NCBI GenBank assembly: GCA_963817895.1
Contig: CAWFQB010000003.1
Span: 544,001 to 608,000, forward strand
DNA from: an uncultured Chthonomonadaceae bacterium
GTDB taxonomy: Bacteria; Armatimonadota; Chthonomonadetes; Chthonomonadales; Chthonomonadaceae
DNA: 64,000 nt
Reading direction: 5' to 3'
Positions 1-64,000 of this stretch are shown here, piece by piece. The translations under genes were made by a program, and so were the position numbers. Position 1 is the stretch's first letter. Each line of letters opens with the position of its first letter. The notes beneath the pieces were generated by a model, which saw only the letters and a program-made list of their open reading frames with translations, searched no databases and was not told the origin of the DNA.

Positions 1-2
1 GC

Positions 3-1112
3 CCGTCCCTGCGACTGTTCTGGTGGATTGAAGAACTGGACGCCGGTAAAAAGCGAGTTCGCCTGTTTCATCCGAACACGGCAAATTACGACCCGGCGAA
101 CAATGTGATCGTTTTAGCCCCTGGCAATGATGCCTTTCAAATGGCAAAAGGCCACTTTGTCAACGTATACGCATACGCGCAGGAGAATAGCGGGGAACAT
201 AGAAAGGGCCTGTTGCCGACATTCGAGCCTGCGATGCCCGCCGACATCTCGCTGGAAATTACAGGCGATGCTGTTCCCGCGCCGATTTTTACGTTTCAGC
301 CGGGATTTCCCCGTCGGCAGAAAATGGAAAGCGGCGCCAGCCGAACCGTAGTTCCCTTTCAATTCAATTTCGAACACCCGGCTCTGCTTCCGAATCTGCG
401 GGCCGGGCGGCTTTACTTTGAAACCCGTAACGCGCTTTCTACGGAAAGCATGGACCTTTCCACTCAGGTAGAAGTGGGGTTCGGGTTTGAAGGCGATTTC
501 ATTACGTTTCCCGCGACGGGGCGCAATCCCAGGCCCTTTATCTCCTTCATTCAGCCGACCGCCCGATTACGCTATCTGAGCAATCAGTCGTTTTCCAATC
601 AAACGCTCGATCTGCGCGCGGGACTTGCGGCTTCCGTGTCCGCGTTCGCCATTCCCCGCAACAACCTCATTCGTAATTCCCTGGGGCCGTTGGTATCCGT
701 GACGCCCCTGTGGTATGCCCATCGCCTGCGCCGAAATCTCGCTGTAATTCCCTCCCACGCGCAGTACGATGTTCTGGGTACGGCGGCGGAGATTGACTGG
801 CAGCCCATCTTCCTTTTCGTGCCGGGAAAGCGCGCGCCGGTAGACCTGGAAGATAAGTTCGCGGCGCTCAAACTCAATGGCAAGCTGTGGGCGTTTTATA
901 ATGAGCAGGCCGTGCCAGGGTTCAAAACGCGCAGTTTCGAGACGTGCGGCGACGTGGAACTCCAGATACCCATTCACTTGGGCAAGGCCACGCCGCTCAA
1001 AACCTGGATGATCGTCTTTTACGGGGACGGCGCGAACGAAGCGAACGGTTTTGCGCGCTCCACGCAGTTGGGCGCGGCCATTCGCATCGCGGATTTTCGT
1101 CTCGGGTTTTAA
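3..1112 (+). CDS. hypothetical protein, 5'-truncated by window edge
   Basis: Frame is open from position 3 through the 335-aa ORF; no recognisable motif. Confidence 0.7.
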   Translation, partial: PSLRLFWWIEELDAGKKRVRLFHPNTANYDPANNVIVLAPGNDAFQMAKGHFVNVYAYAQENSGEHRKGLLPTFEPAMPADISLEITGDAVPAPIFTFQPGFPRRQKMESGASRTVVPFQFNFEHPALLPNLRAGRLYFETRNALSTESMDLSTQVEVGFGFEGDFITFPATGRNPRPFISFIQPTARLRYLSNQSFSNQTLDLRAGLAASVSAFAIPRNNLIRNSLGPLVSVTPLWYAHRLRRNLAVIPSHAQYDVLGTAAEIDWQPIFLFVPGKRAPVDLEDKFAALKLNGKLWAFYNEQAVPGFKTRSFETCGDVELQIPIHLGKATPLKTWMIVFYGDGANEANGFARSTQLGAAIRIADFRLGF

Positions 1113-1202
1113 CGCCGTTGCGCAGTCCGGCGTCGAGCGTTTCCAGCCGCCAAAGTTTGCCCCGCATGTTTTACCGGGCAGCGCCTTTATACAGGAATAG
1201 CG

Positions 1203-1850
1203 TTACCACGCGAAATCTACAGCCTGCAAAAAGGCGCGGGCAATAATCATGTGGCCGACCGGGTTAGGATGAACGCGATCCCACGCGAGCGTGGCGGGGT
1301 AATAGGTTTGCAGGGCGGTGTCGAAAGCGGATTGGGTATCCACGAACAGCGTTCTATGCTGAATAGCGAGTTTGTGAACAATCGCGCCGTAATGATCCAT
1401 TTGCGCCCGCATCGCGTCCCGCGTGTTCGGCTCGATATAAAATGGCGTCATTAGAACCAGTCCTTTCACCGTCGGCAGGGTTTCACGAACAAGACTCTCC
1501 AGCGTGGTTTCGTACTCTTCCGGGTAGACGTGTCCCTGCGTCTGCTGCGGGCTGTCGAATTGCCGCCACACGTCGTTGATGCCAATCATAATGGCAAGCC
1601 AGTCCGGCTGCAAAGCATGGACATCGGTTTGCCAGCGCGTTTTCAGGTCGCGAACCGTATTGCCGCTGCTGCCCATGTTGACCACGCGAATATTCTGCTG
1701 TGGATACACGGCTCCGAGCAGCGCTGCCACATTGCTGACGTAGCCCTTACCCAACGCCTCGCTCATGCCCTCGCCAACGGGACGCGCCCGCCCCGCATCC
1801 GTAATGCTGTCCCCAATCATCACCAACTTGCTTCCCGCTTCTATTTTCAA
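1203..1850 (-). CDS. SGNH/GDSL hydrolase family protein
   Basis: GDSIT block I, G(S)SGN block II, GIND block III, DRVHP block V; TTG start preceded by GGGAGG. Confidence 0.92.
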   Translation of the reverse strand: MKIEAGSKLVMIGDSITDAGRARPVGEGMSEALGKGYVSNVAALLGAVYPQQNIRVVNMGSSGNTVRDLKTRWQTDVHALQPDWLAIMIGINDVWRQFDSPQQTQGHVYPEEYETTLESLVRETLPTVKGLVLMTPFYIEPNTRDAMRAQMDHYGAIVHKLAIQHRTLFVDTQSAFDTALQTYYPATLAWDRVHPNPVGHMIIARAFLQAVDFAW

Positions 1851-1918
1851 GTCTGCCCTCCCCGCCTATCGTTTCTCTTCCACCCCATTGCATGAAGCAG
1901 CTCAAACAGTTTACCAGT

Positions 1919-2799
1919 TTACGGCAGATTGAGCAATTCCGTCCAGCTTTCCACATCCATAAGTTGGTCTATCAGCGCGTCCAGCGCGTCCAGAGAAGTC
2001 ACTGCGTTCAACGCGGCTTGTACCGCTTCGGAAGGCGGGCCAAAACGTTTGCCGCCCAATGTTCTCAGAACCCGGTGCGCTTCTTCTGCGCGGCCCTCCT
2101 GTCGTCCCTCCTGCCGGCCTTCTTCGACGATAGCCTGATACGTGACGGATTCTTTCATGTTCATCACTCCTTGCAGCAGTTGCCGCGTGAACTCGGCCTC
2201 ATAGCGCAGGCCCATCAATACGTTTGTCGCCGTCCATAGCTTGCCCGCGTCCATAGCTTGCCCGCCTGTTCGGGGGTTGCCTCCACGTTGATACGCGCTT
2301 TCATACGCTCTATGACAGCGGGCAGTTCTTGCTCGGTCACTCTGGCAAGTGGGGCGAAGGGCAGCGTTCCCAATCCACCTGCCAGCACCTCTTCTACGGG
2401 CTTTTCCCACACCCGCGCCACCTGATACCGGAACTCCAGATACACGCTCGTATCCGGCAAGCGATATTGCAGTACGCCCGTAATACTGCCCCTGTCCGCT
2501 TCCTCGCTCAACAACACAAGGACGCTGCGAACCGGCAATTTGTGCCGAACATGCAACACCACGCTGTAGTGCAGCGCGCGCTCTACAACGGAGGCATCAT
2601 GTCCGCTCTGAAACTCGATGTGCAGCAGGGAGGGTTCTTCTTCCAGGATGCGCAATACCTTATCGGCGGCCAGCGAAACCGTAGACAGTTCTGCTTCCAC
2701 AACCTCTACGTCGGCAGGCGGCAAACCGAGGTAGGGCAGCCAATCTGAGGGACGCAGTTCCACAAGGTCTTTCGTGGTCACATCGTACTTTTTCGTCAT
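1919..2799 (-). pseudogene. Rpn-like/DUF4351 PD-(D/E)XK protein, frameshifted by a 17-bp tandem duplication
   Basis: N-part KYDVTTKDL..ADKVL..HIEFQS; C-part MKESVTYQAIVEEGRQEGRQEG..RFG. Removing one copy of GTCCATAGCTTGCCCGC (2232-2248/2249-2265) fuses ...EQAGKLWT-ATNVLMGLRY... Confidence 0.85.
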
Positions 2800-2980
2800 G
2801 TATCCTTTTGCCTTTCGAGGGAACTGCGTACAGCGTCAACGCGCGAACACATCGCAGGGGTTCTGCTTGCTGAACCCGCCTTGAAAATGGGCGCGAGGCT
2901 TTCGGCTGTACGAGATGCATCAGCAACACGTCAGGCGCAACGTAGTTTTGAGAATGCGCGTGATCAGGACAAGACCTCAT

Positions 2981-5900
2981 CTACAAGGCAGCGCGAAATT
3001 GGAGCGCGAAAACGAAAGCCTGCTCAGACGTCATAGCCCGCCCTTCCTCCCAGGCGCTTTCAAAGGCTTCCGCGCTCAGGCTCTCTCTGGCGACAGCAAC
3101 CGGATGCTCACTCCCATATATGGTCTGTAGAGCCGTCGAAAGCGCCTCCACAACTCCTGCCAACGTCACCGCCTCCGCGAAGCGCCCTTCCGCCTCGTTG
3201 AGCCGCGCGAACTTTTCAAAACTATCTATTAGCCCCCGTACATCTTTCTGCGCCTGTCTTATGTTCAGGCTCTCCACAAGCAACCCGCGCGCGCGCGCAT
3301 AGTCGCCTTCCTCACAGGATAGAAATCCGAGAGAACCAAGGGCCGTCGCAATACCCCAGTTGTGGCTCATTTTCCGCCATATCGCGAGGCTTCTTTCGTG
3401 ACGGATTCGCGCTGTTTTCCAGTCTCCCATTTTATAAGCAACCGTCCCCAGCGTTTTCAAGGTATACGCGATGCCGTGCCAATCCTCCTGTTGTTCACAA
3501 AGCGCCAGACACTCCAGGCAGAGGGCCTGCGCTTCCTCCAGATTTCCCTTGCGATAGGCCACATTGCCGAGATTCCCCAACGCCATAGCGATACCTTCGC
3601 GGTTGTTTAGCTGCCGAAAGAGCGCCAGGCCAGCATTTAGCGCATCGTCTGCGCGAGAATAATCCCCTTCATCCCAGGCTAAGATGCCCAGTTGACACAA
3701 ACTTTTCGCCTGCAACAGGTAGCTGCCGGATGCGGTCGCAATATCCAGCGCCTCCTCGAAACAGGGTTGCGCGTCGGCATTGTCGCCCTGAGAAGTCGCC
3801 ATGCGTCCTGCGCCATAGAGCGCCTTCGCGCGCAGTTCGGAACGCGCAGGGCCGCTTCGGGCCAGCAAGGTATCCAGTATCCGGCGGCCTTCCTGTAGGT
3901 AATTCGTCATTTCCCAAAATGGGCAAAGCCCAACAGCCATTTGTAAGCCCGTTTCGATGCGCTCCGAGTTTTCTACAGCCGCCTTTTCTTTGGGGAACAG
4001 GCTCCAGTCCAGAGCGGCGCGCAGATTAGCATACTCCGTTTCTATCCGGCGCAGCCAGAGGTCTTGCTCCAGTGAACCGGTTTTTGCCCCATTCTCCTCA
4101 ATGAACGCGCAGAAGTAGTCCAGATGCCTCTTACGCGCAGCGGATAGTTCCTCTGTGTCGGCGCTTTTCTCCTCGCAATACAGGCGTAAAGTTACCAGCA
4201 GGCGATAGCGCGGGGCGCTCCTCTGCTCCTCATAAACGATCAGGCTCTTATCCACCAACTGCGTCATCAGGTTCAGCGCTTCGAATTCATTCAGAGCGTC
4301 CCCGACACAGACCGCCTCCGCCGCTTCCAGCGTACAGCCGCCCGCAAAAACTGTCAGGAAGCCCAGTAGTCGCTTCTCCGGTTCACTCAGGAGGTCATAG
4401 CTCCAATCCAGTGTGGCCCGTAGCGTCTGCTGGCGCGGCAAAGCCGCCCGGTCGCCCCTGTTGAGCAGGCGCAAACTATCCTGCAAACGCAGGGCAATTT
4501 GTTCCGGCGTCAGCGCCTTCACGCGCGCGGCGGCCAACTCAATCGCGAGAGGGATACCGTCAAGGTATTGCGCAATCTGTACAATCGCCGGAAGGTTGTT
4601 CGCGGATACTTTGAAACTCATCAGCGCCTGTTGCGCGCGTTCCACAAAAATTTGTACGGCTTCATATTCCAGCAGCGCCGATTGCGTTTCTTTGTCATGT
4701 ACAACGAAGTCGCGTGGAGGGAGAAGAAGCGGCGGCACGTTATACACGCGTTCGCCTGCGATACCCAGTGGCTGTCTGCTGGTGGCGAGAATACGAAGGT
4801 CGGGACACCCTCCAAGCAATCGGGATACCAACCGCGCGCATACATCGAGGAGATGTTCGCAGTTGTCTATAATCAACAGTAGCGTTTTCGGCTTCAAATA
4901 CTCCGTTAATGTTTCCGTCACCTCTGTTTCCTGCGGTTCGCGCAAGCCCAATACCTCGGCCAGCGTAGGCGCTACCAGAAGCGGGGTTGAAAAGCGCAGC
5001 CAAATCGGCAAACCATACTCCCTCCGGGTAAGTATCCGCCACCTCGTCAGCGATGGCAAGCGCCAGCCGCGTTTTTCCAATGCCGCCGCTTCCTGTGAGT
5101 GTAACCAACCGCTCGGACTTGACAAAGGCGGCAATCTCCCATCGCTCTTGCTGACGGCCCACCAGTTTGTTCAGCGCGCGCGGGAAATGGCGGCGGGCAA
5201 TGAGAATCTGACGGCGCGGAAAGGGCGCGCATGGGAACGACAATCTCGCTCGGTTTCGGATTCGGGCGGTCTGCGCGGCTTGCCCTGCGGTTTGCGCAAT
5301 CTGAGTTGCGAGTTCCTGTGTGGCGTCGGAGGGCGTCCACCCCATTTCGGACTGGAGTCGCTGCGCAAAGTCCTGATATTGCTCCAGCGCCGCCATCGGC
5401 CTCCCCAATTTCAGGAGAAGCCGCATCACATTCCGGCGGGTTTCCTCACGCAACGGGTCCGCCTGCGCGCGCGATGGGCGTAATCAACAGCCTGCTCGAA
5501 GTCCTCCACTTGCGCCAGTTTCTTCACTAAAAGTCTCAGGGCATTCAAATAGACATCTGTGAGGCGTACGCGTTCAGGTGTGATCCACTCGTCGTAGTAT
5601 CCGGCCAGCAACGGGCCCCGGCACATATCCACCGTTTGCTTCAATTGAAATCGCAGTTCAGCTTCATCGGATACTCTTGAGAGAGATTTAAGCGCCTGTT
5701 CAAAATCCGCCACATCGGTTGATACCATTTCCAGATTCAGATATAGATGCGACCTGGTAGCAATCATCACGCTTCCCGCGGCAATACCCGGCGGCTCCAG
5801 CAGTTTACGCAGGGCATTGAGGGCAACGCTCAGGCTGTTGCGTCCACCTTCGATAGTGGCGTCGGGCCAGAGCAACTCTATTAGCGCTTCACGGGAGGGA

Positions 5901-6040
5901 GTTATATGCCGGTTCAGCGCCAGATAGGCCAGGAGCAGAGCCGTCTTCTGCGTGCGAAATTGCCTCGCTTCTATCCCTGCCTGTGAGTTCTGCAATCCGG
6001 GTCGAACGAAAAGATGCCCGAATAGTTCGATATGCCACAT
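2981..6040 (-). CDS. SARP/AfsR-like regulator 1 (wHTH-BTAD + NB-ARC-like ATPase + TPR), two apparent frameshifts
   Basis: MWHIELFG..LLAYLAL..REALIELLWP (wHTH/BTAD); GSGGIGKT Walker A; LLIIDNCEH Walker B; GIPLAIELAAAR; TPR repeats; split over ORFs 5426-6106, 4740-5453, 2981-5134. Confidence 0.88.
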
Positions 6041-6075
6041 AAACGCGCCTTTCCTCCCGCAGATAGATCTACCAT

Positions 6076-6107
6076 TTAAGGCTGCTGTAAGGGAGGGGGT
6101 GTACACT
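6076..6107 (+). promoter_or_regulatory. putative SARP-dependent promoter: TTAAGGC-N4-GTAAGGG-N8-TACACT
   Basis: Heptamers at 6076-6082 and 6087-6093 (11-bp period), 8 nt spacer, -10-like TACACT at 6102-6107; divergent from regulator 1. Confidence 0.65.
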
Positions 6108-6163
6108 TAATCCAACAACGTAGTGAGAACGGCAGGAACGGCTCTCTTTTCGATTACGGATGT

Positions 6164-6437
6164 ATGCCTTACGGCTTACGGTTTCCTGTAACATTCGCGC
6201 CTGGACAACGCTTTTCCTTCCTTTCCGATAACGTGAACTTTACAGGCTTTCTGGCTGTCTCTGCGCGCGATAACAGCGGATGAAGAGGGAGGGTTCGTGG
6301 TAGCGCTGGATGCGGTAACGGCGACTATCAATGCCAACCGCCGCGTACAACTGGAGATTTGCGCTGGGCTTCAGGGCGATTCCACAATCCTGAGGATCGC
6401 CTATCAGGTGAACTTTCTGATCAAGAAGGCTTTGTAG
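6164..6437 (+). pseudogene. small hypothetical protein, frameshifted
   Basis: MPYGLRFPVTFAPGQRFSFLSDNVNFTGFL.. continues in another frame as SLRAITADEEGGFVVALDAVTATINANRRVQLEICAGLQGDSTILRIAYQVNFLIKKAL*. Confidence 0.35.
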
Positions 6438-6498
6438 ACAGTCCCCTGACTGTTCTGACAGGCATGTGTCCGGCGAGGCCGGAGAAGGAGTGCAAAAA

Positions 6499-6936
6499 AT
6501 GACAGCAGTGAAAAGCATCGTTGCAGCGCGCGAGCGCGACGCGGCATGGCTGGTCGCCCTGTACCTGGCCGTTTACGGCGGCGACCCTGCGCCCCAGGAA
6601 GGCGCCTTGATTGCGCAGGAGTTGCGGGAAGCCGCCGCGCTGAACGCTATTGCCGCCCTGTCGCTTGCGCTGGACGGCAAGGCCAAACAAGCAGTGCAGC
6701 AGGCCATCACGCCGCTGAAGCAGCAGCGCGAAATGCGGCATGTGGACGCGAAGGTCGCCGGAGAGCGGCTCGAGTCGTTTGGAATTCATATGGAAGAACA
6801 GGACGCCGCCCATCCTCATCACGTCGGGACAACGGAAGCATCCACGATACGCCCGCGGCTCCCCTACTGCATTCGCTTTCATGGAGTCGTCTACTGCGTT
6901 CCGATTCTCTCGCCCGGCCCTATTCTCTTTGAATAG
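6499..6936 (+). CDS. hypothetical protein with C-terminal Cys pair (YCIRFHGVVYCV)
   Basis: AAGGAG RBS upstream of ATG 6499; helical Ala-rich body. Confidence 0.7.
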   Translation: MTAVKSIVAARERDAAWLVALYLAVYGGDPAPQEGALIAQELREAAALNAIAALSLALDGKAKQAVQQAITPLKQQREMRHVDAKVAGERLESFGIHMEEQDAAHPHHVGTTEASTIRPRLPYCIRFHGVVYCVPILSPGPILFE

Positions 6937-7036
6937 CGCCTGAGCCTCAGACCTCCGGGCTGCAAAGCAAGCGCAGGGCGCAGAATACGCCCTGCGCCGT
7001 TCCTCAGAACCAGGAACAAAGAAAGGAGAAGCATCC

Positions 7037-7285
7037 ATGTCCGATCAGAATTATGGAACGAGCGCGAAGAAACTGCCTTCGTCGGAAGAAATCGAGGCTA
7101 TGGCCGCATTTCCGCAGGGCGCTCACAGCGATGCCGAATGTAACGCATTGTGTGACGACCTGCGCGAAACCGCAGATGCGCTTTCAGTCGCTCGCGCAGC
7201 GGATCGCCCCAGGCTAATTCTTCGGCTACAACTTATCAATCGGCATATGCGCGCGCTGCATTGCCGTATCTGCCTGCCGGAATGA
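7037..7285 (+). CDS. small hypothetical protein (CxxxC ... CxxC)
   Basis: AAAGGAG RBS; 82 aa; ECNALC and HCRIC. Confidence 0.7.
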   Translation: MSDQNYGTSAKKLPSSEEIEAMAAFPQGAHSDAECNALCDDLRETADALSVARAADRPRLILRLQLINRHMRALHCRICLPE

Positions 7286-7379
7286 GAATACAGACGCATA
7301 TGTTCGGTATGCGTCTGTCTAACTTCGGCATGGCGAAAGCGACTGCATTTCAACGCCCATTTAACGGTAAGGAAATACT

Positions 7380-8420
7380 ATGTTCACAAAACAAAATTTT
7401 GCGATAGCGGGCGTACTAACGCTCCTGGCACTGACTGCCCCTCACCCTGCAACGGCACAAGTGAGTTGGCAGTACAGTATCTTCAATGGGCCTGCCGCCA
7501 GCACGTTCTACCAGCCTGATGCCATCAACAATGCAGGAATTATTGCGGGAACGTACAGCAGTTCGACCTCGTCCGGCGTGTTCCTCATGCAGGGCGGAAC
7601 GTTCACGACCTTTGGCAACGGAGATACGCAGTTAAACGGCATCAATAACGCCGGGGACACGACCGGTTATTTTTACGATGCCGTTGCGGATGTTGAAACT
7701 CCCTTTGTTCGCGGGGCGAATGGAACCTTCTCTTTCCTGCCGAAGCTGGTCTATGGAGATGTTCCGCAAGCCCTCAATGATACCGGCAAAGTTGTCGGCT
7801 ACTCTACTGACGATTTCACCACAGTTCATGGCGCGATGTGGAGCGGCGGCATCGAGACAACCTCGGATTATCCCGGCGCAAGCGACACGGCCTACTACGG
7901 CATCAACAACGCGGGCAAGATCGTCGGCGATACCAACAACATCACCGGCAACGGCCCGCCCGAAGCCTTTGTGCTGGACAATGGGGTCTTCACGCCTTTT
8001 GTCATTCCCGGAGCGGACGTTACCATTGCAGAAGGCATCAACAATGCCGATCAGATACTGGGCCGATACGGGGACGCGAACGGCAGCTTTCACGGCTTCA
8101 TCCTGAACAATGGCATCGTGACCACGCTGGATTTTCCCGATCTTGACGCTCTCTTCGGGCTGACGTTCACCGACAGTAACGGCAAACTGTTCAATCGGCA
8201 AAGGCCGTTCACTATTCCGCTCGGCTTTAACGATAAGGAGGATTTTGTCGGCATCATCGGGGCTTCTTATGAGGGCGCGGATGGAACCGGCTTCTTTTTC
8301 CGCGAACACGGATTTATTGCCACAGCCGTACCCGAACCTGACAGCATCGCCCTCCTCGTAAGTATGAGCGTAACCGGAGTTGCCTTCGTCATGCGCCGCA
8401 GAAAGGTGAGGACGGCTTGA
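7380..8420 (+). CDS. PEP-CTERM surface protein with HAF-like GINN repeats
   Basis: Signal peptide; repeated (G/A)INN(A)G-I-G; VPEP + TM helix + RRRK tail. Confidence 0.9.
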   Translation: MFTKQNFAIAGVLTLLALTAPHPATAQVSWQYSIFNGPAASTFYQPDAINNAGIIAGTYSSSTSSGVFLMQGGTFTTFGNGDTQLNGINNAGDTTGYFYDAVADVETPFVRGANGTFSFLPKLVYGDVPQALNDTGKVVGYSTDDFTTVHGAMWSGGIETTSDYPGASDTAYYGINNAGKIVGDTNNITGNGPPEAFVLDNGVFTPFVIPGADVTIAEGINNADQILGRYGDANGSFHGFILNNGIVTTLDFPDLDALFGLTFTDSNGKLFNRQRPFTIPLGFNDKEDFVGIIGASYEGADGTGFFFREHGFIATAVPEPDSIALLVSMSVTGVAFVMRRRKVRTA

Positions 8421-8845
8421 ACGGTTCTCGCATCGCTCAGAACATGCCGAATAAAGCAGACCCTTCCGAGGCGGCGCTTTTCCAGGCGCGTTGGGCTTCG
8501 GGGCGCTATCACCATCGTCGCTGGTTTAGCGCCAACCGTTGTCTCGATGTGCGGCTGACATCGGGCGCTCTGCATACGCGCCTGATGTTTCCGTTTTCCC
8601 TTTTCTCCGCCACTCACCGGGGCTTCAAGAATACCATTCCTCTCATGCAGATAAAGGCCGTTCAGAAGGCGCGTTTTATGGGCTGGTGGGAAACAGTAGA
8701 AATTACCTTTGTGGATAACGAAGGCTGTAGCCGCTGTCTGGAAATTGGCTTTACCGGTCCTTTACCGCAGATAGGGACACATCAGCAGAAAACGCGCGAT
8801 GCCTTCATGCAAGCCATGCAAGAAGCGCTGGAAGCAACGGATTAG
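8417..8845 (+). CDS. hypothetical protein (PH-like?)
   Basis: ORF overlapping stop of the PEP-CTERM gene; no firm motif. Confidence 0.55.
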   Translation: MNGSRIAQNMPNKADPSEAALFQARWASGRYHHRRWFSANRCLDVRLTSGALHTRLMFPFSLFSATHRGFKNTIPLMQIKAVQKARFMGWWETVEITFVDNEGCSRCLEIGFTGPLPQIGTHQQKTRDAFMQAMQEALEATD

Positions 8846-8910
8846 CTTTATCTGGAGCAGCCTTCGTCATACGACGTAGAAATGCCGAGCTGCTGTAAAG
8901 GGACGGTCAA

Positions 8911-9432
8911 ATGACGCAAGTAGCCATTATAGGAAATGCAGGCGGTGGAAAGAGTACGCTCAGTCGTCGTCTCAGCCAGGTACTTGGTTTGCCTCTGCAT
9001 TTCATTGATTTGATCCAGTGGAAACCAGGCTGGATAGCGGCTCCTGCGGAGGAAGTCAGGCAGAAACACCAGGCGATTCTAGCGCAGAAAAAGTGGATCA
9101 TAGACGGATGGGGGAGTTGGGACAATATCGAGGCGCGCTTTGCGGTTGCCGATACCATCATCCTCATTGACTTCCCGCTTTACATTCACTACTGGTGGGC
9201 CATGAAGCGTCAGTTCATGTGCTTGTTCCGTCCGCGTCCGGATGGCCCGGAAGGATGTCCCATGCTGCCCATGACCTGGCGACTCTTGCAGCTGATGTGG
9301 ATGATCCATTATGAAATGCGTCCTCGCCTGTTGGAAATGATTGGGAGCCTGCCATCCAAAAAGCGAGTGTTTCATCTCCGCTCGCCACGAGAATTACGCC
9401 GCTTTGTCCGTGAACATTGTCCTGCCCCGTAA
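8911..9432 (+). CDS. adenylate-kinase-like P-loop protein (topology modulation protein/FlaR family)
   Basis: IIGNAGGGKST Walker A; WKPGW; WIIDG; ADTIILID. Confidence 0.85.
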   Translation: MTQVAIIGNAGGGKSTLSRRLSQVLGLPLHFIDLIQWKPGWIAAPAEEVRQKHQAILAQKKWIIDGWGSWDNIEARFAVADTIILIDFPLYIHYWWAMKRQFMCLFRPRPDGPEGCPMLPMTWRLLQLMWMIHYEMRPRLLEMIGSLPSKKRVFHLRSPRELRRFVREHCPAP

Positions 9433-9621
9433 ACCACAAGAAGATTAGCCGGAATTGCTGACGCCTGTATTCGCATTGCCGCCCCTCCTCATCGAACCTC
9501 GCCTCATCGTTCATTTTTCTCCATTTCTTCATCGGATGCAGGAATTTGCTCCAGGTGTAGCGAATTGTGCCACATTCGCCAAACGGCGCTTCTCAACTCA
9601 CTTCTTACACGAGGCTTAAAC

Positions 9622-10893
9622 ATGCACTCCAACGTTCCCGGTTTGCTGCGCGCAGGCGTTTTTGCGGCTTGTACGCTTGCGTCCGTTACTTTCGGTTCGG
9701 TCGAGGCGTCCGCTGCGCCCGCGCCGATGCTCAAAAAACAACCCGTCAAACGGCTGGCTTCCGCGCGGCTGCAAACCACGCCTAAAAAGCGGACGGAGAA
9801 AAAATCCAAAATGGACAAGATGATCGTTTACATCGGCACATACACGCAGGGCGCGAGCAAGGGCATTTACATCTATGACATGGATACCAAAACGGGGATG
9901 CTCACGCCCGCAGGCAACGCGCCGCTGGTTTCCAATCCCTCGTTTCTGACCATTGCGCCCGACCACAAGCATCTCTATGCCTGCAATGAAGTGGATGATT
10001 TCGACGCCGCCCATGAGGGCGCGGTCAGCGCGTTCGCCATTGACGCCAAAACAGGCGGGCTGACCCTGCTCAATCAGCAGCCGTCGGCGGGGGGGGGGCC
10101 GTGCTTTGTGTCTATGGACGCCAAAGGCAAAAACGTTCTGGTTGCCAACTACGGCAGCGGCAGCGTGGGCGTTCTGCCCATTGGCGCGGACGGCAAGCTG
10201 ATGCCGCCAAGCGACAAAAAGCAGCACGAGGGTAAGGGAACCGACCCGGCCCGACAGGAGGGGCCACACGCGCACTCCATCAATCTCGACCCCGCCAACC
10301 ATTTCGCGTTCGCGGCGGATTTGGGTTTGGACAAGGTGTTTATTTACCGCTTCGATGCGGCCAAAGGGACACTGACGCCCAACACGCCCGCGTTCGCGTC
10401 CGTCGCGCCCGGTTCCGGCCCGCGCCACCTGTCGTTCCATCCGAACGGACACTACGCTTACGTCATCAACGAAATGGCGTCCAGCGTGACCGCCTTCCAT
10501 TACGATGCCGCCAAAGGCAGCATGACCGAATTGCAGACGGTTTCTACCATTCCCGCAGGCTTTACGGGCGCGACGACGTGCGCGGAAATCCGGGTACATC
10601 CTTCCGGCAAGTTTTTGTACGGCTCCAACAGGGGACACGACAGCATTGCCATATTCACTATTGACGCGGATACGGGCAAACTGACCCCGGCAGGCCATCA
10701 GTCCACGCAGGGCAAAACTCCACGCAACTTCAACCTTGACCCGTCCGGGCAGTTCCTCCTTGCCGCCAATCAGGACTCGGACAGCGTGGTTGTTTTTCGC
10801 ATTGACGCGCAAACGGGCCAACTGACGCCCACCGGCCAAACGCTGAACATTCCCAAACCGGTGTGCGTGAAGTTCCTGACTCCGGGCAAATAG
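9622..10893 (+). CDS. pgl: 6-phosphogluconolactonase (lactonase beta-propeller), signal-peptide-like N-terminus
   Basis: YIGTYT, NPSFL, VANYGSG, RQEGPHAH, DLGLD, GPRH, SNRGHDSI, PRNF. Confidence 0.9.
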   Translation: MHSNVPGLLRAGVFAACTLASVTFGSVEASAAPAPMLKKQPVKRLASARLQTTPKKRTEKKSKMDKMIVYIGTYTQGASKGIYIYDMDTKTGMLTPAGNAPLVSNPSFLTIAPDHKHLYACNEVDDFDAAHEGAVSAFAIDAKTGGLTLLNQQPSAGGGPCFVSMDAKGKNVLVANYGSGSVGVLPIGADGKLMPPSDKKQHEGKGTDPARQEGPHAHSINLDPANHFAFAADLGLDKVFIYRFDAAKGTLTPNTPAFASVAPGSGPRHLSFHPNGHYAYVINEMASSVTAFHYDAAKGSMTELQTVSTIPAGFTGATTCAEIRVHPSGKFLYGSNRGHDSIAIFTIDADTGKLTPAGHQSTQGKTPRNFNLDPSGQFLLAANQDSDSVVVFRIDAQTGQLTPTGQTLNIPKPVCVKFLTPGK

Positions 10894-10924
10894 GCGCAGC
10901 CCTCAATCTGTGTTTCTCAATTCT

Positions 10925-10963
10925 GCCTTTGTTCCTTCTGTAACCTACAGAAGAAACAGAGGC
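10925..10963 (+). terminator. hairpin downstream of pgl
   Basis: GCCTTTGTTCCTTCTGTA / TACAGAAGAAACAGAGGC, 16/18 inverted repeat. Confidence 0.55.
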
Positions 10964-11159
10964 GCTTTGTTGCAGGCGTTATCGCTGAACTTGAACGCGA
11001 GCAGGTTTAGGCGCTGTATGTCATTTGGCAGAAGCAGTTATATGTAATAACATATATTTTGTCTTGGAACTATTAAGGAGGGTTGTTCAATTTGACGTGG
11101 GCGGCAAGATGTGGTACAAAAGTAGTGTTTTTCTTCTCCCACTAAAGCCCTGATGCTCT

Positions 11160-12485
11160 ATGCCTGAATCAACCCTGATAAAATCCGAAAATACTCTTTT
11201 GAAATCGCCGCCTGAAATAGCGGAGTCGCCTGTTGTCGCGCTGATACGCTCCCGTCAGCAATTGCAGGCTGATCCCGAAAACGCGACCGCTTTGTTCGAG
11301 GAGGCCGTTGCCCTGTGCCGACTGGGACAGTGGGAAGCCGCGCTCACAGCCTGGGAACAGGTGACGCGCCTGGAACCCGGCAACGTCTTCGCGTATCTGA
11401 ATCAGGGCATTGCCCATCTTCAGCGGGAACAGTGGCAGCAGGCGGAACAGGCGTTTGAAGCCGCGTTGCGCTATGCCCCGGAACATGCCGAAGCGCATTT
11501 TGGTCTGGGTATGGCTTATGCCCATCAGGAGCGTTACGAGCAGGCATACGCGGCCTGGCAGGAAGCCCTGCGTTTCGACCCCGCGCACCCGGAAGCCCAT
11601 GCCAACCTCTCGATGCTTGCGCAAATGTCCACAACGGAAGTGGAGTCTCTGAATTTCGGCTCGGCGCAAACCCTGCAATTCGATTGTATTGCAGGGTCTG
11701 AAAAGCCCGCGCAAAGCGAAGAGCGGCGTATCAAACTGCCGCCACTATCCGGGCCGCCGCTCGGCCAGATTGCCGATGCCGTTGTCGCCGCTCAGGAAGC
11801 GCGGGCGCAGGAGGGTGACGCCGCGCCTGCATCGTTATTCTCCGATGAACCCGCTGTGGAAGAGCGTCCCGAACCCACGCTTAAGCTGGATAGCAAGGCG
11901 TTGAAGCGGGAACACGCGCGACTGGCAGCAGAGGACAACCCTGCCCCGCGTCAAAAGCCTGCCGCCGGATGGCTGCGCGGCCCTGTTGCAGCCGTTGGCA
12001 TGGTTATCGCTGCCGTTATCCTGACATTATGGGGCGCAGGTCGCTTCCACGCGCCCGCCGCTCCCGGTTCTGCTTCCCATTCGACAATTGTAACGCCGCC
12101 GAATGCTTTGTCAAGCGTGTCCACGCCTGTAGCAATGCCGCCATCAGTGTTCCCGCCGGTTATTTCACCTGCTTTGGCGGTAAAACAACCCGTTATGCCA
12201 GCTACAGCATCTGCCATTCGCGCCCATACGCGCAAAACCATTCGCCATGCTCCCGCTTCTCACCGGCAGGAGGAAGCGAAGCCGGAAAGACACTCCCTGG
12301 CGAAAGAAACGTCTCACCCGTCTCGTCGTGTTCGGGAATCATCCGTTTCTGCTGCCCCCGCGCCTGCTCCTTCCCGCGCTTCAACCCGAAACCGTCAGGC
12401 GCATACAGACGAAGATACCTTTGCCGCGCATCGCCGCGCCGGCCACGCTGACAATTCTGAGGAATGGACGGATCGGATGCCTTAG
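11160..12485 (+). CDS. TPR-repeat membrane-anchored protein
   Basis: 3-4 N-terminal TPRs (AYLNQG, AHFGLG), single TM (VAAVGMVIAAVILTLWG), disordered Pro-rich C-terminus. Confidence 0.8.
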   Translation: MPESTLIKSENTLLKSPPEIAESPVVALIRSRQQLQADPENATALFEEAVALCRLGQWEAALTAWEQVTRLEPGNVFAYLNQGIAHLQREQWQQAEQAFEAALRYAPEHAEAHFGLGMAYAHQERYEQAYAAWQEALRFDPAHPEAHANLSMLAQMSTTEVESLNFGSAQTLQFDCIAGSEKPAQSEERRIKLPPLSGPPLGQIADAVVAAQEARAQEGDAAPASLFSDEPAVEERPEPTLKLDSKALKREHARLAAEDNPAPRQKPAAGWLRGPVAAVGMVIAAVILTLWGAGRFHAPAAPGSASHSTIVTPPNALSSVSTPVAMPPSVFPPVISPALAVKQPVMPATASAIRAHTRKTIRHAPASHRQEEAKPERHSLAKETSHPSRRVRESSVSAAPAPAPSRASTRNRQAHTDEDTFAAHRRAGHADNSEEWTDRMP

Positions 12486-12604
12486 AGTTTATCCCAATAG
12501 GCCGGGTACAGAGAACGTACCCGTCTGAGTGGCCTACGGCGTAGGGACATAACATGTTATGTCCTCCTTCGGACGCAAATGCAATCGCCTGTTGGGATAG
12601 GCTC
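12485..12604. mobile_element. 120-bp MITE with imperfect TIRs and TTA target duplication
   Basis: GAGTTTATCCCAATAGG (12485-12501) vs revcomp GAGCCTATCCCAACAGG (12588-12604), 14/17; TTA on both flanks (12482-84, 12605-07); internal palindrome GGACATAACATGTTATGTCC. Confidence 0.7.
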
Positions 12605-12654
12605 TTAGATCATTCTCACATACTGACAGGAAAATAGCGATAGGAAACGACTAT

Positions 12655-14253
12655 ATGCTTTCTCATTTACCTTTACAATCGCGCCCTGTGAAGGGGCTGC
12701 TTGCGTGTTTTTTCGTCAGCCAGTGCCGCGCGTTACGATTGTCGCATGGCGCCCTGGTCGGTATTCTGCTGGCGCTCGGCGGGCTGACATTGGGTGTTGC
12801 CGTGTACGCGCAGACGAAGTCGGATGCGCCGATAAGTGGCCGCGAAACCGCTTCCCTGGGAACGAACCTAGTGCCGTCCGGCGATTTTGCGCCTGGCGCG
12901 ACCGGATGGAAGGCGGAACTGGCAAACGGCAAAGCCAGCGCCGCGCTGTCATGGCCGGACGATGCAATCCTGCCGCAAGGGGCGGCGGGCAAAGTGGCGC
13001 GTTTCGACGTAGAGGCCATTGACAAAGACCGCTGGCACGTTCAGTTTTATCATGATGGCCTTGATTTGAACGATAATGACGTGTACACGCTCACGTTCTG
13101 GGCGAAAGCCGGACAGGAGCGTTTGCTTTCCGTATCCGTCAACGCGGACGAGGACGATTACCACCCGGTGGGCCTGGATCATCAAGTTACCATCGGTACG
13201 CAATGGCGTAAAATCAGTCTGGCCTTTACCGCCCTGCGCGTTCGGAAAAACCATACTCGCCTGTGTTTCATGCTCGGCGATGCGTTGGGGCGGGTAGAGT
13301 TGGCGGACGCGCGTCTGCAAAAAGGCGTCCTTGCCCCACCCCCCGGTCCCAACCTGCTGCGCAACGCTAACTTCGCGGAGGGAATCACTGCCTGGATACC
13401 GCTTCATACGGAAGGAACCGCGCAGGCGACACTACAAGTTGCTGATAATCCCCCCGCCAATGTCGGGGGCAAGGTGGCGCATATCAGTGTCACCGAAGCC
13501 GGTTCGCTATGGCACGTTTATTTCGGTCAGGGTGGCCTGTCGCTGGAAGAGGGCGGAGTGTATACGCTGAGTTTCCTGGCAAAATCGAAAAGCGGCCGTT
13601 CCATAATAGTTCATTCGGATGTGGAGGGCGGGGACTACCATCAGACGGGCTTGCGGCAGGTTGTCGCGATCACGCCCAACTGGAACAAATTCACGTTCAT
13701 CTTCACCCCGACAAACACCGGTCACAGCGCGGGGCGCATCGTCTTTTCCGTGGGGGATGCCGTCGGGGATGTTGATCTGGCGGGCGTGGTTTTGCAGCGG
13801 GGCGTGGCGGCGCAAGTCAAAACTCCCGCGTCCAATACGGATACGCAAACCGGGCGCGTCAATCCGTCCACGAAAACATCCGGGGGCAAAACGGCGCCGA
13901 ACGGCGCAACAGGGCAGGGAACCGCGCGGGCGCATCGTTCGCATCCGCTGCTCGGAACCTGGCAGAGCTACCATAAGGAGGAGGGGCTGACCGGCAAGGA
14001 GTACCAGCGTTACCGCTTCGTGTTTGAAGCTAACGGGAGCGGTTCCCTGCAAGTCGCCGCTATGTCCGCCGACCCTGCCGCTCCGCCCAAATCGCAGCAG
14101 AACGAAACCTTCAAATGGGACTTGATCGAGGGTGGGCCGCACGTTACCATTGGCGCGAACGTATATACCTGGACCATCGAAAAAGAGGGCGCGAAGCAGA
14201 AGCTGACATTGAAGAACTACGAGGGCAAAACCTACATTCTGTTTCGGCAGTAA
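12655..14253 (+). CDS. secreted protein with two CBM4/9-like carbohydrate-binding domains
   Basis: Two repeats NL..(G/N)F....W ... W.V.F...GL.L....YTL.F.AK; hydrophobic N-terminal segment. Confidence 0.8.
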   Translation: MLSHLPLQSRPVKGLLACFFVSQCRALRLSHGALVGILLALGGLTLGVAVYAQTKSDAPISGRETASLGTNLVPSGDFAPGATGWKAELANGKASAALSWPDDAILPQGAAGKVARFDVEAIDKDRWHVQFYHDGLDLNDNDVYTLTFWAKAGQERLLSVSVNADEDDYHPVGLDHQVTIGTQWRKISLAFTALRVRKNHTRLCFMLGDALGRVELADARLQKGVLAPPPGPNLLRNANFAEGITAWIPLHTEGTAQATLQVADNPPANVGGKVAHISVTEAGSLWHVYFGQGGLSLEEGGVYTLSFLAKSKSGRSIIVHSDVEGGDYHQTGLRQVVAITPNWNKFTFIFTPTNTGHSAGRIVFSVGDAVGDVDLAGVVLQRGVAAQVKTPASNTDTQTGRVNPSTKTSGGKTAPNGATGQGTARAHRSHPLLGTWQSYHKEEGLTGKEYQRYRFVFEANGSGSLQVAAMSADPAAPPKSQQNETFKWDLIEGGPHVTIGANVYTWTIEKEGAKQKLTLKNYEGKTYILFRQ

Positions 14254-14299
14254 CTACAAGCCCTCACTCCTAAAGCAGATAATTTCAGGAAACCTGATT

Positions 14300-15811
14300 A
14301 TGTCCTTTCGCCCCTTGTATTCTGTTTTTCGTCCTCTTTGTTTCGTTTGTTTCGCGTGTTTCGCGGTTCTCATCGGACTGGCTTCTCCCGTTCGAGGGCA
14401 GGCCACGCAGGGGATGGGAATGAGCGCGTTGAGCAGCCTGCCCATGCCACGCGGCGGCAAAATCGTCCACTTTTCCAGCAACGATCCGAAGGGCGGCAAC
14501 GACGACTGGCGGCGCGTGGAACCCGGACAAACATTTACGCTTGTAGACCAGAAGGGCGCGGGCGTTGTGCGCCGGTGGTGGATCGCCCTTTCGCCCCGCG
14601 ACAACCATATCTTGCAGCGGCAGGTGATTGTGCGCTGCTACTGGGACGGCGAAACCGAGCCTTCCGTCGAGTGTCCCATCAACGACTTTTTCGGCATGGG
14701 TTTTGGCGAGTGGCGCGAGTTTACGTCCCTGCCCCTGAACATGATGAGTGGCGGCACGAACTGCTACTGGCCGATGCCGTTCCACAAATCCGCCCGTATC
14801 ACGATTGAGAACCGCGCCAAAATTCCCCTTGACAACTTCTATTACAACATAGACATTGATATGCAGCCCCGCCTGCCCCGCAATTCGCTGTACTTTCACG
14901 CGCAGTTTCGCCGGTCAAGAACGGAAAAGGGCAAGTCTGTCACTGTTCTGGAAACAACCGGCAAAGGGCAGTATGTAGGTACGCTGCTGGAAATGCAGCG
15001 GGTTCGGGGACGCGGGCTTGGCTATCTGGAGGGCGACGAGTATATTTATGTGGACGGCGAAGAGCAGGCGTCCATTCGGGGTACGGGCAGCGAGGACTAT
15101 TTCAACTCGGGCTGGTATTTCGACCGGGGCGTGTACTCGGCTCCCTACCATGGCGTGACAATCAAGGACGAGATGTTAAGCCGCATCAACGCTTACCGCT
15201 GGCATATCGAAGACGCCATTCCGTTTACCCGCTCGTTCCGCTTCACGATGGAACACGGCGGCCAGAATGACGCGCCGGACGTGGATTACTGCTCGGTCGC
15301 GTACTGGTATCAGACGCACCCGCATCCGCGTTTCCCCGCGCTGCCTGCCGATCTGTTGCCCGTCACTCCTGCGCCAGTCACGCATTTTCCTGGCATCATA
15401 GAGGGGGAGAGTCTGGTTGCGACGGCGAAAGCGACGGAGGGCGGGGTTGTCGCTCAGGATGTAGGCGATCCGCCGGACACATGGAGCGGCGACGCGCATC
15501 TGTTCTGGATGCCCAAAACACCCGGCGCAAAGCTTACATTGAAACTGAATGCGCCCGAAACAAAAGAGTACGAACTGATCGGCTATTTCACGCAGGCGAC
15601 GGATTACGGGCAGTACCGCATCCGCGTCAACGGCAGAACCCTGCGCGACTTTGACGGCTATTCTCCGAATGTGAAAGCTTCCGGCCCGCTGTCGTTGGGC
15701 CGCGTCACTCTGAAATCCGGCGCAAACGACATCGAACTGGAAATCACGGGCAAAGACGCGCGTTCAACCGGCTACTACGTCGGCGTTGACGGCTTCCTGC
15801 TCAAACCATGA
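14300..15811 (+). CDS. DUF2961 / glycoside hydrolase family 172 protein
   Basis: YWDGE..PSVECP..DFFG, NCYWPMPF, YFHAQF, EGDE, GTGSEDYFNSGWYF, YRWH, EHG. Confidence 0.9.
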   Translation: MSFRPLYSVFRPLCFVCFACFAVLIGLASPVRGQATQGMGMSALSSLPMPRGGKIVHFSSNDPKGGNDDWRRVEPGQTFTLVDQKGAGVVRRWWIALSPRDNHILQRQVIVRCYWDGETEPSVECPINDFFGMGFGEWREFTSLPLNMMSGGTNCYWPMPFHKSARITIENRAKIPLDNFYYNIDIDMQPRLPRNSLYFHAQFRRSRTEKGKSVTVLETTGKGQYVGTLLEMQRVRGRGLGYLEGDEYIYVDGEEQASIRGTGSEDYFNSGWYFDRGVYSAPYHGVTIKDEMLSRINAYRWHIEDAIPFTRSFRFTMEHGGQNDAPDVDYCSVAYWYQTHPHPRFPALPADLLPVTPAPVTHFPGIIEGESLVATAKATEGGVVAQDVGDPPDTWSGDAHLFWMPKTPGAKLTLKLNAPETKEYELIGYFTQATDYGQYRIRVNGRTLRDFDGYSPNVKASGPLSLGRVTLKSGANDIELEITGKDARSTGYYVGVDGFLLKP

Positions 15812-15826
15812 ACGAAGCCTAACGTC

Positions 15827-16066
15827 ATGACAAACAAAAACAATATGCTCTCTTTATGGATAGAGGGTTGGGACAAATCTGATCCATTCTGGCTGTTCAA
15901 ATTCGCAGGCTTCTTTGGCGCGGGGCCGATGGGCATGTACGGCGCATGGCTGATTTATAACGGCGAACATAATGTCGTCAAAGCGATGATCATTGCTGTC
16001 GTTGCTTTGTTCGTATTCATCACGCCAATCGCAGGCGTTATCAAAAGCCGTTCGGGGCCTTCTTGA
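15827..16066 (+). CDS. small membrane protein
   Basis: 79 aa, two hydrophobic segments. Confidence 0.6.
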   Translation: MTNKNNMLSLWIEGWDKSDPFWLFKFAGFFGAGPMGMYGAWLIYNGEHNVVKAMIIAVVALFVFITPIAGVIKSRSGPS

Positions 16067-16716
16067 CGCAAAGCCAGCCCCAATTCCAGCAGAAACTTGC
16101 GGATATGCTCCAGCAATCCCTTTTCCAGATCGCGCTCTTCTGCTTCGGAACCAAGCGTCAGGAAATCGAAGTTGTACGGGTCTTTGAGCAACTCTTGCGC
16201 GAGATCGGATTGGGGCGCGGGCAAGGTCAGCGCAAAGTTGGTGACGGCTTTCCCCTGCCGCGCGTACAACTTGCTTTCAATATGATGTACCAGCACATTG
16301 CGGCTCCAGCCGTTTTCGATGGCCTGTTACGCGTACCAGAGACGCTCTTCCTGCGTGTTAAGGTAGTCCAACATGCGTACATTGTGGCCCCACGGCAATT
16401 TTGCAACAACCTGTTGCAAAATTGCCTCGTCCGGCCAGACTTCCGCAAACGACCGCATGTAGCGCAGGTTGCGCGGCGAAAAACCCTGCATGGCGGGGAA
16501 CTCGCGGCGCAAGTCTGCGGATAAAATATCTACCACTTTCGCGCCCCAACCCTCTTCGCGCATCCGGCTTGAAAGGCCACGCCCAATCTGCCAGTAAAGC
16601 AACACGAGTTCGCTGTTGACAGCCAGAGCCGCGCGAACCTGCGCGGTTCAAATACGCTGTTTCAACTCCTTCAAGAACGTTTCATAGCCGGGGAATGTTG
16701 TGATGGTTTCACTCAT
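16063..16716 (-). pseudogene. DUF1016 (YhcG-like) nuclease-family gene, two nonsense codons and 3' truncation
   Basis: AVNSELVLLYWQIG, GWGAKVV, GFSPRNL.YMR.F, LPWGHN, KDPYNFDFL, FLLELG; in-frame TGA 16648-50 and TAA 16327-29; ends after ELG. Confidence 0.88.
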
Positions 16717-16763
16717 ATCGGTTCTGCTTTCTTTTTGGTCTTTTGTGTTGTCGGGCGAAATTG

Positions 16764-18326
16764 TCAGATAAGCGCGTGGGCGTTCAGGTCAAGGGTGAAG
16801 TGGTCTACGCACTTGAGCGGGCCGGTATGCGCGGTGAAATACTCGCCCGTGAGTTTGCGCTGCGCAATGGTCACGCGCAGGAAACCCAATTTCGCGTCGT
16901 TGTAATCTTCCAGCGTGAGATGGCCCCGCGTTGTCTGACCGGGCGGCGGCTGCATCTGAATCGTCGCGGGGACTTTGCGCGCCAACGTCAGGGAGACTTC
17001 TCCCGCCCCCTCCGGCTGATCGCAGGGCGTTCCCATTCCCTCGATAGTATGCCCGCCACTGCCCACAATCAGACAGGGCATCTGGCGTTTGTCGCCCTTG
17101 AGCGCGTAGTGGCGCGTCAGGCGCTGATACGAATGAACGTGCGCCGACAGGAGAGCATCCGGCCATTGCCCGCCCGCGTCAAACGCTTTTTCCAGCACGT
17201 TCGCCAGCGGCGCGGCGTTTTCGGCATGGGGCGGCGGGGTCACATTTTTGGGATTCACGATTAGCGCCAGTTTCGGATCGCCCCGAACGGCGAAATTCGC
17301 CGTATACGAGTACGGCGGGTAGTGTACCGCCAGCAGAACCGCTTTCGGCTCCTGCCCCTGCTTCTGGCGGGCTTCGTTTCGCGCCCGAATGTCTTTCAAC
17401 TGACGGACGAGCCAGCGATACTGCGGCGCGCGTTGTTCATAATTCGGGTCGTTCAGGTCGGGCGTGGTTGTTGGATCGTCTAAAATGCCGCCGTTCGCCA
17501 CATTGGTATACAGCCCGATGATGCTTGCCGGCCCGGTTTCCAATCGCCAGTAGATATAGGGCTAAATCATGGCGGGGCGATTGTCCACAGCGTTGTCCGG
17601 CGATTTGCTGCCTCTGGCAATGCCGAAACTGCAAAAGTTCTTGAAGAAATGGGTGAGCGCGGTTTTGGAAGTATCCACATTCTCCGCGCTCTGGTTTGCC
17701 GGGTTGCCGTCCCGAAAATGAATTTTGCCGTCGTGGTTCCCCGCAACAGCAAAAATCGGGCGGTTGTACGCGGAGTAGGGCGTATAAAACTGCTCGTTGT
17801 ACATGTTGCCCTGATCGTATTTCATTTGCTCGGTCGGCTTGTAGACGACATCCCCAAGCAGATAGAGAAAGGACGCGGGTACGGCAGGCGTGTTGATGTG
17901 GCCGCTGGTGGGGTCTGTCAATTGCGTGGTCATGGCGGCGGCGACGGCCTGCTGCGCCGTATGTTCGTCGAAGCTGGCGGAACAGCCGGTGGCATGAAAG
18001 GTCAGCGTCTGCGGGTTATTATTGGGGCGCGGCGCGGCCACCTCCTCCAGTGTGAGCGTGTACTTTTCTATGGCATCGGGGTCCGGCGCGGGTATAAAAT
18101 CCGGTACGCCTGTCCAGACGCCATTTTCAGCGCAGGAAGCCGCCGATGGCGGCGGGAGCGCTGTAGGGACGGCTATGCTTTCGGGGGGGTGGTCGCTGTC
18201 GTTTGCGCCGTTCTCCTGCGGGCTATTTTCCTGAATGGCCTGCTTCTGAATGTCGTTGCCCTGCGCCTTTATGTTGCTCTTCCCCTTCACAGCGCGCGTT
18301 CCTGTCTTCATGGTCTTCCCCTTCAT
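16764..18326 (-). pseudogene. metallophosphoesterase (purple-acid-phosphatase-like) with in-frame TAG
   Basis: LGDVVY, AGNHDG, VHYPPYS, SAHVHSYQR; the two ORFs are in one frame, separated by TAG 17562-64 (MI*PYIYW). Confidence 0.8.
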
Positions 18327-18449
18327 GTGCTGCCTCCTCTTTATGCGGAATTTATGCGACAAATATTCACAATGCCGGCAGGCAATTCCTTCCGAACAAT
18401 CCGCCCCTGCAATTCGTAACAGGATGATATGCCCATTCAGGAGGAAACC

Positions 18450-18698
18450 ATGCGCCTGCTCTGGCGGCTAATTTCGTTTTCGCTTTGCTGGCTGCTTGCG
18501 GTCAATCCCGTTTTTGCCTGCCCGCTGTGCAATACCGCAACGGGCAAACTGGTGCGTGAAGCCGTTTTTAACCGGCATTTCGGCGTCAATCTGCTGCTTG
18601 TCCTCGCGCCTTTCCCCGTCTGCCTGCTGATTGGCGTCTGTTTGTACTACGGCTTTCCCGTTCGCAAGTCGGCCTCGAAATCTGTCCGAGCAGATTGA
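18450..18698 (+). CDS. small membrane protein with CxxC after signal peptide
   Basis: GGAGG RBS; AFACPLC-type motif (VFACPLC); TM helix. Confidence 0.7.
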   Translation: MRLLWRLISFSLCWLLAVNPVFACPLCNTATGKLVREAVFNRHFGVNLLLVLAPFPVCLLIGVCLYYGFPVRKSASKSVRAD

Positions 18699-18753
18699 AC
18701 TCTTTCCCCCGCGCGGGCGTATTTCTCACCAAACTGCCTGAAAGAGAAATCCA

Positions 18754-19287
18754 TTGCCGGAACCAACAAAGAACACTGAAGTTAATATTCGCCCGCTGAC
18801 GGCTGCCGCCACATTCCTCGGTATCGGCATGGGTGGCTTTGTGGACGGCATTGTCTTCCATCAGATACTACAGCTTCACAATATGCTGTCCGCCAAAGTG
18901 GTACGGGATACGCTTGTAAATGTGGAAACCAATATGGTGTGGGACGGCCTGTTTCACGCCTTTTGCTGGCTGACGGTCATGTTGGGAGTTGCGATGCTGT
19001 GGCGGGCGGGGCAAAAGCCTGAAGTCCCCTGATCAACTCGCGCTCTGGTTGGCGGCATGATACTGGGGTGGGGCGTGTTCAATCTGGTAGAAGGATTTAT
19101 AGACCATCACCTTCTTCAACTTCACCATGTCATCGAGCGGCTCGGGTTATCTATGGCGGACTATCTGTTCCTGCTTTCCGGCGTGATTTTCATTCTTGTC
19201 GGTCGGGCCTTGATACGCGGCGCAAGCCGCGATACTCCTGCAAGTCATCCCGCTCCTGGCGCGCGCATGGGAACGGCAGGAGAGTAG
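18754..19287 (+). pseudogene. DUF2243 membrane protein with in-frame TGA
   Basis: GFVDGIVFHQILQLHNMLS, WDGLFHA, GWGVFNLVEGFIDHHLLQLHHV; TGA 19030-32 where Trp would fit (VP*S). Confidence 0.82.
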
Positions 19288-19408
19288 CGTTCCAATTGTG
19301 CAACACGCTGTTGCACAATTGCCTCAATCAGTCATGACTTGACAAATCATTGCGGCTATCGCAGTTTATGCTGTGGAATGCAGCGGGGCAGGAAATTCGC
19401 GGCGTATA

Positions 19409-20155
19409 TCAGTGGCCTGTACTCACGACTTTTTCCGCCTTTGCCATCTCATTTTGGGTGGTTTTCCGAATGGCGTAAACCATTACCCCAAGCGTTGCGC
19501 CCGGCTTTGCGTTCGTATGACAGCTCAAACATTCGGACTTTGCGGCGCGCACCGGGCGCATCAGCACATCCCAAGAACCATACTCCATGCGATGTTCTTT
19601 GCCTGCCATCATCTGCGGCAGAACCGTAATCGCTTTGTTCTCAATACCCTCTCGATCAAACTTCTCCATTTTTTCTACTTCCGGGTGAATAGAAGCCGAA
19701 TTATAGTCCCAATCCGGCGCAATTTGCTGCTGATTGAAGTACAACAGCTGTAGCTTGGGCGTCACGCGGTAAGCCAGATGGTCCGGTTTGGGAGCGCAAT
19801 GCAGCAGGCTGATGGCATAATCTCGGTTCGCCGCGTTGACGTTTGCAATCCGTTCTTTTTCTTCAGTCGTATCTACTTTCAGTTGTACAATGCCCGCATG
19901 CTTTCGATGTACAATCCGCATCGCGCCGAAGTTCTTGTCCCGCAGTATCTCAAAGCGGGGCTGAACATAAGCATCCAAAGCGTCTGCAACTTGCATCGGA
20001 GAATTCAGCGCTTGTGTTGGCATTGCAGGGGAGGCCAGCACCGACCCGGGAAGCTGGTATCTCCAGGCGTCAAAGGACATTTTGCCACAGCAGGAGCCAA
20101 TCAGCAAAATGGGCAGCAAAACACACCCGGACAGCGCTCGTTTTACGTTCGACAT
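19409..20155 (-). CDS. exported protein with single heme-c CxxCH motif (DUF3365-like)
   Basis: N-terminal hydrophobic segment; RPVRAAKSECLSCH..G..LG at C-terminus. Confidence 0.7.
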   Translation of the reverse strand: MSNVKRALSGCVLLPILLIGSCCGKMSFDAWRYQLPGSVLASPAMPTQALNSPMQVADALDAYVQPRFEILRDKNFGAMRIVHRKHAGIVQLKVDTTEEKERIANVNAANRDYAISLLHCAPKPDHLAYRVTPKLQLLYFNQQQIAPDWDYNSASIHPEVEKMEKFDREGIENKAITVLPQMMAGKEHRMEYGSWDVLMRPVRAAKSECLSCHTNAKPGATLGVMVYAIRKTTQNEMAKAEKVVSTGH

Positions 20156-20270
20156 GGTAGTTTTCTTTCTTACCTGCGATTCAGATACACGTCAGTCGCG
20201 TACAATCCGAAACAATGAACAAGCAAGCAAATCAAGCCACCTCCGCAATTTTGTTGCGCTTCCTTAACGG

Positions 20271-21209
20271 TTAATTCGCGGCTTCTACGGCGGCAATGCG
20301 ATCCGCCAGAATGTCGGCCAGCTTTGCCGAACGGCCCAGATACCCTCCCATCGCAAACGTGACCTGCGGATATTGCGTTTGCGCGGCTTCCAGCAGGGTC
20401 GGCAAATCGTCCGCGACATGGGTTCCCGTATGCAGGAAGTACGGGACGGCAACCACGCTCTTCGCCCCCTGCGCGACACATGTTGCAATCGCTGCGGGAA
20501 TGTCCGGCGCATTACACTCCATAAACCCGACTTCCACAATCGGAAACACGCCCCGTTCGCGTATAACTTCCACCACGCGGAACATCTCCGTATTGGCAAT
20601 CGGACGCGGGCTGCCGTGAACGAGGACAAGCAGGGATAAGGGATAAGGGGTAAGGGATAAGAAATTTTTAGTTGATAGCGCCTCTTCTTGTATCTTGTAT
20701 CTCGTATCTTGTATCTCTTCCTTATCCCTTATCCCTTCCCTCTTATCCCTTCCTGCCGGGCATTTCTCCCCACCAAAAAGCGGGCAATCGGGGTTGGCGC
20801 GGCAGAAGCGTGGGGCGCGGTCGAGGTCTTCGCGCCATTGTTCAGAGCCGAAGGGACTGTGGGCGCTGTCCACAAGCGCGTCGGCGAGGCGGGTGTCGAA
20901 ACCGAGCGCGTCCGCAACGACAAAAGTGACGTTGGGGTGCGCCGCCTGCGCCGCCTGAACCGCGCGGGGCAAATCCACCTTGACGAACTTGCCGGGAATG
21001 AGAAAGTAGGGCGCGACCACAATGCGCGTCGCGCCCTGCGCCACCACGTTCGCAACCGTGTCGGCGAACGGGGGCGTGGAGTAGTTGAGATAGCCGACTT
21101 CTACAATCGGGGCAATGCCGCGTTCCCGCAACCGCAGCGCGTGAACCTTCAACGCCTCGCCCGCCCCGCACAACAGCGACCCATGCGAAAACAAAATAAC
21201 CGCGTTCAT
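20271..21209 (-). CDS. cbiX: two-domain CbiX/SirB sirohydrochlorin chelatase
   Basis: Two domains with HGS, VEVG(Y/F), PYFL..G.(F/H)V..DLP; Cys-rich linker CRANPDCPLFGGEKC followed by an in-frame repeat insertion. Confidence 0.8.
   Translation of the reverse strand: MNAVILFSHGSLLCGAGEALKVHALRLRERGIAPIVEVGYLNYSTPPFADTVANVVAQGATRIVVAPYFLIPGKFVKVDLPRAVQAAQAAHPNVTFVVADALGFDTRLADALVDSAHSPFGSEQWREDLDRAPRFCRANPDCPLFGGEKCPAGRDKREGIRDKEEIQDTRYKIQEEALSTKNFLSLTPYPLSLLVLVHGSPRPIANTEMFRVVEVIRERGVFPIVEVGFMECNAPDIPAAIATCVAQGAKSVVAVPYFLHTGTHVADDLPTLLEAAQTQYPQVTFAMGGYLGRSAKLADILADRIAAVEAAN
20632..20750. repeat. in-frame composite heptamer cassette inside cbiX
   Basis: (AGGGATA)x4-like, (TATCTTG)x4-like, (TATCCCT)x3; outer arrays are mutually inverted. 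Confidence 0.85.
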
Positions 21210-21245
21210 AAAGTTTACCACCCGCTACGCTAGAGACACAGAGAA

Positions 21246-21329
21246 AGACAAGGAGAAGAGGAGATAGGGAGACAAGGAGATGGATAATACGTGTTCTCCT
21301 TGTCTCCTCTTCTCCCTATCTCCTTGTCT
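21246..21329. repeat. intergenic inverted repeat built of AGAnnnGG octamers
   Basis: Left arm AGACAAGG-AGAAGAGG-AGATAGGG-AGACAAGG; right arm revcomp AGACAAGG-AGATAGGG-AGAAGAGG-AGACAAGG. Confidence 0.85.
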
Positions 21330-21335
21330 TGTTGT

Positions 21336-22850
21336 TCAGACGGCAAGGAGTTGCAGGCGTTCGCCGCTGGTCTGCTCTACGTCGGCGTGGAGGCTGCCTC
21401 CCCAACTGTCCATTGTGACAACGGCGACGAAGTTCTGCGCGTTGAGATGCCACAGGGCTTCGGGGACGCCGAACTCTTCCAGAAAGTCTACGCCGGTCAC
21501 ATCGGTAATCTTATCGGCATAGAATTGCGCCGCGCCGCCAATCGCATTGAGATAGACCGCGCCCACTTCCTGCAAGCCCTGCGAAGTTTTCTTGCCCATG
21601 CCGCCCTTGCCGATAACCGCGCGGACGCCGAACTTGCGCAGAATGTCGGCCTGATAGGGTTCTTCGCGGATACTGGTTGTCGGGCCTGCCGCTTTGACGT
21701 GCCATTTGCCGTCCTCGTCCTTGAGCATAACCGGGCCGCAGTGGTAAATAATCTGGCCGTTCAGATCTACGGGCGAGTCGTGGGCGGACAGATATTTATG
21801 CAGGGCGTCGCGTCCCGTGTACATCGGGCCGCTGAGAATTACCACATCTCCGACATGCAGTTGCCGAACATCCGCTTCCGAAAGCGGCGTTGTCAGGCGG
21901 AATTCGCGCCCGGTTGTCGGGATACCTTCGGCTTCGGCCATGCGGGCAGGGTTCTCGTCGCGGAACAGCCAATTGTTGATAGCCCCGCTTGTCGCGTCGA
22001 GATGAACGCCCAAACGCCGGTACGCCCAACAGTTATACGCTACAGATACAAAGAACGACGCGGGAAGCCGATTCAACGCGCCGATTTTACAGCCGAGCAG
22101 GGTAACGCCGCCGCCAAACCCCATGGTTCCGATTCCCAATTGGTCGGCATGCGCCATGACCTTGCTTTCCAGTTCGGCAAGAGTGGGGTCGGGGTTGGTG
22201 TCTTCCACATCGCGGAACAGTTGGTCTTTCGCGCCCGCGTAGCCGCTCGTCCGGTCTCCGCCCACGCACACGCCCAAAAATCCCGCGCTGCATCCCTGCC
22301 CCTGCGCCTGCCAGATAGAATGGAGGATGCACTTGTATACGCCCTCGATGTCGCGCCCCGCTTTGCCGACGTGTTCCAGTTCGGCGGGCAGGGAATACTG
22401 AACGTTTTTGTTTTCGCAGCCGCCGCCTTTGAGAAGGAGCAGCACTTCGATCTCGTCGCGCTCCCACTGCTCAAAGTGGATGACCGGCGTTCCCGGCCCT
22501 AAATTCAGGCCGGAGTTTTTGCCGGTAATGCTGTCCACACTGTTGGGGCGCAGTTTGCCCCGCCGCGTGGCCTCAGCAATGGCTTCCTGAATGGCTTTGC
22601 GAATCTCAATCTGGTTTGTGCCGACGGGCGTATGGACGTGAAACGTGGGCATGCCCGTATCCTGACAGATGGGCGAAACGTTGTCTTTCGCCATGTCCAC
22701 GTTAAGGCTGATGATTTGCAATGCCTGCTTTGCCTGCGTGTCCGGCTGTTCGCGTTTGTTGGCGCGAGCAAGAGCGCGGCGCACATCGGCGGGCAGGTTT
22801 GTAGCGGTCTCTGTAATCAGTTGCAGCAGGCTGTCGCGCAGTTGTTCCAT
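21336..22850 (-). CDS. fumA: class I (Fe-S) fumarate hydratase
   Basis: PICQDTG, KGGGCEN, GRDALHK, YHCGP, GPTTSIR, IGKGG. Confidence 0.92.
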   Translation of the reverse strand: MEQLRDSLLQLITETATNLPADVRRALARANKREQPDTQAKQALQIISLNVDMAKDNVSPICQDTGMPTFHVHTPVGTNQIEIRKAIQEAIAEATRRGKLRPNSVDSITGKNSGLNLGPGTPVIHFEQWERDEIEVLLLLKGGGCENKNVQYSLPAELEHVGKAGRDIEGVYKCILHSIWQAQGQGCSAGFLGVCVGGDRTSGYAGAKDQLFRDVEDTNPDPTLAELESKVMAHADQLGIGTMGFGGGVTLLGCKIGALNRLPASFFVSVAYNCWAYRRLGVHLDATSGAINNWLFRDENPARMAEAEGIPTTGREFRLTTPLSEADVRQLHVGDVVILSGPMYTGRDALHKYLSAHDSPVDLNGQIIYHCGPVMLKDEDGKWHVKAAGPTTSIREEPYQADILRKFGVRAVIGKGGMGKKTSQGLQEVGAVYLNAIGGAAQFYADKITDVTGVDFLEEFGVPEALWHLNAQNFVAVVTMDSWGGSLHADVEQTSGERLQLLAV

Positions 22851-23032
22851 AATATGTGTTCCTTGCGGGTTGAAGTGTTGGCTTATACTTTATTGTACCG
22901 CAACGCAGGCAATTCGGCAGGCGGAGTGCAGCAATATGCTTGCCGAACCGGGAATCATGAACGTATTGACTGCAAGGCCGATATGCTGTAAAATGGCGTA
23001 TAGAATGTTTATAACGTATAGGAGCAACCCTG

Positions 23033-23257
23033 ATGACCGTTACGCTGGAATTGACAAAGGAAGACGAGGATACACTGGCAATCGCCGCCGCGAAAGAGGG
23101 GCTGGAACCGCGCGATTACCTGTTGCATCTGGTGCGCCAACTGCCGACAGCGCAAAACAAACGCGAGTTGCGCGGTTATGGAATGTTGGCGCATCTTGGC
23201 GCGACGGTCGAAGAGTTTCATCAAGAGCGTCAGGAAGACCGCGTTCGCGAGATATGA
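23033..23257 (+). CDS. small antitoxin-like protein, no partner toxin
   Basis: AGGAG RBS; MTVTLEL..E...L...AA..G pattern; acidic C-terminus. Confidence 0.6.
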   Translation: MTVTLELTKEDEDTLAIAAAKEGLEPRDYLLHLVRQLPTAQNKRELRGYGMLAHLGATVEEFHQERQEDRVREI

Positions 23258-23299
23258 GGGGAGGGTGCAGAAAACTGACTACCACAATTCATATTAAGG

Positions 23300-23338
23300 A
23301 AGCAAGGAACAGGTAATGTGCCTGTTCCTTGCTTTTTG
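23300..23338 (+). terminator. rho-independent terminator
   Basis: AAGCAAGGAACAGG-loop-CCTGTTCCTTGCTT followed by T-run. Confidence 0.75.
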
Positions 23339-23372
23339 TTTGCCGCAGCAGATGTAGAATTACCCTGAAGTG

Positions 23373-23603
23373 TCAGTTGCCGCTGTCGGTTTCCGCGCCT
23401 GTGCCGGATGTGCCTGTATCGGCGGTGTTGTTCGGGTCGTTGAGGAGGTCTACAATCTGGTTGAGCGTGTCCTCACTGATATGGTCTGTCGGCTGCTGTG
23501 ACGCGCCCGCAAGATTGGGGAGCAGACGTTGCAGCGTTTCGCGGCTGATGTTCAATTCCTGTGACGCTTCATCCAGCGTGTACGTGCGTTTGGGTTGATC
23601 CAT
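23373..23603 (-). CDS. small helix-turn-helix protein
   Basis: YTLDEASQELNISRETLQR; AAGG upstream. Confidence 0.7.
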   Translation of the reverse strand: MDQPKRTYTLDEASQELNISRETLQRLLPNLAGASQQPTDHISEDTLNQIVDLLNDPNNTADTGTSGTGAETDSGN

Positions 23604-23774
23604 GAGAATGTTTCCTTGATTGCCGCGCTTCGCATCCCGGTGTCGAGCGGCAAACGACTCTGTTGAATTAATAGAGCGCGTTCGGGTTGCGTTCTTCTAT
23701 ACTACAAGAACGGAGAAACAGGCGAGAGGTTCCCGGCATTGCGCAGGAAACGGGCCTGTATTGAGAGAATCTAA

Positions 23775-24917
23775 CTCACCTTACGCAGGCGAGCAGTTTG
23801 TAGTCACAGATTTGCTGTTGTTGACGGTAGAATAGTGTCATGGACAAACAACTTCTGGACCTTTACTCAGACTATCTCCTTTGTTCGTTCGGCCTGACTA
23901 CCGCGACGGGCCTTTCCACCCTGCTCGACGGCGCGATTAGCCACGACAAGATCACGCGGTTCTTGTCAGGACGTGACTTCACTTCTTCGGACCTGTGGCA
24001 TCTGGTCAAACCCTTGGTACGGCAGGTACAATGTGAAGACGCAGTTCTGGTCTTCGATGACAGCATCGAAGAAAAACTCTATACGGATGAAAGCGAACTC
24101 ATTTGCTGGCATTGGGATCATTGCTTCAACCGCAACGTGAAGGGCATCAACATTCTGACCTGTTTGTATCGTCGCGCCCACTGCCGCTCTGCCCGTTGCC
24201 TTCGAGTTGATCCAAAAGTCGGCTTGGGAAACGCATAAGAAGACGGGCAAACCCAAGCGAGTGTGTCCCAAGACCAAGAACGAATACCTGCGCGAGATGG
24301 TGGCGCAATGTCAGAAGAACCAATTGCCTTTTCGCTATGTCCTGGCCGACGCTTGGTTCAGCGCGGCAGAAACGATGATGCACCTCAAAAACGAAGGCAA
24401 AACCGACTTTATCTTCCCGATTAAGGCCAACCGCAAGGTGGCTTTGTCCCAGGAAGACAAGTTGGCAGGCCGCTATATGCCCGTATCCTCGCTTTGCTGC
24501 GAAGCGGACGCCGTATTGAACATCTGGCTGGAGGGGGTAAACTTCCCCCTTCTGCTGTGTAAGCAGGTCTTTACAAACAAGGACGGCAGCCAGGGCGTTC
24601 TCTATCTCGTGACGAGTGACACGACGTTAAGCGGTTGCGACATCCAGACGATCTACCAAAAACGGTGGAAAGTGGAAGAGTATCACAAATCGGTCAAGAG
24701 CAATGCGAGTTTCGCCAAGTCGCCGACCAAAACTATTCGGACCCAGAGCAACCATATCTTCGCCTGTTTATGGGCGTATGTGAAGTTGGAAAGTCTGCGT
24801 TTGCAGACGCGCTTGAACCATTTTGCGATGAAAGGCAGGCTCTACAAAGCGGCCCTTGCCAGCGCCTACCGCGAACTACAACTGCTCAAAGGCATGAGTG
24901 CGCCTGCGTAAGGTGAG
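23775..24917 (+). mobile_element. IS701-family insertion sequence
   Basis: Perfect 17-bp TIRs CTCACCTTACGCAGGCG (23775-91) / CGCCTGCGTAAGGTGAG (24901-17); flanks AATCTAA / AATTTAA. Confidence 0.9.
23840..24911 (+). CDS. IS701-family DDE transposase (frameshift near 24170)
   Basis: SHDKITRFL, VFDDS..EK, LADAWF, YQKRWKVEEYHK. Confidence 0.88.
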
Positions 24918-24929
24918 AATTTAACCGGC

Positions 24930-27242
24930 ATGGAAAACAACATTGTTCCCGCAGGGGAAACCACGCTCGCCGCTTTTACGCCGCTCACGCTGAAAGCTAT
25001 CTACGAAGACAAGATTTTCGACGCCAAATATCTACGCCAGCCGCATTGGATGAAGGATAGCAGGCGTTTCTGTTTTCTGGACGCCCTGCCCAAAACAGAA
25101 ATTGTCACCGTCTGGATGTACGACATGGACAAGGGCGAACGCGCCCCGCTCATTTTTGCCGACGCACTGAAAATCAACAGCAAAGTCAACGGCGAAACAC
25201 AAAACGGAAGCGAACCGGGCGAAACACCGGAAGCGACAGAAGAAGCAACGCTCATCATTCACGGCTATCAGTGGTCGCCGGACGAAACGCGCCTGCTGTT
25301 GGCGCGCCTGCCGCGCCCGCACGAATCGGAACCGGATAAAGCGCTGTACGTCTACACGCCCGCGATACAAACATTGGAATGTGTCGCGCAAACCGAGCAG
25401 GAGTACCGCAACGTCAAATGGTCGCCCGACGGCAAATCGTTGGGCTATGTGAAGGCCGATAACCTGTACCTGCTCGATCTGAAAACCAAAACGGAAACGC
25501 GCCTCACGGATACTGCCACATCAAGCCTGTACAATGGGCGTTTCGGGTGGGTGATTGAGGAGGAACTCGATCTGGTGGATGGCTGGGCATGGTCGCCGGA
25601 CGGCAAATGGATCGCGTATTGCGAGTGCGACGAGAGCGCGGTTCCGCTTATGCCTCTAACCCGCTACGAAACCCTGCATCTGGAACCCGAATTGCAGCGC
25701 TATCCCAAAGCCGGCGATCCGAACCCGGTAGTTCGCGTTGGCCTCATCAACGTGGAAGACCGACAAGGAGACAAGGAGAAAAGGAGAAAAGGAGAAGAGG
25801 AGGCACAAGCGGCAATCGGCAATCGGCAATCGGCAATTTCCTCCCCTCTCCCCTCTCCCCTCTCCCCTCTATGGCTTGATGCCGGCTCGCATGCCGACAT
25901 TTATATTGCCGGGTTTCAGTGGACGCCGGATAATCAACTGCTCGTACAGCGGATTCCGCGTTTGCAGAACCGTTTGGATTTGCTGCGCTTTGATCCGAAT
26001 ACGGGTGAAAGCACACTGCTTTTGACGGAAACGGATGCGGCGTGGGTGGATGCGCGGGGCGCGATTTCTTTTGTAGGGGATACGGGCGAGTGGCTGTGGC
26101 CTTCGGACAGGGACGGCTACAACCATCTGTATTTGTACGACCGTGACGGCAATCTGCTGCGGCAAGTGACGAGCGGGGCGTGGGATGTGGGCGCTCCGCT
26201 CGGCGTGGACACGGAGCAACGGACGGCGTTTTTCAGCGCGGCGCGGCACGGAGTTCAGACGCGAGAGGTCTGGTCGGTAGCGCTGGACGGCGGTGAACCG
26301 GCGCAAATCTGGTCGTGCAGAGGTTCGCAGGGCGCGTTGTTTTCCCCGGATGGCAATCGGATGCTCAGTACCGTTTCGTCGCGTTCCCACCCGCCACAAA
26401 CCGATTTGCGGCAGGCGGACGGTACTCTCGTCGCGCCCATTCTCGACAATCCACTTCCGCAACGGGAACCCTTCCGCGCCGGATTGGGCAAATGGGCGTT
26501 TACTCCCATCCAACTGGAAGAGGGGTTGATGCTGAACGCTATGCTGATGTGGCCGCCCGATCTCGAACCGGGGCGTAAATACCCGGTTCTGATGTACACG
26601 TATGGCGGGCCGAACTCGCAGGTGGTATCGGATATGTGGGGCAGCCGCATGGGGCTGGAACAGTTTCTGTCGCAGCAGGGGTACATTCTCGCGCTTGTGG
26701 ATGGGCGGGGTTCGGGGATGCGGGGGCGCGACTTCAAGAAGTGTACCTATCTCAACTTAGGGCAATGCGAGGTGGAGGATCAGATTGCGGCAGCGAAGTG
26801 GCTGGCCGAGTTGCCGTATGTGGATGCAACCCGTATCGGCATCTGGGGCTGGAGTTACGGCGGCTATATGGCGAGTTTGTGCCTGCTGCGCGGGGCGGAC
26901 GTGTTCAAAACGGGCGTAGCGGTCGCGCCCGTGACGGATTGGAAACTCTACGACAGTATTTATACGGAACGCTACATGCGCCGCCCGGAAGACAACCCGG
27001 AAGGATACGCCAACTCCGGCCCGCTGGCTCATGCGGAAAAACTGAAGGGCAAGTTTCTGCTGATGCACGGACTAGACGACGACAACGTTCATTTCCAGAA
27101 CGCCGCGCAGCTTGCCGAGTTGTGGCAAAAGCACAACAAGCCCTTTCAAATGATGGTATATCCCGGCAAGCATCACGGGCTGGAGGGCGTCACGCAGCAC
27201 TGGGCGCAAACCTTCACCGACTTCATTCTGGCAAACCTGTAA
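24930..27242 (+). CDS. S9B dipeptidyl peptidase IV-like peptidase
   Basis: WSPDG repeats, WVIEEE, YPKAG, YGGP, GWSYGG nucleophile, DDNVH, catalytic His (KHHG). Confidence 0.93.
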   Translation: MENNIVPAGETTLAAFTPLTLKAIYEDKIFDAKYLRQPHWMKDSRRFCFLDALPKTEIVTVWMYDMDKGERAPLIFADALKINSKVNGETQNGSEPGETPEATEEATLIIHGYQWSPDETRLLLARLPRPHESEPDKALYVYTPAIQTLECVAQTEQEYRNVKWSPDGKSLGYVKADNLYLLDLKTKTETRLTDTATSSLYNGRFGWVIEEELDLVDGWAWSPDGKWIAYCECDESAVPLMPLTRYETLHLEPELQRYPKAGDPNPVVRVGLINVEDRQGDKEKRRKGEEEAQAAIGNRQSAISSPLPSPLSPLWLDAGSHADIYIAGFQWTPDNQLLVQRIPRLQNRLDLLRFDPNTGESTLLLTETDAAWVDARGAISFVGDTGEWLWPSDRDGYNHLYLYDRDGNLLRQVTSGAWDVGAPLGVDTEQRTAFFSAARHGVQTREVWSVALDGGEPAQIWSCRGSQGALFSPDGNRMLSTVSSRSHPPQTDLRQADGTLVAPILDNPLPQREPFRAGLGKWAFTPIQLEEGLMLNAMLMWPPDLEPGRKYPVLMYTYGGPNSQVVSDMWGSRMGLEQFLSQQGYILALVDGRGSGMRGRDFKKCTYLNLGQCEVEDQIAAAKWLAELPYVDATRIGIWGWSYGGYMASLCLLRGADVFKTGVAVAPVTDWKLYDSIYTERYMRRPEDNPEGYANSGPLAHAEKLKGKFLLMHGLDDDNVHFQNAAQLAELWQKHNKPFQMMVYPGKHHGLEGVTQHWAQTFTDFILANL
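25761..25870 (+). repeat. in-frame composite repeat cassette inside the DPP-IV gene
   Basis: (AGAnAAGG-like)x5, (GGCAATC)x4, (CTCCCCT)x4 encoding RQGDKEKRRKGEEEAQAAIGNRQSAISSPLPSPLSPL. Confidence 0.85.
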
Positions 27243-28017
27243 CCTGTTCCGGCGCGTTTGTAGGTGGGCCGGAAGTCAGCAGGCTGTGGAGAAACGCGGC
27301 GTATTCGTCCTTCATCGGCAGTTCGGAATTGGCGACGATGCGTCGCCGTTCGGCAAGAACAGCATCCTGTGTAATGGGGTTGTAGCCCTCCTTTTCGTAA
27401 GTTTCCCAGTATAAACCCGTGCCGCGCTTCTGCCACGCGGGTAATTCGTTGAAGTTGATGCCATGCGCGAACAGCAGTTCGTTTTTGTCGGACTGGCTCG
27501 CGCCTTCCAGTCGGCGCGTCGCGTGTGATACGCTGCTTCCATTTTGGCGCAACGTCCAGTAGCACCAGCCGTTGAGGGCGCACCGGGCCGCGTCCGATTG
27601 CCGCCACCGGAAATAATCCACAACGCGGGCAACATCTACGCCCATCCATACCCGGCTGTCGAAGCAGGCCGGTTTGCCGCAGGCAAGGGAAAAGGTCGCG
27701 CCGGCAATGCTGGCGGACAGGCTGACCAGTTTTTCCACTTCGCGGTCGAACAGGTTCCAGTCAGGCGGAAAGCAGACAGAGATTTCGTCGCTTTCGGTAT
27801 ACGCATAAACGCCGTTCAGCTCTTCCAGCAGCGCGCGAGTTGTCGCCACCATAAAATCGCGAAAACGGGCGTCAAACGGCTTGTCGAAATACGTTTCCGT
27901 GAAGCGCGAGAAACTGCGCCCGTCCACGCGCAGAACCGTCCACGCGCCCGGAAGGAGGCACAGCGCGTGAAAAATCTCGCCCGCCCGCATTTTGGTTTCA
28001 AAGGCGTCGCTTTCCAT
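27223..28017 (-). CDS. tRNA(His) guanylyltransferase Thg1-like protein (3'-5' polymerase)
   Basis: RVDGRSFSRFT, YTESDEIS, FDSR, YF.WRQ.D, K.ELLF..GINFN..P.WQKRG. Confidence 0.9.
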   Translation of the reverse strand: MESDAFETKMRAGEIFHALCLLPGAWTVLRVDGRSFSRFTETYFDKPFDARFRDFMVATTRALLEELNGVYAYTESDEISVCFPPDWNLFDREVEKLVSLSASIAGATFSLACGKPACFDSRVWMGVDVARVVDYFRWRQSDAARCALNGWCYWTLRQNGSSVSHATRRLEGASQSDKNELLFAHGINFNELPAWQKRGTGLYWETYEKEGYNPITQDAVLAERRRIVANSELPMKDEYAAFLHSLLTSGPPTNAPEQVTGLPE

Positions 28018-28232
28018 AAGCTATTCCCTGTATCTTCCTTTCCTTTTCATTGCGCGTGGAGGTTTGTCGGGTTAATGTTGTTTTCGCCAGCAACCACGCA
28101 GGAACAAAGACAGGACGCATGGGCGGGAAGTTACAGGCGATACGCCTACGGTTGAGAGGAACGCAACCCGTATCTTCCCGCGTACAAATCAGAGCGTATG
28201 CAAACTCGCGGAATGGGAAAGGAGGCAGGCAG

Positions 28233-28760
28233 ATGCCCGACAAGATTATACGCGAGATACCCCTGATTGCGCGGTACGCCCGTCAGAACGAGAACGAGGA
28301 TTGGCGGTTTCGCGCCCATTTGAAAGGGGAACTCGACCTGTCCAATGAGGAACTGGACGCGGTTGTAAAGGAGACGACGGATGAAGTATGGAAGCAGATT
28401 GACTGTACGGCCTGCGCCCATTGCTGCAAATCGCTGGAAATCGTTGTGGACAACAAAGACATCGGGCGGCTGGCAAAGCATTTCAATCTGACAGGGCGCG
28501 AGTTTACAAGCCGCTATGTTGCCGTCGCGGAAGACAAAACAAAGTATTTCAATGCGCTGCCGTGTCCGTTTTTGGGGCAGGACAATCGCTGCACGGTGTA
28601 TGAAATCCGCCCGGAAGCCTGCCGCGATTATCCCTATCTCTATGAAAAGCATTTTCGTTCCCGAACGATGAGCATGATCGAAAACACGGCGACCTGCCCG
28701 ATAGTATTCAATGTGTGGGACAGACTCAAACAGCAGTTCAAGCCGCGCCGACGCCGATAA
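28233..28760 (+). CDS. YkgJ family cysteine-cluster protein
   Basis: CTACAHCC, CPFL....C.VYE.RP..CR.YP; GGAGG RBS. Confidence 0.88.
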   Translation: MPDKIIREIPLIARYARQNENEDWRFRAHLKGELDLSNEELDAVVKETTDEVWKQIDCTACAHCCKSLEIVVDNKDIGRLAKHFNLTGREFTSRYVAVAEDKTKYFNALPCPFLGQDNRCTVYEIRPEACRDYPYLYEKHFRSRTMSMIENTATCPIVFNVWDRLKQQFKPRRRR

Positions 28761-28862
28761 CGAGTTGATAGTTGAGAGTTGATAGGAGGGGCAGGGACTA
28801 CGAACTATCAGCGTTCCGCCGTTTAGTAAATCGGGCCGAATGTGAAAGTAGAGGTTTGTTGG

Positions 28863-29505
28863 ATGCCGACAATGGTGACAACGCCGGAGGAGTGTTTGCG
28901 CTACGTGGAGAGCGTTGGATTCTGCGCGTGGCGACACCAGCCTAAACTCGCATGGCTGCCGTCTCTGGAAATGGCGACACAATGGCGGGGCAGCGCGGTG
29001 ACGTATCAAACGTGGTTTTGGAAGGACGACCTGCATATCGAGCGACGCCTGTATTTCGGGATGCTGATGTCGTCGGGTATTCCCCTCTTCGTGTCGCTGA
29101 ATCTATTACCTGCCCTGATTGCCGCGCAGGGCGATATTGACGCGCGGACGCTGCACGAAAAGGGGTTGCTGGCGTCCAACGCGCTGAAAGTCTATGAACA
29201 TATCGAACGGGTTCGGACCGACCGCAACCCAATTGCTTCCCTGGCCGTCCGGCAGCCGGATGCTGTACATGGCGCATTTGCAGCAAAAGTTTCTGCTTGC
29301 CAAACACGACCTGACGGGCCGAACGCGGGGAACGTATGGCTATCGCTGGGACCTGTGCGAAAATATTTTTCCCGACAGCTTTCACAAAGCGGCGCAATTG
29401 GGCGTATTAGAGGCGCGCGAACAGGTTGTGTCGCACATCAACCAAAATGGGGCAGGACTGACATTGGAAGCCGCAGCGCGGCTATTTCGCTGGCAGCCTC
29501 AATGA
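28863..29505 (+). CDS. AlkZ-related hypothetical protein (frameshift near 29210)
   Basis: VESVGF, PSLE, WFWKDDL...RRLYFG, FVS; continues GPTATQ..LQQKFLL..YGY.W. Confidence 0.55.
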
Positions 29506-29518
29506 AGGAGAGATAAAC

Positions 29519-32197
29519 ACGCGACAGCCTGTAGATAAATCTGTTACCGCCGATGTTCTGTGGCGCGTCCGCCTGTTGGAGGGGCCGCTGCTGGAAGATT
29601 CCGGCGGGCAAATCGCGCGCCGTTTTCGGTCGCAGCGCGTCGGCGCGCTGCTGGCTTATCTTGCCCTGCGTCTGGGCCGTCCCTGTCCGCGCGAAGAGCT
29701 ATATGACGCGCTCTGGCCCGAAGAGTCCGATGCGCGCGTGATCGCCAATCGCCTGCGCGTCAGCCTCGCGTCCCTGCGTCGGCAACTGGAGCCGCCCGGT
29801 GTCGCATTCGGAACGGTTCTGGATGTCAGTGATACGGGGCGCATCCGCCTGCGCGCGGAAACTGTCTGGTGCGATGTCATTGCTATAGAGGCCGCAATGC
29901 AGGCAGGCCGCAAAACGGAAGCCGCGCGCCTGCTGACCGGAACGCTGTTGCCGGGTTACTATGACGAATGGGTACTGGCGGCGCGAGCGCGTTGGGAAGT
30001 CCTGCGCGAGGAATGGGAACCGTTGCGGCGTTCGGATGTCGAACCCGAACGGCCCTCTGTTCCAGCCATTCGGCAGGAGTTTGAAAGGCGTTTTGCTTCC
30101 CCGCTGCCCGCCTACCTCACGCGCTTTTTCGGCAGGGAGGCCGAACTCGAAGCGCTGTTCACTCTGCTTTGCGCCCATCGTTTGGTGACGCTGACCGGGC
30201 CGGGAGGCATGGGCAAAACCCGCCTTGCTGTGGAAGCCGTCCGGCGCTCCGATCTGCCTCCCGTCTGGGTTCCGCTTGCCGAAGGAACCGCGCCCGCCTT
30301 TGTTGCCGAAGCGATTTTACGCGCGCTCCACGTCACGCCCATGCTGGAACAGGACCTGGTGGAACAGATTATTGCGGTTCTCCTCCGGCGTGAACCCGTT
30401 CTGCTTCTCCTCGACAATGCGGAGCCTCTCGTGGAAACTGTTGCCGATGTCGCCGCGCGGCTGCTGCAAGCCGTTCCCGAACTTGTTATATTTGTTACCA
30501 GCAGGCAAGCCCTCAATGTGGTTGGCGAAAGCCTGCTGCCGCTCGGTTCTATGGAGATTCCCGCTTCGGACACCCCGCCGGAGAATTTCAATCACATTCC
30601 CGCCGTCGCGCTTCTGGTGGATCGCGCCCGCGGCGTTCGCCCGGATTTCATGTCTGCCCCGCGCCATGCCGCTCCCCTCCTGCATATTTGCCGCCTGCTC
30701 GAAGGCATGCCACTTGCCCTCGAACTCGCCGCCGCCCGTATGGTCGCGCAAACGCCCGCGCAAATCGCCGCGTCGCTCGAAGCGGACTTACTGCAATTGA
30801 AGTCACAGCAACACGGTTTTGCTGCCCGCCACCGTTCCCTGCGCGCCGCCATTCAGGGCAGCGCGGATTTGCTCGATGCGGAAACGCGCTTCTTGTTCGC
30901 CAACCTGTCAATCTTTCAGGGCGGATGGACATTGGAAGCGGTTCGCGCGGTGACGGACTGCGAACAGGCCGAGTCCCTGCTGTCCGACCTGACGCGCCGT
31001 TCCCTGACGCGATGGGTTGAAGACACGAAAACCGGAAGTTTGCGCGGCGCGTTTCTGGAGGCCATTCGCCAGTTTGCCGCCGAGCAGGTGACCCCGTCGC
31101 AGCGCGAAAACCTCGCCCGCCGCCATGCCGATTATTATTTGACGCTGGCCGGCGAAGTTTCGGAAGACGATGTGGACAGCCTGATCCCGCTGGATGCGGA
31201 ACAGGAAAATCTGCCGGCAGCTTTGGAAACCGGTTGGCGCGAACCGTCCGAACGGTTCTGGCCTGCCCTGCGCGGCGCATTGATTTACGCGCATGTGCGC
31301 GGCCTTCACCGGAGGTATCTGCCCTGGGCGGAACGCGCTCTCGCATCTGCCATCAACGCGCCCGACGCCGCCACGCGAACCCGGCTGCGTTTTGCCGCAT
31401 ACACCATCTTCTCGTATGTCGGGCAGTTGGGACGCCTTCGTCCCATTGGCGAAGAGATGCAGCGCGACGCCGATGTCAGCAACAGCCTTTTCGCGCAGGT
31501 ACACGCGCAGTTGATACATTGCTGGGTTTTGGGCGTTACGCGCGAGTTTCAAGCCTTTGCAATTCTCGCGCGACAGACGCTCGAAAAGGCGCGGCTTCTG
31601 GAGGACCAATCCGCTCTGCGCCGCGTCCTCCGCATCACCGGGTTTCTCCTGGGTGTCTACGGCACGGAAATTTCTCCACGCGACCCGGAAGCCGCCCTCG
31701 TGATATGGCAGCAGAGCGAATGGCTGCTCCGCGAATTCCTTGCCACCGCCCCAACCCGTTCCACGCATCTTCCCTATATCAAAAATTCCCTGGTATCCGC
31801 GCTCCGGGCGCAGGGACAGGAAGCCGAAGCCTACGCGATGCTCAAAGACGCGCAGCAAACCGCGCTGGCGCAGGAAAACTACTCCCTGCTCCTTTTCGCA
31901 TTTCGAGAGGAGGCGCGTTTCGTCTTCGCGCAGGGGCAATTCGCCTATGCCGCGCTTCTGTACGGAGCGTACTACGCCCTCAAGGAACGCAACGGATATA
32001 ACATGAACCCCGGCAGTTTGTCCGAGGATGCGCCGCCCGAAACCCTCCCCGCGCTGCTTCCTCCGGGCCAGTACCTACGCCTGCTACAGCAGGGCGGAAA
32101 AATCTCCCTTGCGGTTCTCGCCGCGCTTTCTATGTCCCATCCGCCCCTGTTCGACGCCGATGCCCACTTCCTCACTCCGCCTGACGCCCCGGTGTAA
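29519..32197 (+). CDS. SARP/AfsR-like regulator 2 (wHTH-BTAD + ATPase + helical repeats)
   Basis: LWRVRLL..LLAYLAL..REELYDALWP; GPGGMGKT; LLLLDNAE; GMPLALELAAAR. Start uncertain: ACG 29519 lies 8 nt after AAGGAG. Confidence 0.88.
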   Translation, partial: TRQPVDKSVTADVLWRVRLLEGPLLEDSGGQIARRFRSQRVGALLAYLALRLGRPCPREELYDALWPEESDARVIANRLRVSLASLRRQLEPPGVAFGTVLDVSDTGRIRLRAETVWCDVIAIEAAMQAGRKTEAARLLTGTLLPGYYDEWVLAARARWEVLREEWEPLRRSDVEPERPSVPAIRQEFERRFASPLPAYLTRFFGREAELEALFTLLCAHRLVTLTGPGGMGKTRLAVEAVRRSDLPPVWVPLAEGTAPAFVAEAILRALHVTPMLEQDLVEQIIAVLLRREPVLLLLDNAEPLVETVADVAARLLQAVPELVIFVTSRQALNVVGESLLPLGSMEIPASDTPPENFNHIPAVALLVDRARGVRPDFMSAPRHAAPLLHICRLLEGMPLALELAAARMVAQTPAQIAASLEADLLQLKSQQHGFAARHRSLRAAIQGSADLLDAETRFLFANLSIFQGGWTLEAVRAVTDCEQAESLLSDLTRRSLTRWVEDTKTGSLRGAFLEAIRQFAAEQVTPSQRENLARRHADYYLTLAGEVSEDDVDSLIPLDAEQENLPAALETGWREPSERFWPALRGALIYAHVRGLHRRYLPWAERALASAINAPDAATRTRLRFAAYTIFSYVGQLGRLRPIGEEMQRDADVSNSLFAQVHAQLIHCWVLGVTREFQAFAILARQTLEKARLLEDQSALRRVLRITGFLLGVYGTEISPRDPEAALVIWQQSEWLLREFLATAPTRSTHLPYIKNSLVSALRAQGQEAEAYAMLKDAQQTALAQENYSLLLFAFREEARFVFAQGQFAYAALLYGAYYALKERNGYNMNPGSLSEDAPPETLPALLPPGQYLRLLQQGGKISLAVLAALSMSHPPLFDADAHFLTPPDAPV

Positions 32198-32248
32198 GTA
32201 GGGGTTTTTGCGCCTTCTGCTCTGCCTCCGCCGCTGCGTCGCCGTCTG

Positions 32249-32280
32249 CTAATGCGTGGTTAATGCCTCTGTGTTATAGT
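32249..32280 (+). promoter_or_regulatory. putative SARP-dependent promoter: CTAATGC-N4-TTAATGC-N8-TATAGT
   Basis: Heptamers 32249-55 and 32260-66; -10 at 32275-80; directly downstream of regulator 2 and upstream of a PEP-CTERM gene. Confidence 0.7.
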
Positions 32281-32451
32281 ACCGTCATGACACGCTGCGC
32301 ATGTCGACAGGACGGCCTGCTGCCCAAACATCGCCCACGCGCTTATGTGCCACAGCCTGAACCGGAGCGACGGGTTCCCACCTGCCGTTACCGTCGGGAT
32401 ACCACGCCGAACTCCGCGCCAGCGCCGGAATCGGGAGAGGAAGATTGAAAT

Positions 32452-33382
32452 ATGATAACCACCCTAAGATTCTCACCGCGAAAATGGGTTCCTGGCCTGT
32501 CTGTACTGGTGCTGCTGCCCCTGTGCCACAAAGCGACCGCGCAACATTCGATGTTCTCCGAGTCAATTGTCGGTGTGAACAACGGCGGGTACATCGCCAG
32601 TCTCGACTTTAGTTACGTCACGGACAATTCAACGGCTTCTGCTTACGCCATGCCCTCGTTCACCGGAATGGATGGCATGGGAAACACGCAGACGATGACT
32701 TTCACGGGCAGCACCGTTTCCCAATCGGATTACGGCAGGCTACACGTCTTGACGACGGGAACGCTCGCCAACTCCTACTACAACGTCAACAATCAGCCCT
32801 ATGCCAATGCCAATGGTAATATCATCAACACCGCAGGCTCGCCTACCTCCCTGACGACATTAGGCTTTGCGGTCTTCAACGACACGCTTCAATATGGAGG
32901 AGCGCTGCAAAGCGGATACAAAGCCCGCTATATTTTCCATGTAGATGGAACCAACTCCGGCACAGGCACGTTGGCGGATTTGGAACGTCACCGTGGATAC
33001 CAATCCGAGCGAAGGTTTTTTTGACTCCAATCTCGGACCTATTTCCACCGATTGGGTGACGCAAGACTACGCTGTCAACGGCATCGTTCCTCAGAACATC
33101 AACGTTCAATTCTCAGACCAAACTGTCTTCAACACCTATGACCTGACCGATGAACAGAACTACAGCGGCGCCTCGAACTTTTCCTCCACCCTCACGCTGG
33201 CGGGCATTGAACTGGTAGACAGCAATGGTAATCTCGCGTCCGGCTGGACGGTCACTTCCGCATCCGGCACACGCTACAATGCAATTCAGGGTATTCTCGT
33301 TCCCGAACCGGGAAGTATGGCGCTTTGCATCGGACTGGCAAGCGTTGGCGCAGGCTTGTATGGCAGGCGACGGCGCAAATAG
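32452..33382 (+). CDS. PEP-CTERM surface protein (frameshift near 32985)
   Basis: Signal peptide in first ORF; VPEPGS + TM + RRRRK in second ORF. Confidence 0.85.
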
Positions 33383-33407
33383 CGCAGGAATTCTCCTGTA
33401 TTGTAGG

Positions 33408-33451
33408 GAAACGTCCCTCACTGCGAAAGTATTGCAGTGGGGGACGTTTTT
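33408..33451 (+). terminator. rho-independent terminator
   Basis: AAACGTCCCTCACTGC-loop-GCAGTGGGGACGTTTTT. Confidence 0.7.
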
Positions 33452-33563
33452 CGTCTGAACCGGCATAGAGATTGCCTGATAGCAGCCTTGTGCGCCATGT
33501 CGCCGTTTGCCTTTGACGCCCTTGCCGCGCAGGAGGAAGTCTCGCGCAGAAAGAAGTTTTTAG

Positions 33564-34926
33564 ATGACGGATGCCACCGACATTTCCCGCCTCATCATTC
33601 AACTGTTTGATTACGCCGTCGAGGCGATGCTGATTCTGGATACGGAGGGGCGCATACTGTACGTGAATCAGGCGACCGCCGATTTTGGCGGCACGACGGT
33701 TGCGGCAATGCGGGGCAGATTGCTGTGGGATGTGTTTCCCGATACCGCCGGTCCCGCATACGAGTTCGCATTTCCGTCGGGCTGTGCGCGAACAGGTTCC
33801 GGTCACGATTGAATTCTATTTTCCGCCCGCGAATTTGTGGTTTGAGGTGCGCTTCTACCCGTCCCCCGAAGCGGTTGCCCTGTTCGCCGCCAACATTACT
33901 GAGCGCAAGCAGGCAACCGAAGCCATTCGCCTGTCAGAAGAAAAATATCGCAGGCTTCTTGACAGCGTAGATCAGGGGTACGCGCAGTGTGAGATGATCT
34001 GGGACGAGGAGGGAATGCCGATAAACTACCGCTTTCTGGAAGTCAACCCCGCCTTCGAGCGCATGTCCGGGCTTGCCGACGCAGGCGGTAAGATGGTGAA
34101 GGAACTGGTTCCCGATCTGGAAACCGCCTGGCTTGAGCGGTACGGACAAGTCGCGCATACGGGCAAATCGCTGCGTTTTCAGCAGGGTTCTGAGGTGATG
34201 GGGAGGGTGTTCGATGTGTTCGTGACGCCAACGGGAGGCAGTGGATTCCTCATTCTGTTCACGGACATTACGGAACGCCTGCGCCGCGAACAGGAAAATG
34301 AGGCGCTCAACCTCCGCCTGCGTCGCGCCATGCAGGAGACGCATCACCGCGTCAAAAATAATTTGCAGGTGATTTCCGCGCTGGTTGAAATGCAGGCTGT
34401 GGACGCGATTAATGAAGCGACGGCTACGCCGCTGCGCCGCATCAACCAGCATGTTCAGACGCTTTCGGTCATTCACGACCTGCTGACCCGCAACGCCAAC
34501 AACAACTCCAACCTCTCCCATCTGGGCGTCCGCTCTGTGCTTATGACGCTGCTCCCCCTCCTGCAAAACACCATCGGCAATCGTCGCATTGTCGCGAATA
34601 TTGAAGACGTTTCGCTTACCGCGCAGAAAGCGGCTTCGCTCGCGCTGCTTGTCAGCGAGTGCGTCAGTAACGCCGTCAAGCACGGAAAGGGCGACATCGA
34701 AGTCACCCTGCGAAACGAGGGCGCGTCCGCGCGTCTGGAAATTTGTGACGACGGCAGCGGCTTTCCGCCCAACTTCAACGCGCGCAAGGCCGCGAACACG
34801 GGGCTTCAACTGATCGAAAGCGCGGGATGCTGGGATTTAGGGGGTGAAGTGCAATACGACAACCACGAGGCGGGCGGCGGTCGCATTACCATTACCTTTC
34901 CCCTCGAAGCTGACGCAAAGCCATAA
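33564..34926 (+). CDS. PAS-domain sensor histidine kinase (HisKA_2 type), frameshift near 33760
   Basis: Two PAS-like domains; ETHHRVKNNLQ H-box; N-box NAVKH; DDGSG. Confidence 0.88.
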
Positions 34927-35070
34927 AATGTCTGCCTGTATAATCCTGCGCAAACTACGCGCGCGAATTTTGCGAATGAATTATTAAGAATAGGGCGGAA
35001 AGTAGTAAAATAGAATGAGAATATGAAGTTGATGAACGCGCTCTGCGTACCAGATAAATGAGGCAATACC

Positions 35071-35662
35071 ATGAAACGTGACTTTTCGGAAGTAACTCTC
35101 CAGCAGGCAATGCGGCATATCGGGCAGGAGAACATTCTGCGCTGGCAAATAAACGCCTCATCCCAACAACCGAGTGAACTCCTGCGGCAACGCTGGCAGA
35201 GTCTACACCGTGTTCGGGCGGGGTTCTTCGGATCAGGTGGAGTCATGGTACATTGACGCGCTCTTGCTGGAAGTGGTTCCCGACCAACCGAAGTTGAAGG
35301 TGTGGAAGGGAATGGCGCTGGAAACCGACACGCTGACGGGAATTGCGGATTATTTGATTGCGCCGAAATACGCTTATCTGGATACGCCGGTCTTGTGCGG
35401 CGTGGAAGCGCGTAGGGACGACTTCGAGCGGGCGCAAACGCTGTGCATCGCGCAAATGGACGCCTGCCGCTGGAGCAATGCGCAGTCGGGGCGCATCGTA
35501 GACATTCACGGCTTCGTCAGCAACGGCGCGATGTGGCATTTCTACCGTCTGGCGCATGGCGGCGCAACTTACGAAACAGAAATGCAGGTTATCAGCCGAA
35601 TGCCGGAACTGCTCGGCGCATTGGATTACATCTGCGCGGAGTGCGCGAAGAATATTCTCTGA
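35071..35662 (+). CDS. hypothetical PD-(D/E)XK-like protein, frameshifted/degenerate
   Basis: G.ADYLIAP...VEAR.DDFE; frameshift near 35210. Confidence 0.55.
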
Positions 35663-35857
35663 AATATAGAAAGGAAAAAGTCGGATACTGCTGAAAGGTG
35701 TGCTGAAGATTGAAGTGTTTTCGTACTCTCATCCTGTATTTGAGTGGATATAAAGGATTTTGCCCTCGCTTGGAAAATTACAATGATGATGTAACTTTTC
35801 AGGCGTAAGCCCCTGTCAGTAATTTCATAGTAAGTAAACTCTGTGAGGTAGTAAAAG

Positions 35858-36851
35858 TTGAGCCTGAGCGACGACATTCTTGAAAAATCTATTGCTGCCG
35901 CTATTTCATCAATAGAGGTATACAACAAACCTACATTTGCTTTTCGTGAAGAAACGTTTTCAATCCTTATGACAAGCGCATGGGAGCTGATGCTGAAGGC
36001 AAAATTTATTAAGGACAAGGGCGAAGATTTCAATGCTATTGTCGTTACACATAAAGTCACTTTGCCTGATGGCAAAGTTGAGGACCATCCTAAATCGAAC
36101 CGTAGCGGAAATGCAATCACATTTGATGTGACTCACATGCTGAACCTACTTTCTACTCAGTCACCTTGCATCATTTCCAAACCTTGCCTCAGTAATTCTT
36201 TTGCTGGTTGAAGTGCGGGACAACTCTGTTCATTTTATCAATAAAGACCTCCACTTTTCGCGTCGTATTCAAGAAATTGGTCTTGCATCACTTAAAAACT
36301 ACCTGTCTTGCATCCAAGAGTGGTTCAATAGGGATTTATCATGTTATAATTTTTATCTGATGCCGCTCTCATTCTTTCATGGATTTGAGGCAATCGAAGT
36401 TGCCTCTGTCAACGCTTATTCTGAACAGATGAAAAATCTGGTGAAGTATATTGAGCATATAGAAAAAACAAATCCGTCTGAAGAAGGAGAAAACTACAGC
36501 GTCACAATGCGAGTAGAGACGAAACTCTGCCGCTCAAAAGATGAAGACGCCTTGCCCTACCGCTTTACGAATGATCCTGACGTGCCAGCAATCACTGTTC
36601 GAGAAGAAGATGCTTTGCAAGGGTTTCCATACGACTTCAGAACATTGACCAATTTACTTAAAAAGCGATACGAAAACTTTATTGAGAACCGAGCTTACCA
36701 TGACTTGAGAAAGAAGTTGGAAGGGAATCCAAAATACTGCAAAGTTCGCCAACTTGATTCACGAAGATTGGGTAGTTCCACAAAGAGGTATTTCAGTAGT
36801 GAGATAATCAAGGAGTTTGACGCCCACTACTTCAAGCGTACTGCTTCCTGA
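35858..36851 (+). CDS. DUF3644 domain protein (HEPN-like), AT-rich, frameshift near 36200
   Basis: SAIEVYNKP-type motif (SSIEVYNKP.F.FREETF.ILM..AWELMLKA); RDNSVH; visibly lower GC than flanks. Confidence 0.8.
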
Positions 36852-36979
36852 CATGAAGTTTCTCTTCATCTGGAGCCTACCTGCACTCCTTACCGCAACG
36901 CCTGAAGTTTGCAGGAATTCCTCACTCCATTCGCTAATCTCTCCTTGTGGAAATTCGACTATCGCAAGGAGATTGCTTT

Positions 36980-38536
36980 ATGCCTCTGAAAATCGCTATG
37001 ATTGGAGCCGGGAGTATCGGCTTCACGCGCCGTCTGATGGCCGACCTGCTCACTGTGCCGGAGTTTGCCGACACGACGTTTGCCTTTACCGACCTCAACG
37101 CCCACAATCTAGACATGGTGCGCCAGCTTGCCGAGCGCGACATTGCCCACAACCACCTGCCCGCCAAAATAGAAGCCACGACTGACCGCCGAGCCGCCAT
37201 TGCCGACAGCGATTATGTGATCTGCATGATCCGGCAGGGCGGGCTGGAAGGCTTCCAGACCGACATTGACATTCCCCTCAAGTACGGCATTGACCAGTGC
37301 GTGGGCGATACCATTTGCGCGGGCGGCATCATGTACGCGCAGCGCGGCATTGCGGCCCTGCTGGACTTTTGCAAGGACATTCGCGAAGTGGCAAAGCCCG
37401 GCGCGCTGTTTCTGAACTACTCCAACCCGATGGCGATGCTGACATGGGCGTGCAACAAATACGGCGGCGTCAAGACCGTCGGCCTGTGTCACGGCGTTCA
37501 GGGCGCGCAGCACCAGATTGCCGATTGCGTGACCCACTGGGCGAAGGGGAAGGGCATTATCGGGGAAGACGAGAAGGTACACCGCCGGGACATTGAGTTC
37601 ACGTTCGCGGGCATCAACCATCAAACGTGGTGCTTAAAGGCCGTATGGCGCGAGTACGATTTGATTCCCATGCTGCTCGACCTGTTCCAATCCCACCCCA
37701 AATACCCGACGACGGAAAAAGTCCGCATTGACGTGCTGAAACGCTTCGGCTACTACTCGACCGAAAGCAACGGGCATCTGTCCGAGTACGTCCCCTGGTA
37801 TCGCAAGCGGCTGGATGATATTAACAAATGGATTGATTTGAGCACGTGGATCAATGGCGAAACGGGCGGGTATCTGCGCGTCTGCACCGAAGGCCGCAAC
37901 TGGTTCGAGACGGATTTCCCCAACTGGATGTCACAGGAACCGCCCACGTTCACTCCCGAAAAGCGCAGCGACGAACACGGCAGTTACATCATCGAGGGGC
38001 TGGAAACCGGGCGGACGTACCGGGGCCATTTCAATGTGCCGAATACGGGCATCATTACCAACCTGCCGGACGGCTGCATCATTGAATCGCTGGGATTTGT
38101 GGATCGCAACGGCATCAATATGGCGCACATCGGCGACCTGCCGCTCGCCTGCGCCGCAACGTGCAATGTTTCGGTCAACGTGCAGCGCATGGGCATGGAA
38201 GCGGCTGTTCACGGCGACGTGACGCTGCTAAAACAGGCCATGCTGCACGACCCGCTCGTTGGCGCGGTTTGCGATCCCGAAGAGGTGTGGCAAATGACAG
38301 ACGAGATGCTCGTGGCGCAGGCCGAATGGCTGCCGCAGTACGCTTCGTCTGTTCCCGCCGCGCAAGCGCGACTTGCGGAGCATGAGGCGAATGGAACCCG
38401 CGTAAAGACGATGGAGGGTTTTGCGGGCATGGCGCGGCTGCACACCAAAACGGTCGAGGAGATGGCCGCCCAAAAAGAGGAAGCCCGAAAGAACGCGCAG
38501 GCCGCCGACAAAGGCAAAATGACGCAGAATGCCTGA
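36980..38536 (+). CDS. glycoside hydrolase family 4 alpha-galactosidase/glucosidase
   Basis: IGAGSIGF, DIDIPLKYG.DQCVGDT, NYSNP, GLCHG, GINH, TESNGHLSEY. Confidence 0.92.
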   Translation: MPLKIAMIGAGSIGFTRRLMADLLTVPEFADTTFAFTDLNAHNLDMVRQLAERDIAHNHLPAKIEATTDRRAAIADSDYVICMIRQGGLEGFQTDIDIPLKYGIDQCVGDTICAGGIMYAQRGIAALLDFCKDIREVAKPGALFLNYSNPMAMLTWACNKYGGVKTVGLCHGVQGAQHQIADCVTHWAKGKGIIGEDEKVHRRDIEFTFAGINHQTWCLKAVWREYDLIPMLLDLFQSHPKYPTTEKVRIDVLKRFGYYSTESNGHLSEYVPWYRKRLDDINKWIDLSTWINGETGGYLRVCTEGRNWFETDFPNWMSQEPPTFTPEKRSDEHGSYIIEGLETGRTYRGHFNVPNTGIITNLPDGCIIESLGFVDRNGINMAHIGDLPLACAATCNVSVNVQRMGMEAAVHGDVTLLKQAMLHDPLVGAVCDPEEVWQMTDEMLVAQAEWLPQYASSVPAAQARLAEHEANGTRVKTMEGFAGMARLHTKTVEEMAAQKEEARKNAQAADKGKMTQNA

Positions 38537-38720
38537 GATATTCGTGGAGTAGGACGTTCCTGATGCGCCGCGCTTTGCGACAATCCGTTCGTGTTCACCA
38601 CGAATTTCGACGTGGCAACTGCGGCGTCATCGGAACCGATACAGGGCGGAAATACGGTCAATCATTCTCTGCCCCTGAATTATCCATAAACATCGCCGGA
38701 AGGCGCGTGCCTACGGAAGG

Positions 38721-39578
38721 CTAAACTCTATCCAGCGCTCCCATAACTCCCGCTGACGGTTCGCTTGCGGATTCATCCTCCGGCAACAGGGGGTAGATCA
38801 GTTGGTCAAGCAGGGAAGGGGGCAAAGTGGCTTCGATCCCATACGAGTCGGGCCATTCGTTCGGCAGGTTGTGCGTGCCGAAGAGACGGTCCAGCCAGGG
38901 GAAGACGGAAGCGTAGTTGCGGTTGATTGGCCCGGTTCTGGTGTGGTGCCAGTGGTGAAACTTCGGGGTGGATACCAGCCATTCCAGAAGGCCGAAGCGC
39001 CAGCGCAGGTTGGCGTGAATGAGAAATCCCCACAACGTGCCGATAAGAATCACCACAACCGGAAGCGCGCTGCCGCCCGACGCGCTTGACGGGCCAGCCA
39101 GTCCCAGCATGACCATCGGCACAATTCCGCAAAACCGGCTGAACACCATGTCCAGCGGATGCGCGCGCGTGTTGACCAGAAAATCTACCTCTTCCGCGCT
39201 GTGGTGTATCGCATGAAAACGCCACAGGAACGGATTTTCGTGGCTCCAGCGATGCCCCCAGTAATAACCGATTTCCCCTGCAACAAGTCCGACTGCAACC
39301 CGCGCCCAAAAGGGGAGTGATCCTGTGAAAGCGAAAACGCTTTCGGGTACGACATGTCGGACCGACCATCCCAGAAGCGCTACCGGCACACTTAACAAAG
39401 CGGCGGGAACCAGACTGCTGATAAAGTAGTAGCAGAGGTCAAGCCCAATACCTTTTCGCAGCCCTGTGTGGGCATGGACGGCAAAAAAACGCTCCAGTGG
39501 CACAAAAATAACGACCAGAATCGCCAGCCACACGGAGAGCCGAAAGATGCTGAGTAACAAGACTAGAATGGGTGCCAT
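38721..39578 (-). CDS. sterol desaturase / fatty acid hydroxylase family protein
   Basis: His boxes HRWSH, HAIHH, H(ANL), HHWHH; multiple TM helices. Confidence 0.9.
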   Translation of the reverse strand: MAPILVLLLSIFRLSVWLAILVVIFVPLERFFAVHAHTGLRKGIGLDLCYYFISSLVPAALLSVPVALLGWSVRHVVPESVFAFTGSLPFWARVAVGLVAGEIGYYWGHRWSHENPFLWRFHAIHHSAEEVDFLVNTRAHPLDMVFSRFCGIVPMVMLGLAGPSSASGGSALPVVVILIGTLWGFLIHANLRWRFGLLEWLVSTPKFHHWHHTRTGPINRNYASVFPWLDRLFGTHNLPNEWPDSYGIEATLPPSLLDQLIYPLLPEDESASEPSAGVMGALDRV

Positions 39579-39672
39579 CAGGTACTATCCCGGCGCGTTG
39601 ATGAAGGGGACTGGAATGTAGGCAAAACAGCCGCTCGAACATCAACGAAACGTGTCCTCGGTTGATTTATTA

Positions 39673-39723
39673 CCGTTGCAACGGCCCGAAGCAGGATGAA
39701 ACATCTTCGGGCCGTTGCAACGG
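39673..39723. terminator. perfect 19-bp hairpin between PEP-CTERM and desaturase genes
   Basis: CCGTTGCAACGGCCCGAAG / CTTCGGGCCGTTGCAACGG. Confidence 0.55.
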
Positions 39724-39751
39724 CAGGGTGAAGTCTGCGCGAATGTCAGTC

Positions 39752-40489
39752 TTACTTCGCGGATTTCGCGGACCGGGCGCGGCGGCGGACGAAAACGCCG
39801 GAGCCGACAACGCCGATGAACAGCGCGGCCAGAGCCGTTGGTTCCGGCACGGCGGCGACGGATACGCCGTCCAGCAGGGAGAACGGGGGTTCGCCCGCCG
39901 GTGTGCCTACCGCCAGAAACGACAGCAACTGACTGGTGGAATGGGCGGTGTACGTGAACGTCTGCGCCTGCCAGCCGGTGAAACCGTGCTCGGCGTTATC
40001 CAGGAGGGCCGTGGACTGCATATCGCCTCCGAAACTCACCTTGAACTGCTCCTTAGTCGCGCCGCTACGCCCCAATTGCTGCGCGCCGGCCCAGTAGAAA
40101 CTGACGGCATATTTGTTGCCCACAATCAGGTTGGTGACGGTTTGTTGAATAGGCTGTATTTGAAAGCCTCCATCCAGCGCGACGAAATTGCCGCCATTGG
40201 GGCTGGACACAGGCATCCCGTTGGCAGAGCCATCGTTCGGCCCCCAGAGTTTGACAGTTCCATACTGGCCGACTGCGCCGGTTGTATCCGCAGTTCCCGA
40301 AGCGAACAGGAAGGCGTAACCCCCGGACGGCACGGTCCAACCTGTCGCTGTGGTGTTGTAACTCAACTGGCCGTTGCCGTTTGTGGTCGCCTCAAAACCT
40401 CCATTGAGCAGCGTCTGCGCCCGCGCGACGCCGGACATGCCGATGAACAATCCCATTACCGCACTACCAATTTTTACCTTTTTTGTCAT
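39752..40489 (-). CDS. PEP-CTERM surface protein (galactose-binding-like fold)
   Basis: Signal peptide, LLNGGFE, VPEPT + TM + RRRAR; GGAAAG upstream. Confidence 0.9.
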   Translation of the reverse strand: MTKKVKIGSAVMGLFIGMSGVARAQTLLNGGFEATTNGNGQLSYNTTATGWTVPSGGYAFLFASGTADTTGAVGQYGTVKLWGPNDGSANGMPVSSPNGGNFVALDGGFQIQPIQQTVTNLIVGNKYAVSFYWAGAQQLGRSGATKEQFKVSFGGDMQSTALLDNAEHGFTGWQAQTFTYTAHSTSQLLSFLAVGTPAGEPPFSLLDGVSVAAVPEPTALAALFIGVVGSGVFVRRRARSAKSAK

Positions 40490-40980
40490 GTGTCTTTCCT
40501 CTGTAGAATGAATCGCCATCGCCGAATTCGGGATGGACACGCCTTCGCATCTACTTGACAGACTGTATCCTGTAATAAATACATCAACGCGCTTCGCAAC
40601 ATCTATCGAAGTATGTACATGCCATTTTCGCGCTAATATGTCGAAATCTATAGGCGTGATGCTGCGAATCGGGTATATCTGCCGGAGAAATGTCTGCTTG
40701 ACATGAGAATATTAGCGGGAGTAGAGGCCGGACGTTTACGGGGTGGCGAAGGGAAAGTGTCAGGTTGGAAACGGATAGGGGCAGATGCGGCGCGTTCTTT
40801 AGCGCGCTGTTTTGAAGGGATGTGAGAAAAAAGGTTATGAGAAGGGATATGGCGGGAAACCGGTGAAATACCTGCTGCGCAAGCCGGGTGGCCTGCGCGG
40901 CAGGATACGAAAAGCGTGTGAAGATACGCGAAACAGGATTACATGGTGAAGAGGGGACAATGCCCGAAATTCCGCGTCGC

Positions 40981-41400
40981 TTAATTCTTGAATTTGGAGG
41001 CTTCCTTCGCGAGATGGGGGGCGAGCATTTCGGCGGAAAATCGGACGAACTGTGTGGGCGGTTTCACGGTGGGCCTGAAGAGGCACAGGAGTCCCTGCTG
41101 AAGGTCTTCACAATAGATCACGTTCGCCATTGCGCCATTGATGGTCATGCCGCCGTGAATGAAGTTGTATTCCTTCACTCGTATCAGGCGCAGGTTGTCC
41201 AATTTTACCCGATCCGTTTTGAAAATCTGGCCGCCGATCTGCCCCAGCAGTTGCAGTAGGAGTTCGTTTTCGGCAGGTTCGCCCACGTCGAAGAATTTTG
41301 GGTCTTCCCCGAAATGGTCGAAGAAATATTCAAAGACTTCGGAGAAATCTTTCGCCGTAGAAATTTTAAAGCGCAACGTTTCGAGCAGGGAAATGTCCAT
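40981..41400 (-). CDS. hypothetical protein
   Basis: 139-aa ORF, YFFDHFGEDP.F; protein-like composition. Confidence 0.7.
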   Translation of the reverse strand: MDISLLETLRFKISTAKDFSEVFEYFFDHFGEDPKFFDVGEPAENELLLQLLGQIGGQIFKTDRVKLDNLRLIRVKEYNFIHGGMTINGAMANVIYCEDLQQGLLCLFRPTVKPPTQFVRFSAEMLAPHLAKEASKFKN

Positions 41401-41578
41401 TGGTTTGTGTCTTTCGTCAGTCAGGGTTGTGGGATAATTAGGTCCGATCTGCAATGATAGTTCGTCATTTTGCGCCTACATTCCTTTTACCAGCAGTTTT
41501 GTTTTTGGAGGCATCGCATCACGCGCTGAAGTTCGCGCCAAATTTGTCAGGATGCGGTTTGCAAATTCATTTTAACTT

Positions 41579-42729
41579 TTATGCGTACACGCGGCGCAGG
41601 TGAAATTCCAGGCGGTAGTGAGCCTGTCCGCAGCGTACATCGAGGAATTTAACCACATCCTGTTCGCCATTGATCTGGCGCGCGGTTTCCACCTCCTCGC
41701 GCGTCCACTTGAGCGTGGTCATGCCCATCAGGGTATCATGGCCGCATCCTGCAATCGTTTCCTGAACATGATCTTTCAGCGCAGGACATAAATCGGGTTG
41801 CGTCAAATCCGTTTTCCCCAGGAACTCGCGATCCATGACGATGCCGCTCCACAATTCCGTTGCCTTGTGTTCGCCCCATTCGTCGGGCGTCTGCACAGCG
41901 TAACTATTCACATCCCAGCGCTTGCCCAACAATCCGTGACGGAAGTTGTTGACGTTGCCCAACCCGATATGGAACACGGAGTTCTCCGGATTGGTGACGG
42001 GCTGAACCTGTCCCGCATCGTCGCGCCTGCCACCCATCATCAGTTCCGATTCGACGCGCATGGAGCTGTGTACGTCCTCATACGCGCCATGCGCAATGGT
42101 CTTCCAGTTCTGGCTGTCTGCGGCTATACCCAGCAGATAGGGATAATCCGCCTCGCCGGACTTTGACGTTCGCAGGCACTTCAAGCCTTTGAACAGCGAT
42201 AAATAGAGAGGCTTTTGAACGGGCAGAACCGTAAGGATAACCGCGTTGCTCCGCGCCCCGTCCTCGGCTTCAACAAGGGTCAGGCGATAATCCCCTTCGC
42301 AGAGTTGTTCGGGTAAAGTAACGCTTTTCAGCGTGTTCCAGCCGTAAGCGTCCAATTGCTGCGGCGAACCGAAAGGATTGTTCAGCGGTTCCAGAATGGC
42401 GGTCGCCTGCGCGGGCAGATCGCAGCCATGCGCGTACAGCGTTTCGCCGGACAGAATGACATGCGCGCCCTCGGCTTCATGCCCCGTTTCCCGCGCTTTT
42501 CTGGAAAACACGGCGTCAATCGTCGGCAGCGTTTCGGCAGGATTGTCGCGTCCGGTTGCGAGAAGGTGCGTAATCGTCAGCGCGTCCGGCAGGCGAACGG
42601 GAAACACATCCGTATTCGGCGCGTTGGGAAAACCGACGCTTCTGCCTGCGTCCCAATTTTCGTCGGCGCGGACGAGAACGACATCAGGTATGTCGCGTCA
42701 GAAGTATTTTGTTCTTGAACAGCAATCAT
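41579..42729 (-). CDS. hypothetical protein with Ig/IPT-like N-terminal region (frameshift near 42700)
   Basis: AAGGAG RBS before ATG 42729; P.IDAV..G..V.LSG..L and RSNAV.LTV patterns. Confidence 0.6.
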
Positions 42730-42821
42730 TGGTTGGCTCCTTGAAGATGAATAAGATAGGATTTGACTGACTGCGCGTTGCGTCATGTGTTGTCGCCGCA
42801 TTTCAGGTCAGGTTCGTGGCT

Positions 42822-42886
42822 ATTTTAATCTGCCTGCGTCATGAAAACGCTTTAGATGTGTCAGAATACTGTTATATTAGCGTTAT
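42822..42886 (-). promoter_or_regulatory. putative SARP-dependent promoter with four in-phase heptamers
   Basis: Minus strand: ATAACGC, ATAACAG, CTGACAC, (one non-matching slot), ATGACGC at 11-bp phase, then 8 nt, then TAAAAT (42822-27); divergent from regulator 3. Confidence 0.7.
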
Positions 42887-42902
42887 AAAAGAGGACGGCA
42901 CA

Positions 42903-45900
42903 ATGGCGGCCAAAGATTTGGCGGTCTGGCGCGTACAAATGTTTAATGGCTTGAGGGTACAGCAGGGCGCGCGAAGCGTGGATCATTTCGACACGCGCCG
43001 CGCCGCTTCGCTGCTGGCCTATTTCGCCTTTTATCCGCATCGGGCGCATCCCCGCGAAGAACTGGCCGAAATGCTGTGGCCCGACGAAGATATGGATGTG
43101 ACGCGGCTGCGGCTGCGGCAGGTGCTGAACACCATTCGCCGCGCGCTCGACAGCCCGGACGGAGCGAAAGACGGCCTGCTGCTGTCCGATCGAACCTTCG
43201 CGCGCGTCAACGCCGAACATTTGACGACCGATGTGCGAGAATTTGAGAGTTTGCGTAAGTCCGCGTCCCAAACCGAAGACATATTCCTGCGCGTAGACAA
43301 GTTGCAGCAAGCCGTCGCCCTGTATCAGGGTGATCTGTTGCCGGGTTTTTATGAGGATTGGGTCGAGCAGGAGCGCCGGCGTTTACAGGAAGCGTATCGC
43401 GAAACCCTGCTGCGACTGGCTGCGTCGCAGGGGGAAAGTGGCGACCTACAGGGGGGACTGGAAAGCGCGCGCAAAATCATCGCTGTGCATACGCTGGACG
43501 AGGAGGCGAACCAGGTCTATATTCGCCTGTGCGCGCAGGCAGGCCGTCCCGCCGAGGCCCTGCGACAGTATCAGACGTTGGAACAGGCGCTGTGGAAAGA
43601 GTTGCGTACGCTGCCTTCCCTGGAACTGCAAGCCCTGACATCTCAAATTCGCGGCGCAGGCATAGCGCCCGCTTTGCCCGCGCAAAAGCTGTCTGCATTG
43701 CCTGCCGCAAATCCTCCTGTTCTTCCCCGTTCCATGCCTGCCGCGCCGTCCTCTGCTTCAACCGAAGAGGAGATCATGGAAGCGGCAGCGCCCTCAATTG
43801 CTGTCGCGCCGCCGGTTGCCACAGCGCTGACCCCCTTTTTCGGCAGGCAACAGGAGATCAAAGAACTAACTGTGCTGCTGCGCCCGCCGCAATCCGCGCC
43901 TGCGACCGGACCCTCAACACACGTTTCACGTCTGGTAACGCTTGTCGGGCAGGGTGGATCAGGCAAGACACGCCTGGCGCAGGAGGTGGCGCGCGAATTG
44001 CAGTCAGCCTACGCGCAGCGCGTATGGTTCGTCTCGCTGGCGGACATACAGGACGGCGCGCGTATCCCGGAAAAGATCGCGGAGGCCATCTATCCCGATT
44101 CTGCCCCGGATGCGAGGGCGCTGGAGCGCGTTGTGGAAGAATTGAACCGGCAGCCCACGCTCCTCGCGCTGGATAATTTCGAGCAGGTGACGGCGACGGG
44201 GACAAACGTGATACAGGAATTGCTGGAACGCGCGGGCAGTCTGCGCTGTCTCGTCACGTCCCGGCAAACGCTTAATCTCGCGGGGGAGCGCCGATTTGAC
44301 GTGCCGCCCCTGCCGACGCCCGAGCCTGTGGCAGAATGGGCGCGGGAGGGTGAGCAGGGGACGGACGAGACGCGGGAAGAATGGGAGCAGGTGGCGCAAA
44401 CGCCCAGCGTACAGCTTTTCACGGATCGCGCCCGCAATGTGCTGCCGCAATTCGAGATCACCCCCCAAAATGCGGACTGTATAGCGCAGATTTGCCGATA
44501 TGTAGAGGGCGTACCCCTGTCTCTGGAATTGGCGGCTGCCTGGATGGCGGTTCTGGAACCGGCGCAATTGCTGCAAAGGCTGCAAGATCGGTTTACGCTT
44601 CTGGTCAATCAGCAGGACAGCGCGCCATCGCGCCATCGCAGTCTGTACGCGACTGTTGAATGGAGTTACGAGCAGCTTGCGCCTCCGGCGCAGTGTCTGT
44701 TCGCCAATCTGAGCGTGTTCCGCAATGGCTGGACGCTGGAAGCCGCCGAAGCGGTTGGCGAGGAGCCGCAAACCTTCGCGTATCTGACGCAGTTGCTGCG
44801 CCATTCGTTGATTTCGCGGGAAGGCGGCGCGGGCGGTGGGCGCTTTCGGATGCTGGAAACCCTGCGTGATTTTGTCGGTTCGCGTCTGGAAGAGGCGCGC
44901 CGTGAGCGACTGCGTGAGCGCCATGCCGCGTATTACCTGGAACTTGCCGAGCGCGCGTCGGAACACCTGACGGGGTCGGAACAGGCGCAGTGGCTGGAGC
45001 GGTTACAGGAGGAAAACGACAACCTGCGGGCCGCTCTGGACTGGTGTGTGGAAGCCGCCGACCGCCAATCGCCAACCGCCATTGCAAGTGGCCTCCGCTT
45101 CGTGACAGCATTATGGCGCTTCTGGGAAGTACGGTGTTCTTACGGGGATGCGGAACACTGGATAGAAAAGATACTGGCATCGAGTTTGCAGGCCGATCCT
45201 GTCTTGCGGGCGCGGACGCTGGAAAGCGCAGGGAATTTTGCCCTGAACGCGCGAGCGCACGCGCAGGCGCAGAGCAGAGTGGAAGCAAGCGTTCGCCTGT
45301 ATCAGGACACAGGTGAAATGCGCGGTTTGGGCAGCGCATTGAGCGTATTAGGAGCGATCCTGCGGGATCAGGGCGATGTGAACGCGGCCAAACCCATGTT
45401 CGCCGAATCGCTGCGCATCATGCGGGAAACCAGAAATACGTTCGGGATTGCGCGAGCGTTGGGCGGGTTGGGGATTATTGCCGCGCTGGAGAACGATGCG
45501 GTTGAGGCGCACTCGCTGCTGGAGCAAAGCGCGGCTATGTACCGAATCTGCGGCCACCGCAAGGGCATCGCGTGGTGCTATTATGAGCGTGGGCTTGTGG
45601 CGGGCAGGCAGGGGGACAATGATCTGAGCCTGACCCTGTTTCTGGAGGGTTTGCCTGTTTCGCGGCTGCTGCGGGACGGCGTGGGAATCGGGTTTGCCTG
45701 CTTCAACATCGGCGCGGCGTATCAGCAGCGGGGCGAGTATGCGCGCGCCGGGGAAGCGGCGCGGGAAGCGCTTCAGGCCGCGCGGCGTGGTGGCCTGATC
45801 GCGCGCGAAGTCGTCAATCTGATGTGGCTTGGCGACCTGGCCTGTGATCAGGACGAGTGGGCGCGGGGCGAACGGTACTTCAAAGCCGCGTTGACGCGGG

Positions 45901-46185
45901 CAATCCAGAGACAATTTCATCCGGGTACACTGGCCCTGCTCGAACGCCTGGCAATTCTCGCCTGTAAGCTGGACAAGCGCGAACGGGCTGTGTGTTTAAT
46001 CAGCGCGGCGCAAAGCCTGCCGAATATGGAGCGCCTGGACCATCCCAACCCCCCGCGCTTCCTGAGCGGAGAGTTGGGGGCAGGCTTGCGGCAGGTTTCT
46101 GCGTTGCCCGAATTCGCGCATGTTCGCGCGCGGGCAGATGCTGTCACTGGAACAAGCCTGCGAACTTGCGCTTGAAGATTCGTGA
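42903..46185 (+). CDS. SARP/AfsR-like regulator 3 (wHTH-BTAD + ATPase + TPR)
   Basis: WRVQMF..LLAYFA..REELAEMLWP; GQGGSGKT; LALDNFEQ; GVPLSLELAAA; TPRs; true end GQMLSLEQACELALEDS* needs a frameshift near 46130. Confidence 0.9.
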
Positions 46186-46222
46186 GCGCGTGAGATGCGC
46201 CTTTTCCGACAGGATGCGGTTT

Positions 46223-46676
46223 ATGACGCCTGAACAAAAAAAATTAATACGTTCCTCTTTTCAGCGCCTGATGGCCGAACCGGATGGTTTTGCGGAGACT
46301 TTTTACCGGCGTTTATTCACGCTCGACCCCGCTGCGCAGGCATTGTTTCATGTGGATATGCGGGAGCAGGGGACAAAGTTCGTCGCCATGATGCAGGCCG
46401 CGCTGGAGTGTATGGAACAACTGGACAAAATCGTTCCCGCTTTGTGGCAGATGGGCAAGCGGCACGGCGGCTACGGCGTCCAGAGCGAGCATTATGAGTC
46501 CGCGCTGGATTGCCCTTCTGGAAGCCATGAAAGAGCGGGATGGCGCCGCGTTCACTCCTGAAACGGAAGCCGCCTGGAATCAGTTGTACAACCTTATGGC
46601 GGCTGCAATGGAGCAGGCCGCCTCAGAGGGCATTATCGCTCGCCCGAATAGCCGGGCCGCGCAACAGTCGGAGTAG
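46223..46676 (+). CDS. single-domain globin (frameshift near 46500)
   Basis: MTPEQ..LIR.SF, FY.RLF..DP....LF, Q..K, G.RH..YGV...HY, FTPE...AW..LY. Confidence 0.85.
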
Positions 46677-46791
46677 TGTTTCCGGTTACAAGAGTTACGC
46701 AAGAGTTTATGCTCTGGTAATGTCCGTCGCGACAGGGTATAACCGCTACGGCGCTGATGACGGAAGCGGCTTTGCGAACAAGGAGAAAAAC

Positions 46792-47197
46792 ATGCGACTT
46801 TTACAGATGTTTATGGCGCTCATCCTGTTTGTAAGCGGGGTAAACTTGATGGGGTGCGCGCGGCTCTCCGCAGTATTCGCTCGTCGGCAAGTGGCAGATG
46901 ATAGCCGACAACGGGTACGGCGCAAACACCATTGACTTTACGAAGGATGGCAAGTTTCTGCAATCCACGCTGATGATGGATGCCGGACAGGTGTTCATCG
47001 AAGGCAACTATGCGCTGGACGGCGATGTGCTGACCCTGACGCCGAGCAAGGCGACAGCGGTAATCCCGCAGTTTCAATCACAGGTGCAAGCGGTGGGAAT
47101 GCAAACCTCGAGAGCGCATCTGCAATGGGAGCATTTCGGGATGGTTCGCTTCATGGTCAATGGCGCAAAAGCGGCGGAACTGCACAAACTACAGTAG
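46792..47197 (+). CDS. putative lipoprotein (frameshifted)
   Basis: AAGGAG RBS; lipobox LMGC; continues LVGKW..F.KDG.F..G.Y.LDGD.L. Confidence 0.6.
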
Positions 47198-47292
47198 GCA
47201 GGCCGGTATCCTTGTGCTATAATTCAAACAAATCACCTGTCTTCAATCCTGCCGACATCATTTCACGAGCATTTTCATAATAAAGAGCCGCA

Positions 47293-48696
47293 ATGAAACT
47301 TCAGTTTGAAAATTTGGGTCCGCTGGTTACGGGAGAGTTGGAACTGGCGGATTTGACGGTTATCTGCGGCGAAAATAATACCGGCAAAACCTACTTGACG
47401 TACACGCTTTACGGACTGCTGCAAACGCTGACAACGTTCATCAAACTGCCGGACTTTGATTTGCAGCCGCTACGCCAAACCGGGGTTGCCGAAATCAATC
47501 TCGCCACCAGAATTATTCGTCACACACCGGAACTGGTACAGCAGGCTGTCGAAGAGTATTGCGTCAATCTGCATCGCGTTTTGGCGGCGCAAAACAACCG
47601 CTTTGTAAACACCAAACTACAGCTATTGCTTGATTTTAAGGATATTTTGAAGCCAGAGTACAATCGTAAATTTACGACGGATCGGAACCGGCGTATTCTC
47701 ACATTCCAAAAGCCTGCCGACGACAACGTTCTGACTATCAATGCGGCGGCGGAAGCGGGCAACGAAACGATCCGAAGTTTTCAGTATCAACCATTGATTG
47801 AACGAGTGGTCAAGGAGATATGTTTTGATCCGGTTCTGCTAAAGCCGTTCATTGTCAGCACAGAGCGCACAGGCGCAGTAACGTTTCAGGGCGAATTGAA
47901 CCTTGCCAAAAACCGCCTGTTCGATCTTGCCAGCGAGGTGACGGACGCGGCCAGTCTGAACCCGGCGCAGTTGCTGGAACGGGTGTATGGCGGCGGTTAT
48001 CCGATGCCGGTGCGCGACAATGTGGATTTTATCAACTCGCTTGCAAGTGTACAAACGCAGGAGAGCGAACTGCTGCAAACTCATCCCGGCATTTTAGAGG
48101 ATTTTGAAAACCTTATTGGCGGTAGTTACAAACTGCTGAACAATGTGCTGCATTTTGTACCCAAAGGGACACGCGGTGTTCGGCTGCGCATGGGCGAAAG
48201 TTCCAGCGCGGTTCGTTCCCTTGTTATTTTGGGTTATTATCTAAAGCATCGCGCCCGGAGAGGCGATTTGCTGATGATTGATGAGCCGGAATTGAACCTT
48301 CACCCCGCTAATCAGCGCAGGCTTGCCCGCCTGCTGGCGCGTCTGGTTAACGTGGGCATCAAGGTGTTCGTTACCACACACAGCGATTACATTGTGAAAG
48401 AGTTCAACACGCTGATTATGCTCAATGTGAAAGCGCCTCGTTTGAACGATGTGCGCGCGAAGTACCACTATTCGGCGCAGGACTGCCTCGCGTATGATGC
48501 CGTACGTGTGTACGTGCTACGCGAAGACTTTGTGCTGAAAAGCGGGCATACGCGCAAAACTAAAGCGCCGACGCTATGCGTTGCGCCCATCAGCCCGACA
48601 TTGGGAATTGAAGTCGCCAGTTTTGACGAAACCATCAATGACATGACGGCTGTGCAGCAAAGCATTTACTATCATTTTGATAATGAGGAAGCGTAG
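47293..48696 (+). CDS. ABC/AAA_15-21 family ATPase
   Basis: GENNTGKT Walker A, SSSAVRS signature, IDEPELNLHP Walker B/D-loop, TTHSDY switch. Confidence 0.9.
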   Translation: MKLQFENLGPLVTGELELADLTVICGENNTGKTYLTYTLYGLLQTLTTFIKLPDFDLQPLRQTGVAEINLATRIIRHTPELVQQAVEEYCVNLHRVLAAQNNRFVNTKLQLLLDFKDILKPEYNRKFTTDRNRRILTFQKPADDNVLTINAAAEAGNETIRSFQYQPLIERVVKEICFDPVLLKPFIVSTERTGAVTFQGELNLAKNRLFDLASEVTDAASLNPAQLLERVYGGGYPMPVRDNVDFINSLASVQTQESELLQTHPGILEDFENLIGGSYKLLNNVLHFVPKGTRGVRLRMGESSSAVRSLVILGYYLKHRARRGDLLMIDEPELNLHPANQRRLARLLARLVNVGIKVFVTTHSDYIVKEFNTLIMLNVKAPRLNDVRAKYHYSAQDCLAYDAVRVYVLREDFVLKSGHTRKTKAPTLCVAPISPTLGIEVASFDETINDMTAVQQSIYYHFDNEEA

Positions 48697-48699
48697 GGC

Positions 48700-49335
48700 A
48701 TGACCGTCATCGAAAAGATAGTCAACCTGATGCACTGTGAAAAGGTTGATGGCAGAACGGCGGATCATGCGCTGCTGGAAGAGACGGATACGACGGCCAA
48801 ACTCAAGAAGCTAACCCTGTCTGACCTGCAAACCGATATGTTGGTGCTGAAAATAGATGCAGGTCGCAAGGTTGTTCAGGGGCGCAGTGTCGTAGCCGTG
48901 TGCATGTCGCCCTTATTTACCACAATGGGAGCAGGCGACCACAACTGCGCCTGTGACGCGGTAGTTGTGCGTGAGCGGAAGGCCGGCGTCTGCGAAATCG
49001 TCTATATTGATTTGAAGTCGGACGATCCTTCAGGGTTTGCGGGGCAATTCAAAAGTACGCGTTGCTTCATGCGGTACGTGAAGGAACTCATCAATGATCT
49101 ATACACTCAGCCAAACGAGGAGCCAATGACGATTGGGCGGGAGCGATTTATTGTGTTTCATACGGACAGCCGAAACGCCCGCCCGAGTTTGGGTAAGCAG
49201 CCAACCCGCTTCACGCCTGCTGCCGCTAATAGTCCCAACGCGCCTGAAAAAACATATTGTATTGGACGGTATGATGAAACGCTGTACCGAGTTGTTCTGA
49301 TAAATTTACGCAACAGCCGCGATGCAGTGGGATAA
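48700..49335 (+). CDS. hypothetical protein, PD-(D/E)XK-like, coupled to ATPase
   Basis: Starts 3 nt after ATPase stop; CDAVVV...YIDLKS; true end may be 49300 if the A6 run near 49250 is miscalled. Confidence 0.65.
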   Translation: MTVIEKIVNLMHCEKVDGRTADHALLEETDTTAKLKKLTLSDLQTDMLVLKIDAGRKVVQGRSVVAVCMSPLFTTMGAGDHNCACDAVVVRERKAGVCEIVYIDLKSDDPSGFAGQFKSTRCFMRYVKELINDLYTQPNEEPMTIGRERFIVFHTDSRNARPSLGKQPTRFTPAAANSPNAPEKTYCIGRYDETLYRVVLINLRNSRDAVG

Positions 49336-49390
49336 ACAAACGAAAGAATTTGACAAATACAAGTCAGCGAGAAAAAGGACGAGACAAAGC

Positions 49391-50413
49391 ATGATAGTGG
49401 TGATGGCGGCCAGCGCAACGGAAGCGCAAATCAAAGACGTGGAACAGCGCATACAGGATTGGGGCTACGGCGTTCATCCGATTTACGGCGCGGAGCGGAC
49501 AGTTATCGGCGCGGTGGGAGTGCCGGACGCGGACAAATCGCGGTACATGGAGTCGCTGGAAGCCCTGCCGTTTGTGGAGCAGGTGATCGCGATCCTGCGC
49601 CCTTATAAATTCGCAAGCCGCGAGTTTCACCCGGAACCGACAGTTATTGACGTGCGCGGCGTGAAGGTGGGCGGCAACAACATCACCCTGATGGCCGGCC
49701 CCTGTACCGTGGAAACATACGAGCAGACGTGGGAATCCGCAGTGGCCTGCAAAGCGGCGGGCGCGACCATTCTGCGCGGCGGCGCGTACAAGCCTTCGAC
49801 AAGCCCGTACTCGTTTCAGGGACACGGCGAACCCGCGCTGAAAATACTTAAAGAGATCGCGGACAAACTGGACATGCGCGTGATTACCGAAGTGATGGAC
49901 CCGCGCAATGTGGAGATGGTCTGCCAGTACGCCGACATTCTGCAAATCGGAACGCGCAACATGCAAAATTACGATCTGCTGCGCGAAGTGGGCAAGGTGA
50001 AAACAGCGGTCATGGTGAAGCGCGGGATGTGGGCCAAAATCGAAGAGTGGTTACAGGCGGCGGAATACGTGCTTTTGGGCGGCAACCCGAACGTGATGCT
50101 GTGCGAACGCGGCATCCGCACCTTCGAGACATACACCCGCAACACGCTGGATTTATCCGCCGTGCCTGCCGCCAAAGAACTGTCGCACCTGCCCGTAATT
50201 GTGGACCCGAGTCAGGGTACGGGCAAGCGTAGCCTTGTCGTCGCCATGACCAAAGCCTCTGTCGCAGTCGGCGCGGACGGCCTGCTCATCGAAGTGCATC
50301 CGCACCCCGATCAGGCCCTCAAAGACGGGGCGCAGCAATTGACGACCGGCAACATCGGCCCGCTCATGGAAGAACTCAAACCCATCGCGCTGGCGGTGGG
50401 CAGAACCATATAA
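49391..50413 (+). CDS. aroF: 3-deoxy-7-phosphoheptulonate (DAHP) synthase, type I-beta
   Basis: MIVVM ferredoxin-like domain, [49 protein letters not shown]. Confidence 0.93.
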
Positions 50414-50520
50414 ACCATGGAGAACACGGAGGGAAGAAAGGAAAAGAGGAGAGTGGGAACCGCGAAACACACCAAACAAACCAAGAAAGACAAAAGAGAA
50501 TAGACAGGATTAACAGGATT
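50412..50520 (+). repeat. intergenic composite nonamer-type repeat cassette
   Basis: ACCATGGAG-AACACGGAG; AACCGCGAAACACACCAAACAAACCAA; GACAGGATT-AACAGGATT. Confidence 0.65.
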
Positions 50521-50654
50521 TCTCGGGGTTAGATAAAATAATAGTCAAGTTGCTGAAACAATTATTTTGGAGGTATTTATAGCGTAAAATGGCAATTCAC
50601 GCGGAAAATAGAGCGGTCAGGGAGAATTGAGGAGAACACAACCTACCTGGACAA

Positions 50655-51080
50655 TCAGGGGGTCCAATCCGCGTACTGCAAGCCGGGAATGCGGGCAAAG
50701 TCACGGGTGTTGCGGGTGAGGAGAATGGCGTTGTTGGCAAGCGTGATAGCGGCGATTTTCAAGTCTTGCGTACCGATGCGGATTTTTAACTGTTTCAGGC
50801 GCTCGTACTCTGCTGCCGCTTTCTCCTCAAAGTCTACAACGGCAATTTTAGTATAAACCGCAAGATGTGATTTCAAACGACGATACGCCGCAATCAGCGC
50901 GTCGGGTGTTCGCGCCTTTGCGCTGACGGCAAGCCAACCCCGCATCTGCTCCTCATAACTAACGACAGTCGTGGCAATATCGTCCGGTGGGATCATGGCT
51001 ACTCGCGCTTTCAACCGCAAGGCTTCCGGGCCTCCCCGTTCAATCAGGCTCATGTTATCCGTGTCAAGCAGGTATATCAT
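50655..51080 (-). CDS. vapC: VapC PIN-domain toxin
   Basis: YLLDTD, S.EE...G, IGTQDLKIAAI.L, LLTRN.RDF. Confidence 0.9.
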   Translation of the reverse strand: MIYLLDTDNMSLIERGGPEALRLKARVAMIPPDDIATTVVSYEEQMRGWLAVSAKARTPDALIAAYRRLKSHLAVYTKIAVVDFEEKAAAEYERLKQLKIRIGTQDLKIAAITLANNAILLTRNTRDFARIPGLQYADWTP

Positions 51081-51291
51081 TATCCTCGTCATTTTCTATA
51101 CCCTGCGAATTGCGCCATTCGCGCCCGTAGCGTACCGCTTCCTCAAAAAGCGGATCGTCCGCAAAGATACCGAAAATCTGATCTACCCAGTGCGTTGCTT
51201 TCGACGCCGGTTCCTGATCCAGTCGCTGTTTCAACTGCGCCATTTCTGTTTCTAATGCCGTCAATCGCGCTTCCAACGTATCACTTGCCAT
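51064..51291 (-). CDS. cognate antitoxin
   Basis: LEARL.ALE.E...LK; W..IFG.F.DDP.FEEA...GREWR; overlaps toxin start. Confidence 0.8.
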   Translation of the reverse strand: MASDTLEARLTALETEMAQLKQRLDQEPASKATHWVDQIFGIFADDPLFEEAVRYGREWRNSQGIENDEDNDIPA

Positions 51292-51412
51292 TAGTGGCCC
51301 TCCTCGCATCTTTAGTGTTTGTTACAAACATTATATCACGTTCTGGTATGTGGGAGGGCGTGGACCTCGCATTGGCTTTTCCTCTGTGTCTCTAACGAAG
51401 CGGGTGGTGAAT

Positions 51413-53257
51413 TCATCTCCGCGTTACCTTTTTTAGCAAACGCTTGACAACGTTGACTTCTTCCATGCGCAGGAGGAGGGCGAGTCCGCCATAAACGACG
51501 ATGCTGAACGGGAGCAGGATTGCCAGCGTAACGGCGGCGTGGCTTCTGCCGTTCTGTTCGGTAGCGTGTTCGAGGTAGCGGAAGTAGAGCGGACGGTACA
51601 GGGCGGTCGTGAGAATAGCCGTGACCATAGACGCGAAGATGATTTTGCTGATGGAGGTTGCCAGTCGCAGGCCGTCCAATCCGTTTAAGCGCTGCCGCAG
51701 CACGACCAGCATACTGACCATGTGGATGGTGGCGGCAATCGTCGTGGCTAAGGCCAATCCCTGAACGCCCATTGCGTTGCGGAGCGGGATATTGAGCGGA
51801 ATGAAGATTACCGTAACCAGTGTGCCGACGATGATGGGCGTTTTGGAATCCTGAAGGGCGTAAAAGCCGCGCGTGATGATGGAGTGGGCCGACCACGCGA
51901 AGATGCCGATGGCGAACCAGCGCAGTATCGAAGTGCAGAGCAGCACGTCTTCCGGCTTGAACTTGCCGGATTGGAACACAAACTGCACGAACGGCTGCGC
52001 CAGCACCCACATCAGAATGGAAGAGGGGATCGTCAGGAAAAGGATGTTGCGGATGCCGTAGTTCACGCTGTCGCGCAGATCGGTCAGGGCATCGGCGGCG
52101 GCTTCCGTCCGTCCCTGTAACTGCGCGTCCTTCATACGGGCGGCGTGTCCGGCCATGACGGGGAGCAGCACAATGGCGGTCGCCTGCGCGAATACGCCGA
52201 GCGGTACCTGCATCAGTTTGTTGGCGTACATCAGGGCGGACACCGCTCCGTCGCCAAGCGAACCGGCGAACATTTTGCCGATGATGGTGCTGACCTGCGG
52301 CAGGGCCAGGCCGAGAATCACGGGCAGCATCAGTTTCCACACCTTGAAAACGCCCGGATGCCGCCAGTGTTTCAGCATCGCGGACGGTAAGTAGTAGCCG
52401 CCGCTTTTGCGCACCAGATACCATTGCAGTATCAGGTTGCCCACAATCGCGCCGGCCATCGCCCCCCAGCACAGGCCCGCGATGCCGATTTTAGGGTTGC
52501 GGGCGACGGTAAGGCCACCCAAAATGATAAACAGGTTGTAAATGAGGGGGCCGAGCGCCTGCCCCCAGGGATTGCCCCGCGCTTGCAGGCTGCCCATCAT
52601 CAGGCCGCCGAGGAAAAAGCAGATTTGACCGGGCAGCACAATGCGGGTAAGATACACCGTATCTCGGATTTTGAACGGCATATCTTCGGCATGCGCCATG
52701 TAATGCAGGCCGGATTTAATCAGAAATCCTACCAACGACAGGCCGTTGATTTCGTTGGGAACGAGGATGCCGCCTTTATACGGTAGGCCGGGTCTGTCAA
52801 TGAAGCCGGACGTGAGCGCGACGAGCGGGGGCGTGAAAATCTCGCTGAATACCACAAAGCCGGTAACAACGATCAGCATCACGGACGCGACCACGCTGAA
52901 TATGCGCCACGCCTCCTTTTCTTTGTTCAGTTCGATGTACTCCCGAAACACGGGAATAAACGCGCCCGACAAGGCTCCGCCCGCAATCAAAAAGAACAGC
53001 AGGTCGGGCAGGGTAAACGCGGCGTTGTACACGTCCGTCTGCGCGGTCTGGCCGAAATAGTGCGTGACAATGGATTCGCGCACCAGGCCAAGAATACGAC
53101 TGAGCAGAATCGCCGCCATCATAATGCCTGCCGCGCCCGCGATACTGTTCTTGCCGGAAGTGGAACCGGAGGGTTTGGAATCGTCATCCATAGGGGTATC
53201 GGTAATATCTTCGTCGCCATCTGAAGGCGCGATGGGAGGGTCAAGAGTGCTGGACAT
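51413..53257 (-). CDS. murJ: lipid II flippase MurJ
   Basis: SRILGLVRE, AF.LPD, GGALS.AFIPVF, YANKLMQVPLGVF, FYALQD.KTP. Confidence 0.93.
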   Translation of the reverse strand: MSSTLDPPIAPSDGDEDITDTPMDDDSKPSGSTSGKNSIAGAAGIMMAAILLSRILGLVRESIVTHYFGQTAQTDVYNAAFTLPDLLFFLIAGGALSGAFIPVFREYIELNKEKEAWRIFSVVASVMLIVVTGFVVFSEIFTPPLVALTSGFIDRPGLPYKGGILVPNEINGLSLVGFLIKSGLHYMAHAEDMPFKIRDTVYLTRIVLPGQICFFLGGLMMGSLQARGNPWGQALGPLIYNLFIILGGLTVARNPKIGIAGLCWGAMAGAIVGNLILQWYLVRKSGGYYLPSAMLKHWRHPGVFKVWKLMLPVILGLALPQVSTIIGKMFAGSLGDGAVSALMYANKLMQVPLGVFAQATAIVLLPVMAGHAARMKDAQLQGRTEAAADALTDLRDSVNYGIRNILFLTIPSSILMWVLAQPFVQFVFQSGKFKPEDVLLCTSILRWFAIGIFAWSAHSIITRGFYALQDSKTPIIVGTLVTVIFIPLNIPLRNAMGVQGLALATTIAATIHMVSMLVVLRQRLNGLDGLRLATSISKIIFASMVTAILTTALYRPLYFRYLEHATEQNGRSHAAVTLAILLPFSIVVYGGLALLLRMEEVNVVKRLLKKVTRR

Positions 53258-53347
53258 AATACTCTCATTGTAGCACAAGGTTGCATTGAGGCGCGAATCG
53301 CAGCGCTTTCGCGCATTGCGTTGCGCGTCTGGTATAATCCCCATACT

Positions 53348-55890
53348 ATGTCACATTTAGAATCTGAAGCTACTCCCGAAGCTGTTCAGGAAGAAAACGC
53401 CGTTGACCTGGAAACCCGCGTTCCGCCGCCCATTGACGAGGAGGACGATCTGCCCTCGCCGTATGACGTGGATTTTGAACCGCTAACCACCAACCACCGG
53501 CCACCAACTTCGCATGACGCGGATTTCGACGCGCCGGAAGAAACGCCTTTTGAGGCCGACTTTGAAACCGAGTTGGCGCGGGCGCGGCAGCAGGAGCAAA
53601 CGCCCGCTGTAGAAGTGGAACACGCGCCCGCCCATGTTGTCACCAGTGATGAAGCCCTGTTCGGACTGGACCCCACTACCAATATTGTGGCTGTGGAACC
53701 GGACTATATGCAGGGCGCGTGGCTGTATCGGCGTGAAGGAACCAAAGTTCGGCGCGAATTTGTGCCGTTCAAGCCCTGGATACTGCTGACGGCAATCCCC
53801 TCCTTTCCGCTGCCGGAAGTGAATTATATCGAACTGGACGGAACCGGCTACAACATTCTGGCGGAATTCCACTCGCAGCAGGCGTATCAGGAGGGCCGGT
53901 TTCGGGTTCGTGAGGCGCACCTGTCCAACCTCACCTATCCCGGTGGCGCGAAAATGGCGCTGATTCGTCTGGGCATGACGCTGTTCAAAGGCATGACGTT
54001 TGAAGACGTGGTTCGGATGCAATTCGACCTCGAAACAATGGGCCTGAATCCCGAACCGGACGAGAACAAAATTCTGATGATCGCCGTGTCGGACAATCGC
54101 GGTCTGGTGGACATCATTGAAGGCGATGAAAAAGAGATATTGGAGCGGTTTGTCGCGCTTGTGAATGACCGTGACCCGGACGTGTTGGAGGGGCATAACG
54201 TATACGGCTTCGATCTGCCGTACCTCCTGACGCGGGCGGAAAAGTTGGGCGTCCGGCTGAAACTGGGACGCGACGGCAGCGAACCGCGCAAAGGCATGGA
54301 GCGCAATTACGCCATTGCCGCCGGGGGCAACACGCGCCCGTTCACGCCCGTTTACATTCATGGCCGGCACGTCGTGGACACCTATCTTGTCGTGCAGCGG
54401 TTCGATTGGGCGAAGCAGGCTTTAACCAGTTACGGCCTGAAGGAGTGCGCCCGCGTGTTCGGGTTCGCGGACGCGGATCGAGTGGAACTGCCCCGCGAAC
54501 GGATTACGGAAATTTATCGCGACGACCCGGAACTGGTGAAAACGTATGCGCGGCAGGACGTGATCGAAACCCAAAAACTGGCGGAACTGATTTCGCCCGT
54601 CGAGTTTTATCAGGCGCAGATGGTTCCCGACAACTACGGGCAGGTGATTGTTACCGGCAACGGCGAGAAAATCAACGCCATTTTTGTGCGCGCCTATCTT
54701 GCCGCAGGCAAAGCCATTTCCCGCTCGCAGGCTCCGGTTCCATACGAGGGCGGCTATGCCGACGTGCGCGAAAAGGGCGTCCTGAATCGCATCGTTAAAG
54801 CCGACGTGGAGAGCCTGTACCCCAGCCTGATGCTCACCCACAACATCGCCCCTATCGGCGACACCCTGGGCATCTTCCTCCCCTCCCTCCGCGACCTGAC
54901 CCGCCGCCGTCTGGAAGCGAAGAAGAAAGCGTCTGAGGCGGAGGAAGAAAAAGGAGAAAAGGAGAAAAGGAGAAGAGGAGATACAAGAAGGAGAAGGATT
55001 CATCCCTCATCCCTCATCCTTCATCCTTTGCCAGCTACTGGGACGGCTTGCAGGGATCGTTCAAGGTGCTGATAAACTCGTTCTACGGGTATGTGGGCGG
55101 GCCGTTCAACTTCAACGATTATGAGGCGGCGCGGCGGGTCACGGAGTTGGGGCGCGAACTGGTCAAACTGGTGGCCGAGCGATTGACGGCTACGGGCAGT
55201 CTGGTGATTGAGATTGATACGGACGGCGTGTACTACGTGCCGCCGGACGGGGTGGAGGGCGAAGCGGCGGAGCGGGCGCATGTGGCGGAAATCGGTTCCG
55301 CCCTACCGGAAGGGATTCGGCTGGCGTTTGACGGACGCTTTGCCACCATGCTGTCGCTGAAAACCAAAAATTATGTGCTTGTCACATACGAGGGCCGCAA
55401 AATCTTCAAGGGCGCGTCCCTGCGTTCGCGGGCGGACGAAAAATTCGGGCGGCGATTTCTCGCGCAGGCGATAGACTGCCTGTTGGAACACGACTTCGAG
55501 GGCGCAAAGCAGTTGTACGAGCAGCTTATTGACGATCTGCTGAACAAGCGTATTCCGATTGAAGATTTGGCGCGGCGGGAGCGCGTGACGGAGAAAACGT
55601 TCAGCAGCGACAGCAAAAAACGCTCCAAAGAGGTGGCGGCAGGCGTCCCCATTGGCGAACACGTGCTGGTGTATGAGAAGACAGATGGCAGTCTGGGCCT
55701 GCTGGCGAATTACAGAGGGGATGAAAACCCTAAATACTACATGGACAAACTGTATAAATTCGCGAAACGGCTGGAGGATGCGTTCAAAGACAGCCATCTG
55801 GCGAAAAGCGCGTTCGAGCAGTATATTGTCAAGCCAACCGCGCAGGGTATCCCCCGGAAAGTGCAGGAGACGCTCGATTTGTTCGGATAA
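53348..55890 (+). CDS. family B DNA polymerase with 3'-5' exonuclease (frameshift within repeat insertion ~54950-55030)
   Basis: FDLET, GHN..GFDLPYL, Y...D, DVESLYPS, KVLINSFYG, DTDG, KNY, KG. Confidence 0.9.
54947..55027 (+). repeat. composite octamer/heptamer cassette inside PolB
   Basis: (AGAAAAGG)x2-3 + AGAAGAGG, then (TCATCCC/T)x4; 54951-54980 identical to 25773-25802. Confidence 0.85.
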
Positions 55891-56096
55891 GCGTGGTATA
55901 CGGCAACAATTCCCAAAATGCGCGGGCAATTAAATTATTTTTCTAAAAACTGAAATATTTTGCAGGAGAACCCGGAAGACAACGCGAATCAGGGATATAC
56001 TGCTAAAATAGTGTGTACGCGGGCTAAATGTTGTTCAAACGCCGAATGTCCGCTTTTTTCATGCCTGCGCTTTTCTTCGCTGAAGAGGAGGAATCC

Positions 56097-58463
56097 TTGG
56101 AACTACGTCCTATCGGGTGCGGTCAGCGCCGCATCGCCATCCGCCAGTTGTGTGTCGGTTTCGCTGCTGTTTGCTCACTTGCCATTCTCTCTTTATCCGC
56201 CAATGCCCAGACTCCCACTCGACGGCTACCGGGCAGTATTTCGCCCCTGCTCCAGCAAGCCCGTCTTGCGGGGAAGCCACAGCCCGCGGAAACTATCCAA
56301 CTCTCGCTCTCATTCCCGCTGCGCAATCAGGCGCAGCTTGAGACGCAACTGCAAAAAGTTTATGACCCGAATGATCCGCTTTTCGGCCACTATTTGACCA
56401 GCGCCGAATTTACGGCGCAGTATGGGCCGACACAGGCGGATTACGACGCGGTTTCCGCGTATGTCCGCGCGCATGGGCTGACCATCATCAATACCACGCC
56501 CAGCCGCGCCCTTTTGGGTGTGGAGGGTAGCGTACAGCAGATTCAGGCCGCATTCGGCGTGACGCTGAAGCAGTATCAGCTTGCGGATGGACGTGTCGTT
56601 CGCGCGCCCAGCGCAGACCCCGTTTTGCCTGCCGCCATCGCCGACAAGTTGGAAGGCATCATCGGCCTTGACAATGCCCCTGTGATCAAGTCGTTTTCCC
56701 ACATCAAACCCGCCGATCCCCTGGGCTTCCTCAATCCCGCGCCCGCCCTAAATTCGCCCTTTTCAGGCGTGTTGGGAGCGCCACCCGCCGGAGGCTCATC
56801 CCCCGGTGGAGGATCGCCGATTCGCCCCAATGCCACAGGCAGCGGACCGGGCAACGGGTATACCCCGGACGACATCAAGACCGTTTACAACTTTGTCGGC
56901 ACACCGCTGACGGGAGCGGGGCAAACCCTGGCCGTGTTTGAGCTGGATGGCTACACGCCCGAAGACATTCAGATCTATGAAGGCTACTACGGCCTGCCCG
57001 ATGTGCCATTGCAAAACATTCTCGTGGATGGCTACAGTGGGGCGCCGAGCGGGGGCGGGGGAGCCGTGGAAGTGACGCTGGACATCCAGCTGCAAATCGC
57101 CCTCGCGCCCGGCATTAACAAAATTCTCGTGTACGAAGCGCCCCCCGCGCTCAGAAGCTTTGTGGATCTTTACAACCGGATAGCCACCGATAACCTTGCC
57201 AAAAACATCAGCACCAGTTGGGGAGTAAATGAGATCGGCGCCTCGTCCTCCATGCTCAACTCGGAAAACACCGCTTTCCGACGAATGGCAATGCAGGGGC
57301 AGACCATTTTCGCCGCATCGGGCGACAGCGGCTCGAAAGCGGACGGGACCAATCTGGGGCCGACGGACCCCAGTACCCAGCCCTGGATAACCGGCGTTGG
57401 CGGCACGACCCTGAACACCCTGACAACGAGGGACCCGTTGGTCCCGATGTCAGGCATGCGCAGCACGGAAGTCGCCTGGAGCGGCAGCGGCGGCGGCATC
57501 AGCACGGTCTGGCCCATACCCTCCTACCAGTCGGCCGCCTACCGGCCGTCGCCTGCCTATCCATTGGGATTTATCACCAATGCGGCGCTAGGTTCCAAAA
57601 CCATGCGCAACGCGCCCGATATTGCCCTGAACGCCGATGGGAACACCGGCTACTCCATCGTCTTCGGGGGCAACTTTTACATAGCGGGCGGCACAAGCTG
57701 CGCTTCGCCCCTGTGGGCGGCGGTGGCCGCGCTTTCCAATCAGCAGCGCGTGGCGTTGAACAAGCCCACACTCGGGTTTTTCAACGCTTATGCCTACCGG
57801 CTTGCCACCAGCAGCCCCGTGACGTATGCCAATGATTTCTTCGACATCATTTCCGGCAACAACGGCAGCCCGTTCTACCCGGCTGTCGCCAGTTATGATC
57901 TGGCGACGGGATTGGGAAGCATCAATAACGGCCTCCTTCTGCTTACGGACCTGAATAGCATCACGATCCCGCCGCCCGCGCCGCCCGTGGAACTGCTCGT
58001 CAATGGCGGCTTTGAGAACGGAGCCAAAAAGCCGCAGCCCTGGATCGCCACCCTGAGCGTTATCAACAACTTCGGCCAGGAAGCCCCGGCTGAAGGTCTG
58101 TGGAAAGCCTGGCTGTGCGGCTATGGCGCTCCTCATACCGACACACTGAAGTACCCGTCCGTAACCATTCCGTCTACGGTGAATTCGGCCACTCTCAGCT
58201 TCGCGCTGCACATAGACTCGCAGGAAGACCCGTTAGGTCCTGCCTACGATACCATGCAGGTTCAGCTTCTCAAAGCGGATGGCACGTTGTTGAAAAGACT
58301 GGCGACCTACAGCAACGTGAATTTCAACACCGGCTTTGTGATGAAGTCGTTCGATGTCACGGCGTACAAAGGGCAGACGCTCCAGATATACCTCACGGCA
58401 ACCGAAGATGGCACTCTGGGAACCAACTTCGTCGTAGACGCGTTCTCGCTGCAAACGCAGTAA
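56097..58463 (+). CDS. S53 (sedolisin/kumamolisin) peptidase with prodomain and C-terminal jelly-roll domain
   Basis: GAGGAGG RBS + TTG; prodomain YLT..EF...YGP; EVTLD, SGDSG, GGTSCASP, YDLATGLGS; NGGFE domain. Confidence 0.9.
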   Translation: MELRPIGCGQRRIAIRQLCVGFAAVCSLAILSLSANAQTPTRRLPGSISPLLQQARLAGKPQPAETIQLSLSFPLRNQAQLETQLQKVYDPNDPLFGHYLTSAEFTAQYGPTQADYDAVSAYVRAHGLTIINTTPSRALLGVEGSVQQIQAAFGVTLKQYQLADGRVVRAPSADPVLPAAIADKLEGIIGLDNAPVIKSFSHIKPADPLGFLNPAPALNSPFSGVLGAPPAGGSSPGGGSPIRPNATGSGPGNGYTPDDIKTVYNFVGTPLTGAGQTLAVFELDGYTPEDIQIYEGYYGLPDVPLQNILVDGYSGAPSGGGGAVEVTLDIQLQIALAPGINKILVYEAPPALRSFVDLYNRIATDNLAKNISTSWGVNEIGASSSMLNSENTAFRRMAMQGQTIFAASGDSGSKADGTNLGPTDPSTQPWITGVGGTTLNTLTTRDPLVPMSGMRSTEVAWSGSGGGISTVWPIPSYQSAAYRPSPAYPLGFITNAALGSKTMRNAPDIALNADGNTGYSIVFGGNFYIAGGTSCASPLWAAVAALSNQQRVALNKPTLGFFNAYAYRLATSSPVTYANDFFDIISGNNGSPFYPAVASYDLATGLGSINNGLLLLTDLNSITIPPPAPPVELLVNGGFENGAKKPQPWIATLSVINNFGQEAPAEGLWKAWLCGYGAPHTDTLKYPSVTIPSTVNSATLSFALHIDSQEDPLGPAYDTMQVQLLKADGTLLKRLATYSNVNFNTGFVMKSFDVTAYKGQTLQIYLTATEDGTLGTNFVVDAFSLQTQ

Positions 58464-58469
58464 TCTATG

Positions 58470-58513
58470 CGCCGCCCCGGTTCCATTCTCATTGTAGTGA
58501 AACCGGGGCGGCG
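58470..58513 (+). terminator. hairpin after S53 gene
   Basis: CGCCGCCCCGGTT / AACCGGGGCGGCG. Confidence 0.55.
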
Positions 58514-58819
58514 AAACCTTCCACACAGGGTCGGGCAGTACGCGAAAACTGTCCGACCCTTACCTCTGCCAGGTTGCAGAATAAATTTTACAGACAGGCA
58601 GGAAAAACACGACATGCGGCGAATATATCAGGTAGAATATCTGAGTATTTTGCCCGATTGCCTCTCCTTTTACAGGCGTGAAGCCACCTCCCCCGGTGAA
58701 ATCGGCAAATAGTCTCTCCCTTGATCATTTCTGAACGTTTCGTCGCTATATTTCTTCTGCCCTGTGTCACTGTTCGCAATCGGATGCAGTGATAAATGCG
58801 CGAAAGGACTTCATCGCTG

Positions 58820-61800
58820 ATGCACTTCTCTGGTTCTAATCGTAGAAAATTTTTAAGCGCCGCCATGCTGGGCGTTCTTGGCCTGGCAATTATGCCGTCG
58901 CTGGCCCAAAATGCGCAAACAGGCGCTAAACCTCTGGGGGTTTCGGGCGGTAGCCTGCCGATTGGCGGTGGCGGCGGTTTGCCGATTGGCGGTGGCGGCG
59001 GTTTGCCGATTGGCGGCGGGCAGCCCAATGTTCCCCAGGTACCCATTCCGCGCTGGAGTTCCTCCGCCCCACGCCGCCCTGCGCACGCGCGCCGCAATTG
59101 CCGCTTATGCCGCCAAAGTGCGGCAAGCGCCGCGTCCACCCAAAAAAGTAAGTCTGCGCGCCGCAATGAAGCACATCTCGATTATGCCCGTGTTCGGCGA
59201 AGGCAATGGCGGTGGCGGGTTTGGCTCGATGGGGATAATACATGGCAACAACGCGGGCAACAGCGCCGTGCAAAGCCTGCTGGCTCCGCCGGCCGAGTTC
59301 CATCCGTTTGCCATTTATATTCCTCCGGTCCCACCCACGCCGCCGATTTCCACCTGGACAAATATCGGGCCGATTCCGCTTCAGCCCTACGCCCAGACCT
59401 ACTTTGGCCCGAGTTTCGTGACGGGCCGCATCAACGCTCTGGTATTTGACCCGACCAATTCCAACATCGAATATGTTGCCGCGCCCGTCGGCGGAATCTG
59501 GAAAACAGTGAACTCCGGGCAAACGTGGATTCCGATTACGGACACATTGCCGACCCAGTCTTTTTCCAGCATCACCGTTGATCCGAACAATCACAATACT
59601 CTGTATGCCGGATCGGGCGATTACGATGGCGTTGATGAAACCGGCGCCGGACTGTTCCGTTCGCAGGATGGCGGCGTGACCTGGACGAACCTGGACCCCA
59701 ATGGAACCATTTTCACTGACCATGCGATCCGCTCCGTGCTAATTGACCCAACCAATGCCAATCATGTGCTCGTGGCGGTAGGACGCAACGGCAACTTCGA
59801 CTCCACGACGGATGGCGGCGTCCTGCTCAGCACCAACGCGACAAGCGCCACCCCGACCTTTACCTCGGTACTGAACCCGGGTGGACAGCCGCTGGACGGC
59901 AACTGCCACACCCTGGTTTACAATGCTGACCATAGCATTGTCTACGCCGCCTGCGAGTCCGTTGATACGCTGTTTTTCGGCTCTATCGGCTCGGGAATTT
60001 TTGCTTCCAGAGACAATGGCGCGACCTGGACGCTGGCGCTTGCCACGGAACTTTACACGGATGTCGCCGCTTCGACGGTAAATGGGAGAGGCGTAAACAC
60101 CGTATATGCGGCGGACGGTCTCAGCAACCAGGTTCTTAAAAGCGTGAACGGTGGGGCAACGTGGATTGATGTTACCAACAACTTCCCGCAGGCGATTAAT
60201 CCGCAGGACGGCAGTGATGGCGTCTGGGGCCAGTCTTTTTACGACTTTTACATCGCTACGGCGCAGCGTCCCGGCAACCTGCCGGGAGATATCACGTCCC
60301 CGGTGGATGTGGTGTACGTCGGCCTGAAAGATGTTTATCAGTCTTCCGATGCGGGCCAGACATGGGGCGCGGTTGGACAGGTCAGCGTGGCTCCCAACTT
60401 TACGTTCAACGACCAGATGCACACCGACCAACACGGCATCGGCATTGACCCCAACGACAACAACAATGTGCTGATGGGCAATGATGGCGGCGTGTACCGA
60501 CTCCGCTATACGCCCGAAGTCAGCGGCTATGCGATTTCCGATCTGAACGCATCGCTGTGCGTGACCGAGTTCTACCAGACAGTATTCCACCCGACTTCTG
60601 CCGACACTATTCTGGGCGGTACGCAGGATAACGGCACAAATTACTCGTTCGGCAGCCTGCGCGGATTTCGGGGAGTGACGGGCGGCGACGGCGGCGGCGT
60701 TGCCATCAACGCGGTGACGCCCTCCACCATGTACTCGTGCTATCCGGGCGGCCCTCAGACCATCAACGTGAATCTGACGGATAACAACTGGCAAACGGTG
60801 ACATCTATCAGTCACAATGTCGGTATGGAAAACACGCCGTTCGTGCAGGTTATCGCCCTCGATCCTCAAAACTACGACCACCTGTACGCGGGCAGCAACA
60901 ACCTGTGGCTGTACGACCATGTCGCCAAAAGCTGGACGGAGATTCTGGATGAGGCCGGCGGCTTTAAGCCACTGACCGGCGGAACTGTATCGGCAATCGC
61001 GCCCTCCGGTATTCCGGCGCAGGGCTTCGAGCCGATAGTTTATGTGGGTACAAGCACCGGCGAGGTCTATACGTACATCCCGGCCGGCGACAACCCGACC
61101 ACCGCGTACACAATTGAGAAACTGATTACATTTCGTGGTAGCATTAGCAGCATCACGGTTAGCAAGGTCAACTCGCGCCGTATCTTCGTGACGACTACTG
61201 CGGGCGAAGTGTATCGCTGCAACGACGCGATCAATACCAATACGTTTGTAGACATTACGGGGGCCGGACAGGTGACGGACCCGACGCACCTGCCGGTACT
61301 GCTGCCGGTCAATACCCTCGCCATTGGAGCGCAGGATGATGAGCAGTTGCTGTTTGTCGGCACGGATCTGGGCGTTTTCGCGTCCAACGACGGTGGACAG
61401 ACGTGGGGAACTTACTCCACTTCCCCGGCAAATCCGACTGTTCTCGACACCATCCTGCCCCTGACCAAAGTAACCAACCTGGATGTCAACGCTTCCACAG
61501 GTTATCTCGCGGCGGGAACCTTCGGACGCGGTATCTGGCGTACCCCAATTCTCAATAAAGTAACGGTTCACTACATTCCGCAATGGCAGAACTATCGCGG
61601 CAGCAAGAACAACGTGCCTGTTACCGTAGAAGTGCGCCGTCCCGGTACACCTAACACGTCCATTCCGGTGGAAACCAAAACCGTGTTCACTAACAATGCC
61701 GGAGCGTTCGATGTTGTTCTGAACTCGCGCGGACACTATGACATCTACATCAAAATTCCGCGCTTCCTGCGGAAGAAGTACTCCAACATCCTGACAACCA

Positions 61801-61997
61801 CACAACCCACACTGTCGCCGCTGTTGTACATCGGTGACGTGGACAATGATAACGCCGTCACACAGACGGATCTGGCTGCGATTCGCAATAGCCTGGGCGC
61901 GTATACCACCGGGCTGGTGGATGTGGATGGCGACGGGCGCGTTACCTCCAATGACTACAACATCGCCGCGCAGAACGTTGGACGTCAGGGGGACTAG
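58820..61997 (+). CDS. Tat-exported BNR/Asp-box beta-propeller protein with C-terminal dockerin-like domain (frameshift near 59045)
   Basis: NRRKFL twin-arginine signal; S.DGG.TW repeats; H.DQH, GGTQDNG, GGDG, GTFGRGIW; GDVDNDN..T.TD / DVDGDG.V...D. Confidence 0.85.
58956..59020 (+). repeat. 24-bp coding tandem repeat (LPIGGGGG) x~2.7
   Basis: TGCCGATTGGCGG at 58956, 58980, 59004. Confidence 0.85.
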
Positions 61998-62012
61998 CGC
62001 CTGTAACAATGG

Positions 62013-62213
62013 CCCTTAACCCCTAACCCCTGCTCCCAACTTTGGGAGCAGGGAAATCTATCAGGCAACAGCAGAACCTTTGCTGTTGCCTGAAATAATG
62101 GCTTGATGATCCGGCAGAACGCCCCTGCTTCCACTTGTTATGGAAGCAGGGGCGTTCTCTTTTGCGAGGGCAGCCCTCATCCCCGGCCCTTCTCCCAAAA
62201 TTGGGAGAAGGGC
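62013..62213. repeat. cluster of four palindromes between convergent genes
   Basis: CCCTGCTCCCAA/TTGGGAGCAGGG; TCAGGCAACAGCA/TGCTGTTGCCTGA; AGAACGCCCCTGCTTCCA/TGGAAGCAGGGGCGTTCT; GCCCTTCTCCCAA/TTGGGAGAAGGGC. Confidence 0.8.
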
Positions 62214-62256
62214 GTAATTTAGAAAAGAGTGGATTTTGGGGCGCGTTTGGCTTCGA

Positions 62257-62889
62257 TCACTTTTTTGCGGGCGGAAGCGATGTCGTCGACCAGGGAGCGG
62301 CGGGCGGCTTCGTAGGCTTCGCCCTCCAGACGCAGGATATAAGCGGGATGCCAGGCGGCCATCGCGAAATGGGCGTAGCGGGTTTCAAACCAGCTGGCCG
62401 CGCTCCTGCTTCATTTTGAAACCTTTGTGGATAATCGCGCTGGCGGCGGGCGCTCCCAGACATAAAATCACAAGCGGCTGAATGATTTCGATGGTCTGTT
62501 CCAGCCAGGTGGAGCAGGCGCGGGTTTCGTCGGGCGTGGGCGGGCGATTGTTGACGCGTCCGGCTTCCACAAGGGTAGGGCGGCAGCGCACGACATTGGT
62601 GATATAGACATGCTTGCGCGTAATGCCGTTTTCGCGCAGGCACTGATCGAGCAATGCTGCCTGCGCGTCCCACAAACGGCTTGCCCGTCGCGTCCTCGTT
62701 CTGTCCCGGCCCTTCGCCGATGAGCATCAGGGGCGCTTCCGGGTTGCCGTCGCCGAACACGACATTGGCGCGGGTTTGTGCGAGATCGCAGGCCACGCAG
62801 ATCGAAGCCCGCTCCGCAACACGCGCCAGGCGAATCGGTCTTGCTTTCCGCAGGTTCGCCATTTCTCCAGCGGGAGTTGCTTCTGACAT
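62257..62889 (-). CDS. uracil-DNA glycosylase family 4 (multiple frameshifts)
   Basis: [43 protein letters not shown]. Confidence 0.85.
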
Positions 62890-63009
62890 TGCTATCAGGC
62901 CTTGCATAATGTGTCCAGGGATCTGACAATCCCTGTCTGCGACAAAACAATCTGTCCTTCGGACGTCGGTGAATCGTTCGCAATAATTGAGTCTGTCGTC
63001 CGTAGGACG

Positions 63010-63555
63010 CTATGCTCTGTTCCTGCCGGCTGTTTTCATACACCCGGCAGGAGTCGATTCAAGAGCTTGCGGCAGGGCGGCGCGCAGCCGTTCATACACG
63101 ACCGGCAGGCTTTCGGGGATAACGCGGGTATCGGCCAGCACGGTCATGAAGTTGGTGTCGCCGTTCCAGCGCGGCACAATGTGCCAGTGCAGATGGTCGG
63201 CAATGCCCGCGCCCGCCACGCGCCCCATGTTCAGGCCGCAGTTAAAAGCGTGCGGCGCAAACGCGGCTTGCAGCATCCGTATAGAGACGCGCGTCAACTC
63301 CATCACTTCCAGCATCTCTTCGGGCGTATAGGCTTCCAGACTGGCGGTATGCCGGTAGGGAACCACCATCAGATGCCCGTTGCTGTAGGGAAAAGCGTTT
63401 AGAATAATGAAGGCGTGTTTGCCCCGATGGACAATGAAATTCTCCGCATCATGTTCTTCCCCTTCGGCGGGAAAGTCGCAGAAAATGCAGCCATGCTGCT
63501 TGTCCGCCGCCTCGATATACTTTAAGCGCCAGGGCGCCCAGAGTTGTTCCGCCAT
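63010..63555 (-). CDS. HIT family hydrolase
   Basis: LWAPWR, CIFC, N.FPY..GH.MV.PY.H, AGAGI..HLHWHIVPRW.GD. Confidence 0.92.
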   Translation of the reverse strand: MAEQLWAPWRLKYIEAADKQHGCIFCDFPAEGEEHDAENFIVHRGKHAFIILNAFPYSNGHLMVVPYRHTASLEAYTPEEMLEVMELTRVSIRMLQAAFAPHAFNCGLNMGRVAGAGIADHLHWHIVPRWNGDTNFMTVLADTRVIPESLPVVYERLRAALPQALESTPAGCMKTAGRNRA

Positions 63556-63583
63556 ATCGTAAAATTACCTCAACAGGATAAAC

Positions 63584-64000
63584 TTACTCGCACCAGGGAT
63601 ACGACCAGCCGTGCCGCCAGGCGTGAGAATGAAGTTGGGCTATGATTTCTTCGGACAGGCGGGCATCGGATGCCGTCATGTTGGCGTCCACATTGGCTAA
63701 ACGGCGCATCCCCGGCAGCACGGAAGACACGGCGGGATGATGCAGGCAATAGCGCAGGGCAAGCAGGGCAAGCGTGGGCGTATCGGCATCCAGAAACGCT
63801 TTCAGGGGCGCGACATGAGATTCCACTTCGGCAAGGCGTTCGGGCGTAAAGTATTGACCTCGCCAGTCGTCCGGGTGAAAGGTCGCGCCCGGACGCAGGG
63901 TTCCCGTCAGCGCGCCCTCTTCAAAGGGAACGCGGGGCAGAATTCCCACGCCATTGGCAAGCGCGGCGGGAAACAAATCCTGCTCCGGGGCCTGCTCGAA
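63584..64000 (-). CDS. aldo/keto reductase, 5'-truncated by window edge
   Basis: RVP...G.LTG, ALRYCL.HPAVS.V.PG....V..N. Confidence 0.85.
   Translation of the reverse strand, partial: FEQAPEQDLFPAALANGVGILPRVPFEEGALTGTLRPGATFHPDDWRGQYFTPERLAEVESHVAPLKAFLDADTPTLALLALRYCLHHPAVSSVLPGMRRLANVDANMTASDARLSEEIIAQLHSHAWRHGWSYPWCE

Follow-up and report, generated by a model that had tools for sequence, protein, structure and literature searches.

AfsR-like SARP-NOD-TPR proteins, encoded in a genome that probably belongs to the Armatimonadota, are likely to activate promoters through adjoining direct repeats with an 11-bp period, and residue 87 of the recognition helix, aided by residues 84 and 88, is predicted to set which repeat is read. 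We hold this reading with good confidence. Across relatives, one base of the repeat tracks residue 87 so closely that the paralogs likely switch on their own genes, most of them for surface proteins. The three loci described below lie in a window of 64,000 nucleotides, the whole stretch of DNA that was analyzed, for which a first-pass annotation had proposed an expanded regulator family in a non-actinobacterial host. Both proposals were borne out: the closest named relatives are Chthonomonadaceae/Armatimonadota, and the genome carries 31-32 SARP-NOD-TPR genes, with up to 82 matches in another genome (G011).

Three regulators, their boxes and their neighbours

The annotation had described three paralogous SARP-ATPase-TPR regulators. 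All three indeed contain wHTH, P-loop NTPase and TPR parts, but regulator 1 is split and the BTAD of regulator 2 is short. The wHTH was recognized by a Trans_reg_C match in regulators 1 and 2 and by alignment of the helix to AfsR in regulator 3. The succession of an N-terminal OmpR-type wHTH and a BTAD that marks a SARP was found in regulators 1 and 3; in regulator 2 the wHTH is followed by no more than the beginning of a BTAD. The three repeat-plus-hexamer motifs (boxes) reported beside these genes were all recovered. Their geometry had been called identical, which is accurate for boxes 1 and 2 (4 nt between heptamers, 8 nt to the hexamer) and holds loosely for the degenerate array of box 3. 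The first locus comprises:

2981..6040, minus strand: regulator 1, SARP (wHTH+BTAD)-NOD-TPR, helix NSLSVALNALRK (Ser87, Val88)
6076..6107, plus strand: box 1, TTAAGGC (6076-6082), GTAAGGG (6087-6093), 8 nt, TACACT (6102-6107, predicted -10)
6499..6936, plus strand: ORF of 145 aa with no family, the first long ORF past box 1
7037..7285, plus strand: possible ORF of 82 aa, a mechanical ORF call only
7380..8420, plus strand: HAF-repeat protein with a signal-like N terminus and a PEP-CTERM-like tail (TIGR02913 above cut-off; PEP-CTERM model weak)

As assembled, regulator 1 is spread over three reading frames (5426-6040, 4740-5453 and 2981-5134), which one-base indels at 4977 and 5468 restore to a single frame in a 93%-alike relative's contig. 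Box 1, divergent from regulator 1, consists of two TAAGG cores 11 bp apart and shows no listed change in the relative's contig, but with just 8 changes across the 298 nt compared this carries little weight. With a generic matrix built from 88 sites of other genomes only, box 1 ranked 3 in the whole genome, and the matrix scan of the genome found no distant copy of it. Neither a family search nor a protein atlas search gave a usable match for the 145-aa ORF. We discounted a further box-like pair (7346-7367) as a promoter element, since the hexamer that follows it runs into the 7380 start codon.

The second locus comprises:

29558..32197, plus strand: regulator 2, short-BTAD SARP-NOD-TPR, helix NRLRVSLASLRR (Asn84, Arg87, Val88); start codon uncertain
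32249..32280, plus strand: box 2, CTAATGC (32249-32255), TTAATGC (32260-32266), 8 nt, TATAGT (32275-32280, predicted -10)
32452..33382, plus strand: exported protein of PEP-CTERM type, divided between two frames that overlap (32452-33024 and 32945-33382)

The BTAD of regulator 2 is short by about 110 residues and lacks a Pfam BTAD match; what is missing are the helices that in AfsR hold sigma R4 and alpha-CTD. Box 2 (TAATG twice, 11 bp apart) lies 3' of its regulator, ranked 85 in the whole genome with the generic matrix and has two near-copies on other contigs, distant from regulator 2. Among the relatives' loci compared, regulators 1 and 2 had no close ortholog with matching cargo.

The third locus comprises:

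39752..40489, minus strand: PEP-CTERM protein, choice-of-anchor C-like, third gene past box 3 (TIGR02595 above cut-off)
41579..42728, minus strand: protein without assigned family after box 3 (42576-42728 and 41579-42607)
42822..42886, minus strand: box 3, array of five positions phased at 11 bp, 8 nt, TAAAAT (42827-42822, predicted -10)
42903..46175, plus strand: regulator 3, full SARP-NOD-TPR, helix LRLRQVLNTIRR (Leu84, Arg87, Gln88)
46223..46561, plus strand: single-domain globin directly 3' of regulator 3

A structural model of regulator 3 fits the SARP domain of AfsR with a target TM of 0.85. Box 3 is made up of ATAACGC (42886-42880), ATAACAG, CTGACAC, the degenerate AAAGCGT and ATGACGC (42842-42836), with cores TAACG, TAACA, TGACA, a degenerate unit and TGACG. 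Its proximal unit is without a good partner at 11 bp, and the strict site caller passes it over; the generic matrix ranked it 71 in the whole genome. The reading frames after box 3 are probably one gene broken by a frameshift, for whose product the protein atlas search gave only a weak lead (score 0.86, TIG-domain cluster). In relatives of regulator 3, the globin on its 3' side is conserved as a neighbour and the divergent gene is not; the pairing with the globin is retained in four other genomes or contigs. Furthermore, an array similar to box 3 precedes the second globin gene of the genome.

The proposal that each regulator serves its own neighbour needs amending for the copies of box 2 and the box 3-like array far off, and for regulator 3, with its conserved globin. 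Control is probably not purely local, because near-identical boxes sit far from any SARP gene. The cargo had been described as PEP-CTERM surface proteins and unknown proteins, and 13 of the 92 PEP-CTERM-like ORFs have a SARP gene no more than 4 kb away, a number reached in 6 of 2,000 shuffles (mean 4.3). In agreement with the view that the cargo is no antibiotic cluster, PKS/NRPS or similar genes were absent among the 54 scanned window ORFs and among the relatives' cargo ORFs, 53 of which were scanned out of 87.

Repeat geometry beside SARP genes

We searched gene flanks for two heptamers at an 11-bp period, 8-9 nt before TAnnnT, allowing at most one mismatch in the 7-mer. The spaced motif was concentrated beside SARP genes (13/32 SARP-headed genes with the pattern in a flank versus 87/3,996 control genes); the exact-repeat layout occurred in 5/32 SARP-headed genes and 15/3,996 called genes. 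In relatives, 48 of 295 flanks matched at period 11, compared with 0-7 at every other period from 7 to 24, and the spacer to the hexamer peaked at 8-10. In held-out relatives, 35 of 94 genes carried the layout when the period was set to 11, compared with 0-4 when it was set to 8-10 or 12-16. A called site was present in just 93 of the 251 genes having both flanks. At the sequence level, these predicted promoters have the SARP layout, that is, direct repeats at 11 or 22 bp, the last of them 8 bp from the -10, and a weak -35.

Covariation of the recognition helix with the box

The annotation had further suggested that the fifth heptamer base, at -11, varies with the recognition helix. Four residue-base rules were fixed before the test sequences were collected, with helix positions numbered as in AfsR, whose R87 and T88 align to positions 87 and 88. 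In line with the rule linking Ser87 to G at -11, this base accompanied 5/5 Ser and 0/20 Arg/Lys proteins of the held-out set (p 1.9e-5). With a helix-blind register, which replaced a T-anchored one that mis-set the boxes of Leu88 proteins, the held-out counts were 8/9 for Ser and 0/26 for Arg/Lys (p 3.8e-7). For two Ser87 genes in the genome studied here, the helix-blind caller still sets a wrong register or chooses a wrong site; the genome alone gave 2/4 Ser87 versus 0/8 with G at -11 (p 0.09). The other rules fared worse: those for Thr88 (G at -12; 3/8 held-out sites) and Gln88 (4/12) largely failed, and that for Asn84 held at 3/6 held-out sites, only alongside Val88, a refinement made post hoc.

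Matrices for the helix classes S87-V88 (5 foreign sites), N84-R87-V88 (6 foreign sites) and R87-Q88, all from other genomes, ranked site 1 at 1, 11 and 299, site 2 at 49, 2 and 371, and site 3 at 3,619, 2,024 and 22, respectively. Each window site thus received its best score from the matrix of its own helix class. Predicted specificity is common to helix classes rather than single paralogs, and paralogs with like helices may therefore cross-talk.

It is conceivable, if unlikely, that the boxes are true SARP sites but that residue and base are linked through common ancestry of the regulator-box pairs, or through indirect readout by other residues, rather than by a direct portable code. Tree-based independent pairs on well-supported branches numbered just 5 and 2 and were not significant in star-like trees (tree 1, 77 rows by 249 columns; tree 2, 80 of 100 rows by 698 columns, omitting 20 rows without a long unbroken NOD), and clustering at 50% identity leaves 25 units, with p about 4e-4 to 1e-3. 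R87 and T88 of AfsR contact the corresponding part of the afs box (PMC10936776; PMC11301090), although in one structure R87 touches backbone phosphates, not bases (PMC10936776), consistent with indirect readout. Shared descent alone, however, fits poorly with the pairing of residue 87 and base -11, the highest of 1,089 column-base pairs and far above every other column (z 30.3; runner-up 12.9), or with at least 10-15 changes at residue 87 on the best trees. Moreover, of 23 proteins whose nearest helix-masked relative differed at 87, 21 had the base that suits their own residue, and L103 (Arg87, TGACG) is nested in a well-supported clade whose Ser87 rows carry G at -11.

The regulators might also bind the repeats chiefly to repress, which we regard as very improbable. 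The boxes span the -35 region, and boxes 1 and 3 overlap the upstream regions of their own regulators (36-67 and 17-81 nt from the start codons, respectively); in addition, much of the activation domain is missing in regulator 2, and no called gene lies ahead of the box that follows C5:644709. Nevertheless, the distance and orientation to the cargo -10 are fixed, a -35 consensus is absent (99 of 101 called sites agree with TTGACA at no more than 3 of 6 positions), and 57 of the 101 boxes lie downstream of their regulator. Boxes are as frequent with short-BTAD proteins (10/29), a class of 39 among 262 proteins, as with long-BTAD ones (64/169). Activation is also favoured by the equivalent of R173, an RNAP-contact residue in AfsR, kept in all three window regulators and in 139 of 163 proteins with a placeable pattern (unplaced in 138/301).

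That another factor reads the repeats, such as an alternative sigma factor or a response regulator of the OmpR/PhoB type, whose members likewise bind direct repeats of 11 bp, or that they are post hoc chance matches (generic-matrix scores >17 far from SARP genes give 20-27 matches per control period), is scarcely credible in view of the concentration of boxes beside SARP genes and their covariation with the SARP helix in held-out data.

Predicted mechanism and relation to known systems

In the favoured reading, activation through a helix-specified repeat, each regulator combines a head for binding DNA with a nucleotide switch and a sensor built of TPRs. By analogy with AfsR, a ligand at the TPR domain would relieve NOD autoinhibition, and two SARP heads would fill -40 to -19, from where they would keep both sigma region 4 and the beta flap in place. 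A side-by-side regulator pair on the 11-bp-spaced repeats would turn on a promoter that has no -35 element, with start sites predicted about 7 nt past the hexamers, near 6114, 32287 and 42815. Under the putative code, the base at -11 would be G for Ser87 and for most Asn87 (TAAGG of regulator 1), C for Arg/Lys87 (TAACG/TGACG of regulator 3) and T for Asn84-Arg87-Val88 (TAATG of regulator 2). Each paralog would govern a small regulon, its neighbour and for some also distant genes with the same box; the targets would be mostly exported or PEP-CTERM proteins, with globins for the regulator-3 clade.

The closest system is AfsR of Streptomyces coelicolor on the afs box of afsS (PDB 8HVR, 8K60, 8JKE; PMC10936776, PMC11301090). 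The SARP-NOD-TPR order is the same (profile match E 2.7e-53). Both systems have a pair of 11-bp repeats that stops 8 nt short of the -10, little resemblance to a -35 consensus, T at -14 and A at -12, and their targets often adjoin the regulator. Retained here are R94, W74 (337/345) and acidic D/E at positions 71 (270/345) and 76 (292/345), in AfsR numbering, the last three being positions that touch RNAP or DNA in AfsR. The family has the three-part SARP, NB-ARC and TPR architecture; among 209 full-length relatives, Walker A is found in 206, Walker B in 193 and GxPL in 157. The two systems differ in host phylum, in cargo (surface and exported proteins here, not antibiotic clusters), in the short-BTAD class present here, in R92, a small residue here, and in paralog number, about 32 in this one genome compared with at most about 12 in Streptomyces (bioRxiv 2026.09.02.748808). 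The F/Y-HD (MHD) latch is absent from the NOD: the FHD of AfsR aligns to MLE of the family profile, the window regulators have MLE, FLE and LLV, and LE occupies the latch in 128/209 full-length proteins. The AfsR ortholog model NF053617 (equivalog cut-off 1430 bits) gave 58 for regulator 3 and 56 for the C-terminal piece of regulator 1.

The small SARPs ActII-ORF4, DnrI and RedD (PMC10936776) and, reportedly, the SARP-LAL PimR (PMC5930380) also use heptamer repeats with a period of 11 or 22 bp that stand 8 nt off the -10. These proteins are without a NOD-TPR of this family's type and sit in biosynthetic gene clusters. Our literature search found no residue-to-base code for small SARPs or PimR, no account of what determines SARP box specificity, no SARPs described in Armatimonadota and nothing on the SARP-NOD-TPR family found here. 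In Proteobacteria, the sigma-54 two-component pair PrsK/PrsR controls PEP-CTERM genes; there too, dedicated regulators adjoin these genes, whereas the prediction here is that every gene set has its own one-component activator of the sigma-70 type. STAND one-component regulators with TPR sensors, MalT among them, are also comparable. The best whole-model match is one of these, PH0952 (6MFV; E 3.3e-13), alike in NOD, arm and TPR sensor; a single-sequence PDB search with the NOD gave no significant match. Unlike in PH0952 and MalT, the output domain here is a SARP head at the N terminus, predicted to read direct repeats.

SARP activators are known mostly as actinomycete antibiotic regulators, and the hundreds of natural protein-box pairs in this family yield a residue-to-base rule. 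If true, the code would permit regulon prediction in a soil phylum that has received little study, account for the avoidance of cross-talk among dozens of paralogs and point to the controller of many PEP-CTERM surface proteins in Armatimonadota. More broadly, we see an even chance that the Armatimonadota made the AfsR design into a large one-component sensor set insulated by a portable helix code (84, 87, 88), in which the regulons of this almost uncultured phylum would be readable from the protein, retargeting would take one to three substitutions and one globin-coupled clade may sense oxygen or nitric oxide.

Three SARP genes and their boxes in the window

All three motifs that the first-pass annotation had reported beside three SARP-NOD-TPR genes were found in place, and the adjoining genes code for wHTH, BTAD, P-loop NTPase and TPR parts. 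The regulators, their sites and the genes that these face are as follows.

2981..6040 (-), regulator 1
6076..6107 (+), site 1, facing an ORF of unknown family, a possible small ORF and a HAF-repeat PEP-CTERM-like gene
29558..32197 (+), regulator 2
32249..32280 (+), site 2, facing a split PEP-CTERM-type gene
42822..42886 (-), site 3, facing two ORFs of unknown family and a PEP-CTERM gene
42903..46175 (+), regulator 3

The identical geometry claimed for the three sites holds for sites 1 and 2, each a heptamer pair at 11 bp followed by 8 nt and a TAnnnT hexamer, but only loosely for site 3, an array of five positions with a degenerate fourth unit. A further candidate, two AACG units at 11 bp (7346-7381) just 5' of the RBS of the PEP-CTERM-like gene starting at 7380, was rejected as a promoter; its hexamer overlaps the start codon.

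Regulator 1 is spread across three frames. Because one-base indels at 4977 and 5468 keep it in a single frame in a relative's contig (~93% alike), and 14 of the 32 paralogs in the source genome occupy more than one frame, assembly error is the likelier cause. Regulator 2 is short of ~110 BTAD residues; since 39 of 262 relatives have the same loss, such short-BTAD SARPs are a natural class. In the relative's contig, 1,181 other letters, a gene or insertion element absent from the window, replace 41 nt (6198-6238) that lie 3' of box 1 and 5' of the first cargo ORF. The window also carries a DDE transposase (24207-24911), an AAA_15/AAA_21 ATPase followed by a 211-aa ORF of unknown family (47293-49335; possibly a defence pair), a PIN-domain gene with a small partner (50655-51291) and a family B DNA polymerase split between two frames that overlap (53321-55890), probably another assembly frameshift.

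Box geometry across the family

The best named relatives come mostly from Chthonomonadaceae, Chthonomonadales and other Armatimonadota, and the 7.48-Mb source genome, in which the window spans C3:544001-608000, encodes 31-32 SARP-headed genes, in agreement with the proposed expanded family in a non-actinobacterial host; matches to it are present in 63 of the class's 68 genomes. The 16S rRNA gene at one locus (L001; 1,704 nt match) has two apparent hairpin-like insertions of ~80-90 nt each, at about 1720-1800 and 3020-3110.

A generic, consensus-free detector, defined by an 11-bp repeat period, 8-9 nt and TAnnnT, matched 13 of 32 SARP genes versus 87 of 3,996 called genes in the source genome, so that the spaced motif is enriched where it had been expected. 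For 295 flanks taken from relatives, 48 matches fell at period 11 and 0-7 at each of the other periods between 7 and 24, with a spacer peak at 8-10. In a further set of loci, 35 of 94 genes with both flanks had a match at the 11-bp period; periods 8-10 and 12-16 gave 0-4 matches and period 22 gave 7. Boxes were divergent from the regulator in 44 cases and just 3' of it in 57. A strict caller, which passes over arrays at 22 bp or 12 bp and degenerate ones such as site 3, called no site in 158 of the 251 genes that had both flanks. A second paralog clade of the source genome, with IxLFG starts (e.g. C4:601757, C1:1178476, C1:698518, C6:45644, C6:54961), has repeats at 12 bp (GGACACG, TCATG) or GGAAC at 22 bp, not 11 bp.

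Recognition helix and box base

Residues were numbered by alignment to AfsR, the Streptomyces coelicolor activator, and box bases counted from the hexamer. Rules drawn from sites sorted by recognition helix were fixed in advance of the held-out loci. There, Ser87 went with G at -11 in 5/5 sites and Arg/Lys87 with C/T in 20/20. With a helix-blind register, G at -11 occurred in 19/23 (Ser87) versus 0/35 (Arg/Lys87) in the training set and 8/9 versus 0/26 in the test set, bearing out the suspected covariation of heptamer and helix. The pair 87 x -11 was the top of 1,089 column-base pairs (z 30.3), followed by 87 x -10 (12.9) and 84 x -13 (12.1). The remaining rules did worse on held-out sites: Thr88 with G at -12 (3/8), Gln88 with G/C at -13 (4/12), Val88 with A (4/5) and Asn84 with T (3/6). 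Post hoc, TAATG accompanied Asn84-Arg87-Val88 in 6/7 cases, regulator 2 counted, and C at -11 accompanied Leu84-Arg87-Val88 in 7/7.

When one gene was kept per cluster at 55% identity, G at -11 was found in 13/15 (Ser87) versus 0/36 (Arg/Lys87), and where the nearest neighbour differed at 87, the base agreed with the protein's own residue in 21 of 23 cases. Two poorly resolved trees yielded 5 and 2 independent pairs on supported branches, with none contrary; this is not significant. In the AfsR structure described in PMC10936776, R87 is positioned over base pairs -35 to -33, and -36 is read by T88; by our own count these are -12 to -10 and -13 relative to the hexamer. A contact list in a second structure paper (PMC11301090) has R87 as a probable base contact.

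Matrices were built from other genomes and divided by helix class; they draw on few sites (5, 6 and 15) and take in the training loci where the classes were first noticed. Under them, every window site ranked best with its own class: site 1 at genome rank 1 (S87-V88), site 2 at rank 2 (N84-R87-V88) and site 3 at rank 22 (R87-Q88). This is the reported G/T/C difference in the fifth heptamer base.

Predicted targets and proposed mode of action

Of 92 PEP-CTERM-like ORFs, 13 lay no more than 4 kb from a SARP gene (mean of 4.3 under the null; 13 reached in 6 of 2,000 shuffles). Among 87 first ORFs 3' of relatives' boxes, 43 had a signal-like N terminus as judged by a rough pattern. A PEP-CTERM end was seen in 5 of the 39 that are complete, and 4 were prepilin-like. 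Pfam scans of 53 of them revealed propellers, repeats, carbohydrate-binding modules, one globin and one H-NOX domain but no antibiotic-type biosynthetic enzymes, in line with the proposal that the cargo is not an antibiotic cluster. At L095:4896-5180, a regulator carrying Asn84-Arg87-Val88, with TAATG as its box, faces a gene for an H-NOX (haem-NO-binding) protein. Box-like sites also precede prepilin-type (FTLIELLVV) genes of the source genome (C1:1629465, C5:517391, C11:301418, C1:379653); some may be chance matches of the generic matrix.

A globin gene directly follows a SARP gene in five genomes or contigs (the source genome, G011, G042, G065 and L232). The two genes are separated by a box of TAACG/TGACG type in G011 and L232, and by a weaker box in G065. 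Of 68 genomes, only 6 contain globin matches. The second globin gene of the source genome (C1:1617900-1618217) has an array that closely resembles units 1-3 of site 3. The globin after regulator 3 (46223-46561; 112 aa) appears to be cut by a frameshift near its end.

Each regulator had been proposed to activate its own neighbouring cargo. Boxes 1-3 do face neighbours, but near-copies of box 2 also occur on C10 and C12, ahead of exported-looking proteins (3 matches to the pattern versus a control mean of 0.08). Another paralog's TAGGA box is repeated ahead of two distant PEP-CTERM genes (C6:348504 and C3:143463). Judged from these copies, the predicted control by SARPs is not only local. A clean TAGGA box with TATAAT at C5:644737 (L447) has no called gene ahead; as ~280 nt separate it from a convergent gene, a small RNA or peptide is a possible product.

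The SARP box geometry itself is known, and SARPs are described as mainly found in actinomycetes (preprint 2023.09.04.556155). Our literature search, with most subscription journals outside its coverage, found no account of SARPs in Armatimonadota and no SARP recognition code. The boxes and the helix-box link are a real observation.

By analogy with AfsR as described in PMC10936776, the NOD would be freed by a ligand acting at the TPR domain, two SARP heads would bind side by side across the -35 region, and these would recruit RNA polymerase via sigma R4 and the beta flap. The sites show no consensus at -35, and the acidic residues of the HTH loop are retained, both consistent with such a mechanism. 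The predicted model of regulator 3 (pLDDT 84.7) matches the AfsR SARP domain and the STAND protein PH0952. However, the HD latch reported in the AfsR NOD (bioRxiv 2026.09.02.748808) aligns to LE in this family. These proteins are thus members of the SARP family that would work like AfsR, and they are not AfsR orthologs.
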